Shown: positions 1 to 32,000 of the stretch, in pieces
Layout of the letters: the number at the start of each line of letters is the position of its first letter
How positions within the stretch are numbered: the stretch's first letter is position 1
Virus record (IMG/VR): IMGVR_UViG_3300045988_188311
Location: 8,293-40,292 of that record
Length of the DNA stretch: 32,000 nucleotides
From: a virus
Direction: 5' to 3' (one strand)
The notes under the pieces: generated by a model
Database searches by the model: none
Told to the model about the DNA's origin: nothing
What the model saw: only the letters and a program-made list of their open reading frames with translations
Translations under genes and position numbers: made by a program

Positions 1-36
1 AGGCCAAAAGAATTAAAAGCATATGATGAAGTTGAC

Positions 37-357
37 ATGGTAAATCATCCAGCACATTACAACAGAGATGGAGCAATGGAGTGTATTGATGAAATGATAA
101 CTGTATTCGGTAAAGATATAGTTGCTTGTTTCTGCTTGTGCAATGTATGGAAATATAGATACAGAGCTTCAGATAAGGGACATGAAGAGGACTTATCTAA
201 ATCTGACTATTATATGGCTAAGTATAAGGAATTAATTACGGAACGCAGTGTATTAGGCTTTGAAAGTGTTATGGAGCGTGAAGAATTAGAAGATATTGTA
301 AATAAAAAATTATATAAATTGTATTTAGAAAGAGAGATAAAGAAACATGACAAGTAA
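37..357 (+). CDS. DUF3310-like small phage protein
   Basis: The N-terminus MVNHPAHYN, then ECID, NVWKYRYR and DLSKSDYY, match the pattern I recall for this family. The frame stays open back to base 1, so the start could lie upstream of the window. Confidence 0.7.
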   Translation: MVNHPAHYNRDGAMECIDEMITVFGKDIVACFCLCNVWKYRYRASDKGHEEDLSKSDYYMAKYKELITERSVLGFESVMEREELEDIVNKKLYKLYLEREIKKHDK

Positions 358-928
358 AGATTACAAAGAAAGATTAAAAGAAATGAGTATTAAAGATAAA
401 AAGAAAATGTACTGTATAAATAAGCATGATATTGAATTAATAAAAATAATGAAAGAAATGCAAAAAAAGTTAGATGAACAAATTTTAAAATCTCATAATA
501 TTTTAGAAATTAATGAAGATTTCTTAAATATAGCAATACTTGATGAAATTGGCGAATTAACACATGAATTAAAATATGAATGGTGTTGGTGGAAAAAAGG
601 ACAAGCACCGGTTGATAAACAAAAGGTATTAGGTGAATTAGTCGATATTTGGCATTTTGTATTAAGCTATAGCAATCATTTTGTTAAAAATGATTATATT
701 TTAGAAAAACATATGTCTAGAATTAACGACCAAATACGATTTTGTTGTGGTGAAGTAACACGAACAGGATTCGCTAATAAATTAGTTAGCTTGATAAAAT
801 GCGAAAGAACTAGAATTATAAAGATTATCTTCATTAGTTTGTTTTTAGGATTCAGTGTTGAAGATGTGTATAAAGCTTATTGTGATAAGAACAAAGTGAA
901 TTACCAAAGATTGAAAGAAGGATATTAA
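347..928 (+). CDS. Dimeric dUTPase / MazG-like nucleotide pyrophosphohydrolase (putative)
   Basis: All-helical protein with the acidic motifs DEIGELTHELKYEWCWWKK and LGELVDIWHFVL, typical of phage dimeric dUTPase-type enzymes. It sits in the early gene block. Confidence 0.55.
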   Translation: MTSKDYKERLKEMSIKDKKKMYCINKHDIELIKIMKEMQKKLDEQILKSHNILEINEDFLNIAILDEIGELTHELKYEWCWWKKGQAPVDKQKVLGELVDIWHFVLSYSNHFVKNDYILEKHMSRINDQIRFCCGEVTRTGFANKLVSLIKCERTRIIKIIFISLFLGFSVEDVYKAYCDKNKVNYQRLKEGY

Positions 929-929
929 G

Positions 930-1298
930 ATGTACAATCCAACCTATTTAAAAGCCGTTCTTATTTATGTAAAGGACAAAAAAACAGGATATATTCACAT
1001 TGTTGGAACTGACCAACATGACAGATTGTATCTTGATGATGATGGAAACATCCAATATATGAATTTGCAGAATGGTGGAACAACTGAAGGAGATTATGAA
1101 TTTGTACTTGATGAACAAGGACACAATCAAAGCAACCTTACATTCACTAAAGAAGAACAAGCAACATACGGATTAAGCAATATGGATGATTATTTTAATT
1201 CGATTGATTTAGAACTGTATATTGATTTAGAAACAAAAAAGAGAATCAAAGAACTAACAGAAATCAATATGCGATTAATTACAGAAAAGGAGAAATAG
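930..1298 (+). CDS. Hypothetical phage protein
   Basis: ATG preceded by GAAGGA. Tightly packed with its neighbours. No motif recognised. Confidence 0.6.
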   Translation: MYNPTYLKAVLIYVKDKKTGYIHIVGTDQHDRLYLDDDGNIQYMNLQNGGTTEGDYEFVLDEQGHNQSNLTFTKEEQATYGLSNMDDYFNSIDLELYIDLETKKRIKELTEINMRLITEKEK

Positions 1299-1299
1299 A

Positions 1300-1560
1300 A
1301 TGATTAGATTACAAAACAATTATGCAATCACTTCTAGCAGTGGTTCATTCGCCCTTGTAACGTTTGTAAAAGGTAAGGATAAAGAAGGAAATGAGATAGA
1401 CGTACAAAAGCCTATCTCATACCATACAACGCTAGAATCGGCTTTACAGAGCTATTCTAACAATCGTATGGCAGATTTAGTTTCTAATGTAGATTTAGAC
1501 TTGAAGCAAGTTAAAGAAGCTATAAATGAGCTTAAAGAGGAATTAAAGGCATATGAATAA
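1300..1560 (+). CDS. Hypothetical phage protein
   Basis: AAAGGAG SD 6 nt upstream of the ATG. No motif recognised. Confidence 0.6.
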   Translation: MIRLQNNYAITSSSGSFALVTFVKGKDKEGNEIDVQKPISYHTTLESALQSYSNNRMADLVSNVDLDLKQVKEAINELKEELKAYE

Positions 1561-1801
1561 AAAATACGAATACAACGGAAATATTTATTGTGAAGATGAT
1601 TTATCAGAAGAAATATACAACTATGGTGGAGATTTAGATGATTTATTTTCTGATTTATTGAGAAACAAAGATATTGAAGAAACTACTTATTATTCCGCTA
1701 AAGGCGCTTGTAGTTCTGATGAATATTATGAAGATTACAAAGAATTAATTAAAGAAGAATATGAAAAGTTAGGAATTGAGGTGTTACAAGGATATGAATA
1801 A
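1553..1801 (+). CDS. Hypothetical acidic phage protein
   Basis: Overlapping ATG start consistent with translational coupling. Rich in D/E/Y. Confidence 0.55.
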   Translation: MNKKYEYNGNIYCEDDLSEEIYNYGGDLDDLFSDLLRNKDIEETTYYSAKGACSSDEYYEDYKELIKEEYEKLGIEVLQGYE

Positions 1802-1889
1802 ATATAAAGAAGCGTTAGATGAGAATGCAAAAATTAAAGATATTTTAAGAAATTGTGAAGTAAGTGAAAGATAGAAAAGAGGTAAAAAA

Positions 1890-2372
1890 ATGATAAACGT
1901 AGCAGTAATAGCAGGACACTTAACTAAAGATGTCGAATTGTTAAAAACACAAAACGGAAATAGCGTAGCAAAGTTTACGGTAGCAGTAAACGGATACAAT
2001 GATACTACAGACTTTATTAATTGCGTGGCATGGAACAAGCTCGCAGATATTGTAAATATGTATTGTAAGAAAGGTGATTTAGTTACAGTCGAAGGAAGAA
2101 TTAGTGTTAGAAATTATGAGAATCAACAAGGACAGAAAGTATATATCACTGAGGTTGTAGCTAGCAATGTACAATTACCGCCTAAAAGCGCTTCTAATGG
2201 GCAAAATTACAATTCTAATGTAAATACATATCAACAACCATATCAAGCAAATAACAACGCTTACGGCACGCAAAACACGTATGTGCAACCAAGTTTAACA
2301 CAACAAATTGCACAACAAGAATATAATGGTGGAAGTGGTCTACAGATTGCTTCAGATGATTTACCGTTCTAG
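1890..2372 (+). CDS. ssb: Single-stranded DNA-binding protein
   Basis: N-terminal OB fold (MINVAVIAGHLTKDVEL..TQNGNSVAKFTVAVN), a Q/N/Y-rich linker, and the canonical acidic tip SDDLPF. Confidence 0.9.
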   Translation: MINVAVIAGHLTKDVELLKTQNGNSVAKFTVAVNGYNDTTDFINCVAWNKLADIVNMYCKKGDLVTVEGRISVRNYENQQGQKVYITEVVASNVQLPPKSASNGQNYNSNVNTYQQPYQANNNAYGTQNTYVQPSLTQQIAQQEYNGGSGLQIASDDLPF

Positions 2373-2384
2373 GAGGTGGTTTTA

Positions 2385-2579
2385 ATAGAAATGAATTATG
2401 AAGAAAGGATTAAAGAGTTAATTTCTAAGAATAATAAACTAGGGAAGGTAAATATTAAGCTTAATCAAACGTTAAAAGAAAGAAATGAAACAATTCATAA
2501 TCAAACAAGTGAGATTAAGAAACTGAAAAATAAAGTTGGCGAATTAGAATATAGATTGTATAAGGTATACAGTTCATGA
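2385..2579 (+). CDS. Small coiled-coil protein; start uncertain (ATA 2385 or ATG 2391)
   Basis: The SD AGGAGGTG (2371-2378) is 6 nt from ATA 2385 and 12 nt from ATG 2391. The track's GTG 2376 lies inside the SD. Confidence 0.5.
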   Translation: MEMNYEERIKELISKNNKLGKVNIKLNQTLKERNETIHNQTSEIKKLKNKVGELEYRLYKVYSS

Positions 2580-2902
2580 GTACATATGAAGATATTAAGA
2601 GACACTTCTTGTGTGAATGCCAATCATACACTTATTATGAACAAAAGATAGCAGAGTTACAAAGGGATGAAGCAATTTATCCTTTAAAAGCCGAGCTATT
2701 CTTGGCTCATGCAGATTACGCAAGAAGAATGAACTACGTAAAAGACAAATTAAGCCAACTTGATGATACAACTAGAACCATGATTGAGTATAGATATATA
2801 AAGGGATTCAGTGCAGAAAAAACATCTAATATTGTAGGTTATGCACGAGAAGAAATTCCACGAAAAATAAATAAGAACTTAAAGAAAGTGCTCACAATGT
2901 GA
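2576..2902 (+). CDS. Late-gene transcriptional regulator, sigma-70 region-4-like (ArpU/RinA-class position)
   Basis: The C-terminal segment TRTMIEYRYIKGFSAEKTSNIVGYAREEIPRKINKNLKKV resembles a sigma region-4 HTH. It is the last gene before the packaging/late block. Confidence 0.55.
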   Translation: MSTYEDIKRHFLCECQSYTYYEQKIAELQRDEAIYPLKAELFLAHADYARRMNYVKDKLSQLDDTTRTMIEYRYIKGFSAEKTSNIVGYAREEIPRKINKNLKKVLTM

Positions 2903-2911
2903 GCATTTTTT
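2890..2911 (+). terminator. Hairpin plus T-run overlapping the regulator's stop codon
   Basis: GCTCACA-A-TGTGAGC (7 bp arms) followed by ATTTTTT. The same 15-mer recurs inverted at 14641. Confidence 0.5.
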
Positions 2912-2913
2912 CA

Positions 2914-2922
2914 TGTAATAAT
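2914..2922 (+). promoter_or_regulatory. Candidate extended -10 promoter for the tRNA
   Basis: TGtAATAAT (TGn plus a 5/6 match to TATAAT) ends 7 nt before tRNA position 1. No good -35. Confidence 0.35.
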
Positions 2923-2928
2923 AACCTT

Positions 2929-3004
2929 AGCAGGATAGAGCAGTAGTAGCTCACTAGTCTTATTAGCTAGAGGTCGAATGGTGCAAATCCTTCTCCTGCA
3001 ACCA
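2929..3004 (+). tRNA. Initiator-tRNA-like tRNA with anticodon UAU (decodes AUA), CCA encoded
   Basis: Hand fold: AGCAGGA UA GAGC AGUAGUA GCUC A CUAGU CUUAUUA GCUAG AGGUC GAA(U)GG UGCAAAU CCUUC UCCUGCA A CCA. The anticodon T2961-A2962-T2963 follows U33. Imperfections: a bulged U in the T stem, G55, U37, and an A1/A72 mismatch. Confidence 0.65.
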
Positions 3005-3086
3005 TGATTACAAAGCCTATGAGCAAGTCCTTTCCGAATTAGATATTAAATACCAACAATTGCATACAATTAGGCTTTTGTATATT

Positions 3087-3111
3087 ACCGAGCGTTTGTC
3101 TCGGTTCTTTT
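3087..3111 (+). terminator. Rho-independent terminator closing the tRNA unit
   Basis: ACCGAG-cgtttgt-CTCGGT followed by TCTTTT. Confidence 0.6.
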
Positions 3112-3129
3112 AATAATAAGGAGGAGAAT

Positions 3130-3711
3130 ATGAATATTGTTGAAAAAAGATTAAATGAGCTAAAGCCTTATGATAATAACCCTAGAATCAATGATGGAGC
3201 AGTGAAATTTGTTAAAAATTCTATTGAGGAATTCGGTTTCAAAGTCCCTATTGTTATTGATAAAAATGGAGTGATTGTTGCAGGTCATACACGATATAAA
3301 GCTAGTCAAGAATTAGGCTTAGAAACTGTTCCTTGCGTGGTTGCAGATGATTTAACAGATGAGCAAGTAAAAGCGTTTAGAATTGCAGATAATAAAACGG
3401 CAGAAAAAGCGTCTTGGGATTTAGACGCATTAAAAACAGAAATGGAAGAGCTAGAAGAAATTGACGGAATCGATATGAGAGAATTCGGATTCGGCGATTT
3501 TGAAATTAGTGCATTAACTGAGGATATGGAAGCAGAAGGATATGACAACGAGCTTATGGATGCATTTAGCGAACATTCAGAAGAAATGCTAAAAAAGCAA
3601 CGTGTAATCATTACATATGAAACAGAGGAAGAACAACTATTCTTAGAGAAACTATTGCAGGTAACTGAATTGAAAGTGTGCTACGACATCGAGGAATTAA
3701 TGCATGAATAA
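3130..3711 (+). CDS. ParB-like nuclease domain protein with acidic C-terminal half
   Basis: LKPYDNNPR, VPIVID.NGVIVAGHTRYKA and FRIADNK match ParB/Srx-fold N-terminal domain motifs. Consensus SD AAGGAGGAG. Confidence 0.8.
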   Translation: MNIVEKRLNELKPYDNNPRINDGAVKFVKNSIEEFGFKVPIVIDKNGVIVAGHTRYKASQELGLETVPCVVADDLTDEQVKAFRIADNKTAEKASWDLDALKTEMEELEEIDGIDMREFGFGDFEISALTEDMEAEGYDNELMDAFSEHSEEMLKKQRVIITYETEEEQLFLEKLLQVTELKVCYDIEELMHE

Positions 3712-4465
3712 CATCTATTATGCAATAGCTAGTTACCATAGGCCAAAATGTAAAACGTATTACGCACTAAAAGAATGTGGAATTGAAGATGAAAGAATTG
3801 TTATTAGCTTAAATGATTCAAATGATTTCAAAACTTATATTGAAGCATTAGGAAGTCAAGCTCAAATCATTACTAGGTGTGGAAATAACGTAGCTTCGAA
3901 TAGAAATAATATTCTAAATTATTTTGAAAATGGCGCAAAAATCATCTTGCTAGATGATGATATAAGAGATTTTAGGAAATGGGAAGAAAAGCAAGGAAAT
4001 AAATGTGGAACGCAGAAAAAAATCACTGAGTTGGATAAGACATTTAATGAGGTATTCTCATTTATGCAAAAGAACAATATTCACTTCATGGGATGTCTAC
4101 CCACAACCAATAATATGAATATAGCTAGCTATATTAAGAAAGGTGAAACATATTCATTCAATACACTCGTACAAGGTGGCTTGTGTTTTGTTATTAAAAG
4201 TGAAGAAATCAAATTTGATGAGAAATGGGATATGTTAGAGGATTATGAATTGAATCTAAGGATGATTAGGCAAGGATATATCATAGCTAGAGTAAATAAC
4301 ATTGTGCCAAATAAATCTTTAATGGGAAAGGAAAAAGGCGGAATGTATGACAGATACCAAAGAGGAGAACAAGAACTATGGCTTAGACGCCTAGTAAAGA
4401 AATATCCGGATATGGTAACAAAAAAAGATAGAACAGTATTGTTGAAAAGGAAATGGAGGATATAA
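3704..4465 (+). CDS. GT-A fold (family-2-like) glycosyltransferase, putative
   Basis: ASNRNNILNYF..GAKIILLDDDI supplies a DxD motif, and EDYELNLR follows later. This spacing is typical of GT2-type enzymes. The assignment is by motif only. Confidence 0.5.
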   Translation: MNNIYYAIASYHRPKCKTYYALKECGIEDERIVISLNDSNDFKTYIEALGSQAQIITRCGNNVASNRNNILNYFENGAKIILLDDDIRDFRKWEEKQGNKCGTQKKITELDKTFNEVFSFMQKNNIHFMGCLPTTNNMNIASYIKKGETYSFNTLVQGGLCFVIKSEEIKFDEKWDMLEDYELNLRMIRQGYIIARVNNIVPNKSLMGKEKGGMYDRYQRGEQELWLRRLVKKYPDMVTKKDRTVLLKRKWRI

Positions 4466-4466
4466 G

Positions 4467-5774
4467 GTGAATAAAATCAGTGAGACATATCAATCACCAA
4501 GATGGACAGGAGAAATCGCAGATTGCTCATTACCGGTAACATTTGATACATATTCCAACTGTTCATTTGGGTGTGTTTATTGTTTTAGCCAATATCAAAG
4601 AGGTATTGGTGCAAGTAAAGAAGCATATCTTAATAAAGATGTGAAATGTATCAATGTTGAGAAGTGTAAAAAGATTTTCAGTGGAGAAGATACAAAATCA
4701 CAATTCTATAAATACATTAAAGACAGACGTCCTATTCAATATGGTGGTTTATCAGACCAATTCGACGGATATGAAAAGAAATATGGTAAAACCTATGAAA
4801 TGCTCAAGTATTTGAAATCTATTAACTATCCTATCTGCTTTAGTACGAAATCGGCATGGGTATTTAATGACCCTAAATATCAAGAATTGTTCAAAGGCGC
4901 AGACAATTGGAATGTTAAGTTTAGTATCATCACACTAGATGAAGAGGACGCAAGAAAAATCGAAGTAGGTGTGCCAAGCCCAAGAAAAAGACTTGAAGCA
5001 ATGAAAAAGTATACTGAACTATCAAAAGGTGGTGCAACTTTAAGATTGCGTCCATTTATTGTAGGAGTATCAGATAAAACCTATCTAGATTTAATTAGAG
5101 AAGCCAAAAAGGCAGGAGCAACGGCAGTTACTACGGAGTTCTTTTGCTTAGAAATGCGTTCTATTAAACAAGCTAAGGAGCATTATGGTGTGATTAGTGA
5201 ATGTGCAGGATTTGATATTGTAGATTTTTATAGAAAACATTCAAATGGAAGTGGATATTTAAGACTGAATAGAAAAGTAAAGGCTAAATACATTCAAAAG
5301 ATGAAAGAGCTATGTGATGAATTAGGCATGAGATTCTATGTATCAGACGCACACTTTAAAGAATGCTCAAATAACTGTTGTTGTTGCGCATTAGACAAGA
5401 ATTGGGATTACTCAAGAGGGAATTTCAGTGGAGCTTTACAAATTGCGAAGAAACATGGAAGAGTACATTGGAAAGATATTGAAAAGGATATGTACTTCTT
5501 AGATTTTCAATTTAATAAAGCTATTGGGTTCAACACTAACTCATCAGAGAATAGAGCAAAATTCAAAGGAATGACAATGAAAGATTATCTCCATTATTTA
5601 TGGAATTCACCAAAAGCAGGACAATCACCTTATAAGATTTTTGAAAAGGTTCTAAAGCCTGTAGGATTTGATGAAAATAATGACATCATTTACGAATATG
5701 ATAATTCAGTAACATTCTTAAAAAGAACAGAGGAGATTACAGAACTTGAAACAGAAGAATCAAGACATGTCTAG
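4467..5774 (+). CDS. Radical SAM enzyme (SPL/'DNA photolyase'-like class), with an extra Cys cluster
   Basis: CSFGCVYC is a CX3CX2C radical-SAM motif near the N-terminus. A second cluster, KECSNNCCCCALD, follows. GTG start behind GGAGGA. Confidence 0.8.
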   Translation: MNKISETYQSPRWTGEIADCSLPVTFDTYSNCSFGCVYCFSQYQRGIGASKEAYLNKDVKCINVEKCKKIFSGEDTKSQFYKYIKDRRPIQYGGLSDQFDGYEKKYGKTYEMLKYLKSINYPICFSTKSAWVFNDPKYQELFKGADNWNVKFSIITLDEEDARKIEVGVPSPRKRLEAMKKYTELSKGGATLRLRPFIVGVSDKTYLDLIREAKKAGATAVTTEFFCLEMRSIKQAKEHYGVISECAGFDIVDFYRKHSNGSGYLRLNRKVKAKYIQKMKELCDELGMRFYVSDAHFKECSNNCCCCALDKNWDYSRGNFSGALQIAKKHGRVHWKDIEKDMYFLDFQFNKAIGFNTNSSENRAKFKGMTMKDYLHYLWNSPKAGQSPYKIFEKVLKPVGFDENNDIIYEYDNSVTFLKRTEEITELETEESRHV

Positions 5775-5916
5775 AGAAGAACATTTACGCCAAATGAAAA
5801 GCGTTGAAGAAGAATTAGAAAACACGACATCAGAATATAGAAAAAGAGATTTAAGAAAAAGATTACAAAGGCTTAAAAAGCAATTGAATCAATATGATTG
5901 TTATAGGGGGTATTAA
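5767..5916 (+). CDS. Small basic coiled-coil ORF (49 aa), not in the track
   Basis: The ATG overlaps the radical-SAM stop (ATGTCTAG). Product: MSREEHLRQMKSVEEELENTTSEYRKRDLRKRLQRLKKQLNQYDCYRGY. The SD is weak. Confidence 0.35.
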   Translation: MSREEHLRQMKSVEEELENTTSEYRKRDLRKRLQRLKKQLNQYDCYRGY

Positions 5917-5917
5917 A

Positions 5918-6259
5918 ATAGCAGAGAAACACGCAGGAGGACGTCCAAGAGTAAAGATTGATTATGAAGCAGTTGAAAAGCTTGCTTCTATTGGATGTAC
6001 TCAAGAAGAAATTGCAGATTTTCTAGGATGTTCGGTAAGAACATTATTAAGAAATGAAAAGTTTTGTCAGACATATAAAAAAGGTATAAGCCACTCAAAA
6101 AGAAGCTTAAGACGTATGCAATTTGATAAGGCTTCAAAAGGAAATACGACAATGCTTATTTGGTTAGGTAAACAAATGCTTGGGCAGTCCGAAAAGGTTG
6201 AACAGACAATGACACATGAGATTGAGGACTTAACACCTTTGGCAGATTTATTGAAATGA
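5918..6259 (+). CDS. Terminase small subunit (ATA start proposed; alternative ATG 5894 has no SD)
   Basis: GGRPRVKIDYEAVEKLASIGCTQEEIADFLGCSVRTLLR is a typical TerS HTH. The SD AGGGGG (5905-5910) lies 7 nt before ATA 5918. Confidence 0.7.
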   Translation: MAEKHAGGRPRVKIDYEAVEKLASIGCTQEEIADFLGCSVRTLLRNEKFCQTYKKGISHSKRSLRRMQFDKASKGNTTMLIWLGKQMLGQSEKVEQTMTHEIEDLTPLADLLK

Positions 6260-7593
6260 TGACTAGAACGATTCCTTGGGGGAAATTTTCAGATAAACAT
6301 AAGAAATATATTAAGACCGCCCTAAATTACAAACAAAGTGTAGCAGAAGGAGCGGTACGAAGTGGTAAAACGATTGACCACTGCATAATCTTTTCAATGT
6401 ATTTAGAAACATGTGAAGATAAAATACATTTAGCGAGTGGGTCAAGCTTACCGAATGCGAAATTAAATATAGGCGATTGCAATGGTTTCGGCTTAGAGCA
6501 TATCTTTCGTGGTCGGTGTCGTTGGGGTAAATACAAATCAAACGAAGCGCTATTTATTCAAACAAAGACAGGCGAAAAGATTGTTATATTTACAGGCGGT
6601 GGGAAGTCCGATTCATATAAGAGCATATTAGGTAACTCATATGGTGGATGGATAGCCACTGAAATAAATGAACATTATGATTGTGAGGATTCTAGAACAA
6701 GCTTTATCAAGGTAGCGATGGCAAGACAGATTGCAAGCGTACACCCATTTACATTATGGGATTTAAACCCATCAAACCCAAATGCAGACATCTATAAGAA
6801 TTACATAGATAAATTTATGGGATTAGATTGGTACAGATATGAGCACTTCAATATTTTTGACAACGCTACAATGAGCCAAGAAAGAATCGAAGAAATCAAA
6901 AACAAATATGACATGAATTCAGTATGGTACAAGCGAGATATTCTAGGGGAAAGAATGGTTGCCGAAGGACTTGTGTTCCCTTATTTTGCTAATGATTGTA
7001 AGCCTTACCTATTCAAATATCAAAGTCTAAAAGAAAAGATGAAGGAAGAAGGGAAAAGGTTCAGTCATTTAATCATAGGTGTTGACTTTGGAGACAACGG
7101 CTCGAAATATTCGTGGCACTTAACAGGATTCACGAACGATTGGGATTATATGTGGGCACTTGATGAAGGAGATATGGCAAAGTCAAATGCAATAGACGCA
7201 ACAAAGTTCTGCAAAGCATTTGTAAGGTTCTATAAGCGTTGTATTGAATGTTATGGATATGTCGAATGGATATTTTGCGATAGTGCTTCTAATACACTTA
7301 TAAACACGCTTAGAGCTTATTTTTACGCCGAAGGATTAGACGGAAGTATAATTGCACCGGTTAAGAAGAATGAGCTAACTGACCGTCCTATAACGGTTGA
7401 TAGCTTACTTGTTACAGGAAGGTTAAAGATAGAAGAACATTGTAAGAATTTAATAAATGCATTGAGCGAATTAGTATGGGATGAAAAGAAAGACATCCCA
7501 AAAGATGAGAACGTAAACAATATTAATGATGATTGGGATTCGTTCTGCTATACATTTATCACACATAGCAAGTATATAGATTTAAGGAGGTAA
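6256..7593 (+). CDS. Terminase large subunit
   Basis: Walker A motif GAVRSGKT and a C-terminal nuclease-type region. ATGA overlap with TerS. Size and position are typical. Confidence 0.9.
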   Translation: MMTRTIPWGKFSDKHKKYIKTALNYKQSVAEGAVRSGKTIDHCIIFSMYLETCEDKIHLASGSSLPNAKLNIGDCNGFGLEHIFRGRCRWGKYKSNEALFIQTKTGEKIVIFTGGGKSDSYKSILGNSYGGWIATEINEHYDCEDSRTSFIKVAMARQIASVHPFTLWDLNPSNPNADIYKNYIDKFMGLDWYRYEHFNIFDNATMSQERIEEIKNKYDMNSVWYKRDILGERMVAEGLVFPYFANDCKPYLFKYQSLKEKMKEEGKRFSHLIIGVDFGDNGSKYSWHLTGFTNDWDYMWALDEGDMAKSNAIDATKFCKAFVRFYKRCIECYGYVEWIFCDSASNTLINTLRAYFYAEGLDGSIIAPVKKNELTDRPITVDSLLVTGRLKIEEHCKNLINALSELVWDEKKDIPKDENVNNINDDWDSFCYTFITHSKYIDLRR

Positions 7594-7596
7594 GAA

Positions 7597-9000
7597 ATAG
7601 AAACATCTAACACACGTAGACCGTGGTTTCAAAATTACCTAAACGACAGAGGGTATTATGTAGATACAAACGCAATTGAGATTATTGAATTGTGCAATAA
7701 GTGGTATACAAATACCGAAACAGAATTTCATACGGCATACACCTTAAATAACGAGGAATACACGCTCGACAAGACAGACTTTGCAAAGCGGTTATGCGAG
7801 GATGACGCAAACTTAATTGAAATCCTAGATATAAACGCAACAGAGGACAGTGTTACAAATGATATTATTTCAGACATTCTAACAAAGAATAGGTTTGATG
7901 TAATGTATAGGAAACAAGTTGAGCAGATGTCTGCAAATGGTACGGTAGGAGCTTATGTGACGGTATCAAATGCCGAGATTTATGAAGATGGTTCATTCAG
8001 TGGAGGAGAAATCAGAATCAATTATTGTGATTCAATGAATATCCTACCGTTAACTGTTATCAATGATGAAATTGTGGAAGTTGCTTTCGTTGGGGTAAAT
8101 TACGAAAAACTGAAAAAAGTATATGTCATGGTCATGTTCTTAAAAGGACAAGACGAAAGATATATTGCAGAAACACATTACTTTAAAGAAACAGGAGAAG
8201 AAATAAAAGACCGTGCTCAGATTGTTCAATTAGATGTGATTAAGCCGTTTGCAATTATGAGAAACGCAAAGGTAAACAACTTACAAATGCAAGGTTACGG
8301 CTTACCGAAGATTTGGAGCGCAATCGCTCCTTTGAAAACAATTGATTTAACAATGACAATGTGGAATCGTGATTTGTTGAAGTCCGATAAAATCGTTCTT
8401 GTGAATGAAGCATTAATGCAGAAAGACGAGAATGGAAAGATTAAGATGAATCCACAAATGAAAAAGATTTTTGTTCAGTTAGGTAGGGATAAGCTACCGG
8501 AAGAAAAAGCTTTATGGCAAGAATACAATCCAACAGTAAGAACGGCAGAAGTTGTTCAATCGTTAGAAACTGCATTAAGTATTCTATCAATGATGTTTGG
8601 ATTCGGTACAAAAAAATATACGTTTGAAAGTGGAAGAATTGTAACGGCTACAGAATATATCGGTGAGAATCAAGACGCAATGAAAGAAGTAAATTCACAA
8701 CGTAAAGAATCTACTGCATATATTCAAGATATTATTCAAGCGATAGCATACTTTTATGAATTAACACAAGGCAGAAAGCTTAATATCAATTCATTAGACA
8801 TTGCTATTGATTATGACGATACATATATTGAGGACAAGCAAAGCACTGCAGAATCGTTAAGAAATGACGCATTAACATTTGATATTCCAAGATTAAAGAT
8901 TATGTATTTCATGAAGCAATACGGCTTTACAGAAGAAGAAGCAACGGAATTGTTGAATGAAGAAATTCAAGATGATGGAGAGGGGGATGAAGAAGAATAG
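7597..9000 (+). CDS. Portal protein (ATA start)
   Basis: Typical size, position after TerL and acidic C-terminus. The frame opens at 7594. The SD AAGGAGG (7584-7590) lies 6 nt before ATA 7597. The track's TTG 7690 has no SD. Confidence 0.8.
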   Translation: METSNTRRPWFQNYLNDRGYYVDTNAIEIIELCNKWYTNTETEFHTAYTLNNEEYTLDKTDFAKRLCEDDANLIEILDINATEDSVTNDIISDILTKNRFDVMYRKQVEQMSANGTVGAYVTVSNAEIYEDGSFSGGEIRINYCDSMNILPLTVINDEIVEVAFVGVNYEKLKKVYVMVMFLKGQDERYIAETHYFKETGEEIKDRAQIVQLDVIKPFAIMRNAKVNNLQMQGYGLPKIWSAIAPLKTIDLTMTMWNRDLLKSDKIVLVNEALMQKDENGKIKMNPQMKKIFVQLGRDKLPEEKALWQEYNPTVRTAEVVQSLETALSILSMMFGFGTKKYTFESGRIVTATEYIGENQDAMKEVNSQRKESTAYIQDIIQAIAYFYELTQGRKLNINSLDIAIDYDDTYIEDKQSTAESLRNDALTFDIPRLKIMYFMKQYGFTEEEATELLNEEIQDDGEGDEEE

Positions 9001-9803
9001 CAACTACATATTTTCCGTTCGTATCAAGGAGCGGTGATAGATTAGTATTATATGACGCATTCAGAAGATTGTTTTCAAGCTATTTCACGAATGGTGTATT
9101 CATAGATGATTCTAGTTCAGACCATTTACGAGTTGTTAAAGCTCAAGGATTGACATTAACAGTTAAAGCAGGACGAGCGAATATTAACGGAGCATTCTAT
9201 TGGCAGAAAGATGACGAAACCATAACGCTAGAGCAGAATAGCGCTACTAAAAGCTACAATATTATTCTTAGATTGAATGACAATGACGCATACAGAAATA
9301 TTACATTAGTAGCAAGTGATATCAATGATGGAATTACAAGAAGTGATTCTATCTACGATTTAGTGTTGGCTACGGTTACAGTAACAGGTAATGCAGGCGA
9401 AATTAAAGGTTCAGATATTACTGATACAAGATTAGATTCAACACGTTGTGGCGCAGTTACGAGCGCTATTAAGAGCGTGCAATCGTTGGATTTATTCACT
9501 CAAGTAACGGAGCTATTCAAAGAAATCAAGGCTCAGAATGAATCTGAAATGAATGAAAATAGAACAGAGTTCAACGATTGGTTTGAAACTGTAAAAGATA
9601 CATTAGATAAGAATACGGCAGGTAAGTTATCGAACAGAATTTCAAACATTGAAAATATGATTATGGAGAACCATTTCACTACGATTCTATTAACAGAAGA
9701 TGGAACACTAGTGGATGAGAATGGGCATGAGATTTTAGCAGATTGGGCTTATGAAGTTGAATCCGGTGAAGTAGGTACAGATTGGACTTACAAAGTGAAA
9801 TAG
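8997..9803 (+). CDS. Fibre/baseplate-associated structural protein (ATA start overlapping the portal stop)
   Basis: With the ATA start the N-terminus reads ATTYFPFVSRSGDRLVLYDAFRRLFSSYFTNGV. This motif is one I recall from N-termini of Firmicute phage fibre-type proteins, and it is lost if the track's TTG 9069 is used. Confidence 0.6.
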   Translation: MATTYFPFVSRSGDRLVLYDAFRRLFSSYFTNGVFIDDSSSDHLRVVKAQGLTLTVKAGRANINGAFYWQKDDETITLEQNSATKSYNIILRLNDNDAYRNITLVASDINDGITRSDSIYDLVLATVTVTGNAGEIKGSDITDTRLDSTRCGAVTSAIKSVQSLDLFTQVTELFKEIKAQNESEMNENRTEFNDWFETVKDTLDKNTAGKLSNRISNIENMIMENHFTTILLTEDGTLVDENGHEILADWAYEVESGEVGTDWTYKVK

Positions 9804-9814
9804 AGGTGATACAT

Positions 9815-11674
9815 ATGAACGTTATTGAGGTTGATGTAGGAAAGACAAAGCTATTCAGTATTGGACAACAATACAATAGCAATGCATTAGTTATTCATTT
9901 TGTGAATTTACCGAATCGAAAAAATAAATACATTTATTATAAAATTGATGACATTGAAGAAGAAATTCCATTAGTAAGTGACTTATTCGTTGTATCAAGG
10001 CCGTTAATGCTTCATAGCGGAGAAGTCAAAGCTCAAATCATCACACGTGATGAAAGCAATTCAATCGTTGAATTGACAAATAATTTTACGATGCGAATTA
10101 AACCTAGCAATTATAGCGGAATTGGTGAGGATGAGAGATACCCTGATGACCCAAATGTTAAAAACTATTTTGTTAAGATTGATGAAAAATTAAATTCGTT
10201 TGAGGAATTGGCAAATCTAGTTCAAACTAAGTTGGATAATGGAGAATTTGTAGGTGCTAAAGGTGAAAAAGGCGACCCCGGTGAAAAAGGTGACCCTGGT
10301 GATGTAACTGAGGAGTATAGAAATCTAGCTAATCAAATTGCGCAAAATGCAACAAGCGCTCAAACAAGTGCTACAAATGCACAGACTAGTGCATCAAACG
10401 CTCGGAAAGCCTTGAATGACACGAAAGAATTTGCGAATCAAACAAAAACAGAATTGAATCAAATCAAAACTGATACAAGTGCATTGAAAGAAGAAGCCAA
10501 CACAAGTGCAACAAACGCTAAAGCGTCTGAAACTAAAGCGAAAGAATATGCCGACAATTTGCAGGCATCCATTGATGATATTAGTCAACTAAAGGAAGAT
10601 TTAGTCGCAAATACAAAAGAAGATGCGAAAACAAAGCGTAGTCTATCGGTATTATGGGACTTGAATAATGGTATCTCTTATCGTTTCGAAACTGACTCAG
10701 AAAAAGCTTATCAAAAGAAAGTTCTGAGTGGTGCTAAGTTGGCTTCTATTAATAAAGTCGGTGGACAAATCATCAAACAAGATGATGCATTGATTGTTGC
10801 CGGAGTAAACGATGTTGATGTCGTTGGAAAGAATATATTTGAATGTGAACATTTCTCATGCAGTGGCTTTAATGAAGGTAATAGTATTGATTTAAGCAAT
10901 GACTATGGAACATCAATAGATTCAACTGCGCCATCAAACAGAGTAACGGTTACACAGTCAAAGATTGGACAAGAAGATAATAATACAAGCTATGTGAATG
11001 GATATTTTTGTGTTGCATTTAAACCATTTAGTTTGAATAAGGAATATGTATTTTCGTTCGATGTAATTCCATCAAATAAACTGATTTCCAATCCTAAAGT
11101 CATCATTCTAATGAATGGGAACGAATCAACCAATGTTGAATATGCTCAAGATTTACAAATAGGCAAAAGATGTAAATTATATTTCAATTTAAAAGTAAAT
11201 AATAAAGAATTGAGGTACATTGAAATCAGAAATAGTGGCATAAGCGGAATATTTGAGAATTTCCAAATCGAAGAAGGCTCAATTAATACAAGTTATTCGC
11301 CATACACTAAAAAAAGTTACCCAATTCCACAATCAATCCAAAATCTAGATGGATATGGATGGAGTGCAGGAACGGCTTATAACTATGTAGATTTTGAGAA
11401 TAAGAAATATTACAAGTGCGTTGATAAAAGAGCGTATCAAAGCAATGATGATACTGATTCTAATGTGATTACTGATGGAACGAATACATATTACGAACTA
11501 GCCGAACCAATCGTGACGGATATTTCAAATGTTATCGGCGATACATTCCAAGAACCATTTGAAGTTGAAAGTGGTGGGAGTTTCACATTTAAAAATACAA
11601 ATGGAGACGGCTATCAAATCGCAGTACCTAGCGATATTCAATACACGGTAGCATTGAGCGAGGTGAACGCATAA
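9815..11674 (+). CDS. BppU-like tail fibre with collagen-like triplets, Ala/Ser/Thr coiled stalk and C-terminal receptor-binding-type domain
   Basis: The ATG at 9815 sits 6 nt after GAGGTG. Features: GAKGEKGDPGEKGDPG, an NATSAQTSATNAQTSASNA stalk, and a beta-rich C-terminus. Confidence 0.75.
   Translation: MNVIEVDVGKTKLFSIGQQYNSNALVIHFVNLPNRKNKYIYYKIDDIEEEIPLVSDLFVVSRPLMLHSGEVKAQIITRDESNSIVELTNNFTMRIKPSNYSGIGEDERYPDDPNVKNYFVKIDEKLNSFEELANLVQTKLDNGEFVGAKGEKGDPGEKGDPGDVTEEYRNLANQIAQNATSAQTSATNAQTSASNARKALNDTKEFANQTKTELNQIKTDTSALKEEANTSATNAKASETKAKEYADNLQASIDDISQLKEDLVANTKEDAKTKRSLSVLWDLNNGISYRFETDSEKAYQKKVLSGAKLASINKVGGQIIKQDDALIVAGVNDVDVVGKNIFECEHFSCSGFNEGNSIDLSNDYGTSIDSTAPSNRVTVTQSKIGQEDNNTSYVNGYFCVAFKPFSLNKEYVFSFDVIPSNKLISNPKVIILMNGNESTNVEYAQDLQIGKRCKLYFNLKVNNKELRYIEIRNSGISGIFENFQIEEGSINTSYSPYTKKSYPIPQSIQNLDGYGWSAGTAYNYVDFENKKYYKCVDKRAYQSNDDTDSNVITDGTNTYYELAEPIVTDISNVIGDTFQEPFEVESGGSFTFKNTNGDGYQIAVPSDIQYTVALSEVNA
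10253..10300 (+). repeat. Collagen-like G-X-Y repeat (5 triplets plus a terminal Gly, with an 18-nt direct repeat)
   Basis: ggtgaaaaaggcgaccccggtgaaaaaggtgaccctggt, read directly from the sequence. Confidence 0.85.
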
Positions 11675-11820
11675 TGACAGAAACACAAATTAAAATGATG
11701 GAAAAGCTAGGCTTATCAAAAGAGGACTTTGAACCCATCAACAAAGAAGAATTACTTGAAGAAGCGTATTTAAAAGCCGAATACAATTCGATTTTAATTG
11801 AGCAATTAATGGAGGGATAA
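11674..11820 (+). CDS. Small hypothetical protein (48 aa), not in the track
   Basis: TAATG overlap with the fibre gene's stop. Product: MTETQIKMMEKLGLSKEDFEPINKEELLEEAYLKAEYNSILIEQLMEG. Confidence 0.4.
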   Translation: MTETQIKMMEKLGLSKEDFEPINKEELLEEAYLKAEYNSILIEQLMEG

Positions 11821-11821
11821 C

Positions 11822-11959
11822 ATGATTTACAGATTAATGAAAAAAAAGATTCAACGAGAAGGTTTGACTGAGGAGAATAAAAACCTATTAGATGTGTATT
11901 TATTAGGTAAAAGAATTACGCAATCTCAATATGAAGAATTAATGCGATTAGTAAATTAA
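11822..11959 (+). CDS. XkdX-like small protein (45 aa), not in the track
   Basis: GGAGGG SD 5 nt upstream. The ending ITQSQYEELMRLVN resembles small XkdX-type proteins that follow fibre genes. Confidence 0.45.
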   Translation: MIYRLMKKKIQREGLTEENKNLLDVYLLGKRITQSQYEELMRLVN

Positions 11960-12009
11960 ATAAGAATATAGTTGATTAATTGAATATATAAAAAAAGGAG
12001 GAATAGAGA

Positions 12010-12921
12010 ATGGCAGGAAAACAAGTTACAGAGCTAGACGCATTGCCTAGCTTTACCGATACAAGTTTATTGCCTGTGCATAATGGCGCAGGATTGAAAA
12101 AAGGCTTATTATCGCAACTAGCAAGCTATCTAGGAACTAAATTCAGTAATCCGAATTTATTGATTAATCCGGATTTCAAAATCAATCAAAGAGGAAAAAG
12201 TACTTACAGTTCTACCGGAGCAGGATGTACAGTTGACAGATGGGTTGGAACAAACGTAAAAACAGTCGTTAACACAGAAGATGTAGTAACCGTATCTTCT
12301 TTAAGTGGGACAGGATATTATACGCAACATGAAGAAGGCGTTTCATATGGAAAGCATACGTATTCAATCTATGTTCAAGCAATCGTAGGGACTGTAAAAG
12401 TTTATTATAAAAATGCAGCTTCAGAAGATATCGAATTAGGAACATTGAAGCAAGGATTAAATACATTTACATCATCTGATGATGGATTTAGTAGCTTATT
12501 TCTAGCTATTGAAGGTGGCTCATCTGTGACTTTGAAATATGCAAAAGTAGAGCAAGGAACAGTAGCAACAGCATTTATTGCTCCTAATCGTGCGAATGAA
12601 TTGGATAAATGTTACAGGTTCTTTCAGATTGTGAGCATTGACATGTTAAAGATATCATTTGATGGGAATCAAGGCTTTATTCCATTTACGCCGAAAGCTA
12701 AGATTAGAACTACGCCAACATTAGGTTATTGGACAAACAAACTTTATATGCGTAAATCCTATACAGATATGACACTCGAAGAATTGGCATTTAATAGAGT
12801 GTGGGCTTCTAGTGACAACGTAATCGGTGTAGCTTTTAATGTTTCTTATAATAGAATATCTATGTTAACGTCAATCAATAGTCATTTAGACAGATTCGAA
12901 TTGGACGCAGAAATTTATTAG
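12010..12921 (+). CDS. Second tail fibre / receptor-binding protein
   Basis: MAGKQVTELDALPSFTDTSLLPVHNG..KKGLLSQLASYL is a typical fibre N-terminal anchor. Beta-rich C-terminus. Consensus SD. Confidence 0.65.
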   Translation: MAGKQVTELDALPSFTDTSLLPVHNGAGLKKGLLSQLASYLGTKFSNPNLLINPDFKINQRGKSTYSSTGAGCTVDRWVGTNVKTVVNTEDVVTVSSLSGTGYYTQHEEGVSYGKHTYSIYVQAIVGTVKVYYKNAASEDIELGTLKQGLNTFTSSDDGFSSLFLAIEGGSSVTLKYAKVEQGTVATAFIAPNRANELDKCYRFFQIVSIDMLKISFDGNQGFIPFTPKAKIRTTPTLGYWTNKLYMRKSYTDMTLEELAFNRVWASSDNVIGVAFNVSYNRISMLTSINSHLDRFELDAEIY

Positions 12922-12930
12922 GAGGAAGCT

Positions 12931-13278
12931 ATGAACAACGAATATAAAGTATACGTATCCTTACAAGATGGATACATCACATCTATTAATTCAGAAATCT
13001 TTTTATCACAAGAAGAAATTCAAACAATGACAGAGATTGATAAAGGTCAAGGCGATAAATACGCACATGCACAAAGTCAATACCTAGACAAAGAATTAGT
13101 AGACGAATATGGAAGATATAACTACAAATTTGTAGAAGGTAAAGTGATTGAGGTTGCAGAAGAAGATAAACCTAAAGTTGAAGAGCCAAAAGCAGTGCCT
13201 ACTGAGCAAGATAAGATTAATGCACAATTAATGTTACAGATTGCTCAATTAAAAGCTCAGATGAATGGGGTGAAGTAG
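12931..13278 (+). CDS. Hypothetical fibre-module protein
   Basis: AGGAGGAAG SD. C-terminal coiled segment. No motif recognised. Confidence 0.55.
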   Translation: MNNEYKVYVSLQDGYITSINSEIFLSQEEIQTMTEIDKGQGDKYAHAQSQYLDKELVDEYGRYNYKFVEGKVIEVAEEDKPKVEEPKAVPTEQDKINAQLMLQIAQLKAQMNGVK

Positions 13279-13279
13279 T

Positions 13280-13399
13280 ATGAGTTATGAATTAATCAAA
13301 TCGTATTATGAATTAGGCTTATTTACAAAGAGCGATTTAGAAATGTTTGCTTCTATTGGATGGATTACAGAAAAGCAGAGAAAAGAATTAATTAAATAG
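13280..13399 (+). CDS. XkdX-like small protein (39 aa), not in the track
   Basis: MSYELIKSYYELGLFTKSDLEMFASIGWITEKQRKELIK matches the XkdX-type pattern (Y..G.....l...v..g.IT.e...el). Confidence 0.55.
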   Translation: MSYELIKSYYELGLFTKSDLEMFASIGWITEKQRKELIK

Positions 13400-13415
13400 G
13401 CATTAAAAGCGTTTT

Positions 13416-13438
13416 AAAGGGCATTTAAGCCCTTTTTC
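13416..13438 (+). terminator. Terminator ending the fibre module
   Basis: AAAGGGC-atttaa-GCCCTTT followed by TTCT. Confidence 0.6.
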
Positions 13439-13455
13439 TATAGGAGGGTATATAA

Positions 13456-14637
13456 ATGTTAAGTGAAGAAGAACAAAGGGAACAAGAGCGAAAAAAAAGG
13501 CAAGAAGAAAGGAAGCAAGAACGCCTACAAAAGCAGATTGAGAAAAGAAGAAAACTTGAAGAAAGAGAAAGAAAAAGCGTAAAGCGTGCTAGTGTATTTG
13601 AATTAGAGATGATGATATTCGTATCTAATAAAATTCGTGAAGTTTTAGAGAAAAGCACCGAAGAAAATGCGAAATTTAATGATATATTAGCAAAATCACT
13701 TGTTGATTTGCGTAAATTTGTAAAAAAAGAATCGAAAACCTTTAAAAAAGATGTAATTAAGGAATCAAAAAAGGATTTAGAAGAAAATAAGCAAGGAACA
13801 CTTGATTTAATCAAAGAAGCAAGCGGAAAACCTATCAAAAAGAAGCTCAAGATGGATTTATATATCAGTCCACAAGACGATACATCAAAGCGTTGGAAGA
13901 AATACATTAAGACAAGTGCGAATACGTATGCAATCGGTAAAGATAAACTACCGGTATTCTTTACAAAGGTAATTCAAGAAGAAGTTAAAAATGTAGTAGG
14001 TGGTAAATGTACAATTGATGATTCTTGTAGAAAAGCTATCTCAAAATTAGCAAATAGTGGCGTAAAGATTGTGGAATATGATACAGGCGTAAAAAGAAAT
14101 GTAGATGTATGGGTAAGGCAACAAATGCAGTACGCAGAAAAAGAATCATCACAAGAAATTAACAATAAATGCGCTAAAGATATGGGAGTTACTGTATTTG
14201 AGTTTGACGCACACGCCAACGCAAGACCAAGTCATAAGAAATGGCAAGGAAAGCGATACGACACGCAAGGGGAACTATATCCTAGCTTGTTTCAGTTAAC
14301 ACATGGAGAAGAAAAAGACTATGGATGTAGACACTTTGCTCAACCTGTATGGGATATTGATATGCCGTATGCCTACACAAAAGAGCAGTTAAAGAATATT
14401 GATACAAAGCCTTTCACATTCCAAGGAAAAGAATATGAAGGATATGAAGCTAGGCAGTATCAAAGAGAATTAGAAAGAAATATCAGAGCATTGAAAAGGG
14501 AAGTAATCTTATTGGACAATCAAGGACTAGGCAGTACAGAAGCCAAAATCAAACTAAAACACGCAAATGCAACGTATAAAGCTTTCAGTTCTGAAATGGG
14601 AGACAGAGTTCACAACGATAGGCTTAGAATCGGCTAA
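13456..14637 (+). CDS. Minor capsid / head morphogenesis protein (SPP1 gp7 / minor-capsid-2 class) with K/E-rich N-terminal extension
   Basis: FEFDAHANARPSHKKWQGKRYD resembles the conserved ARPSH..WQGK motif of this class. The first ~45 aa are EEEQREQERKKRQEERKQ low-complexity sequence. Confidence 0.7.
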   Translation: MLSEEEQREQERKKRQEERKQERLQKQIEKRRKLEERERKSVKRASVFELEMMIFVSNKIREVLEKSTEENAKFNDILAKSLVDLRKFVKKESKTFKKDVIKESKKDLEENKQGTLDLIKEASGKPIKKKLKMDLYISPQDDTSKRWKKYIKTSANTYAIGKDKLPVFFTKVIQEEVKNVVGGKCTIDDSCRKAISKLANSGVKIVEYDTGVKRNVDVWVRQQMQYAEKESSQEINNKCAKDMGVTVFEFDAHANARPSHKKWQGKRYDTQGELYPSLFQLTHGEEKDYGCRHFAQPVWDIDMPYAYTKEQLKNIDTKPFTFQGKEYEGYEARQYQRELERNIRALKREVILLDNQGLGSTEAKIKLKHANATYKAFSSEMGDRVHNDRLRIG

Positions 14638-14640
14638 AAC

Positions 14641-14655
14641 GCTCACATTGTGAGC
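14641..14655. repeat. 15-bp near-palindrome GCTCACATTGTGAGC, exact reverse complement of 2890-2904
   Basis: Read directly from the sequence. It lies 4 nt after the minor capsid gene's stop. Confidence 0.8.
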
Positions 14656-14733
14656 TATTATTCAAGCTAAAATATAGTTAGCCAAAGCCATACCGGAGAA
14701 GATTCGGTTTATAAATAACTTTAGGAGGGCAAA

Positions 14734-15318
14734 ATGAAAAACATTATTGAAATTTTAAAAGAATCAAACATTGAATTAACCAAAGAACAAGAGGAGTCAA
14801 TTACAAAGCTAGTAAATGACAACTATAAGACGATTGCAGAGTTCGATAAGCAAAAAGATAAGCTATCTTTAGCAGAGAACAACGCAAAGGAAGTTCAAAC
14901 AAAGTTTGATAATTTCAAGAAAAGCTATGATGGAGTTGATGTAGAAGAATTGAGAAATAAAATCAATACATTGACGAATGATATTGACACTCAAAAGACA
15001 AACTACGAAGCTCAGATTAGCAAAATGAATCTTGATTCTGTATTAAGTGCAAAAGCTAAAGAATACGGATGTAAAGATTTCGATTTAGCAAAATCACAAT
15101 TCAACTATGATGATTTACTAAATTCAAAAGACCAAACAAATGACATTGACAAAGCTTTTAAAACATTAAAAGAGAATAAGCCAATCTTATTTGAAGAAGA
15201 ACAGAAAGGACCTACTGCAACAGGAAATATCGTTGGAAGCAGTGGTCAAGGGGAGAACCCAAATGCCGAAGATTTATTATTACGACAAGCAATGGGTTTA
15301 ACTACAGAAAAGAAATAA
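14734..15318 (+). CDS. Scaffolding protein (GP20-like)
   Basis: Coiled-coil, acidic protein immediately upstream of the major capsid gene. Consensus SD. Confidence 0.7.
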   Translation: MKNIIEILKESNIELTKEQEESITKLVNDNYKTIAEFDKQKDKLSLAENNAKEVQTKFDNFKKSYDGVDVEELRNKINTLTNDIDTQKTNYEAQISKMNLDSVLSAKAKEYGCKDFDLAKSQFNYDDLLNSKDQTNDIDKAFKTLKENKPILFEEEQKGPTATGNIVGSSGQGENPNAEDLLLRQAMGLTTEKK

Positions 15319-15332
15319 GGAGGATTTAATTA

Positions 15333-16202
15333 ATACCAAATCAAATTGCATTAGCTAAAACGTATGTCTCAAATTTGGATGAGGTATATAAGTTAGCTTC
15401 AGTTACAGGTGATTTAAACGCAAACGCTACAATGGTACGAGCCGGAGCAAATGCCAAAGAAATCATCTATCCACAAATTTCAGTCAAAGGGTTAGGAAAC
15501 TATGATAGAAATAGTGGTTATACAGGCAACTCAGTTAAGTTAGAATGGAAAACTGCTACATTCGACTATGATAGAGGAACTAAAATCTCAGTTGATACAC
15601 AAGATAACGCAGAATCAATGAATATTGCATTCGGTATGGCAGGAGCAGAATTAATGCGTACAAAGGTAGCACCGGAAGCGGACGCTTACACATTCGCTAA
15701 AATTGCAGGCACAACAGGAATCACAAAGGTTTCAGAAGATTATACAGGTGCAGAAGAGTTCTTGAGTGCATTGTTAACGGCTATCACTAAAATGGATGAG
15801 GATGAAGTTCCTAGCGAACAACGTATCTTGTATTCAACACCAACATTATTAAATAGCGTTAAGGCGTTGGACACTTATAAATCTCGTGAAGCTTTACAAG
15901 GATTTGCAAAAGTTGTTCCTGTACCTGCTAGCCGTTTCTATACAAAAATCAAATTGTTGAGTGGAAAAGATACAGAGTTAGAAGGCGGATACGAAAAAGC
16001 GGAGGATGGACACGTAATCAACTTCTTGATTGTTCATAAACCTGCCGTTATGAAATGGGATAAACACACCGTTTCAAATGTAATTCCGGCAAGCAATAAC
16101 ATTGAATCAGATTCAGATGTACTAAAATATCGTAAATATGGAATCGTTGATGTATACCAAAATAAGGTAGCAGGTGTTTACTTATCTGCTAGTGCTAAGT
16201 AA
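15333..16202 (+). CDS. Major capsid protein (ATA start)
   Basis: Position and size fit. The frame opens at 15330. The SD AAGGAGG (15317-15323) lies 9 nt before ATA 15333. The track's TTG 15375 has no SD. Confidence 0.8.
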   Translation: MPNQIALAKTYVSNLDEVYKLASVTGDLNANATMVRAGANAKEIIYPQISVKGLGNYDRNSGYTGNSVKLEWKTATFDYDRGTKISVDTQDNAESMNIAFGMAGAELMRTKVAPEADAYTFAKIAGTTGITKVSEDYTGAEEFLSALLTAITKMDEDEVPSEQRILYSTPTLLNSVKALDTYKSREALQGFAKVVPVPASRFYTKIKLLSGKDTELEGGYEKAEDGHVINFLIVHKPAVMKWDKHTVSNVIPASNNIESDSDVLKYRKYGIVDVYQNKVAGVYLSASAK

Positions 16203-16306
16203 TGGCGAAAGAAATCGGATGGGGTTATCCTTCTAAAGTTGAAAAGCCTAAAAAAGGTAAACCTCAAACAAAAAAAGAGGAAGCTAAACCTCAAAAAGAA
16301 AAATAG
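16202..16306 (+). CDS. Small lysine-rich ORF (34 aa), not in the track
   Basis: TAATG overlap with the capsid stop. Product: MAKEIGWGYPSKVEKPKKGKPQTKKEEAKPQKEK. Confidence 0.3.
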   Translation: MAKEIGWGYPSKVEKPKKGKPQTKKEEAKPQKEK

Positions 16307-16326
16307 CATAAAAAGGGGGTTGTAAA

Positions 16327-16674
16327 ATGAACAACATTTTAGATTGGGAATATTACAATTCCCATTTTCCTAAGTTTGATGAAAATCAATTCAATCAGTA
16401 TTCTTACAAAGCGGAAGCAATGGTATTGAAGTATGTAAACACTGATTCTATTAATGAACAGAACGAAAGTACTTTAAAAGATTGTATTTCTGATGTTTTG
16501 AACAATGTAATTCTTCAAGATTCAATTGATGGTGTATCAAGTATCTCAAATGGTGGATATTCAAAAAGCTTTATAAACGCTTCACACACAGAGAAAAGGA
16601 ACACGCTTGAGGATATCATAGCTTTTTGGTTAGGCGATACAAATTTCATGAAAGAAAGATGGATTGCATTATGA
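16327..16674 (+). CDS. Head-tail connector protein (putative)
   Basis: Synteny after the capsid gene. GGGGG SD. Confidence 0.55.
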   Translation: MNNILDWEYYNSHFPKFDENQFNQYSYKAEAMVLKYVNTDSINEQNESTLKDCISDVLNNVILQDSIDGVSSISNGGYSKSFINASHTEKRNTLEDIIAFWLGDTNFMKERWIAL

Positions 16675-17090
16675 TAGGATTCTTTGAAGATTCAATCACA
16701 CTTGTAAATCACTACTATGACACATTGACAAGAGAAGATAGATTTCAAGCTTCTATTCTTGATAAATGTATGTGGAGACAATCAACTGTTAGAACTGCAA
16801 ACGGTAATATTCTGAGCATAGCCACATCCACAAATATTACCATTCTATATCGTGATGGATATGTTGAACCTTACGCATATGCGAAACTTTCAAATGATGA
16901 GAAACAAAAACACTTTACATTAAATACAGATAAAACTGATTTCGTATTCTTTGGAGAAGTCGAAGAAGATTTATCTAACATCAAGGCAATTAACGAAGCA
17001 AAAAAGAAATACAAATGGACAACCGTTCAAAGCGTAACAGATTGTACTAATGTCGATATGTTGAAGCATTGGGAGGTTGTCGGTCAATAG
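16671..17090 (+). CDS. Head closure / connector protein (putative)
   Basis: ATGA overlap start at 16671 is preferred over the track's TTG 16626. Call rests on synteny. Confidence 0.5.
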   Translation: MIGFFEDSITLVNHYYDTLTREDRFQASILDKCMWRQSTVRTANGNILSIATSTNITILYRDGYVEPYAYAKLSNDEKQKHFTLNTDKTDFVFFGEVEEDLSNIKAINEAKKKYKWTTVQSVTDCTNVDMLKHWEVVGQ

Positions 17091-17449
17091 GGATTAAAGT
17101 TAAACTTGATGTTAAATCACTTCAAGAATTTAAACAATCAAGAGGACTTGAAGAACGTGGGCGTGTGCAACAAATGATTGATTCTGAAGTGATTAGGCTT
17201 ATGACACCTTACACGCCTAGAGATACAGGAGCATTAATTAACTCGGCTACAAGAAATACTCAAATCGGAAGTGGATTAGTAAAGCAAGGTGGACCAAGTG
17301 CCCCTTATGCTAGACGGTGGTATTACAACAAAGAGGGTGCTCATTTCGTAGGAGGTAAAACAGACCATTGGTTTGAAAAAGCTATGCGAAATGGTGGAGC
17401 AGAAACAATCTTAAAAAAAGCACAACAAATGATAGGAGACGGAGAATGA
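17087..17449 (+). CDS. HK97 gp10-like head-tail joining protein (ATA start overlapping the upstream TAG)
   Basis: The N-terminus GIKVKLDVKSLQEFKQ fits this family. GGGAGG (17071-17076) lies 10 nt before ATA 17087. The track's TTG 17069 lies upstream of the SD. Confidence 0.6.
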   Translation: MGIKVKLDVKSLQEFKQSRGLEERGRVQQMIDSEVIRLMTPYTPRDTGALINSATRNTQIGSGLVKQGGPSAPYARRWYYNKEGAHFVGGKTDHWFEKAMRNGGAETILKKAQQMIGDGE

Positions 17450-17865
17450 CAGTATCAAAAGCATTGATTCAATGGCTTTACGGCTATGGAAATATACAGA
17501 TAGATGAACGTATTGAAACGGATGTTTTAGCACAACAAGCTATCTCTTATGCGTTATACAAAGAACCTAACGCAATTGTAGATACATACATTGACGGCTC
17601 TCAAATGCGTACAGAATACTACACGTTTCTAGCTCGTAGGAATACACAGATTGAAGTTGAAAGGCAAGATAACAATGTTTTTCTAGAAGAATTAGAAAAT
17701 TGGATTGATGAAAAGAATTTAAACGGAGAATTGCCACAACTAGACGGAAACAGATATTGCGAGGATGTTTCCGTTTCAAGTGGTTTATATCTATACACGA
17801 ATGAGGATAGTCAAGCAGTATATGCGTTAACTATTCAAATTAAATACAGAAAGGAGCTTAATTAA
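17446..17865 (+). CDS. Tail completion / tail terminator protein (putative)
   Basis: Synteny. ATGA overlap start with the GGAGACGGAG context. Confidence 0.5.
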   Translation: MTVSKALIQWLYGYGNIQIDERIETDVLAQQAISYALYKEPNAIVDTYIDGSQMRTEYYTFLARRNTQIEVERQDNNVFLEELENWIDEKNLNGELPQLDGNRYCEDVSVSSGLYLYTNEDSQAVYALTIQIKYRKELN

Positions 17866-18371
17866 TAGCAACTCAAGGAACTGAAATAACTACAGGGCAG
17901 ACAGTCAAAAAGTATATGATTGGATTGTTCTTAGAAATGGGAACAGGTTACAAGCGAATTAAGAAGTCTACAACTTTAGATATTTCGTTTAACGGTGAAA
18001 CTGAAACGTATGACTTTATCGCAGATAAGAACCCAACAGAATCATTAAAGAGTTATTCACCTCAGATTTCGCAAGATTTAACAATGATTAAAGGCGAAGA
18101 TGACTTTGAATATATTTACGAACAAATGATGAAATCCGTTCCAAACAATGAAGAAGTAAACACAAAAGCTTTAATCGTCTTCATGTTTGACGGAGACAAG
18201 ACAAAAGGCTATAAAGCATGGGAAGTTGACTCAAAATTAATTTTCGACACGTTGAGTGGTGTTGATTCAAAAATCAACTTCAACATTAACTTTGCAAGCG
18301 ATATTCGTGTCGGTATTGCAAAGGTAGCAGATGGAACAGTAACATTTACAGAAGGCACATCAGAAGTATAA
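17865..18371 (+). CDS. Major tail (tube) protein (ATA start)
   Basis: AAAGGAG (17850-17856) lies 8 nt before ATA 17865, giving ATQGTEITTGQTVKKYMIG. The track's ATG 17916 lacks an SD. Position before the chaperones and tape measure fits. Confidence 0.7.
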   Translation: MATQGTEITTGQTVKKYMIGLFLEMGTGYKRIKKSTTLDISFNGETETYDFIADKNPTESLKSYSPQISQDLTMIKGEDDFEYIYEQMMKSVPNNEEVNTKALIVFMFDGDKTKGYKAWEVDSKLIFDTLSGVDSKINFNINFASDIRVGIAKVADGTVTFTEGTSEV

Positions 18372-18389
18372 AGAAAGAAGAGGTAAATC

Positions 18390-18752
18390 ATGAATAGAAT
18401 CACGTATGAAGGGAAACAGTATGAAATCCCACCAAAAACAATTGAAGTTTTAAAAGCAGAGGACGCTTGTAATGCATTTCACGCTACACATGAAGAAGCA
18501 TATCGAGCTAAATTCGACTATCTGAAAACAGTATTAACAGATGAACAAATTGAAAGCATGTTAGGAAGCGTAGACATTGAACAAGTTGATTTAATGGAAG
18601 TGTTGTATATTGTGAATTTAATTGATGAAGAATATTCAAGAAGAACAAATGAGCAAACAATGAAGAAAGCTAGAACATTAATGAACGATAAAGCAATCAA
18701 AAGCTTAATTGATGCAAGCAATGCAGTTTCAAAGATTACGGAAAAGAAATGA
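18390..18752 (+). CDS. Tail assembly chaperone (putative)
   Basis: Position directly upstream of the Gp15-like and tape-measure genes. SD AGAGGTAAA. Confidence 0.55.
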   Translation: MNRITYEGKQYEIPPKTIEVLKAEDACNAFHATHEEAYRAKFDYLKTVLTDEQIESMLGSVDIEQVDLMEVLYIVNLIDEEYSRRTNEQTMKKARTLMNDKAIKSLIDASNAVSKITEKK

Positions 18753-19312
18753 TTGATTTACGGACAAAAGGCTTGCCAAATAGCATACAGTCGCTAGATG
18801 GTGAGCCTATTTTATTAAATACAGATTTTCGATTGTGGATTCGCTTCTATGAAGAATTTGAAAGATTCAACAATCATGTTATTGATGAAGTGGATTGTTC
18901 TTATTTATTCGCAGATGAACCACCTATCATAGATGAGCATATTTTAAAAGAGTTAGAACGATTCCTATATAACCCTTCTAGTACGCCTAGAAGTGATTCT
19001 ACAGGCGTTAAGACATTGGATTATGTACAAGATGGGGAATATATTTATTCGGCTTTTATGCAACTTTACGGCATTGATTTAACTGAATGTGATATGCATT
19101 GGCACAAGTTCTTAGCATTGGCAAATAATATCGTTGGTGATTCAACTTTATGGGGATATGCAAAGAGTGTTAGAGGATATGAAAAACCTTCAAAAAATGA
19201 TACGCAAGATAAAGCATATCAAAGAGCAAAAGAAGCGTGGTCTTTCCCAATCGAATTAACAATAGAGGAACAAGAAATGAAAGATGAATTTGATTCATAT
19301 TTTGATGTTTAG
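18749..19312 (+). CDS. Phage Gp15-like protein (A118-type tail assembly)
   Basis: LLNTDFRLWIRFYEEFE resembles the Gp15-family motif as I recall it. The gene is in the -1 frame relative to the upstream chaperone but has its own ATG. Confidence 0.55.
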   Translation: MIDLRTKGLPNSIQSLDGEPILLNTDFRLWIRFYEEFERFNNHVIDEVDCSYLFADEPPIIDEHILKELERFLYNPSSTPRSDSTGVKTLDYVQDGEYIYSAFMQLYGIDLTECDMHWHKFLALANNIVGDSTLWGYAKSVRGYEKPSKNDTQDKAYQRAKEAWSFPIELTIEEQEMKDEFDSYFDV

Positions 19313-19332
19313 AAAAGGAGGTGGCAAATTGA

Positions 19333-21912
19333 ATATCAGACGGAACATTAAAGTTTGAAACAAAGATTGATACAAGTGGTCTAGAGAATGGTATTAAATC
19401 TGTAAAGGTTGTATCAAGTGAAGCAACAAATGCTATTAAAGATACTTCAAAAGCGATTGATAAGCTAGGCTCTGATGGTTCAAAAGCACCACCAAAAATC
19501 AAAGAAAAACTTAAAGATTTAAACGAAGAGCAAAAGAATACACAAACAGAAACGCAAGAAACAGGTTCTAAATTTGATGTATTTAAACAAGTAGGAAACA
19601 GTGCCTTAGAATCAATTCAAGGTGGATTTGATGGACTATTAGGAAAGATTCAGAACATTAGTCCGGAAGCTTCTGCAATCACTGAAACCTTAACAGGATT
19701 AGGCGTAGGAGGTGTCGTTGGTGTTACTGCCGTAGCAGGAGCCGTCGGTGGTATGGCACTAGCTATTAAGACAGGTGTTAACCAAGCTATGGAATTAGAT
19801 GACGCTATGGCAAAGTTTCAAGCTCAGACAGGTGCTTCAAGTAATGAAATGAGCAAATTTAAAAACATTGCTCGTGATGTTTGGTCTAATAATTTCGGTG
19901 AAGATATTTCAGATGTAGCCGATATGATGGGCCGTGTCAAACAACAAATGCAAGGCATAAGTGATATTGATTTAAAGAATGTTACAGAAGACTTGATTAC
20001 ATTAAGAGACGTTTACGGCATGGATGAAAATGAGACTCTTAGAGGTGCAAAGCAATTAATGGAACAGTTCGGAATTAGTTCCGAAAAAGCTTTTGACCTT
20101 ATGGCAAAAGGTGCTCAGAATGGTTTGAATTATTCCGATGAATTAGGAGACAATATCGCAGAATACGCAGGTAAATTCAAGCAAGCAGGATATTCGGTAG
20201 AAGAATATTTCCAAACTATGACAAATGGTGTAAAAGGCGGTTCTTATAACCTTGATAAAATGCAAGACGCAGTAAATGAAATTACTACACGAATGTCAGA
20301 CGGAACTATTGAAAAATCATTAGATAGTTTTAACGATAAAACAAAAGAAGTTTTTCAGGCATATAAAGAAGGCGGTGCAACACAGAAAGATGTACAAGAC
20401 GCAATTGTCCAAGATATTAAGGAAACAACAAATCAACAAGAAGCATTAAATAAAGCAAGCATTGCATTCGGCACAATGGGAGAAGATTTCAACCTTAAGT
20501 TTATTACATCCTTATCATCTGTAGGTGATGAATATAACAATGTAGCCGGAACAATGGATAAGGTTAAAGCTATTGCAAATGGTGGATTAAAGAACGCTTT
20601 AAGCGGATTAGGCCGTGCATTTCTTGATTCATTTACTCCAATAGGCGAACTTATTACTCCTATTCTTTCCGGTATTATTGGATTGATAACTGTAGCGATA
20701 CAAGGTATTCAACAAGGGTTTGCAAAAGTTGGTGATGTAATTTCAAATGTATTAAGTAAGATTGATACAAGTGGAATTACAGAATTGACAAGTCAAGTTT
20801 CCAAAGTGTTAGCTCCTGCGTTTAAAGAAGTAAAAAAAGCAATTGACGAAATGAAAGTTGCGCTTGAACCTATCGCAAAAGAAATCTTAGGTAAAATTGG
20901 TAACGCAATTCAAAATGTAGTAAACCAAGCTCAAAAGATTCTTAGTGTAGTAGGACCACCAATTCTAGCGATTATCAAAAAGATTATTCAAACGGTAGTT
21001 GGAATGATTCCTGTAATAACATCTATTCTTCAAGTAGTTGGAAGTGTTGTAAGTGGTATCATCTCATTTATTAATACAGTAATTTCTGTTGTAGGAACTG
21101 CAATTGCAACAATACTAGGCTTTATCATGCCTATTGTTCAAATTGTAGCTACAATTGTAGCGAATATTTGGTCTGTAATATTAATAGTTGCGCAGAATAT
21201 TTGGAGCAAAGTCAGTGAAGTAGTAACTGCAATTATTGGATTTGTAAGCAATTTGTTTAAAATAGTTTCGGACATCATAAACAATATTTGGAGTAAGATT
21301 CAAGATTCCATGAACAAGGTAAGAGACAAGGTTCAAGGCGTTGTCGACAATATTAATAAATATTTCAATAATGTTAAGGATACCGTTTCGGATGTATTCA
21401 ATGGTATTTGGTCTAAAGTTCAAGGTGTAATGGATAATGTAGGTAATAAAATTTCAAATGTTCTACAAGGAATACAGAATTCATGGAATGGCTTGACAGG
21501 GTTTGTAAGTGGCGTATTTGGTGGAATTGAAGGAGCGGTTAGTTCATTAGTTGGAAGTGTAAAAGGAATGGTAAATGGTGTTATCGGTGGCATTAACGGC
21601 GCTATCGGTATCATCAACAAGATTCCCGGTGTACACATTGGAAGGATTCCAAGACTAGAGCGTGGGGGTGTATTGAAGCGTGGTCAAATCGGTTTATTGG
21701 AAGGTAATGGAGCAGAAGCAGTCGTTCCTTTAGAAAAAAACAAAGCATGGATTCGTGCCGTAGCTAAAGATATGGCTCAAATCATGCCGAGCGTTACAAC
21801 TAATAACAACGGACAAACTATCAATTTCTACAATAAAGCTCAAAGTCCGGATGAAATCGCTAGAATGTTACGTATGCAAGCAAGATATGGATATGGAGGT
21901 GTGGTTCAATAG
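19333..21912 (+). CDS. Tape measure protein (ATA start, 859 aa)
   Basis: The frame is open for 140 codons upstream of the track's ATG 19753. GGAGGTGG (19317-19324) lies 8 nt before ATA 19333. The N-terminus SDGTLKFETKIDTSGLENGIK is TMP-like. Hydrophobic core with IWSKV repeats. Confidence 0.85.
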   Translation: MSDGTLKFETKIDTSGLENGIKSVKVVSSEATNAIKDTSKAIDKLGSDGSKAPPKIKEKLKDLNEEQKNTQTETQETGSKFDVFKQVGNSALESIQGGFDGLLGKIQNISPEASAITETLTGLGVGGVVGVTAVAGAVGGMALAIKTGVNQAMELDDAMAKFQAQTGASSNEMSKFKNIARDVWSNNFGEDISDVADMMGRVKQQMQGISDIDLKNVTEDLITLRDVYGMDENETLRGAKQLMEQFGISSEKAFDLMAKGAQNGLNYSDELGDNIAEYAGKFKQAGYSVEEYFQTMTNGVKGGSYNLDKMQDAVNEITTRMSDGTIEKSLDSFNDKTKEVFQAYKEGGATQKDVQDAIVQDIKETTNQQEALNKASIAFGTMGEDFNLKFITSLSSVGDEYNNVAGTMDKVKAIANGGLKNALSGLGRAFLDSFTPIGELITPILSGIIGLITVAIQGIQQGFAKVGDVISNVLSKIDTSGITELTSQVSKVLAPAFKEVKKAIDEMKVALEPIAKEILGKIGNAIQNVVNQAQKILSVVGPPILAIIKKIIQTVVGMIPVITSILQVVGSVVSGIISFINTVISVVGTAIATILGFIMPIVQIVATIVANIWSVILIVAQNIWSKVSEVVTAIIGFVSNLFKIVSDIINNIWSKIQDSMNKVRDKVQGVVDNINKYFNNVKDTVSDVFNGIWSKVQGVMDNVGNKISNVLQGIQNSWNGLTGFVSGVFGGIEGAVSSLVGSVKGMVNGVIGGINGAIGIINKIPGVHIGRIPRLERGGVLKRGQIGLLEGNGAEAVVPLEKNKAWIRAVAKDMAQIMPSVTTNNNGQTINFYNKAQSPDEIARMLRMQARYGYGGVVQ

Positions 21913-22778
21913 ATGTCAATAAAGTAAGAGTTATTGTCCGTAGGGATGATGGCAAAGAATTTGAAATCGACAACAAAAGATGGAGAATACCATCTAGTGA
22001 CGGATTAGATGGATTTGATTATGTAGCACCTTCATATACTACACAAGACAATGCATTTGGAAATGGTGCTAGATTAATCGGTTCACGTATTCCAACGAAA
22101 GAAAGAAGCGTGAAAGCTATCTTTAAGGGCTCGCTAGAAGAAAAAAGAGAAGAAAGGGAGAAGCTACGGCGCTTCTTCCAATATTCTCATGTCTTTGATG
22201 TAATAGTTGAGTATATGGGAGAAAAGAAATATTGCAGAGGTCGTTTATATGCGTATAGCTTGCCTACTGTTAACATCTACAAAGATTTAGAGCTTAACTT
22301 TACGATTCTATGCACGCAACCTTTATTGCTTTCATTTGATGATTTCGCAAGGAATATCGCAGAAATTGGCGAAGGTTTAGCGTTCAATTTTGAAATACCG
22401 GAAACAGGCGTAAACTTTGGAACATTTACATTCGCTAGAGAAATCTATATTGATAATCAAGGTGATACAGAAACATACTGTAGAGCCGTTATTGAAGCGT
22501 TTGGAGAGGTTACAAATCCAAAACTATTCAACAAAGATAAATATATTCGTGTATTAGATACGCTACACAATGGTGATGTATTAGAAATTGATTTAGTTTC
22601 TGAGCCTATCTCGATTAAAAAGAATGGTGTGAATTGTATTGGCAAAGTTGACAGAACATCATCATTCAATGATATGACAATTCAGTTAGGCGAGAATATC
22701 ATAGGATATACTGCCGACAATGGAGATACGAATCTAGCTTGCACTGTTTACTATAATGAAAGGTATTTAGGTTTATAA
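21909..22778 (+). CDS. Distal tail protein Dit (ATA start overlapping the TMP TAG)
   Basis: The frame is open for 67 codons upstream of the track's GTG 22110. GGAGGTG (21895-21901) lies 7 nt before ATA 21909. Position after the TMP fits. Confidence 0.7.
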   Translation: MDVNKVRVIVRRDDGKEFEIDNKRWRIPSSDGLDGFDYVAPSYTTQDNAFGNGARLIGSRIPTKERSVKAIFKGSLEEKREEREKLRRFFQYSHVFDVIVEYMGEKKYCRGRLYAYSLPTVNIYKDLELNFTILCTQPLLLSFDDFARNIAEIGEGLAFNFEIPETGVNFGTFTFAREIYIDNQGDTETYCRAVIEAFGEVTNPKLFNKDKYIRVLDTLHNGDVLEIDLVSEPISIKKNGVNCIGKVDRTSSFNDMTIQLGENIIGYTADNGDTNLACTVYYNERYLGL

Positions 22779-22779
22779 C

Positions 22780-23793
22780 ATGTCTTATTTTGGATTAGAT
22801 AAAGATTTCAATATCGTCACGCACTTAGCACCTTATAACGTACAGTGGAATCGGCGATATTATGAAACAGGAGATTTTGAGATTTATATTGATATAGGTC
22901 AATATTCGAGTGATATCAAATATATTTATTCAACAGAGGATAAAGAGTTAGGAATTGTAGAAATACCACATTATTCCGTTTCAAACAACACGAAACAAAT
23001 GTTGCTAAAAGGTTCATTTTTTGAAAAGATACTAGCAGATGATTGTATTTATCCTACATTCTCAAGCAGTGGAAAAATTGTTGATGTGGTCAAAAAGCTA
23101 TTAGACAAGTATTGCTCATGGGAAATGGGGTATAGATATGATGAATCCATTACGGATAGAGTAGACTTTCAAGAAACAGGAGCGAACCTTGATACAAAAC
23201 TTTATGAATTGCTATATCCATTAGAATTGTCTTTTCGTATAGAATACGACTATGTATCAAGTACGTTCACATTCGTATTGTATCGTGGTCGTGATTTGAC
23301 TCAAAACAATTCAGATGGAAACAATTTTGTGACATTCTCTACAGAGTTCGGAAACATTGAAGAACCGGATGTTATGATTGATTCTAGTAAATACAAGAAC
23401 TATGCAATCGTTTGTGGTGAAGGACAGTCAGAAGAACGTATATACGTTGAATATGACGCTAGAATAGATAAGAATGAGCGAATTAAGAAATTGTTCGTAG
23501 ACGCACGTTCTGAGCGCATGGGGGACGATATTACACTTGATGAATATAAGAAGATATTGATTCAAAAAGGGATTGAAAAACTAGCGGATTGTCAAATTGA
23601 AGAGAATGTGAATTTCGGATTGAATACGGATTCATACGAATACAAAGTTGATTTCGATTTAGGCGATAAGGTGGATGTGATTGTAGCAGATATCGGATTA
23701 GTAATGACTGCAAGAATTAGAAATATATTTGAAGTCGTTAAGAGTGGATATAGAACCCTAGAATTAGAGGTTGATAATTTAAAAATCATGTAA
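22780..23793 (+). CDS. Siphovirus Gp37-like tail/baseplate protein
   Basis: Position after Dit. The N-terminus (FNIV..LAPYNVQWNRRYYETGDFEIYI) resembles the ReqiPepy6 Gp37-like family as I recall it. Confidence 0.55.
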   Translation: MSYFGLDKDFNIVTHLAPYNVQWNRRYYETGDFEIYIDIGQYSSDIKYIYSTEDKELGIVEIPHYSVSNNTKQMLLKGSFFEKILADDCIYPTFSSSGKIVDVVKKLLDKYCSWEMGYRYDESITDRVDFQETGANLDTKLYELLYPLELSFRIEYDYVSSTFTFVLYRGRDLTQNNSDGNNFVTFSTEFGNIEEPDVMIDSSKYKNYAIVCGEGQSEERIYVEYDARIDKNERIKKLFVDARSERMGDDITLDEYKKILIQKGIEKLADCQIEENVNFGLNTDSYEYKVDFDLGDKVDVIVADIGLVMTARIRNIFEVVKSGYRTLELEVDNLKIM

Positions 23794-23806
23794 AGGAGTG
23801 AATTTA

Positions 23807-24316
23807 ATAAAAAAGAAAGATGATGGAGGATTTAAGCAAATAGCAAGAAGTATGTATTTTCTAGACAAAATGAATGCAATAGGGGGTGTAGCCGTTGCCG
23901 TATTAACATACGTATTAGGTGAACATTGGTATTTATTCGCATTCTTCTTATTCATGAACGTTGTGGATTACATTACAGGGTGCATGAAATCGGCTATCGC
24001 TCACAAGCTAAACAGTAATAAAGGATGGATTGGAGTCCTTAAAAAGCTAGGATATTGGATTATGATTGTGGTTGCGTTTGCATTCAGTGTATTCTTGGTG
24101 GAAATTGGCGAAATGTTAGGAATTGATTTCCGTGTAACTACATTATTAGGTTGGTTTGTACTAGCTTCTCTATGTATTAATGAGGTGCGTAGTATCATTG
24201 AGAACCTTGTACAATGTGGATATAGCGTCCCTAGTGTATTAACTAAAGGATTAGAAGTAGCAGATAAACTCATTAACGAAGAACAAGACAATGACGACTC
24301 AAGTACCTTGGAATGA
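23807..24316 (+). CDS. Holin, 'toxin secretion/phage lysis' (TcdE-like, holin_4_1) class (ATA start)
   Basis: FFLFMNVVDYITGCMKSAI...SNKGWIGVLKKLGYWIMIVVA plus several TM segments. AAAGGAG (23792-23798) lies 8 nt before ATA 23807. The track's GTG 23798 is inside the SD. Confidence 0.7.
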   Translation: MKKKDDGGFKQIARSMYFLDKMNAIGGVAVAVLTYVLGEHWYLFAFFLFMNVVDYITGCMKSAIAHKLNSNKGWIGVLKKLGYWIMIVVAFAFSVFLVEIGEMLGIDFRVTTLLGWFVLASLCINEVRSIIENLVQCGYSVPSVLTKGLEVADKLINEEQDNDDSSTLE

Positions 24317-24557
24317 GATTATTCTTGAAGAATTCATTAACTTAGCATTATTAACTAAGGATGAAGAAATGATTCTAAGAACTAGAATATACGGATGGAC
24401 AGTTAGAGAGCAAGCAGATAGATTGGATATGAGTGTTTCTAGCGTGAATAGAATCATTAAACGAATCAAGAATAAGTATGATGATGTAGAAAAATATAGC
24501 GCAATTCTACCACCTAGAAAAACCAGTAAAAAAGAAACAAATCTAGATGATGATTAA
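24291..24557 (+). CDS. Small sigma-70 region-4-like HTH protein
   Basis: LTKDEEMILRTRIYGWTVREQADRLDMSVSSVNRIIKRIKNKY. Overlaps the holin's 3' end by 26 nt. No clear SD. Confidence 0.5.
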   Translation: MTTQVPWNEIILEEFINLALLTKDEEMILRTRIYGWTVREQADRLDMSVSSVNRIIKRIKNKYDDVEKYSAILPPRKTSKKETNLDDD

Positions 24558-24581
24558 GAGGTTGAAAAGCCTCTTTTTTTG
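24557..24581 (+). terminator. Rho-independent terminator (GAAA tetraloop)
   Basis: AGAGGTT-GAAA-AGCCTCT followed by TTTTTTT. Confidence 0.75.
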
Positions 24582-24658
24582 ACATTTATATGATATTAAC
24601 ACGGAAACAAATTGAGATTGAACCTGAATATAATTAGGGTTGTAAAGAGGTGAGCGAA

Positions 24659-25084
24659 ATGTATAATCCAATCAATGACAGAATTAACAATTTAATGAAT
24701 CAAAAGCAGATGATTGAATCACAATTACAAAATATTCAACAGTTAGCAAATATTCCACCTATTAATATTAATAATCAAATTACACCTAACATGGCATTAA
24801 ATGATTTCAATGGAAAATGGGTCAACAATGAGCAAGAAGCAAGAAATATGATTGTAAATGGTTTGCCTAGTATTATGCTAGATAGAAATGATTCAGTGTT
24901 CTATATGAAATCATTAGACGGCAGTTTCAAGAAATACAGATTCCAAGAAGAAACAGAGCCAAAGAAAGACAATATAGAACAACGCTTAGACAAGCTAGAA
25001 GCTATGATATTAGGCTTAACAAACGGAAATAATATAAATACAAAGGCAGAGAAAGAAACGCCTAGAAAGGAGCTTAAAGCGTGA
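24659..25084 (+). CDS. Hypothetical Q/N-rich protein
   Basis: The ATG at 24659 is 8 nt after GAGGTG (24645-24650). The track's GTG 24650 lies in the SD. N-terminal Q/N/I-rich coil. Confidence 0.6.
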   Translation: MYNPINDRINNLMNQKQMIESQLQNIQQLANIPPININNQITPNMALNDFNGKWVNNEQEARNMIVNGLPSIMLDRNDSVFYMKSLDGSFKKYRFQEETEPKKDNIEQRLDKLEAMILGLTNGNNINTKAEKETPRKELKA

Positions 25085-25290
25085 ATCCTTTAATGAATAT
25101 GATGAACCCTCAACAGATGTTGTTAGGGATGTTACAACAAAAAAATCCACAAGCATTTAATCAAGTACAACAATTAATGCGAAGTGGGCAGAATCCCCAA
25201 GTATTATTAAATAATATGATGGGGCAGTTAACGCCACAACAGAAGCAACAATTTGAAAACGTGGCTAGTCAATATGGGCTAAAACGCTAA
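25081..25290 (+). CDS. Small Met/Gln/Pro-rich protein
   Basis: GTG start 8 nt after AAGGAG. Product: MNPLMNMMNPQQMLLGMLQQKNPQAFNQVQQLM... Confidence 0.55.
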   Translation: MNPLMNMMNPQQMLLGMLQQKNPQAFNQVQQLMRSGQNPQVLLNNMMGQLTPQQKQQFENVASQYGLKR

Positions 25291-25314
25291 TTGCGTTGAA
25301 AGGAGGAAATATAA

Positions 25315-25926
25315 ATGGAAAGCATGAATGGTATTCAACCAATGTACGATTTAGCAGACAGAAACAACAATGAATGGGGTAGTGGAAATTGGATTTGGAT
25401 TATCCTTCTATTCTTCTTATTTGGCGGAAATTGGGGTAATAATGGCAACTTGCAGAATGACGCATTAATGAATCAAGAATTTATTAAACGTGATTTATTC
25501 AATACAAACCAGAATGTATCTAGCCAAGGTTACCAAAATTCAAGAGATATCTTAGAAAGCCGATACACTACACAATTAGGTTTACAGAATCTAGGTCAAC
25601 AGAACCAAGAATGTTGTTGTGCAACGCAAAGAGCGATTGATGGTGTAAACGCACAAAGCTTTAAGAATACGTGCGATATTACAACTGCAATTCACTCAGA
25701 AGGCGAAGCAACAAGAGCATTGATTAATGCTAACACAATGCAAGAGTTGCGTGATAAATTAGCAGACAGAGACCGAGAGCTATTGACTACTAATTTCCAA
25801 TTGAGTCAACAAGCGCAATCTGCGAATATCATTAATACATTGCAACCAACGCCAAAACCTGCATATATTACTTGCTCGCCTTATTACGCATACAATATGA
25901 CAGGTTGCGGATGCAATCAAATCTAG
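25315..25926 (+). CDS. Membrane-anchored Q/N-rich protein with Cys clusters
   Basis: Consensus SD. A TM segment WIWIILLFFLF is flanked by G/N/W repeats. Also contains ECCCATQ and the C-terminal ITCSPYYAYNMTGCGCNQI. Confidence 0.6.
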   Translation: MESMNGIQPMYDLADRNNNEWGSGNWIWIILLFFLFGGNWGNNGNLQNDALMNQEFIKRDLFNTNQNVSSQGYQNSRDILESRYTTQLGLQNLGQQNQECCCATQRAIDGVNAQSFKNTCDITTAIHSEGEATRALINANTMQELRDKLADRDRELLTTNFQLSQQAQSANIINTLQPTPKPAYITCSPYYAYNMTGCGCNQI

Positions 25927-25961
25927 CTCGAAAGAGATTAGGCAACAGCCTTTGGATTATA

Positions 25962-25990
25962 GGGTAGTCGAAAGGCTACCCATTTATTTT
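25962..25990 (+). terminator. Rho-independent terminator (GAAA tetraloop)
   Basis: GGGTAGTC-GAAA-GGCTACCC followed by ATTTATTTT. Confidence 0.65.
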
Positions 25991-26008
25991 ATATAGGAGG
26001 AAAAGAAA

Positions 26009-26428
26009 ATGATTAATAGTATAGCAACGGCAATTCAGACTGTATCAAATGGACAAAATGTATTATTTCCAACGGATAGAGTAAGAACGAAATCATGTCA
26101 ATGTGCTTGTAAAGGTTGGCTCGCTCATGATGTAGGTAGTGGACTATTCACATTGACGAAACAAGGAATCTATGAAGTAGAATATACTGCAGATATTACA
26201 AGTGAAACAGTAGGAGTTGCTTCTTTAGAATTAGAACAGAATGGAGAAGCAGTAGGAGGGACAGAATCTTCATATAATGTAGCTACTGCGAATGCATACG
26301 GAAATGTAAGTGGAGCTACATTGATTCAAGTACCTTGTGGAGCTTCTTACACCATCACATTAGGAAATAACAGTGGTTTAGATTTATCTGTTCAGAATGC
26401 GAATATCATCATTAAGAAATTAGCGTAG
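26009..26428 (+). CDS. BclA C-terminal-domain-like (C1q/TNF-like jelly-roll) protein without a collagen stalk
   Basis: GLFTLTKQGIYEVEYTADITSETVG..LELEQNGEAVGGTESS...NANIIIKKLA parallels my recollection of the Bacillus BclA C-terminal domain (..FYKITV..IQVNG..SASIIIEKVA). Confidence 0.6.
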   Translation: MINSIATAIQTVSNGQNVLFPTDRVRTKSCQCACKGWLAHDVGSGLFTLTKQGIYEVEYTADITSETVGVASLELEQNGEAVGGTESSYNVATANAYGNVSGATLIQVPCGASYTITLGNNSGLDLSVQNANIIIKKLA

Positions 26429-26435
26429 GTGTATC

Positions 26436-26873
26436 ATGCAAGAGGTTAGGAAACGAAATCTAGACCTCTTAACGGAAGCAATGAGAGGACTAGAAAAAGG
26501 ATACAATGATTTAGATTTCAGAGTCATGAGCCAAGCTTTAGACAATATCAAAGACATCGATACAATACTAGCTATGAGTGATGGAAGAACGGCTATAAAT
26601 TCATTAAAAACAAATGATACAGATATCGAAGGAACGGAAATTGATGACAATATCGCATTGATGAATAGCCATTTCAGAAAATATATAGAAGCAAAAAAAG
26701 AATATCGAAAAGATAACAATGAAATTGATAAGCGAACTTCTATTCGTGAATTAGAAGCTTTTCTTAGTGCTATGTATGGGATTTTAGAAGAAATGAAAAC
26801 GTCTAGCGATTTTCAAGAAGAAAGAGAAATGGTTAGAGATAAATTAAGAGAAATGTTCTCTGTATATCAGTAA
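26436..26873 (+). CDS. Hypothetical helical protein
   Basis: ATG after TAGGTG. No motif recognised. Confidence 0.55.
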   Translation: MQEVRKRNLDLLTEAMRGLEKGYNDLDFRVMSQALDNIKDIDTILAMSDGRTAINSLKTNDTDIEGTEIDDNIALMNSHFRKYIEAKKEYRKDNNEIDKRTSIRELEAFLSAMYGILEEMKTSSDFQEEREMVRDKLREMFSVYQ

Positions 26874-26888
26874 AAAAAACCTCTTTTA

Positions 26889-26900
26889 TGTGCTATAATT
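26889..26900 (+). promoter_or_regulatory. Extended -10 promoter TGTGCTATAATT in front of the endolysin
   Basis: TGn plus a perfect TATAAT (26894-26899). The identical 12-mer recurs at 27958-27969. Confidence 0.55.
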
Positions 26901-26922
26901 GGTACATAAAGGAGGATTTTTA

Positions 26923-27684
26923 ATAAATTATCAAAATTTTAAAAAAGCCGTATTAGGCAAAGCGTTCGACATTGACGGATACTATGGTGCGCAGTGTTGG
27001 GACGGATTCGCAAAGTACATGATTGATTTAGGCTATCAAGCTATCCATTGCACGACAAGTAGTTTTGTTAAGGACATTTGGAACAACCGAAAAACAAATG
27101 GTATCTTGAATTATTGCAATGAGGTATCAATCATGCAACCGGGAGACATTGCCGTCTTTAAAGAAGTAGCAGGAGTTACGCCATACAGTCATATTGCAAT
27201 CTTTGATTCTGATATTGACGGAAAGCAAGGATGGTTCTTGGGCCAAAACCAAGGTGGAAAAGGTGGAGCATTCAATTTAATTAAATTGCCTTATTATGCA
27301 ACCTTTGATACTGCGTTTAGACCTAAATGTTTTGCGAATACAGGAGCAGTTAAACCAAGTATTCCACAACCCGTAGAAAAGATTGACCAAATCTTGCACG
27401 CAGGAAGCTACGTAACATCCGTACAAATGAAGATTGGCAATCAAGGATTGAAACAAATCAATAGCGATTTATGCGCATACCTTGCACCATTAGGTGGTTG
27501 GTTTCCGATTCGTTTAGTTGATAAAGTTCGTAATTCTGATGGCTACAATGACAATGTATTGCATACAACAAATGCGATTGTCTATGTTACAAGAATTCGC
27601 GTTGATGAAGTCAACGTACAAAAGAACCTTGCGAAAATCGGTGGAATTTGGGTAAATTGTGTCCCATTAATTGAAGTAGCATAA
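26923..27684 (+). CDS. Endolysin: N-terminal CHAP peptidase/amidase plus C-terminal wall-binding domain (ATA start)
   Basis: DIDGYYGAQCWD supplies the CHAP catalytic Cys context, and YSHIAIF the His. AAGGAGGA (26909-26916) lies 6 nt before ATA 26923. The track's TTG 26899 overlaps the -10 box. Confidence 0.8.
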   Translation: MNYQNFKKAVLGKAFDIDGYYGAQCWDGFAKYMIDLGYQAIHCTTSSFVKDIWNNRKTNGILNYCNEVSIMQPGDIAVFKEVAGVTPYSHIAIFDSDIDGKQGWFLGQNQGGKGGAFNLIKLPYYATFDTAFRPKCFANTGAVKPSIPQPVEKIDQILHAGSYVTSVQMKIGNQGLKQINSDLCAYLAPLGGWFPIRLVDKVRNSDGYNDNVLHTTNAIVYVTRIRVDEVNVQKNLAKIGGIWVNCVPLIEVA

Positions 27685-27756
27685 ATTACATATAAAACCT
27701 TCAACTATTTTTTGTATATTTTTATAGCTCATCTACTAGAGTAGAAGGAGTTCCCT

Positions 27757-27790
27757 AGGACGTATGATTTATACGTCCTTTGCTTTTTTG
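27757..27790 (+). terminator. Rho-independent terminator after the endolysin
   Basis: AGGACGTAT-gattt-ATACGTCCT followed by TTGCTTTTTT. Confidence 0.8.
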
Positions 27791-27847
27791 TGTTAAAATA
27801 TAAGCACATAGATTAGCAGAGTGCACAATGCAACCAATACCATAATA

Positions 27848-27958
27848 TGGTATAATGTCTATGCTTAGGAGAATATGATTGTATTCTTTTTATCTCGTGT
27901 ACCAATTATAGGAACAAGGAGAAACGAAACTGCCACATATTTAATTGTGGCAGTTTTT
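27848..27958 (+). ncRNA. Candidate small RNA unit A (extended -10 TGGTATAAT to strong terminator)
   Basis: TATAAT at 27851-27856 with TG upstream. The terminator CTGCCACA-tatttaat-TGTGGCAG plus TTTTT ends at 27958. It contains a 30-codon ORF (27875..27967), but that ORF has a 3-nt SD spacing and runs through the terminator. Confidence 0.3.
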
Positions 27959-28168
27959 GTGCTATAATTAATGATGGAAAAAGCCAAGTTAGTCAAATGG
28001 CTTTCAAAGAAGAAACATATCTATTGACGAATATTTATGTTTATCAGATTTTCTTGCAAAGAACCTAGCTAGAAATAAAAAAGCAGATGTTTAAATCGTA
28101 AGACTTATTTTTTATTCCACTGATTAGAATGCAGACTAGTAGCATTTGAAAAGTGGTCTTTTTTTTAT
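27958..28168 (+). ncRNA. Candidate small RNA unit B (TGTGCTATAATT promoter to composite terminator)
   Basis: The promoter 12-mer is identical to the endolysin promoter. Hairpin AAGCCA..TGGCTT. Terminator CCACT..AATGC..GCATT..AGTGG plus T8 at 28117-28168. It contains only an 18-codon ORF with no SD. Confidence 0.25.
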
Positions 28169-28176
28169 TTTCCTAA

Positions 28177-28240
28177 AAAAGTTCTTTACATGTATGTACA
28201 TGTATGTTAATATATATATGTACTTAAAGTACACAGGAGG
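28177..28240 (+). promoter_or_regulatory. Promoter-operator copy 1 (P1)
   Basis: -35 TTTACA (28185-28190), 17 nt spacer, -10 TAATAT (28208-28213). The spacer carries ACATGT-ATGT-ACATGT. The inverted repeat TGTACTT-A-AAGTACA (28219-28233) sits at about +1, followed by AGGAGG. Confidence 0.65.
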
Positions 28241-28248
28241 AAACAGAA

Positions 28249-28578
28249 ATGACAAAAGAACAATTGATGAATTACAAGGAATTTGGAGAACACACTGATT
28301 TCGTAAAGAAAGCGGATGAATTAAACACTAGCGGAGATTTATACTACTATGACAAAAGAGGAATCAGAACTACAGATATCAACGATTGCCTAGATATGAT
28401 TGAATGGAAAGGTGATGTAGGATATTTAGAAGGGTGTATCGTGATTGAAGTACATCACATTTATGGATATGTTGATACAATTGAAGTACCATGCGAAATT
28501 TGTGTTGAAGGATGGGACGAAGAAGAAAAAGTATTTGATATGGAATCATACACAATCAAAGATGTTGAAGAATGGTAA
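28249..28578 (+). CDS. Small acidic hypothetical protein (109 aa)
   Basis: Consensus SD. Acidic, ends ...KDVEEW. No motif recognised. Confidence 0.65.
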   Translation: MTKEQLMNYKEFGEHTDFVKKADELNTSGDLYYYDKRGIRTTDINDCLDMIEWKGDVGYLEGCIVIEVHHIYGYVDTIEVPCEICVEGWDEEEKVFDMESYTIKDVEEW

Positions 28579-28579
28579 A

Positions 28580-28825
28580 ATGACATTTAAATATTATGCA
28601 GTTAGTAAAGGAGAAGTTGTTGATAAAAGCAACTCCTTAACAAGCTTGAGAAATAGAATGGACGAATATGTTCATTCTATGCCAAGTAATATGGATGATG
28701 TTTATATTGTTACAGGAAAAAAGAATCCATTAATCATAAAATATTATGATATGTTTAGTGATAAGTGGTATTCTAGTAGTAATAGATACAACGATATTTT
28801 TAGAAAGAAAATCACAATTGAATAA
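28580..28825 (+). CDS. Small hypothetical protein (81 aa)
   Basis: ATG 28580, directly after the upstream stop, is preferred to the overlapping track start 28445. Confidence 0.5.
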   Translation: MTFKYYAVSKGEVVDKSNSLTSLRNRMDEYVHSMPSNMDDVYIVTGKKNPLIIKYYDMFSDKWYSSSNRYNDIFRKKITIE

Positions 28826-28838
28826 GGAGGAACAAGAA

Positions 28839-29132
28839 ATGAAAATTAATAATGTTGAGGTAGTTGGAAATAAATTTGCATATGATGGGTGTCATAAGAT
28901 TTATATAATCGAGGATATGGAAGATGAACAGAAAGCTATTGATTGTGGGTATGAAATTTTAAATATTTCTGAATTAGTTGACACGTATCGAAATAGTTGT
29001 GAGCTTAGATTTGTACGAAATTGGAAGCTTGATAAGCTATATGTTGGGCAGTATGAATATGCAACATTTGAAGATAATGGGTATACATTTGAATTTGCAA
29101 ATGAATTTGATGAAGATGATGAATGGTATTAG
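28839..29132 (+). CDS. Small acidic hypothetical protein (97 aa)
   Basis: AAGGAGGAA SD 7 nt before ATG 28839 (the track start 28746 is rejected). Ends ...EFDEDDEWY. Confidence 0.65.
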   Translation: MKINNVEVVGNKFAYDGCHKIYIIEDMEDEQKAIDCGYEILNISELVDTYRNSCELRFVRNWKLDKLYVGQYEYATFEDNGYTFEFANEFDEDDEWY

Positions 29133-29144
29133 GAGGAATGGTAA

Positions 29145-29327
29145 ATGGCTTCAGAAGCAAAATTAAAAGCTAACGAAAAATACATCAAAGCGAATACAAA
29201 GACAATTTGTGTTCGCTTGAACTACAATACAGATAAAGACATCATGAATAAATTAGATGAAGTTGATTCTAAAATGGGGTATATAAAAGAATTAATCCGA
29301 AAAGATTTGCAGACTAAAAAAAAATAG
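29145..29327 (+). CDS. Arc/MetJ-type ribbon-helix-helix DNA-binding protein (putative operon autoregulator)
   Basis: AKLKANEKYIKANTKTICVRLNYNTDKDIMNKLDEV.SKMGYIKELIRKDL reads as a beta strand plus two helices, as in Arc-like phage proteins. SD AGGAGGAATGG. Confidence 0.6.
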   Translation: MASEAKLKANEKYIKANTKTICVRLNYNTDKDIMNKLDEVDSKMGYIKELIRKDLQTKKK

Positions 29328-29339
29328 TCTGTTTTCTTT
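29310..29339 (+). terminator. Terminator of cassette 1
   Basis: CAGACTA-aaaaaaaa-TAGTCTG followed by TTTTCTTT. Confidence 0.6.
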
Positions 29340-29406
29340 AAAAGTTCTTTACATGTACATACATGTATGTTATATTATATATGTACTTAATAAAGTACAC
29401 AGGAGG
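29340..29406 (+). promoter_or_regulatory. Promoter-operator copy 2 (P2), about 90% identical to P1
   Basis: -35 TTTACA (29348-29353), 17 nt spacer, -10 TATATT (29371-29376). The spacer carries ACATGT-ACAT-ACATGT. Inverted repeat TGTACTT-AATA-AAGTACA, then AGGAGG. Confidence 0.65.
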
Positions 29407-29415
29407 ATACAGGAA

Positions 29416-29697
29416 ATGACAAATTTAGAAAAGGCAGTACAGATAATTGTAAACGACTATAAAACAACACTTCAAAATGACTATTCGGATTGGGATATTC
29501 ATTCATGGTCAGATATGATTGATGCATTTGGGCAAGATTCAAGAGGTGTTAAAGAAGATGTTATTTATATATTGTTGGGAGCAAAGATTTATTTAAATGA
29601 TGATTGTGAATTAGAGGAACAAGATGGTACTATAATTAGCTATAGAAAGTTAATGAATGAAGTTAGAAAAGAATTGAAAAACAAAGTATTTAAATAA
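29416..29697 (+). CDS. Small hypothetical protein (93 aa)
   Basis: ATG 29416 behind AGGAGGA. The track start 29353 lies inside the promoter. Confidence 0.6.
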   Translation: MTNLEKAVQIIVNDYKTTLQNDYSDWDIHSWSDMIDAFGQDSRGVKEDVIYILLGAKIYLNDDCELEEQDGTIISYRKLMNEVRKELKNKVFK

Positions 29698-29710
29698 AAT
29701 GAGGAAAATG

Positions 29711-29741
29711 AAAAAAGCGTACAAATGATGTACGTTTTTTT
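29711..29741. terminator. Bidirectional terminator between convergent genes
   Basis: A6-GCGTACA-aatga-TGTACGT-T7. Confidence 0.7.
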
Positions 29742-29742
29742 A

Positions 29743-29766
29743 TTGGCATATTTTTTGGCATATTTT
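29743..29766. repeat. Perfect tandem duplication of TTGGCATATTTT
   Basis: Read directly from the sequence. The second copy abuts the stop of the minus-strand gene. Confidence 0.85.
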
Positions 29767-30145
29767 ATATTGAAAATCGCAGTATCATAGAGTACGCAGA
29801 AGTACCGTAAAATACTACAATAATATGGTGGAATATACCTGTCCGATTCTTATATCTTATATAAACGGCAAATAAAATAATAATAACTCCTTGGATAATA
29901 TAAGTGATTGGTTTTATGTTACATAATAAATTTATAATTAAATCTTCTATAGCTGTTACAGCCAATATAATACCAATAGGGTGTTCATCCTTCTCTTTTA
30001 ACCGTTGAATACCCCATCCAAACACTCCAAAATCAATGATATAAAAAATTAAATCTACGATATTATTCGAAAGTGCTATTGATACTGCAGATGTATTCAT
30101 TGCAGGAATAATCATAGAACAAACAAATAGAACTAAATATTTCAT
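29765..30145 (-). CDS. Small multi-pass membrane protein (immunity-protein-like)
   Basis: About 4 hydrophobic segments. AGAGGTG SD 4 nt before the ATG. TATAAT box upstream on the minus strand. Confidence 0.6.
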   Translation of the reverse strand: MKYLVLFVCSMIIPAMNTSAVSIALSNNIVDLIFYIIDFGVFGWGIQRLKEKDEHPIGIILAVTAIEDLIINLLCNIKPITYIIQGVIIILFAVYIRYKNRTGIFHHIIVVFYGTSAYSMILRFSI

Positions 30146-30325
30146 AAAACACCTCTAAAATGGACATACATTATATCTTGTCCTTCTTTCCTTAAATATT
30201 TGCTAAATTTTGTATCTAACACTTTTTTAAATACTATTTGTATCGCAGCTCCTTTTTCATTCTTTATGTATCTTTATATAGAAATTTTAACAAGTATAAA
30301 TTTAAAAACACAGGCTATTAGTGAT

Positions 30326-30626
30326 CTAAAATACATGATACAATTTAAAGGTAGTCAATAAGTACGTGTCCTCGTACTTAGCTTTTGCTAAGTCTCGGAC
30401 GTTTACTTTTAAAAAGTTCATGATATAATCTGAATAGGCAAAAGTTGAAGATGAATCTGCCACGTGAGAAGAACTGAATTCGTCACTCAGTTCTTCTTTT
30501 TTTACAAAAAAACAAAATATTTTTGTTTTTAGCCAATTCATTAAATTTTTCTATAAACTTAGGACAAGAAGGACAATCATCTTTTTCAAAAATTACATAG
30601 AAATCATCTTGATTATTTACTTTTTC
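30326..30626 (-). pseudogene. Thioredoxin-fold (CPSC) gene remnant, frameshifted and lacking a start
   Basis: Frame A (30626..30483) reads ..DDFYVIFEKDDCPSCPKFIEKFNELAKNKNILFF and has no start codon. It runs into a T7/A7 tract, after which the track ORF (30541..30326) continues in another frame. Confidence 0.35.
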
Positions 30627-30638
30627 TTAATGTTGCTT

Positions 30639-30971
30639 TTAATCTGTACTTTTGTCTACTTGAGTTATAGTATACTTCTTTTCACTATTCTCTTTGATTA
30701 TTGTTGGGATAATCAATTCCTCTATTATTTTATAATTTGTTGATCTTTCATCTGCAAAATAATACTCCCTAAATTTATCCAACGAAACATGTACATTATT
30801 TACAAAAGTTAAATTATTGCCATCTTTTTCCCAAATTTCATATTGATATAAATCAATGTCTGTTGTATCTAATAATACACAATATTCATTTCCACCAACT
30901 TGGAACCGAAAACCATCTAAATAATGTAGACAAAGGCTTGAATCATTCACTTTTATAATCATATATTCCAC
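30639..30971 (-). CDS. Hypothetical cytoplasmic protein
   Basis: AGGTGG SD 5 nt before the ATG. No motif recognised. Confidence 0.6.
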   Translation of the reverse strand: MEYMIIKVNDSSLCLHYLDGFRFQVGGNEYCVLLDTTDIDLYQYEIWEKDGNNLTFVNNVHVSLDKFREYYFADERSTNYKIIEELIIPTIIKENSEKKYTITQVDKSTD

Positions 30972-31143
30972 CTACTTTCGATATTTATCTTTTTATTTTT
31001 TTTCATTATAAAAGATTATTCACTTTTATTTAAGTATGATATTTTTAATTATTTTTTGATACAATTAAATAATTTGCATTTTTACAAAAAAAAGCAGGTT
31101 GTCATGCTCTTATATGCTTTGTTGTCTAGTCATCTCTATCAAG

Positions 31144-31215
31144 CTATTTGCAAATATAGTAGGCAACCATACTTGCTCCAACAGAGACTAAAAAGTTGAA
31201 GAAAAACTCTGACAC
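31144..31215 (-). CDS. Type-I-toxin-like hydrophobic peptide (23 aa), not in the track
   Basis: GGAGGTG SD (31221-31227) lies 5 nt before a GTG start. Product: (M)SEFFFNFLVSVGASMVAYYICK. The upstream CUCCUCUCUC can pair with GGGAAGGAG to mask the SD. TGATAAAAT -10 box upstream. Confidence 0.45.
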   Translation of the reverse strand: MSEFFFNFLVSVGASMVAYYICK

Positions 31216-31517
31216 GTTCTCACCTCCTTCCCGTTACCGAGAGAGGAGTTGCAGAATAGTATATCCATTTTATCATAAAATCAAATGGACAAAAATAATA
31301 ATTCTATAAATCAACTAATACCATAAAATATAATATTGTTCATCATTATTTTATCGCAAAATTTCTTCAAAAAATTTTCAAAAGCAGATAAAAGCTATAG
31401 TATTTTATGCATTTTCTTGAATTATTGCACCTTTATTTAAAGCAGAAATAACAATATAATCCACTCTAAACAAAAGCGCTTTTCGATTCCGACTGAGACC
31501 ACCATTTGTCAAAGATT

Positions 31518-31547
31518 GCACCTAGCATTTGCCAGGTGCTTTTTTTA
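31518..31547 (+). terminator. Rho-independent terminator (possible end of an ~80 nt sRNA from TATAAT 31455-31460)
   Basis: GCACCT-agcatttgcc-AGGTGC followed by T8. Confidence 0.55.
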
Positions 31548-31668
31548 TGCCTTATTTAAAGTATATTCCTACATTATGGTTATATTCAATATCATCAATA
31601 AAAGCGAATTCATTCACTCTTTTAGATAAAAGTTACAAAAAAACTACAAAATATTTTCAAAGCATATT

Positions 31669-31699
31669 AAAAACGGATAGTAAATTATCCGCTTTTTTT
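31669..31699. terminator. Bidirectional terminator
   Basis: A-run, CGGATA-gtaaat-TATCCG, T-run. Confidence 0.55.
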
Positions 31700-31744
31700 C
31701 ATCGATTTCGATTGTTTTTATTTCCCTCTAAATCCACCATTAAA

Positions 31745-31918
31745 TCAGGTGGTATGCTGAATGAAATATAAGACAATTATTATAGTAACTACGAGAATAC
31801 CAACAACTAATTTGTATTTAGCATAGTCTTTCATTCCTTTGTTCACATCATTTAATTTTCGATTATCTTCATTCAATTTATCAATCATCTTTCTTTGTTC
31901 GTCTGTCATATACCACAC
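31745..31918 (-). CDS. Small C-terminally membrane-anchored protein (57 aa), not in the track
   Basis: GAAGGTG SD. Product: MTDEQRKMIDKLNEDNRKLNDVNKGMKDYAKYKLVVGILVVTIIIVLYFIQHTT. Confidence 0.35.
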   Translation of the reverse strand: MWYMTDEQRKMIDKLNEDNRKLNDVNKGMKDYAKYKLVVGILVVTIIIVLYFIQHTT

Positions 31919-32000
31919 CTTCTCTATTCACCATCATAACAACATCAACCGAAGCAACCTGATCACAATCTAATAAACATGGTCTAGCAACATCTGTCAT

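What the first reader, a model, noticed from the sequence alone, without database searches (positions are those of the whole stretch)
2929..3004. Phage tRNA built on an initiator tRNA-fMet scaffold but carrying a UAU (AUA-reading) anticodon
Seen in the sequence:
- The 76-nt fold is AGCAGGA UA GAGC AGUAGUA GCUC A CUAGU CUUAUUA GCUAG AGGUC GAA(U)GG UGCAAAU CCUUC UCCUGCA A CCA.
- Aligned by eye with E. coli and B. subtilis tRNA-fMet, it shares the GAGC/GCUC D stem, the AGGUC variable loop, a xCAAAUCC T loop and the GCAACCA 3' end.
- Its anticodon loop CUUAUUA differs from the initiator's CUCAUAA at position 34 (C to U) and position 37 (A to U). The anticodon is therefore UAU.

It also carries elements that established work defines as bacterial initiator identity:
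- an unpaired 1/72 (here A1/A72; C1/A72 in E. coli);
- G2:C71, C3:G70 and A73, which are the formyltransferase determinants;
- the initiator-specific A11:U24 pair.

Deviations that argue for caution:
- only one of the three consecutive anticodon-stem G:C pairs is kept (G30:C40);
- U37;
- G55 with an A at the usual G18 position;
- a bulged U in the T stem.

The gene forms its own unit (terminator, TGnAATAAT box, tRNA, terminator). It sits between the late regulator and the late genes, and many of those genes begin with ATA (see the next finding).

Inference: this is a phage-supplied initiator that starts translation at AUA. I know of no described natural example.
Basis: partly seen in the sequence, partly recalled or inferred. 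Interest (0 to 1): 0.95.

Follow-up and report, generated by a model that had tools for sequence, protein, structure and literature searches.

The report
Phage initiator tRNA that reads AUA starts
This prophage-like virus carries its own start-of-translation tRNA whose anticodon has been changed from CAU to UAU, and nine or ten of its virion and lysis genes begin with ATA instead of ATG. This looks like a natural private start-codon system, and I found no earlier description of one.

Summary
Window 2929-3004 (+) is a tRNA gene: Rfam tRNA scores 48.8 bits against a threshold of 29. ARAGORN misses it because its T arm is aberrant.

Across 13 sequence variants from related phages, 13 of 20 stem pairs show compensatory changes.

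The tRNA derives from a bacterial initiator:
- Its closest E. coli relatives are the metZWV initiator genes.
- It keeps the unpaired 1x72 position (A, C or G opposite A72, never U), G2:C71, C3:G70, A73, A11:U24 and G30:C40.
- Its anticodon is UAU.

Nine or ten late genes (portal, head protein, capsid, tail tube, tape measure, Dit, holin, endolysin) have a strong Shine-Dalgarno sequence followed by ATA. None has a usable ATG, GTG or TTG. Orthologues in phages without this tRNA have ATG at exactly that codon.

At the tape-measure gene, the start codon tracks the phage tRNA anticodon in all 30 loci examined:
- UAU with ATA: 6 of 6.
- CCU with AGG: 14 of 14.
- CAU or no tRNA with ATG, GTG or TTG: 10 of 10.

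The tRNA therefore most likely initiates translation at AUA. Nine literature searches found only engineered analogues. Expression, the charged amino acid, formylation and the biological purpose remain untested.

The parts
2576..2902 (+). Putative sigma-like late transcription regulator. It is the last gene before the tRNA unit.
   Evidence: Matches are weak: PHROG 36 'transcriptional regulator' at E = 8e-4 and Pfam Sigma70_r4 at E = 0.008, below the cutoff. Orthologues in L062 and L081 carry weak Sigma70_r4 hits. The gene occupies the same position in all UAU lineages.
2889..2911 (+). Terminator-like hairpin (TGCTCAC-AAT-GTGAGCA) followed by T6. It insulates the tRNA from the upstream operon.
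   Evidence: Found by the scan, which listed this palindromic hairpin on the - strand. The T6 run on the + strand was read directly. The element is conserved in 22 or more relatives, and analogous hairpin plus T-run elements lie upstream of the tRNA in L061, L062, L087 and L089.
2914..2922 (+). Extended -10-like element: TG-T-AATAAT, which matches TATAAT at 5 of 6 positions. It ends 6 nt before tRNA position 1, so transcription could start at or next to A1. This start point is an inference.
   Evidence: Read directly from the sequence and conserved in close relatives. The motif is not enriched in the window, and no -35 element was found.
2929..3004 (+). Initiator-derived tRNA with anticodon UAU at 2962-2964 and an encoded CCA.
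   Evidence: Rfam tRNA at 48.8 bits. Covariation in 13 of 20 pairs. Initiator similarity. Anticodon and start codon covary across phages.
3087..3113 (+). Intrinsic terminator closing the tRNA unit. The SD and ATG of the next gene follow at 3130.
   Evidence: Equivalent hairpins lie downstream of the tRNA in L061, L062, L087 and L089.
7597..9000 (+). Portal gene with an ATA start (AGGAGGT, 5 nt, ATA). The first ATG, GTG or TTG in frame is 31 codons downstream.
   Evidence: Homologue N-termini begin upstream of TTG 7690, and database copies are N-truncated. The ATA is conserved in 38 of 38 relatives. It aligns with ATG in control phages.
8997..9803 (+). Head (minor capsid) protein gene with an ATA start that overlaps the portal stop codon (ATAG).
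   Evidence: PHROG 1220 aligns from residue 3. Conserved in 37 of 37 relatives. The SD is weaker (GAGGGGG).
15333..16202 (+). Major capsid protein gene with an ATA start (AGGAGG, 9 nt, ATA), preceded two codons upstream by an in-frame TAA.
   Evidence: PHROG 422 aligns residue 3 to profile position 3. (I)PNQIALAK aligns with MPNSITLFK of L081. Conserved in 33 of 33 relatives.
17087..17449 (+). Head-completion or minor head protein gene with an ATA start that overlaps the upstream stop codon (ATAG).
   Evidence: PHROG 556. Conserved in 31 of 31 relatives.
17865..18371 (+). Putative major tail protein gene with an ATA start that overlaps the upstream TAA (TAATA).
   Evidence: PHROG 3099. (I)ATQGTEITTGQ aligns with MATSGTEVAVGQ of L084. 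Conserved in 20 of 20 relatives.
19333..21912 (+). Tape-measure protein gene with an ATA start directly after an in-frame TGA (AGGAGGT, 10 nt, ATA).
   Evidence: The codon-for-codon alignment is ATA/ATG/AGG followed by (A/S)DG(S/T)L. Conserved in 27 of 27 relatives.
21909..22778 (+). Distal tail protein (Dit) gene with an ATA start that overlaps the tape-measure stop codon (ATAG).
   Evidence: PHROG 33. The N-terminus aligns with the M-start Dit of L083 and L084.
23807..24316 (+). Holin-like gene with an ATA start (AGGAG, 8 nt, ATA).
   Evidence: (PHROG 199).
26923..27684 (+). Endolysin gene with an ATA start (AGGAGG, 7 nt, ATA).
   Evidence: In one search, endolysin PHROGs align from residue 2.
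2385..2579 (+). Possible tenth ATA start: GGAGGTGG, 5 nt, ATA. It is ambiguous because an in-frame ATG lies two codons downstream.
   Evidence: The ATA is conserved in 30 of 30 relatives even though the upstream bases vary.

Best explanation
The gene at 2929-3004 encodes a phage-borne initiator tRNA whose anticodon has changed from CAU to UAU.

Proposed mechanism:
1. The tRNA is transcribed as its own unit (terminator, extended -10, tRNA, terminator) at the boundary between the early and late regions.
2. It keeps the acceptor-stem and D-stem features that, in bacterial tRNA-fMet, direct formylation, exclude EF-Tu and allow P-site entry. These are the 1x72 mismatch, G2:C71, C3:G70, A73 and A11:U24. 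It also keeps the essential G30:C40 pair.
3. Host enzymes charge and formylate it. The amino acid is unknown; Ile is the better guess and Met is possible.
4. IF2 delivers it to 30S subunits positioned by strong Shine-Dalgarno sequences.
5. There it pairs with AUA, which replaces AUG as the first codon of nine or ten late genes: portal, head protein, capsid, head completion, tail tube, tape measure, Dit, holin and endolysin.

The host initiator reads AUA poorly, so efficient synthesis of virion and lysis proteins becomes conditional on the phage tRNA. The system is a private start codon that locks or times late-gene translation.

Shown by sequence comparison: the tRNA fold, its initiator ancestry, the ATA starts, and the covariation between start codon and anticodon across phages.

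Inferred: transcription, charging, formylation, P-site use, and the regulatory purpose. I put the purpose at roughly 0.4, against about 0.85 for the decoding role.
For: 1. It is a real, constrained tRNA.
- Rfam tRNA scores 48.8 bits.
- 13 of 20 pairs show compensatory changes and 99.2% of cells pair, with 0 of 500 shuffles matching.
- Three compensatory pair swaps occur within the window's own sub-clade.

2. It has initiator ancestry and identity.
- The best E. coli match is metZWV, next to amiC, in 5426 of 5426 genomes.
- Phage hits are annotated tRNA-fMet or tRNA-Met.
- Sister variant v2 differs from the E. coli fMet anticodon arm only at positions 31, 34, 37 and 39.
- Position 1 is A, C or G opposite an invariant A72, never U. 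A11:U24 holds in 13 of 13 variants and G30:C40 in 13 of 13.
- These features also hold in lineages retrieved by protein homology rather than by a tRNA pattern: L061, L062 and L085-L091.
- PMC5389676 reports that G30:C40 alone suffices in E. coli and that natural au/GC/gu initiators exist.

3. The ATA starts are real.
- Eight ORFs of at least 100 codons have a strong SD, no canonical start and an ATA at the right spacing. Controls have 0-1 such ORFs.
- Profile and homologue alignments place the N-termini at the ATA.
- The ATAG and TAATA start/stop overlaps mimic ATGA and TAATG.
- The ATA is 100% conserved at the seven sites that could be located in 38 relatives.
- Database gene calls for these proteins are N-truncated.

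4. Anticodon and start codon covary at the tape-measure gene: UAU/ATA 6 of 6, CCU/AGG 14 of 14, CAU or no tRNA with ATG/GTG/TTG 10 of 10.

5. It is not a codon-supply tRNA.
- Internal ATA is only 12% of Ile codons in the window.
- Internal ATA is not enriched in UAU phages compared with controls.
- Internal ATA codons align with I or V in homologues.

6. A UAU anticodon with unmodified U34 binds AUA strongly and AUG weakly on B. subtilis ribosomes (PMC3919564).
Against: - There is no experimental evidence here for expression, aminoacylation, formylation or P-site use.
- Only one of the three canonical anticodon-stem G:C pairs is present in the window's copy, and the third pair is U-G in reversed orientation.
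- U37 is unusual for any tRNA.
- The window's copy has G55, lacks G18 and has a bulged T stem. ARAGORN rejects it, so its efficiency could be low.
- MetRS should disfavour U34. The IleRS determinants known from E. coli (C4:G69, U12:A23, C29:G41, t6A37) are absent, so charging is uncertain.
- An extended -10 promoter without obvious regulation would express the tRNA in lysogens too, which weakens the 'lock' rationale.
- Several late genes keep ATG (terminase, scaffold, tail chaperones), so dependence on the tRNA is partial.
- Several invariant positions in the 13-variant alignment were fixed by the search pattern used to find some members: T8, A9, G10, A11, G30-C40 and G70-A76.
Confidence: 0.85

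Rival explanations
1. The tRNA is a defence-escape replacement initiator. Its primary role would be to survive a host or competitor nuclease or toxin that inactivates the cellular tRNA-fMet. VapC-type toxins, for example, cut at the anticodon stem-loop (own knowledge). It would keep phage translation going by reading AUA, and by U-G wobble also AUG. On this view the ATA starts are a secondary adaptation rather than a timing lock. This concerns the purpose only and is compatible with the decoding mechanism above.
For: - The changes from the canonical arm cluster at 31, 34, 37 and 39, around the anticodon loop and its closing pair.
- Sister phages carry CAU initiator tRNAs with altered loop flanks: AUCAUGU, UUCAUGC and UUCAUAC.
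- PMC10264068 proposes that phage tRNAs escape anticodon nucleases through loop mutations.
- In the U37 census, U31-G39 occurs in about 28 of 37 non-CAU initiator-like phage tRNAs and in 0 of 36 CAU ones.
Against: - Simple escape would not require changing the anticodon and then rewriting nine start codons.
- An unmodified UAU anticodon reads AUG only weakly (PMC3919564), so the ATG-start late genes would still need the host initiator.
- A CCU anticodon cannot read AUG at all, yet the same architecture exists there.
- No candidate nuclease or toxin was identified in the window.
Confidence: 0.2
2. The tRNA is an ordinary elongator tRNA-Ile(UAU) that supplements decoding of the rare AUA codon. 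The ATA 'starts' would then be read inefficiently by the host initiator or through translational coupling.
For: - ARAGORN labels the relatives tRNA-Ile(tat).
- AUA and AGG are classic rare codons for which phages often carry tRNAs (own knowledge).
- Several ATA starts overlap or abut upstream stop codons, an arrangement that favours re-initiation.
Against: - The 1x72 mismatch is maintained with three different bases at position 1. In bacteria this mismatch blocks EF-Tu use (established knowledge).
- R11:Y24 and the overall sequence are initiator-type.
- U37 replaces the A37 typical of ANN-reading elongators.
- Internal ATA is the least used Ile codon (12%) and is not enriched compared with tRNA-less relatives.
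- Coupling alone does not explain why the start codon always matches the phage anticodon (30 of 30 loci).
- It also does not explain ATA starts that follow intergenic gaps, such as capsid 15333 and endolysin 26923.
Confidence: 0.04
3. The tRNA is a decaying pseudogene or an integration-site remnant with no function, and the ATA-start ORFs are expressed some other way.
For: ARAGORN fails on the window copy. That copy has an aberrant T loop (G55), a bulged T stem and no G18. The folding z-score is only -0.96.
Against: - It is full length with an encoded CCA and lies internal to the phage, between the regulator and the packaging genes.
- It is conserved with compensatory changes, including within the aberrant sub-clade.
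- The aberrant arm is kept in the roughly 40 related contigs, all of which keep every ATA start that could be located.
- A18 and G55 change together relative to L070, which suggests a compensated tertiary pair.
Confidence: 0.03
4. The phage uses a changed genetic code in which AUA means Met, as in mitochondria, and the tRNA serves in both initiation and elongation.
For: AUA is a Met and start codon in several mitochondrial codes (own knowledge). The tRNA is derived from a tRNA-Met.
Against: - Internal ATA codons of the portal gene align with I (65%) or V (17%) in homologues, as ATT and ATC do, and not with M.
- The 1x72 mismatch argues against a role in elongation.
Confidence: 0.02

Closest known systems
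Bacterial initiator tRNA-fMet (for example E. coli metZWV/metY)
   Same: - Overall sequence: 68-77% identity, and the best match in every E. coli genome.
- Unpaired 1x72, G2:C71, C3:G70 and A73.
- A11:U24 in a GAGC/GCUC D stem.
- AGGUC variable loop and G30:C40.
- In relatives, a UUCAAAU T loop.
   Different: - The anticodon is UAU, not CAU.
- U37 replaces A37.
- G31:C39 is replaced by U31-G39.
- G29:C41 is A:U in the window copy.
- The window copy also has G55, lacks G18 and has a T-stem bulge.
- It is encoded by a phage and is matched by ATA start codons.
Engineered orthogonal initiator tRNAs: the amber initiator tRNA(CUA) and other anticodon mutants of tRNA-fMet from the RajBhandary and Schulman laboratories (own knowledge), and i-tRNA(AAC) (bioRxiv 10.1101/2021.05.25.445580; 10.64898/2025.12.21.695813)
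   Same: The principle is the same. Changing only the anticodon of an initiator tRNA makes a non-AUG codon behind an SD work as a start codon, and genes with that codon become dependent on the special tRNA.
   Different: Those systems are laboratory constructs. This one is natural, phage-encoded and conserved across diverged phages, and it has co-evolved with up to ten start codons. It also carries extra scaffold changes (U31-G39, U37) that the engineered versions lack.
Phage suppressor tRNAs with stop-codon recoding of late genes (crAss-like, Lak and other gut phages; own knowledge of Borges et al. 2022 and related work)
   Same: A phage-encoded tRNA reassigns a codon that is concentrated in late, structural and lysis genes. 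Translation of those genes is therefore proposed to depend on the phage tRNA.
   Different: There the reassigned codon is an in-frame stop read in the A site by an elongator-type suppressor. Here it is the start codon, read in the P site by an initiator-type tRNA. The genetic code table for elongation is unchanged.
Elongator tRNA-Ile(UAU): the B. subtilis tilS-bypass suppressor (PMC3919564), and Mycoplasma mobile and other bacteria lacking TilS (own knowledge)
   Same: The UAU anticodon pairs with AUA. There is a precedent that a Firmicute tolerates this anticodon and that unmodified U34 discriminates against AUG.
   Different: Those tRNAs have a paired 1:72, Y11:R24 and A37, and they work with EF-Tu in elongation. 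This tRNA has initiator architecture and no link to internal AUA usage.
AUA initiation in animal mitochondria (own knowledge)
   Same: AUA is used as a start codon.
   Different: In mitochondria a single tRNA-Met with a modified CAU anticodon (f5C34) reads both AUG and AUA, in both initiation and elongation. There is no dedicated second initiator with a UAU anticodon.
Phage-encoded CAU initiator tRNAs (for example Stenotrophomonas phage vB_Sm_QDWS359 tRNA-fMet; the unannotated gene in Streptococcus phage Javan59; the CAU clade L081 and L092-L124)
   Same: They are phage-borne copies of an initiator tRNA. In Javan59 the gene sits at the same place, just before terS. They are the likely evolutionary precursor.
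   Different: They keep the CAU anticodon, and their phages keep ATG starts.

Membership tests
tRNA (Rfam RF00005) | Cloverleaf that scores above the family's gathering threshold | tested here: met
   48.8 bits against a threshold of 29, matching model positions 1-71 of 71. ARAGORN is negative for the window copy but positive for relatives.
tRNA (Rfam RF00005) | Stems supported by compensatory substitutions among homologues | tested here: met
   13 of 20 pairs have changes on both sides and 99.2% of cells pair. None of 500 shuffles reached these values, and slid controls pair in only 38-54% of cells.
Bacterial initiator tRNA (tRNA-fMet) | No Watson-Crick pair at 1:72 | tested here: met
   The window has A1xA72. 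Relatives have A, C or G at position 1 opposite A72, and U is never seen.
Bacterial initiator tRNA (tRNA-fMet) | G2:C71, C3:G70 and A73, the formyltransferase determinants | tested here: met
   Present in all 13 variants. The 3' side was fixed by the search pattern for some members, but the feature also holds in L061, L062 and L085-L091, which were retrieved by protein homology.
Bacterial initiator tRNA (tRNA-fMet) | Purine11:pyrimidine24 (A11:U24) in the D stem | tested here: met
   A11:U24 in 13 of 13 variants. A11 was fixed by the search pattern for some members; the protein-retrieved members L061, L062 and L085-L091 also have it.
Bacterial initiator tRNA (tRNA-fMet) | Three consecutive G:C pairs, 29:41, 30:40 and 31:39 | tested here: not met
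   The window has A:U / G:C / U-G, and relatives have G:C / G:C / U-G. The middle pair G30:C40, reported as sufficient in E. coli (PMC5389676), is invariant.
Bacterial initiator tRNA (tRNA-fMet) | CAU anticodon and methionine identity | tested here: not met
   The anticodon is UAU at 2962-2964. The amino-acid identity cannot be read from sequence.
Bacterial initiator tRNA (tRNA-fMet) | Formylated by MTF, bound by IF2, enters the P site and is rejected by EF-Tu | not testable with these tools
   This needs biochemistry. The indirect support is the 30 of 30 match between start codon and anticodon across phages.
Elongator tRNA-Ile(UAU) | UAU anticodon | tested here: met
Elongator tRNA-Ile(UAU) | Paired 1:72, Y11:R24 and a purine at position 37 (t6A37), as in elongators that read ANN codons | tested here: not met
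   The tRNA has a 1x72 mismatch, A11:U24 and U37.
Elongator tRNA-Ile(UAU) | Associated with demand for internal AUA codons | tested here: not met
   ATA is 12% of Ile codons in the window. UAU phages (25-34%) do not differ from tRNA-less relatives (28-31%).
Phage tRNA-dependent recoding of late genes (stop-codon recoding type) | The reassigned codon is concentrated in late, structural or lysis genes and is cognate to a phage tRNA | tested here: met
   All clear ATA starts lie between 7597 and 26923, from portal to endolysin. None was found on the minus strand, and the only candidate among early genes (2385) is ambiguous.
Phage tRNA-dependent recoding of late genes (stop-codon recoding type) | The reassigned codon is an in-frame stop read by a suppressor tRNA | tested here: not met
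   The ORFs are open under code 11. The reassigned codon is the initiation codon.

The most novel reading that the evidence does not exclude
The window's tRNA is one member of a widespread, undescribed class of phage-encoded initiator tRNAs whose anticodons have been reassigned. The anticodons seen are UAU, CCU, CAG and CGU, and possibly GAC, AAC and others. Many are built on a shared scaffold (1x72 mismatch, A11:U24, G30:C40, U31-G39, U37). Each is matched by non-AUG start codons (ATA, AGG, CTG, ACG) on late genes of gut Firmicute phages and prophages, including prophages in cultured strains (Roseburia lenta NSJ-9, Amedibacillus sp. YH-ame6). Together these would be natural orthogonal translation-initiation systems, meaning start-codon reassignment as a viral gene-control strategy.
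Probability: 0.75. Interest if true: 0.97.

Novelty: categorically new. Interest (0 to 1): 0.95.

Why it matters
If this is confirmed, it would be, as far as I could establish, the first natural case of a dedicated non-AUG initiator tRNA. The meaning of 'start' would be privately redefined by a virus, in parallel to the stop-codon recoding already known in phages.

- **Gene control.** It would add a new layer to phage gene control, in which translation of virion and lysis genes is gated by a tRNA.
- **Initiator identity.** It offers natural experiments on which features an initiator tRNA truly needs: only G30:C40 of the three G:C pairs, a U31-G39 closing pair and U37.
- **Synthetic biology.** It would hand synthetic biology evolved orthogonal initiator and start-codon pairs.
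- **Annotation.** It exposes a systematic annotation error. Gene callers truncate or miss these genes. The portal cluster of 1406 database sequences starts 31 codons too late, and the capsid, tape-measure and other proteins are N-truncated in NCBI and metagenome calls.
- **Testability.** The idea can be tested directly because related prophages sit in cultured gut bacteria.

Tried and rejected
- **ARAGORN on the window** found no tRNA. The aberrant T arm explains this, and Rfam and the homologues settle that the gene is a tRNA.
- **Thermodynamic folding** is uninformative, with a z-score of -0.96.
- **INPHARED search of 2400-3600** found only the ParB-like gene at about 72% identity, and no close phage.
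- **Exact tRNA pattern in the species-representative genomes** gave 0 hits, so the host of the window's own clade remains unidentified. The only genome hit for the UAU clade is Amedibacillus sp. YH-ame6, found through a portal protein.
- **TGNAATAAT as a shared late-promoter box** is not enriched.
- **Codon-supply hypothesis** is rejected by the Ile codon usage.
- **AUA = Met code change** is rejected by the residues aligned to internal ATA codons.
- **U37 pairing with A at -1 (a four-base start).**
  - A at -1 is enriched at ATA starts (25 of 30, against 40 of 87 at ATG starts, p = 5e-4) and at AGG starts (34 of 44, against 94 of 212, p = 1e-4).
  - Some CCU tRNAs have A37 or C37, and many of the -1 A's belong to adjacent or overlapping stop codons. 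I leave this as an open observation.
- **My own regex cloverleaf finder** missed most tRNAs. ARAGORN and Rfam calls were used for the association table instead.
- **SD-based start census** is uninformative for the GAC, AAC and most CAU loci, which largely lack SD sequences. The apparent GTT 'starts' there lie inside the tRNA genes themselves.
- **Helper proteins.** No phage-encoded synthetase, formyltransferase or initiation factor was found in the window genes scanned.
- **Literature.** Nine full-text searches found no description of a natural non-AUG initiator tRNA.
Full report
**1. The object**

- Rfam's tRNA model matches it end to end at 48.8 bits (gathering score 29). The only non-standard pair is 1:72, and there is one inserted base in the T stem.
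- ARAGORN finds nothing in the whole window. The T loop is UGCAAAU (G55 instead of U55), the D loop lacks G18, and the T stem is bulged. These are features its heuristics rely on.
- Free-energy folding gives a cloverleaf but an uninformative z-score of -0.96.
- The window is 33.5% G+C. It is the early-to-late part of a siphovirus-type genome.

**2. It is a conserved, constrained tRNA**

Pattern scans of IMG/VR and protein-based retrieval through the portal gene gave 13 distinct versions of this tRNA, plus a further one from the L088-L090 lineage.

- On the cloverleaf, 99.2% of cells pair and 13 of 20 pairs carry changes on both sides. None of 500 shuffles reached these values, and shifted registers pair in only 38-54% of cells.
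- Even within the window's near-identical sub-clade, the anticodon stem exists in two forms, ACUAGU/GCUAG and GUCGGU/GCCGA. These differ by three fully compensated pairs.
- The odd T arm is specific to the window's sub-clade. Its close relative L070 has a normal GGAGG-UUCAAAU-CCUUC arm and a normal G18G19. A18 and G55 therefore changed together, and the bulged base varies between U and C.

Caveat: some invariant positions (8-11, 30-40, 70-76) were fixed by the search patterns. The same features nevertheless appear in L061, L062 and L085-L091, which were found through proteins.

**3. It descends from an initiator tRNA and keeps initiator identity**

- Used as a BLAST query, the L070 variant finds genes annotated tRNA-Met as its best full-length match in all 5426 complete E. 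coli genomes. The inspected hit lies in three tandem copies next to amiC, which is the metZWV initiator locus.
- Among deposited phages, the L062 variant's hits are annotated tRNA-fMet or tRNA-Met.
- Aligned with E. coli tRNA-fMet, the sister variant v2 has the same D arm, variable loop and anticodon arm except at positions 31, 34, 37 and 39: GGGCUCAUAACCC becomes GGUCUUAUUAGCC.
- Every version has an unpaired 1x72. Position 1 is A, C or G, never U, opposite an invariant A72.
- Every version also has G2:C71, C3:G70, A73, A11:U24 and G30:C40.
- By established knowledge these are the determinants for formylation, EF-Tu exclusion and P-site entry.
- The three-G:C rule is not met. The window has A:U / G:C / U-G. 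However, PMC5389676 reports that the middle pair suffices in E. coli and that natural au/GC/gu initiators exist.

**4. Late genes really start with ATA**

A mechanical census looked for ORF-initial codons lying 4-11 nt downstream of a strong Shine-Dalgarno sequence.

- By codon, the census gave ATG 12 and ATA 8. The near-cognates ATT and ATC appeared only directly after an ATG.
- By ORF, eight ORFs of at least 100 codons have a strong SD, no canonical start and an ATA at the right place.
- The ATA-start genes are portal 7597, capsid 15333, head completion 17087, tail tube 17865, tape measure 19333, Dit 21909, holin 23807 and endolysin 26923.
- Head protein 8997 has a weaker SD, and 2385 is ambiguous.
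- PHROG profiles align from residues 2-3 of these translations.
- For the portal, the first ATG, GTG or TTG is 31 codons downstream. Distant homologues with M starts begin at query residues 4-8. The closest database clusters are truncated calls of 436 and 365 aa.
- Three starts form ATAG overlaps with the upstream stop codon and one forms TAATA. These are the analogues of the familiar ATGA and TAATG junctions.
- In 38 close relatives the ATA is conserved at every site that could be located (20 of 20 up to 38 of 38), with no reversion to ATG. Two relatives have ATA where the window has ATG 12010.
- No ATA-only ORF exists on the minus strand.

**5. Co-occurrence and covariation**

- Phages whose portals are 55-61% identical to the window's carry the same UAU tRNA between the sigma-like regulator and terS. 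These are L061, in the genome of Amedibacillus sp. YH-ame6, and L062, L085-L091.
- They also have ATA starts for portal, capsid, tail tube and tape measure, and in L061, L062 and L087 for terS as well.
- Relatives without this tRNA (L083, L084), or with a CAU version (L081), have 0-1 ATA-only ORFs and have ATG at the orthologous codon.
- The clearest case is the tape-measure gene. The codon before the conserved (A/S)DG(S/T)L.F(D/E)T motif was scored in every locus where it could be found.

| Phage tRNA | Tape-measure start codon | Loci |
|---|---|---|
| UAU | ATA | 6 of 6 |
| CCU | AGG | 14 of 14 |
| CAU or none | ATG, GTG or TTG | 10 of 10 |

- The CCU loci are mostly Lachnospiraceae prophages and include Roseburia lenta NSJ-9.
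- Several of these ATA and AGG codons directly follow an in-frame stop codon, which excludes upstream in-frame initiation.
- A start codon that changes in step with the anticodon of the resident initiator-type tRNA is what is expected if that tRNA decodes the start codon. It is hard to explain otherwise.

**6. What it is not**

- It is not a codon-supply elongator. Internal ATA is the rarest Ile codon in the window (12% of Ile codons, 8.7 per 1000 codons). In other UAU phages it is 25-34%, the same as in tRNA-less relatives (28-31%).
- It is not a change in the elongation code. Internal ATA codons of the portal gene align with I or V in homologues.
- It is not a remnant. The gene is full length, encodes CCA, lies internal to the phage and is under compensatory constraint.

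**7. Likely mechanism**

The unit is insulated.

- A hairpin plus T6 lies at 2889-2911.
- An extended -10-like TGTAATAAT lies at 2914-2922, ending 6 nt before A1.
- The tRNA follows, then an 82-nt spacer (3005-3086) and a terminator at 3087-3105.
- The same terminator, tRNA, terminator layout recurs with unrelated sequence in four other lineages.
- The box itself is not a repeated motif.

I infer the following steps. Transcription starts at or near A1. Host enzymes charge and formylate the tRNA. IF2 delivers it to the 30S subunit, and it pairs with SD-positioned AUA.

The amino acid is unknown.

- U34 should disfavour MetRS (established knowledge).
- Anticodon mutants of tRNA-fMet with Ile, Val or Phe anticodons initiate with those amino acids in E. 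coli (own knowledge of Schulman and RajBhandary work).
- A B. subtilis tRNA with an unmodified UAU anticodon supports AUA (Ile) decoding in vivo and binds AUA strongly but AUG weakly (PMC3919564).
- Ile is therefore the better guess.

The consequence is that efficient translation of nine or ten virion and lysis genes depends on a phage RNA. The purpose is less certain. It could be a lock or timer on toxic late functions. It could equally be escape from initiator-targeting nucleases, insulation from host shut-off, or module addiction. The promoter looks constitutive, and some late genes keep ATG.

**8. Comparison with what is known**

- It works like the engineered orthogonal initiators: amber initiator tRNAs, and i-tRNA(AAC), bioRxiv 10.1101/2021.05.25.445580.
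- Its logic resembles phage stop-codon recoding by suppressor tRNAs.
- It is a derivative of tRNA-fMet but fails two defining features of that family, the CAU anticodon and the three G:C pairs.
- It shares only the anticodon with elongator tRNA-Ile(UAU).
- Nine full-text searches found no natural precedent.

**9. Wider pattern (partly followed up)**

I scanned IMG/VR for initiator-like tRNAs with U37.

- It gave 73 distinct cloverleaf-compatible sequences. Nearly all have the 1x72 mismatch and A11:U24.
- Their anticodons are CAU (36), GAC (14), CCU (10) and AAC (6), plus single CGU, UAU, CAG, UAC, CUU, ACU and GGG.
- Where the phages use SD sequences, the cognate codon appears as the SD-proximal first codon of long ORFs. 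This is AGG in 16 ORFs of CCU loci, CTG in a CAG locus and ACG in a CGU locus.
- The reassigned tRNAs share the scaffold G30-U31 / N-U-anticodon-U-A / G39-C40.
- U31-G39 occurs in about 28 of 37 non-CAU sequences and in 0 of 36 CAU sequences.

**10. Verdict**

Within what I could search, the phenomenon appears to be new and general. What is missing is biochemistry and genetics.

Noticed in passing
L115 6392-6465 and 11482; L264 13610-13680 and 18371 (Roseburia lenta NSJ-9); also L260, L265, L270, L278, L279, L281-L283, L285, L287, L288, L299: A sister system. Lachnospiraceae prophages carry an initiator-like tRNA with anticodon CCU, located between the head-morphogenesis and scaffold genes. 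Their tape-measure genes start with AGG after an SD, often directly after an in-frame stop codon (14 of 14 loci).
   Followed up: partly
L126-L245 (IMG/VR; for example L143 - strand 4363, L180 - strand 2667, L229 + 2367, L138 + 3396): Initiator-like phage tRNAs (1x72 mismatch, A11:U24, U37) occur with anticodons GAC, AAC, CAG, CGU, UAC, CUU and ACU as well as CAU, CCU and UAU. CTG, ACG and AGG appear as SD-proximal first codons in the matching loci. The GAC, AAC and CAU loci mostly lack SD sequences and could not be assessed.
   Followed up: partly
tRNA positions 31:39 across L126-L245 and the UAU family: A U31-G39 closing pair occurs in about 28 of 37 non-CAU initiator-like tRNAs and in 0 of 36 CAU ones. 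It therefore marks the anticodon-reassigned scaffold. The reason is unknown.
   Followed up: partly
L081 7652-7725; L092-L124 (about 3.7 kb downstream of the portal start): Related phages (portal 47-50% identical) carry a CAU initiator tRNA. It has GGG:CCC in the anticodon stem but unusual loop flanks (AUCAUGU, UUCAUGC, UUCAUAC) and no encoded CCA. L123 and L301 have CGC at the anticodon position (loop UUCGCUG in L123).
   Followed up: partly
L309 9001-9073 (Streptococcus phage Javan59, MK448817.1 20081-20153; also Javan74): An unannotated initiator-type tRNA(CAU) (C1xA72, A11:U24) sits just upstream of terS in deposited Streptococcus anginosus prophages. This is the same genomic position as the window's tRNA.
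   Followed up: partly
window 3130-5774: Between the tRNA and the terminase genes lie three genes: a ParB_N-domain protein (3130-3711), a TET-associated glycosyltransferase (TAGT, 3704-4465) and a weak radical-SAM-like protein (4467-5774). Together they look like a DNA hypermodification module. L083 has a related ParB_N-TAGT-UDP-glucose dehydrogenase set.
   Followed up: no
window 12010; relatives L023-L060: Two close relatives have ATA where the window has the ATG start of gene 12010-12921. ATG and ATA starts therefore appear to interconvert within this population.
   Followed up: no
window -1 position of the ATA starts; L061, L062, L087, L089; CCU loci: The base before the reassigned start codon is A in 25 of 30 ATA starts, against 40 of 87 ATG starts (p = 5e-4). 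It is A in 34 of 44 AGG starts, against 94 of 212 (p = 1e-4). The recurring context is TTAATA or TGAATA. This could reflect pairing with U37, or simply adjacent or overlapping stop codons.
   Followed up: partly
window coding regions: Internal ATA is unusually rare in the window (12% of Ile codons at 34% G+C), compared with 25-34% in related phages. This may reflect avoidance of spurious internal initiation, or host codon bias.
   Followed up: no
P0001, P0003; gene calls in L061 and L062: Public protein sets hold N-terminally truncated versions of these proteins. Examples are the portal cluster of 1406 sequences at 436 aa instead of 467, and the L061 capsid at 257 aa instead of 290. The cause is that gene callers do not allow ATA starts.
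   Followed up: yes
L283 3434-3530: A skipping-rope RNA (RF02924, 51 bits) lies about 350 nt upstream of the CCU tRNA in a Lachnospiraceae prophage.
   Followed up: no
L279 13823-13914: ARAGORN reports a second, 92-nt 'tRNA-Thr(agt)' immediately after the CCU tRNA. It was not examined and may be spurious or an intron-containing tRNA.
   Followed up: no

What the first reader, a model, noticed from the sequence alone, without database searches (positions are those of the whole stretch)
5904..26925. Ten or more late genes initiate at ATA behind strong Shine-Dalgarno sites
For each gene below, the track ORF starts at an internal or SD-overlapping ATG/TTG/GTG with no ribosome-binding site. In each case the frame is open upstream to an ATA at canonical SD spacing.
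- TerS: AGGGGG, 7 nt, ATA 5918.
- Portal: AAGGAGG, 6 nt, ATA 7597.
- Fibre anchor: GGGGGA, 9 nt, ATA 8997.
- Major capsid: AAGGAGG, 9 nt, ATA 15333.
- gp10-like: GGGAGG, 10 nt, ATA 17087.
- Tail tube: AAAGGAG, 8 nt, ATA 17865.
- Tape measure: GGAGGTGG, 8 nt, ATA 19333. This is 140 codons before the first ATG, and they encode a typical TMP N-terminus.
- Dit: GGAGGTG, 7 nt, ATA 21909, which is 67 codons before the track's GTG.
- Holin: AAAGGAG, 8 nt, ATA 23807.
- Endolysin: AAGGAGGA, 6 nt, ATA 26923.
- Possible eleventh: ATA 2385.

The endolysin is the clearest case. The track's TTG 26899 overlaps the TATAAT box, so it is probably not transcribed. The next in-frame ATG lies beyond the CHAP catalytic Cys.

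Four junctions mimic ATGA/TAATG coupling. ATA overlaps the upstream TAG at 8997, 17087 and 21909, and forms TAATA at 17863-17867.

Accessory and insert genes use ATG or GTG instead. These include the five genes between holin and lysin, the post-lysin cassettes, most of the fibre module and the early genes.

Inference: translation of the core lytic proteins depends on the phage tRNA(UAU). That would act as a translational lock or timer, keep prophage late genes silent even if transcribed, and leave the accessory genes translatable in the lysogen.
Basis: partly seen in the sequence, partly recalled or inferred. Interest (0 to 1): 0.93.

Follow-up and report, generated by a model that had tools for sequence, protein, structure and literature searches.

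The report
Phage initiator-like tRNA for ATA starts
A Holdemanella prophage starts at least ten essential genes at ATA instead of ATG and carries its own tRNA, built like an initiator tRNA but with the matching UAU anticodon, which would be the first natural case of a virus bringing a private start codon.

Summary
All ten ATA codons sit at the stated coordinates behind strong Shine-Dalgarno sites. In each gene ATA is the only well-placed start candidate. Homologues begin with ATG at the same codon for the capsid protein and within 0-2 codons for portal, lysin and tape measure. Across 268 distinct relative sequences the codon is ATA 264 times and ATG 4 times, never anything else. A second lineage, 54-61% identical in capsid and portal proteins, has the same ATA or ATG choice in 9 of 9 orthologous genes.

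The tRNA at 2929-3004, missed by ARAGORN, has anticodon UAU. Its body is initiator-like: a 1:72 mismatch, G2:C71, C3:G70, A11:U24 and an invariant G30:C40. It is 67% identical to E. coli initiator tRNA and 51-53% identical to elongator Met and Ile2 tRNAs. It has U37, and the base before all 20 ATA starts is A.

Best reading: a phage-encoded initiator tRNA decodes AUA starts, probably inserting isoleucine. The "late-gene lock" idea is only partly supported. Early genes also use ATA, many late genes use ATG, and AUA starts are leaky in Firmicutes. No published precedent was found. All evidence is computational.

The parts
2929..3004 (+). Phage tRNA with anticodon UAU (loop CUUAUUA, U37), an initiator-like body and an encoded CCA
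   Evidence: Rfam tRNA, 48.8 bits. A1xA72 mismatch, G2:C71, C3:G70, A73, D stem GAGC/GCUC (A11:U24), G30:C40. 66.7% identical to E. coli metZ, against 51-53% to metT and ileX. Cloverleaf covaries and 1:72 is never paired. Present in all 43 loci that cover this region.
2889..2922 (+). Terminator-like hairpin with a T run, then an extended -10-like TGtAATAAT ending 6 nt before the tRNA 5' end
   Evidence: The promoter reading is inference from the sequence only.
3087..3111 (+). Terminator-like hairpin downstream of the tRNA
5918..6259 (+). Small terminase, ATA start (SD AGGGGG, 7 nt)
   Evidence: ATA in 18 of 18 distinct relative sequences. A non-orthologous TerS allele in relatives (shown for L260, L263, L267) and the second lineage's TerS also start at ATA.
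7597..9000 (+). Portal, ATA start (SD AAGGAGG, 6 nt)
   Evidence: Frame opens 1 codon upstream. ATA in 35 of 35. A 44%-identical homologue has ATG one codon away. The second-lineage orthologue (61% identical) starts at ATA.
8997..9803 (+).
   Evidence: SD duplex -15.7 kcal/mol. PHROG head protein aligned from residue 3. ATA in 36 of 36.
15333..16202 (+). Major capsid protein, ATA start (SD AAGGAGG, 9 nt)
   Evidence: 35 close relatives have ATA and 44 distant ones have ATG at the identical codon. The second lineage has ATA.
17087..17449 (+). Minor head or connector protein, ATA start overlapping the upstream TAG
   Evidence: ATA in 34 of 34. The second-lineage orthologue (58% identical) starts at ATA.
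17865..18371 (+). Tail-tube-like protein, ATA start in TAATA
   Evidence: The PHROG profile begins before ATG 17916. 29 ATA and 1 ATG among relatives.
19333..21912 (+). Tape measure protein, ATA start directly after an in-frame TGA
   Evidence: SD duplex -16.7 kcal/mol, 140 codons before the first ATG. Tape-measure profiles align from residue 6. A distant homologue starts MPESDG against ISDG. ATA in 25 of 25.
21909..22778 (+). Distal tail protein Dit, ATA start overlapping the tape-measure TAG
   Evidence: A homologue's annotated start lies 8 codons inside, far upstream of GTG 22110. ATA in 29 of 29.
23807..24316 (+). Holin, ATA start; a second SD+ATA start lies at 23840
   Evidence: 20 ATA and 3 ATG among relatives. 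One relative has ATG at both positions.
26923..27684 (+). CHAP endolysin, ATA start (SD AAGGAGGA, 6 nt)
   Evidence: The Met of Streptococcus phage B30 lysin aligns one codon upstream. The next ATG lies beyond the catalytic Cys. ATA in 3 of 3.
26880..26915 (+). 16-bp hairpin whose 3' arm is the lysin SD; its loop holds the extended -10 TGcTATAAT
   Evidence: dG -22.3 kcal/mol, conserved in relatives.
2385..2579 (+). Possible further ATA start (ATG 2391 shares the SD)
   Evidence: ATA in 34 of 34 and ATG 2391 in 39 of 39. Cannot be resolved from sequence.

Best explanation
The prophage sits in a Holdemanella (Erysipelotrichaceae) chromosome. It encodes a tRNA derived from a bacterial initiator tRNA whose anticodon has changed from CAU to UAU.

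Proposed mechanism:
- The tRNA enters the ribosomal P site at SD-positioned AUA codons by full Watson-Crick pairing.
- A fourth pair probably forms between U37 and the invariant A at mRNA position -1, giving a quadruplet AAUA:UAUU.
- It thereby initiates at least 10 genes in the window, and 13-14 in the whole prophage. These span replication, packaging, head, tail and lysis.
- The 1:72 mismatch with G2:C71 and C3:G70 would make it a substrate for formyltransferase and a poor one for EF-Tu. It would then act in initiation only and would not put Ile at internal AUG codons.
- It is most likely charged by the host IleRS, so these proteins would begin with (formyl-)isoleucine.

Shown here: the ATAs are the start positions. 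ATA is kept by selection, gene by gene, in two lineages. The tRNA has initiator hallmarks, its cloverleaf covaries, and it always co-occurs with the ATA starts.

Inferred: that this tRNA, rather than the host initiator, does the decoding; which amino acid it carries; formylation; and the biological purpose. Possible purposes are phage-private control of essential genes, a barrier to module exchange, or insurance against host attack on tRNAfMet.
For: 1. Start positions.
- ATA is the only strong-SD candidate in ten ORFs.
- The capsid ATA aligns codon for codon with ATG in 44 distant viral homologues and in further phage and MAG homologues.
- Portal, lysin, tape measure, Dit and RusA homologues or profiles start within 0-8 codons of the ATA.

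2. Selection on the codon.
- 264 of 268 distinct relative sequences keep ATA and 4 have ATG, with no other codon.
- Both holin starts are ATG together in one genome.
- The second lineage (L261/L224; TerL 73%, portal 61%, capsid 54% identity) has the same ATA or ATG state in 9 of 9 orthologous genes.

3. The tRNA.
- It has a UAU anticodon, an A1xA72 mismatch (C1xA72 in lineage 2), G2:C71, C3:G70, A73, A11:U24 and an invariant G30:C40.
- The 1:72 mismatch with 2:71 and 3:70 are the formyltransferase determinants. G30:C40 alone suffices in E. coli, and au/GC/gu stems occur naturally in mycoplasmas (PMC5389676).
- It is closer to the E. coli initiator (67-79%) than to elongator Met or Ile2 (47-57%).
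- Six pairs show compensatory changes, with 0 of 500 shuffles reaching the observed value.

4. Association.
- The tRNA is present in all 43 loci covering its site.
- A sister clade whose capsid gene starts at ATG carries an initiator-like tRNA with CAU and three G:C pairs instead.
- Other ATG clades and the host flanks show no ATA starts.

5. Position -1 and SD strength.
- The base at -1 is A in 20 of 20 ATA starts against 21 of 41 canonical starts (p = 7e-5).
- The tRNA has U37, and position 37 of the initiator pairs with mRNA -1, with compensatory A37U behaviour shown in E. coli (PMC10018350).
- SDs are stronger at ATA genes (-12.5 against -9.25 kcal/mol, p = 0.0015).

6. Feasibility.
- Anticodon-mutant initiators initiate only at the complementary codon, with the amino acid set by the anticodon, and are partly formylated (bioRxiv 10.64898/2025.12.21.695813).
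- B. subtilis IleRS charges a UAU tRNA well, and unmodified U34 binds AUA far better than AUG (PMC3919564).

7. Codon use. ATA is the rarest Ile codon inside genes and is rarer still in ATA-start genes. This argues against a codon-supplementing elongator.
Against: - There are no expression, charging or proteomic data. Everything rests on sequence.
- The window allele keeps only one of the three initiator G:C pairs (au/GC/ug, with 31:39 as U:G rather than G:U).
- The window allele has an odd elbow: A18, G55 and a bulged T stem. ARAGORN rejects it.
- U37 is very unusual for any tRNA.
- The tRNA lacks the E. coli IleRS body determinants, so which synthetase charges it is uncertain.
- AUA behind a strong SD can be read by the host initiator at about 10-30% of AUG in S. 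aureus. The tRNA is therefore not strictly required by what is shown here.
- Other initiator-like UAU tRNAs in unrelated viral contigs (A37 type) showed no ATA starts in the few kb held.
- Within the clade no genome lacks the tRNA, so there is no natural knockout to test the dependence.
Confidence: 0.7

Rival explanations
1. The ATA codons are genuine starts but are read by the host initiator tRNAfMet (CAU) through a third-position mismatch. Unusually strong SDs compensate for the mismatch. ATA would then act as an attenuator or IF3-sensitive dial, as for infC, ccpN and citZ in S. aureus. The phage tRNA(UAU) would be incidental or only a modest booster.
For: S. aureus AUA starts with extended SDs give about 10-30% of AUG output (PMC13009471). 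SDs at ATA genes are significantly stronger. The window tRNA allele has a degenerate elbow and only one G:C pair.
Against: The major capsid, portal, tail tube and tape measure proteins are not candidates for attenuation. The perfectly complementary anticodon, the initiator hallmarks, the U37/A(-1) match and strict co-occurrence in two lineages would all be coincidences. Host flanks and related phages without the tRNA do not use ATA.
Confidence: 0.15
2. The tRNA(UAU) is an ordinary elongator that supplements decoding of internal AUA isoleucine codons, as in the classic codon-compensation idea. It would be unrelated to the ATA starts.
For: ARAGORN labels the sister alleles tRNA-Ile(tat). Phage tRNAs for rare codons are common (general knowledge).
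Against: Position 1:72 is never paired in 9 of 9 distinct alleles, while every other acceptor pair is always paired. The body is initiator-like and not Ile-like. Position 37 is U rather than a purine. ATA is the least-used Ile codon, at 10% of Ile codons in ATA-start genes.
Confidence: 0.07
3. The real starts are the downstream ATG, TTG or GTG codons chosen by gene callers, and the upstream ATA-to-start stretches are untranslated.
For: All public gene calls on these contigs use them.
Against: Those codons lack an SD. They would remove conserved N-termini, including 140 residues of the tape measure, the CHAP catalytic Cys (if the next ATG is used) and the first 14 conserved residues of the capsid protein. 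The frames open exactly at the ATA in four genes.
Confidence: 0.04
4. The pattern is an artefact or decay: G-to-A sequencing errors (for example from modified DNA) or start-codon knockouts in a dead prophage.
For: The phage encodes a putative DNA-hypermodification module, ParB_N plus TAGT.
Against: The same ATAs occur in dozens of independent assemblies from several studies and assemblers, and in a second lineage. In the window, 19 ATG or GTG starts also have A at -1 and read normally. The ORFs are intact and under purifying selection, and variation at the codon is restricted to ATA and ATG.
Confidence: 0.01

Closest known systems
Bacterial initiator tRNAfMet (for example E. coli metZ/metY)
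   Same: 1:72 mismatch, G2:C71, C3:G70, A73, A11:U24 D stem, AGGUC variable loop, CAAAU-type T loop and G30:C40. 67-79% sequence identity.
   Different: The anticodon is UAU, not CAU. Position 37 is U, not A. Only 1-2 of the three consecutive G:C pairs remain. The window allele has A18, G55 and a T-stem bulge. It is phage-encoded. The amino acid is probably Ile, not Met (inferred).
Engineered orthogonal initiator tRNAs with mutated anticodons (amber initiator; i-tRNA-AAC, bioRxiv 10.64898/2025.12.21.695813)
   Same: An initiator body with a non-CAU anticodon initiates only at the complementary codon. The amino acid follows the anticodon, and formylation is partial.
   Different: Those are laboratory constructs. 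This one is natural, is conserved in two phage lineages, and has co-evolved with a dozen or more essential genes and with the -1 base.
Stop-codon recoding in gut phages by phage-encoded suppressor tRNAs (bioRxiv 10.1101/2021.08.26.457843; PMC9523058)
   Same: A phage-encoded tRNA changes how a codon is read. The recoded codon sits in essential, largely structural and lytic genes. A role in timing or control of the lytic programme has been proposed (abstracts).
   Different: There a stop codon becomes a sense codon during elongation. Here a sense codon is used as a start codon through an initiator-type tRNA. ATA starts also occur in early genes.
Attenuating non-AUG start codons read by the host initiator (infC AUU/AUA; S. 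aureus ccpN, citZ; PMC13009471)
   Same: AUA start codons behind extended SD motifs in a Firmicute.
   Different: Those are isolated regulatory genes with no dedicated tRNA. Here there are at least 10 highly expressed structural and lysis genes plus a cognate initiator-like tRNA.
tRNAIle(UAU) elongators (Mycoplasma mobile; B. subtilis tilS suppressor; PMC3919564)
   Same: A UAU anticodon with, probably, unmodified U34 that reads AUA far better than AUG. Firmicute IleRS can charge it.
   Different: Those have a paired 1:72, a purine at 37 and Ile-type bodies, and they act in elongation.

Membership tests
Bacterial initiator tRNA | [quoted passage not shown] | tested here: met
   AxA in the window clade and CxA in lineage 2. 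Never a standard pair in 9 of 9 distinct alleles, while pairs 2-7 are 100% paired.
Bacterial initiator tRNA | G2:C71 and C3:G70 (formyltransferase determinants) and A73 | tested here: met
   Invariant in all alleles. Their role is taken from PMC5389676.
Bacterial initiator tRNA | A11:U24 in the D stem | tested here: met
   The D stem is GAGC/GCUC, as in E. coli metZ. Elongator Met and Ile2 have the reverse orientation. The feature is listed in bioRxiv 10.64898/2025.12.21.695813.
Bacterial initiator tRNA | Three consecutive G:C pairs at 29:41, 30:40 and 31:39 | tested here: not met
   The window allele is au/GC/ug. Other alleles are GC/GC/ug or au/GC/cg. Only G30:C40 is invariant. G30:C40 is the minimal essential element, and au/GC/gu occurs in mycoplasmas (PMC5389676).
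Bacterial initiator tRNA | CAU anticodon, charged with Met and formylated | tested here: not met
   The anticodon is UAU. Charging and formylation cannot be tested with these tools.
Elongator tRNAIle(UAU) | Paired 1:72, purine at 37 and an Ile-type body | tested here: not met
   1:72 is mismatched and position 37 is U. Identity is 53% to E. coli Ile2 against 67% to the initiator.
Phage tRNA-driven codon reassignment | A phage-encoded tRNA whose anticodon matches a codon used in a non-standard role in phage genes but not in host genes | tested here: met
   UAU tRNA plus at least 10 SD-ATA starts in the phage. 0-1 in about 35 kb of Holdemanella flank and 0-2 in related phages without it.
Phage tRNA-driven codon reassignment | The recoded codon is confined to late genes | tested here: not met
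   RusA and a replication protein upstream of the window also start at ATA, and about 15 late genes use ATG or GTG.
Attenuating non-AUG starts read by the host initiator | Decoded by host tRNAfMet with reduced output | not testable with these tools
   Needs reporter or ribosome-profiling data. It is an unlikely design for capsid and tail proteins (inference).

The most novel reading that the evidence does not exclude
A natural orthogonal initiation system. A virus-encoded initiator tRNA has escaped the universal CAU anticodon and made AUA (read as the quadruplet A-AUA through U37) a private start codon. Essential phage proteins would then begin with (formyl-)isoleucine, and their translation would depend on a phage-supplied RNA.
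Probability: 0.6. Interest if true: 0.95.

Novelty: categorically new. Interest (0 to 1): 0.9.

Why it matters
To my knowledge, every known cellular and organellar initiator tRNA carries a CAU anticodon. Start codons other than AUG are read by mismatch.

- A natural initiator-type tRNA with a different anticodon, co-evolved with a matched set of start codons, would break that rule.
- It would add start-codon recoding to the known ways in which phages alter the genetic code.
- It would hand synthetic biology a ready-made orthogonal initiator and start-codon pair for a Firmicute.
- It could open a new layer of lytic-cycle control or of genetic isolation between phages.

There is also a practical consequence. 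Standard gene callers and tRNA finders mis-annotate these genomes. At least ten proteins are truncated in the gene calls stored for the public contigs examined, the tape measure by 140 residues, and ARAGORN misses the tRNA.

Tried and rejected
- Megablast of the 22-kb late region against GenBank phages found nothing.
- ARAGORN found no tRNA in the window. Rfam was needed.
- The genome-contig scan with the capsid protein found only distant prophages (at most 56% identity), all with ATG, so it did not identify the host. The host was identified instead from an exact flank-protein match to Holdemanella biformis.
- A naive count of codons downstream of SD motifs was too diluted to be informative. 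It was replaced by gene-level scans.
- The first metagenome pattern for lineage 2 found nothing. A pattern built on the shared anticodon arm worked.
- A search for more U37-type tRNAs in IMG/VR returned only this clade, L214, L224 and non-tRNA noise.
- Initiator-like UAU tRNAs with A37 occur in unrelated contigs (L142, L151, L153, L174, L185, L222). They showed no ATA starts in the short stretches held, so generality beyond two lineages is not shown.
- The consensus promoter scan found no sigma-70 site with a -35 at the lysin or the tRNA.
- Sequencing error, DNA-modification miscalls and prophage decay were considered and rejected, as set out under the rival explanations.
- Eight literature searches found no prior report.

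Full report
**What is there**

The window is identical to part of ENA contig ERZ1745618 NODE_152, which is 78.6 kb long. It is a siphovirus-type prophage. A flanking ABC ATPase is identical to a Holdemanella biformis protein (WP_050755978.1). The flank has a GC content of about 0.29-0.31 and the phage about 0.34.

All ten ATA sites are at the stated coordinates with the stated Shine-Dalgarno (SD) motifs and spacings. I scanned each stop-to-stop ORF and scored the SD-to-16S duplex before every candidate start. In ten ORFs the only candidate near the 5' end with a strong SD (-9.2 to -16.7 kcal/mol) is ATA. About 33 other genes have ATG, GTG or TTG.

Four of the ten frames open 0-1 codon before the ATA. 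Three ATAs overlap the upstream TAG as ATAG, and one forms TAATA.

A control counted ORFs that lack a canonical SD start but have a strong SD before a given codon. ATA scored 10 and nine other codons scored 0-4. Eleven related phage loci whose capsid gene starts at ATG scored 0-2 for ATA. Host flanks scored 0-1, and that single hit has an ATG three codons later.

**Are the ATAs the starts?**

For the major capsid protein the answer is unambiguous. All 35 close relatives (92-99% identity) have AAGGAGG, a spacer, then ATA. All 44 distant viral relatives (46-55% identity), plus GenBank phages and MAG prophages, have ATG at the identical aligned codon. An example is MPNTIALAK against IPNQIALAK.

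Other genes agree:
- A 44%-identical portal begins with ATG one codon from the ATA.
- The Met of Streptococcus phage B30 lysin lies one codon upstream of the lysin ATA.
- A distant tape measure protein begins MPESDG against ISDG.
- A Dit homologue's annotated start lies 8 codons inside the ATA and 59 codons upstream of the gene caller's GTG.
- PHROG and Pfam profiles reach to within a few residues of the ATA for the capsid protein, the head protein at 8997, the lysin, the tail-tube-like protein and RusA.

**Conservation**

I counted distinct 210-nt sequences from relatives at the ten sites. The codon is ATA in 264 of 268 and ATG in 4, and never anything else. Flanking identity falls as low as 83%.

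The four exceptions are one tail-tube and three holin sequences. One relative has ATG at the holin start and also at a second internal SD+ATA codon (23840). That codon is otherwise always ATA. The pattern looks like a dual-start holin in which both starts are ATA.

A second lineage was found through its tRNA: L224, and the longer L261 (OKRT01001577.1). Its proteins are 22-73% identical to the window's. Its gene order and start codons are: tRNA, TerS ATA, TerL ATG, portal ATA, minor capsid ATG, scaffold ATG, capsid ATA, an extra small gene with ATA (8938, no window orthologue), two genes with ATG, and then ATA again. All 9 of 9 orthologous pairs share the same start type. At this divergence, a codon one transition away from ATG would not persist gene by gene without selection.

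**The tRNA**

Rfam finds a tRNA at 2929-3001, with CCA extending to 3004. Its features are:
- an anticodon loop CUUAUUA, giving anticodon UAU and U37;
- an A1xA72 mismatch, G2:C71, C3:G70 and A73;
- a D stem GAGC/GCUC (A11:U24) and a variable loop AGGUC;
- an anticodon stem of type au/GC/ug.

It is 66.7% identical to the E. coli initiator metZ, against 51% to elongator Met and 53% to Ile2. Sister alleles are 71-79% identical to the initiator.

Across nine distinct alleles, six pairs show compensatory changes, and 0 of 500 shuffles reach the observed value. Position 1:72 is never paired even though base 1 changes from A to C. G30:C40 is invariant.

These are the initiator hallmarks. The 1:72 mismatch with pairs 2:71 and 3:70 directs formylation. 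G30:C40 alone sustains E. coli, and au/GC/gu stems occur naturally in mycoplasmas, which (as general knowledge) are relatives of the host's class (PMC5389676; feature list in bioRxiv 10.64898/2025.12.21.695813).

The window allele has an unusual elbow, with A18, G55 and one bulged T-stem base, and ARAGORN therefore misses it. An allele in the same phage clade (L214, L260) has G18G19, U55 and no bulge.

**Association between the tRNA and the ATA starts**

The tRNA lies directly (26 nt) after the same upstream gene in all 43 loci that cover the site.

A sister clade has a capsid protein 54% identical that starts at ATG. It carries an initiator-like tRNA with CAU, three G:C pairs and a 1:72 mismatch. 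This gives a plausible origin by a single C34-to-U change.

The base before the start is A in 20 of 20 ATA starts and in 21 of 41 canonical starts (p = 7e-5). This matches U37, because position 37 of the initiator pairs with mRNA position -1 and A37U behaves in a compensatory way in E. coli (PMC10018350). The 20 starts include orthologous genes from two lineages, so they are not fully independent observations.

SDs at ATA genes are stronger on average. ATA is the rarest Ile codon inside genes, which argues against a role in codon supplementation.

**Mechanism**

The best-supported reading is a phage-encoded initiator tRNA that decodes AUA start codons.

Published work makes this feasible. Anticodon-mutant initiators initiate only at the complementary codon, with the amino acid dictated by the anticodon, and they are partly formylated. 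A Firmicute IleRS charges a UAU tRNA well, and unmodified U34 binds AUA far better than AUG (PMC3919564).

The identity of the amino acid, formylation, exclusion from EF-Tu and the timing of tRNA expression are all inferred.

The tRNA is flanked by terminator-like hairpins. An extended -10-like TGtAATAAT ends 6 nt before its 5' end. This promoter reading is sequence inference only.

ATA is not specific to late genes. RusA and a replication protein, both just upstream of the window, start at ATA. About 15 late genes use ATG or GTG.

In S. aureus, AUA starts give about 10-30% of AUG output without any special tRNA. A strict lock is therefore unproven. Dependence of many essential genes on one phage RNA remains an attractive idea, but its purpose is open.

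**Novelty and caveats**

Eight full-text searches found no report of a natural non-CAU initiator tRNA or of ATA-start phage genes.

The closest known systems are engineered orthogonal initiators, stop-codon recoding in phages, and attenuating AUA or AUU starts.

The evidence is entirely computational. Generality beyond two related low-GC lineages from human-associated samples is not shown.

Noticed in passing
window 26880-26915: A 16-bp hairpin (dG -22.3 kcal/mol) followed by a U-rich tail lies between the upstream gene and the lysin. Its 3' arm is the lysin SD. Its loop holds a perfect extended -10 (TGcTATAAT). A transcript started there would free the SD, whereas read-through transcripts would have it sequestered. 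The hairpin is conserved in relatives.
   Followed up: partly
window 23807 and 23840: The holin has two SD+ATA starts 11 codons apart, separated by a charged KKKDD segment. Both are conserved. In one relative both are ATG. This looks like a holin/antiholin dual-start motif written in ATA.
   Followed up: partly
window 3130-5774: Directly after the tRNA lie a ParB_N protein, a TET-associated glycosyltransferase (PF20691) and a 435-aa protein with a weak radical-SAM match. Together they look like a DNA-hypermodification module.
   Followed up: no
window 2942-2948 and 2982-2988; L214 7928-8002: tRNA elbow variation within one phage clade. The window allele has A18, G55 and a bulged T-stem base. 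The L214 and L260 allele has G18G19, U55 and no bulge. This may be a coupled change at the D-loop/T-loop contact, which is a region IF3 touches.
   Followed up: partly
L042-L047, L072 (for example L042 9259-9332): A sister phage clade, with its capsid gene starting at ATG, carries an initiator-like tRNA about 700 nt upstream of that gene. It has a CAU anticodon, three G:C pairs and a GxG 1:72 mismatch.
   Followed up: partly
L185, L151, L174, L222, L142, L153: Unrelated IMG/VR contigs carry UAU tRNAs with initiator-type D stems. Four have 1:72 mismatches (CxU, AxA, GxA) and two have U1:A72. Five have A37 and L222 has G37. No ATA starts were seen in the few kb held.
   Followed up: partly
L006 1326 and 1708 (2.0-2.4 kb upstream of the window start): Two early genes, RusA and a replication-type protein beginning IAVIRVIKNKNYTVMSN, also start at SD+ATA. 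Gene callers truncated RusA by 28 codons in L006 (11 in L007) and started the replication protein at a codon 3 codons upstream of the ATA.
   Followed up: yes
L017 (IMGVR_UViG_3300045988_064919): This one genome has ATG at the tail-tube start and at holin start 23807, and probably at the second holin start 23840. Its tRNA carries a U47-to-C change in the variable loop. This may be the beginning of a reversion.
   Followed up: no
window 19330-19335; L261 3010-3015, 4795-4800, 7976-7981: Several ATA starts are immediately preceded by an in-frame TGA (TGAATA). This makes a stop-start junction without overlap.
   Followed up: no
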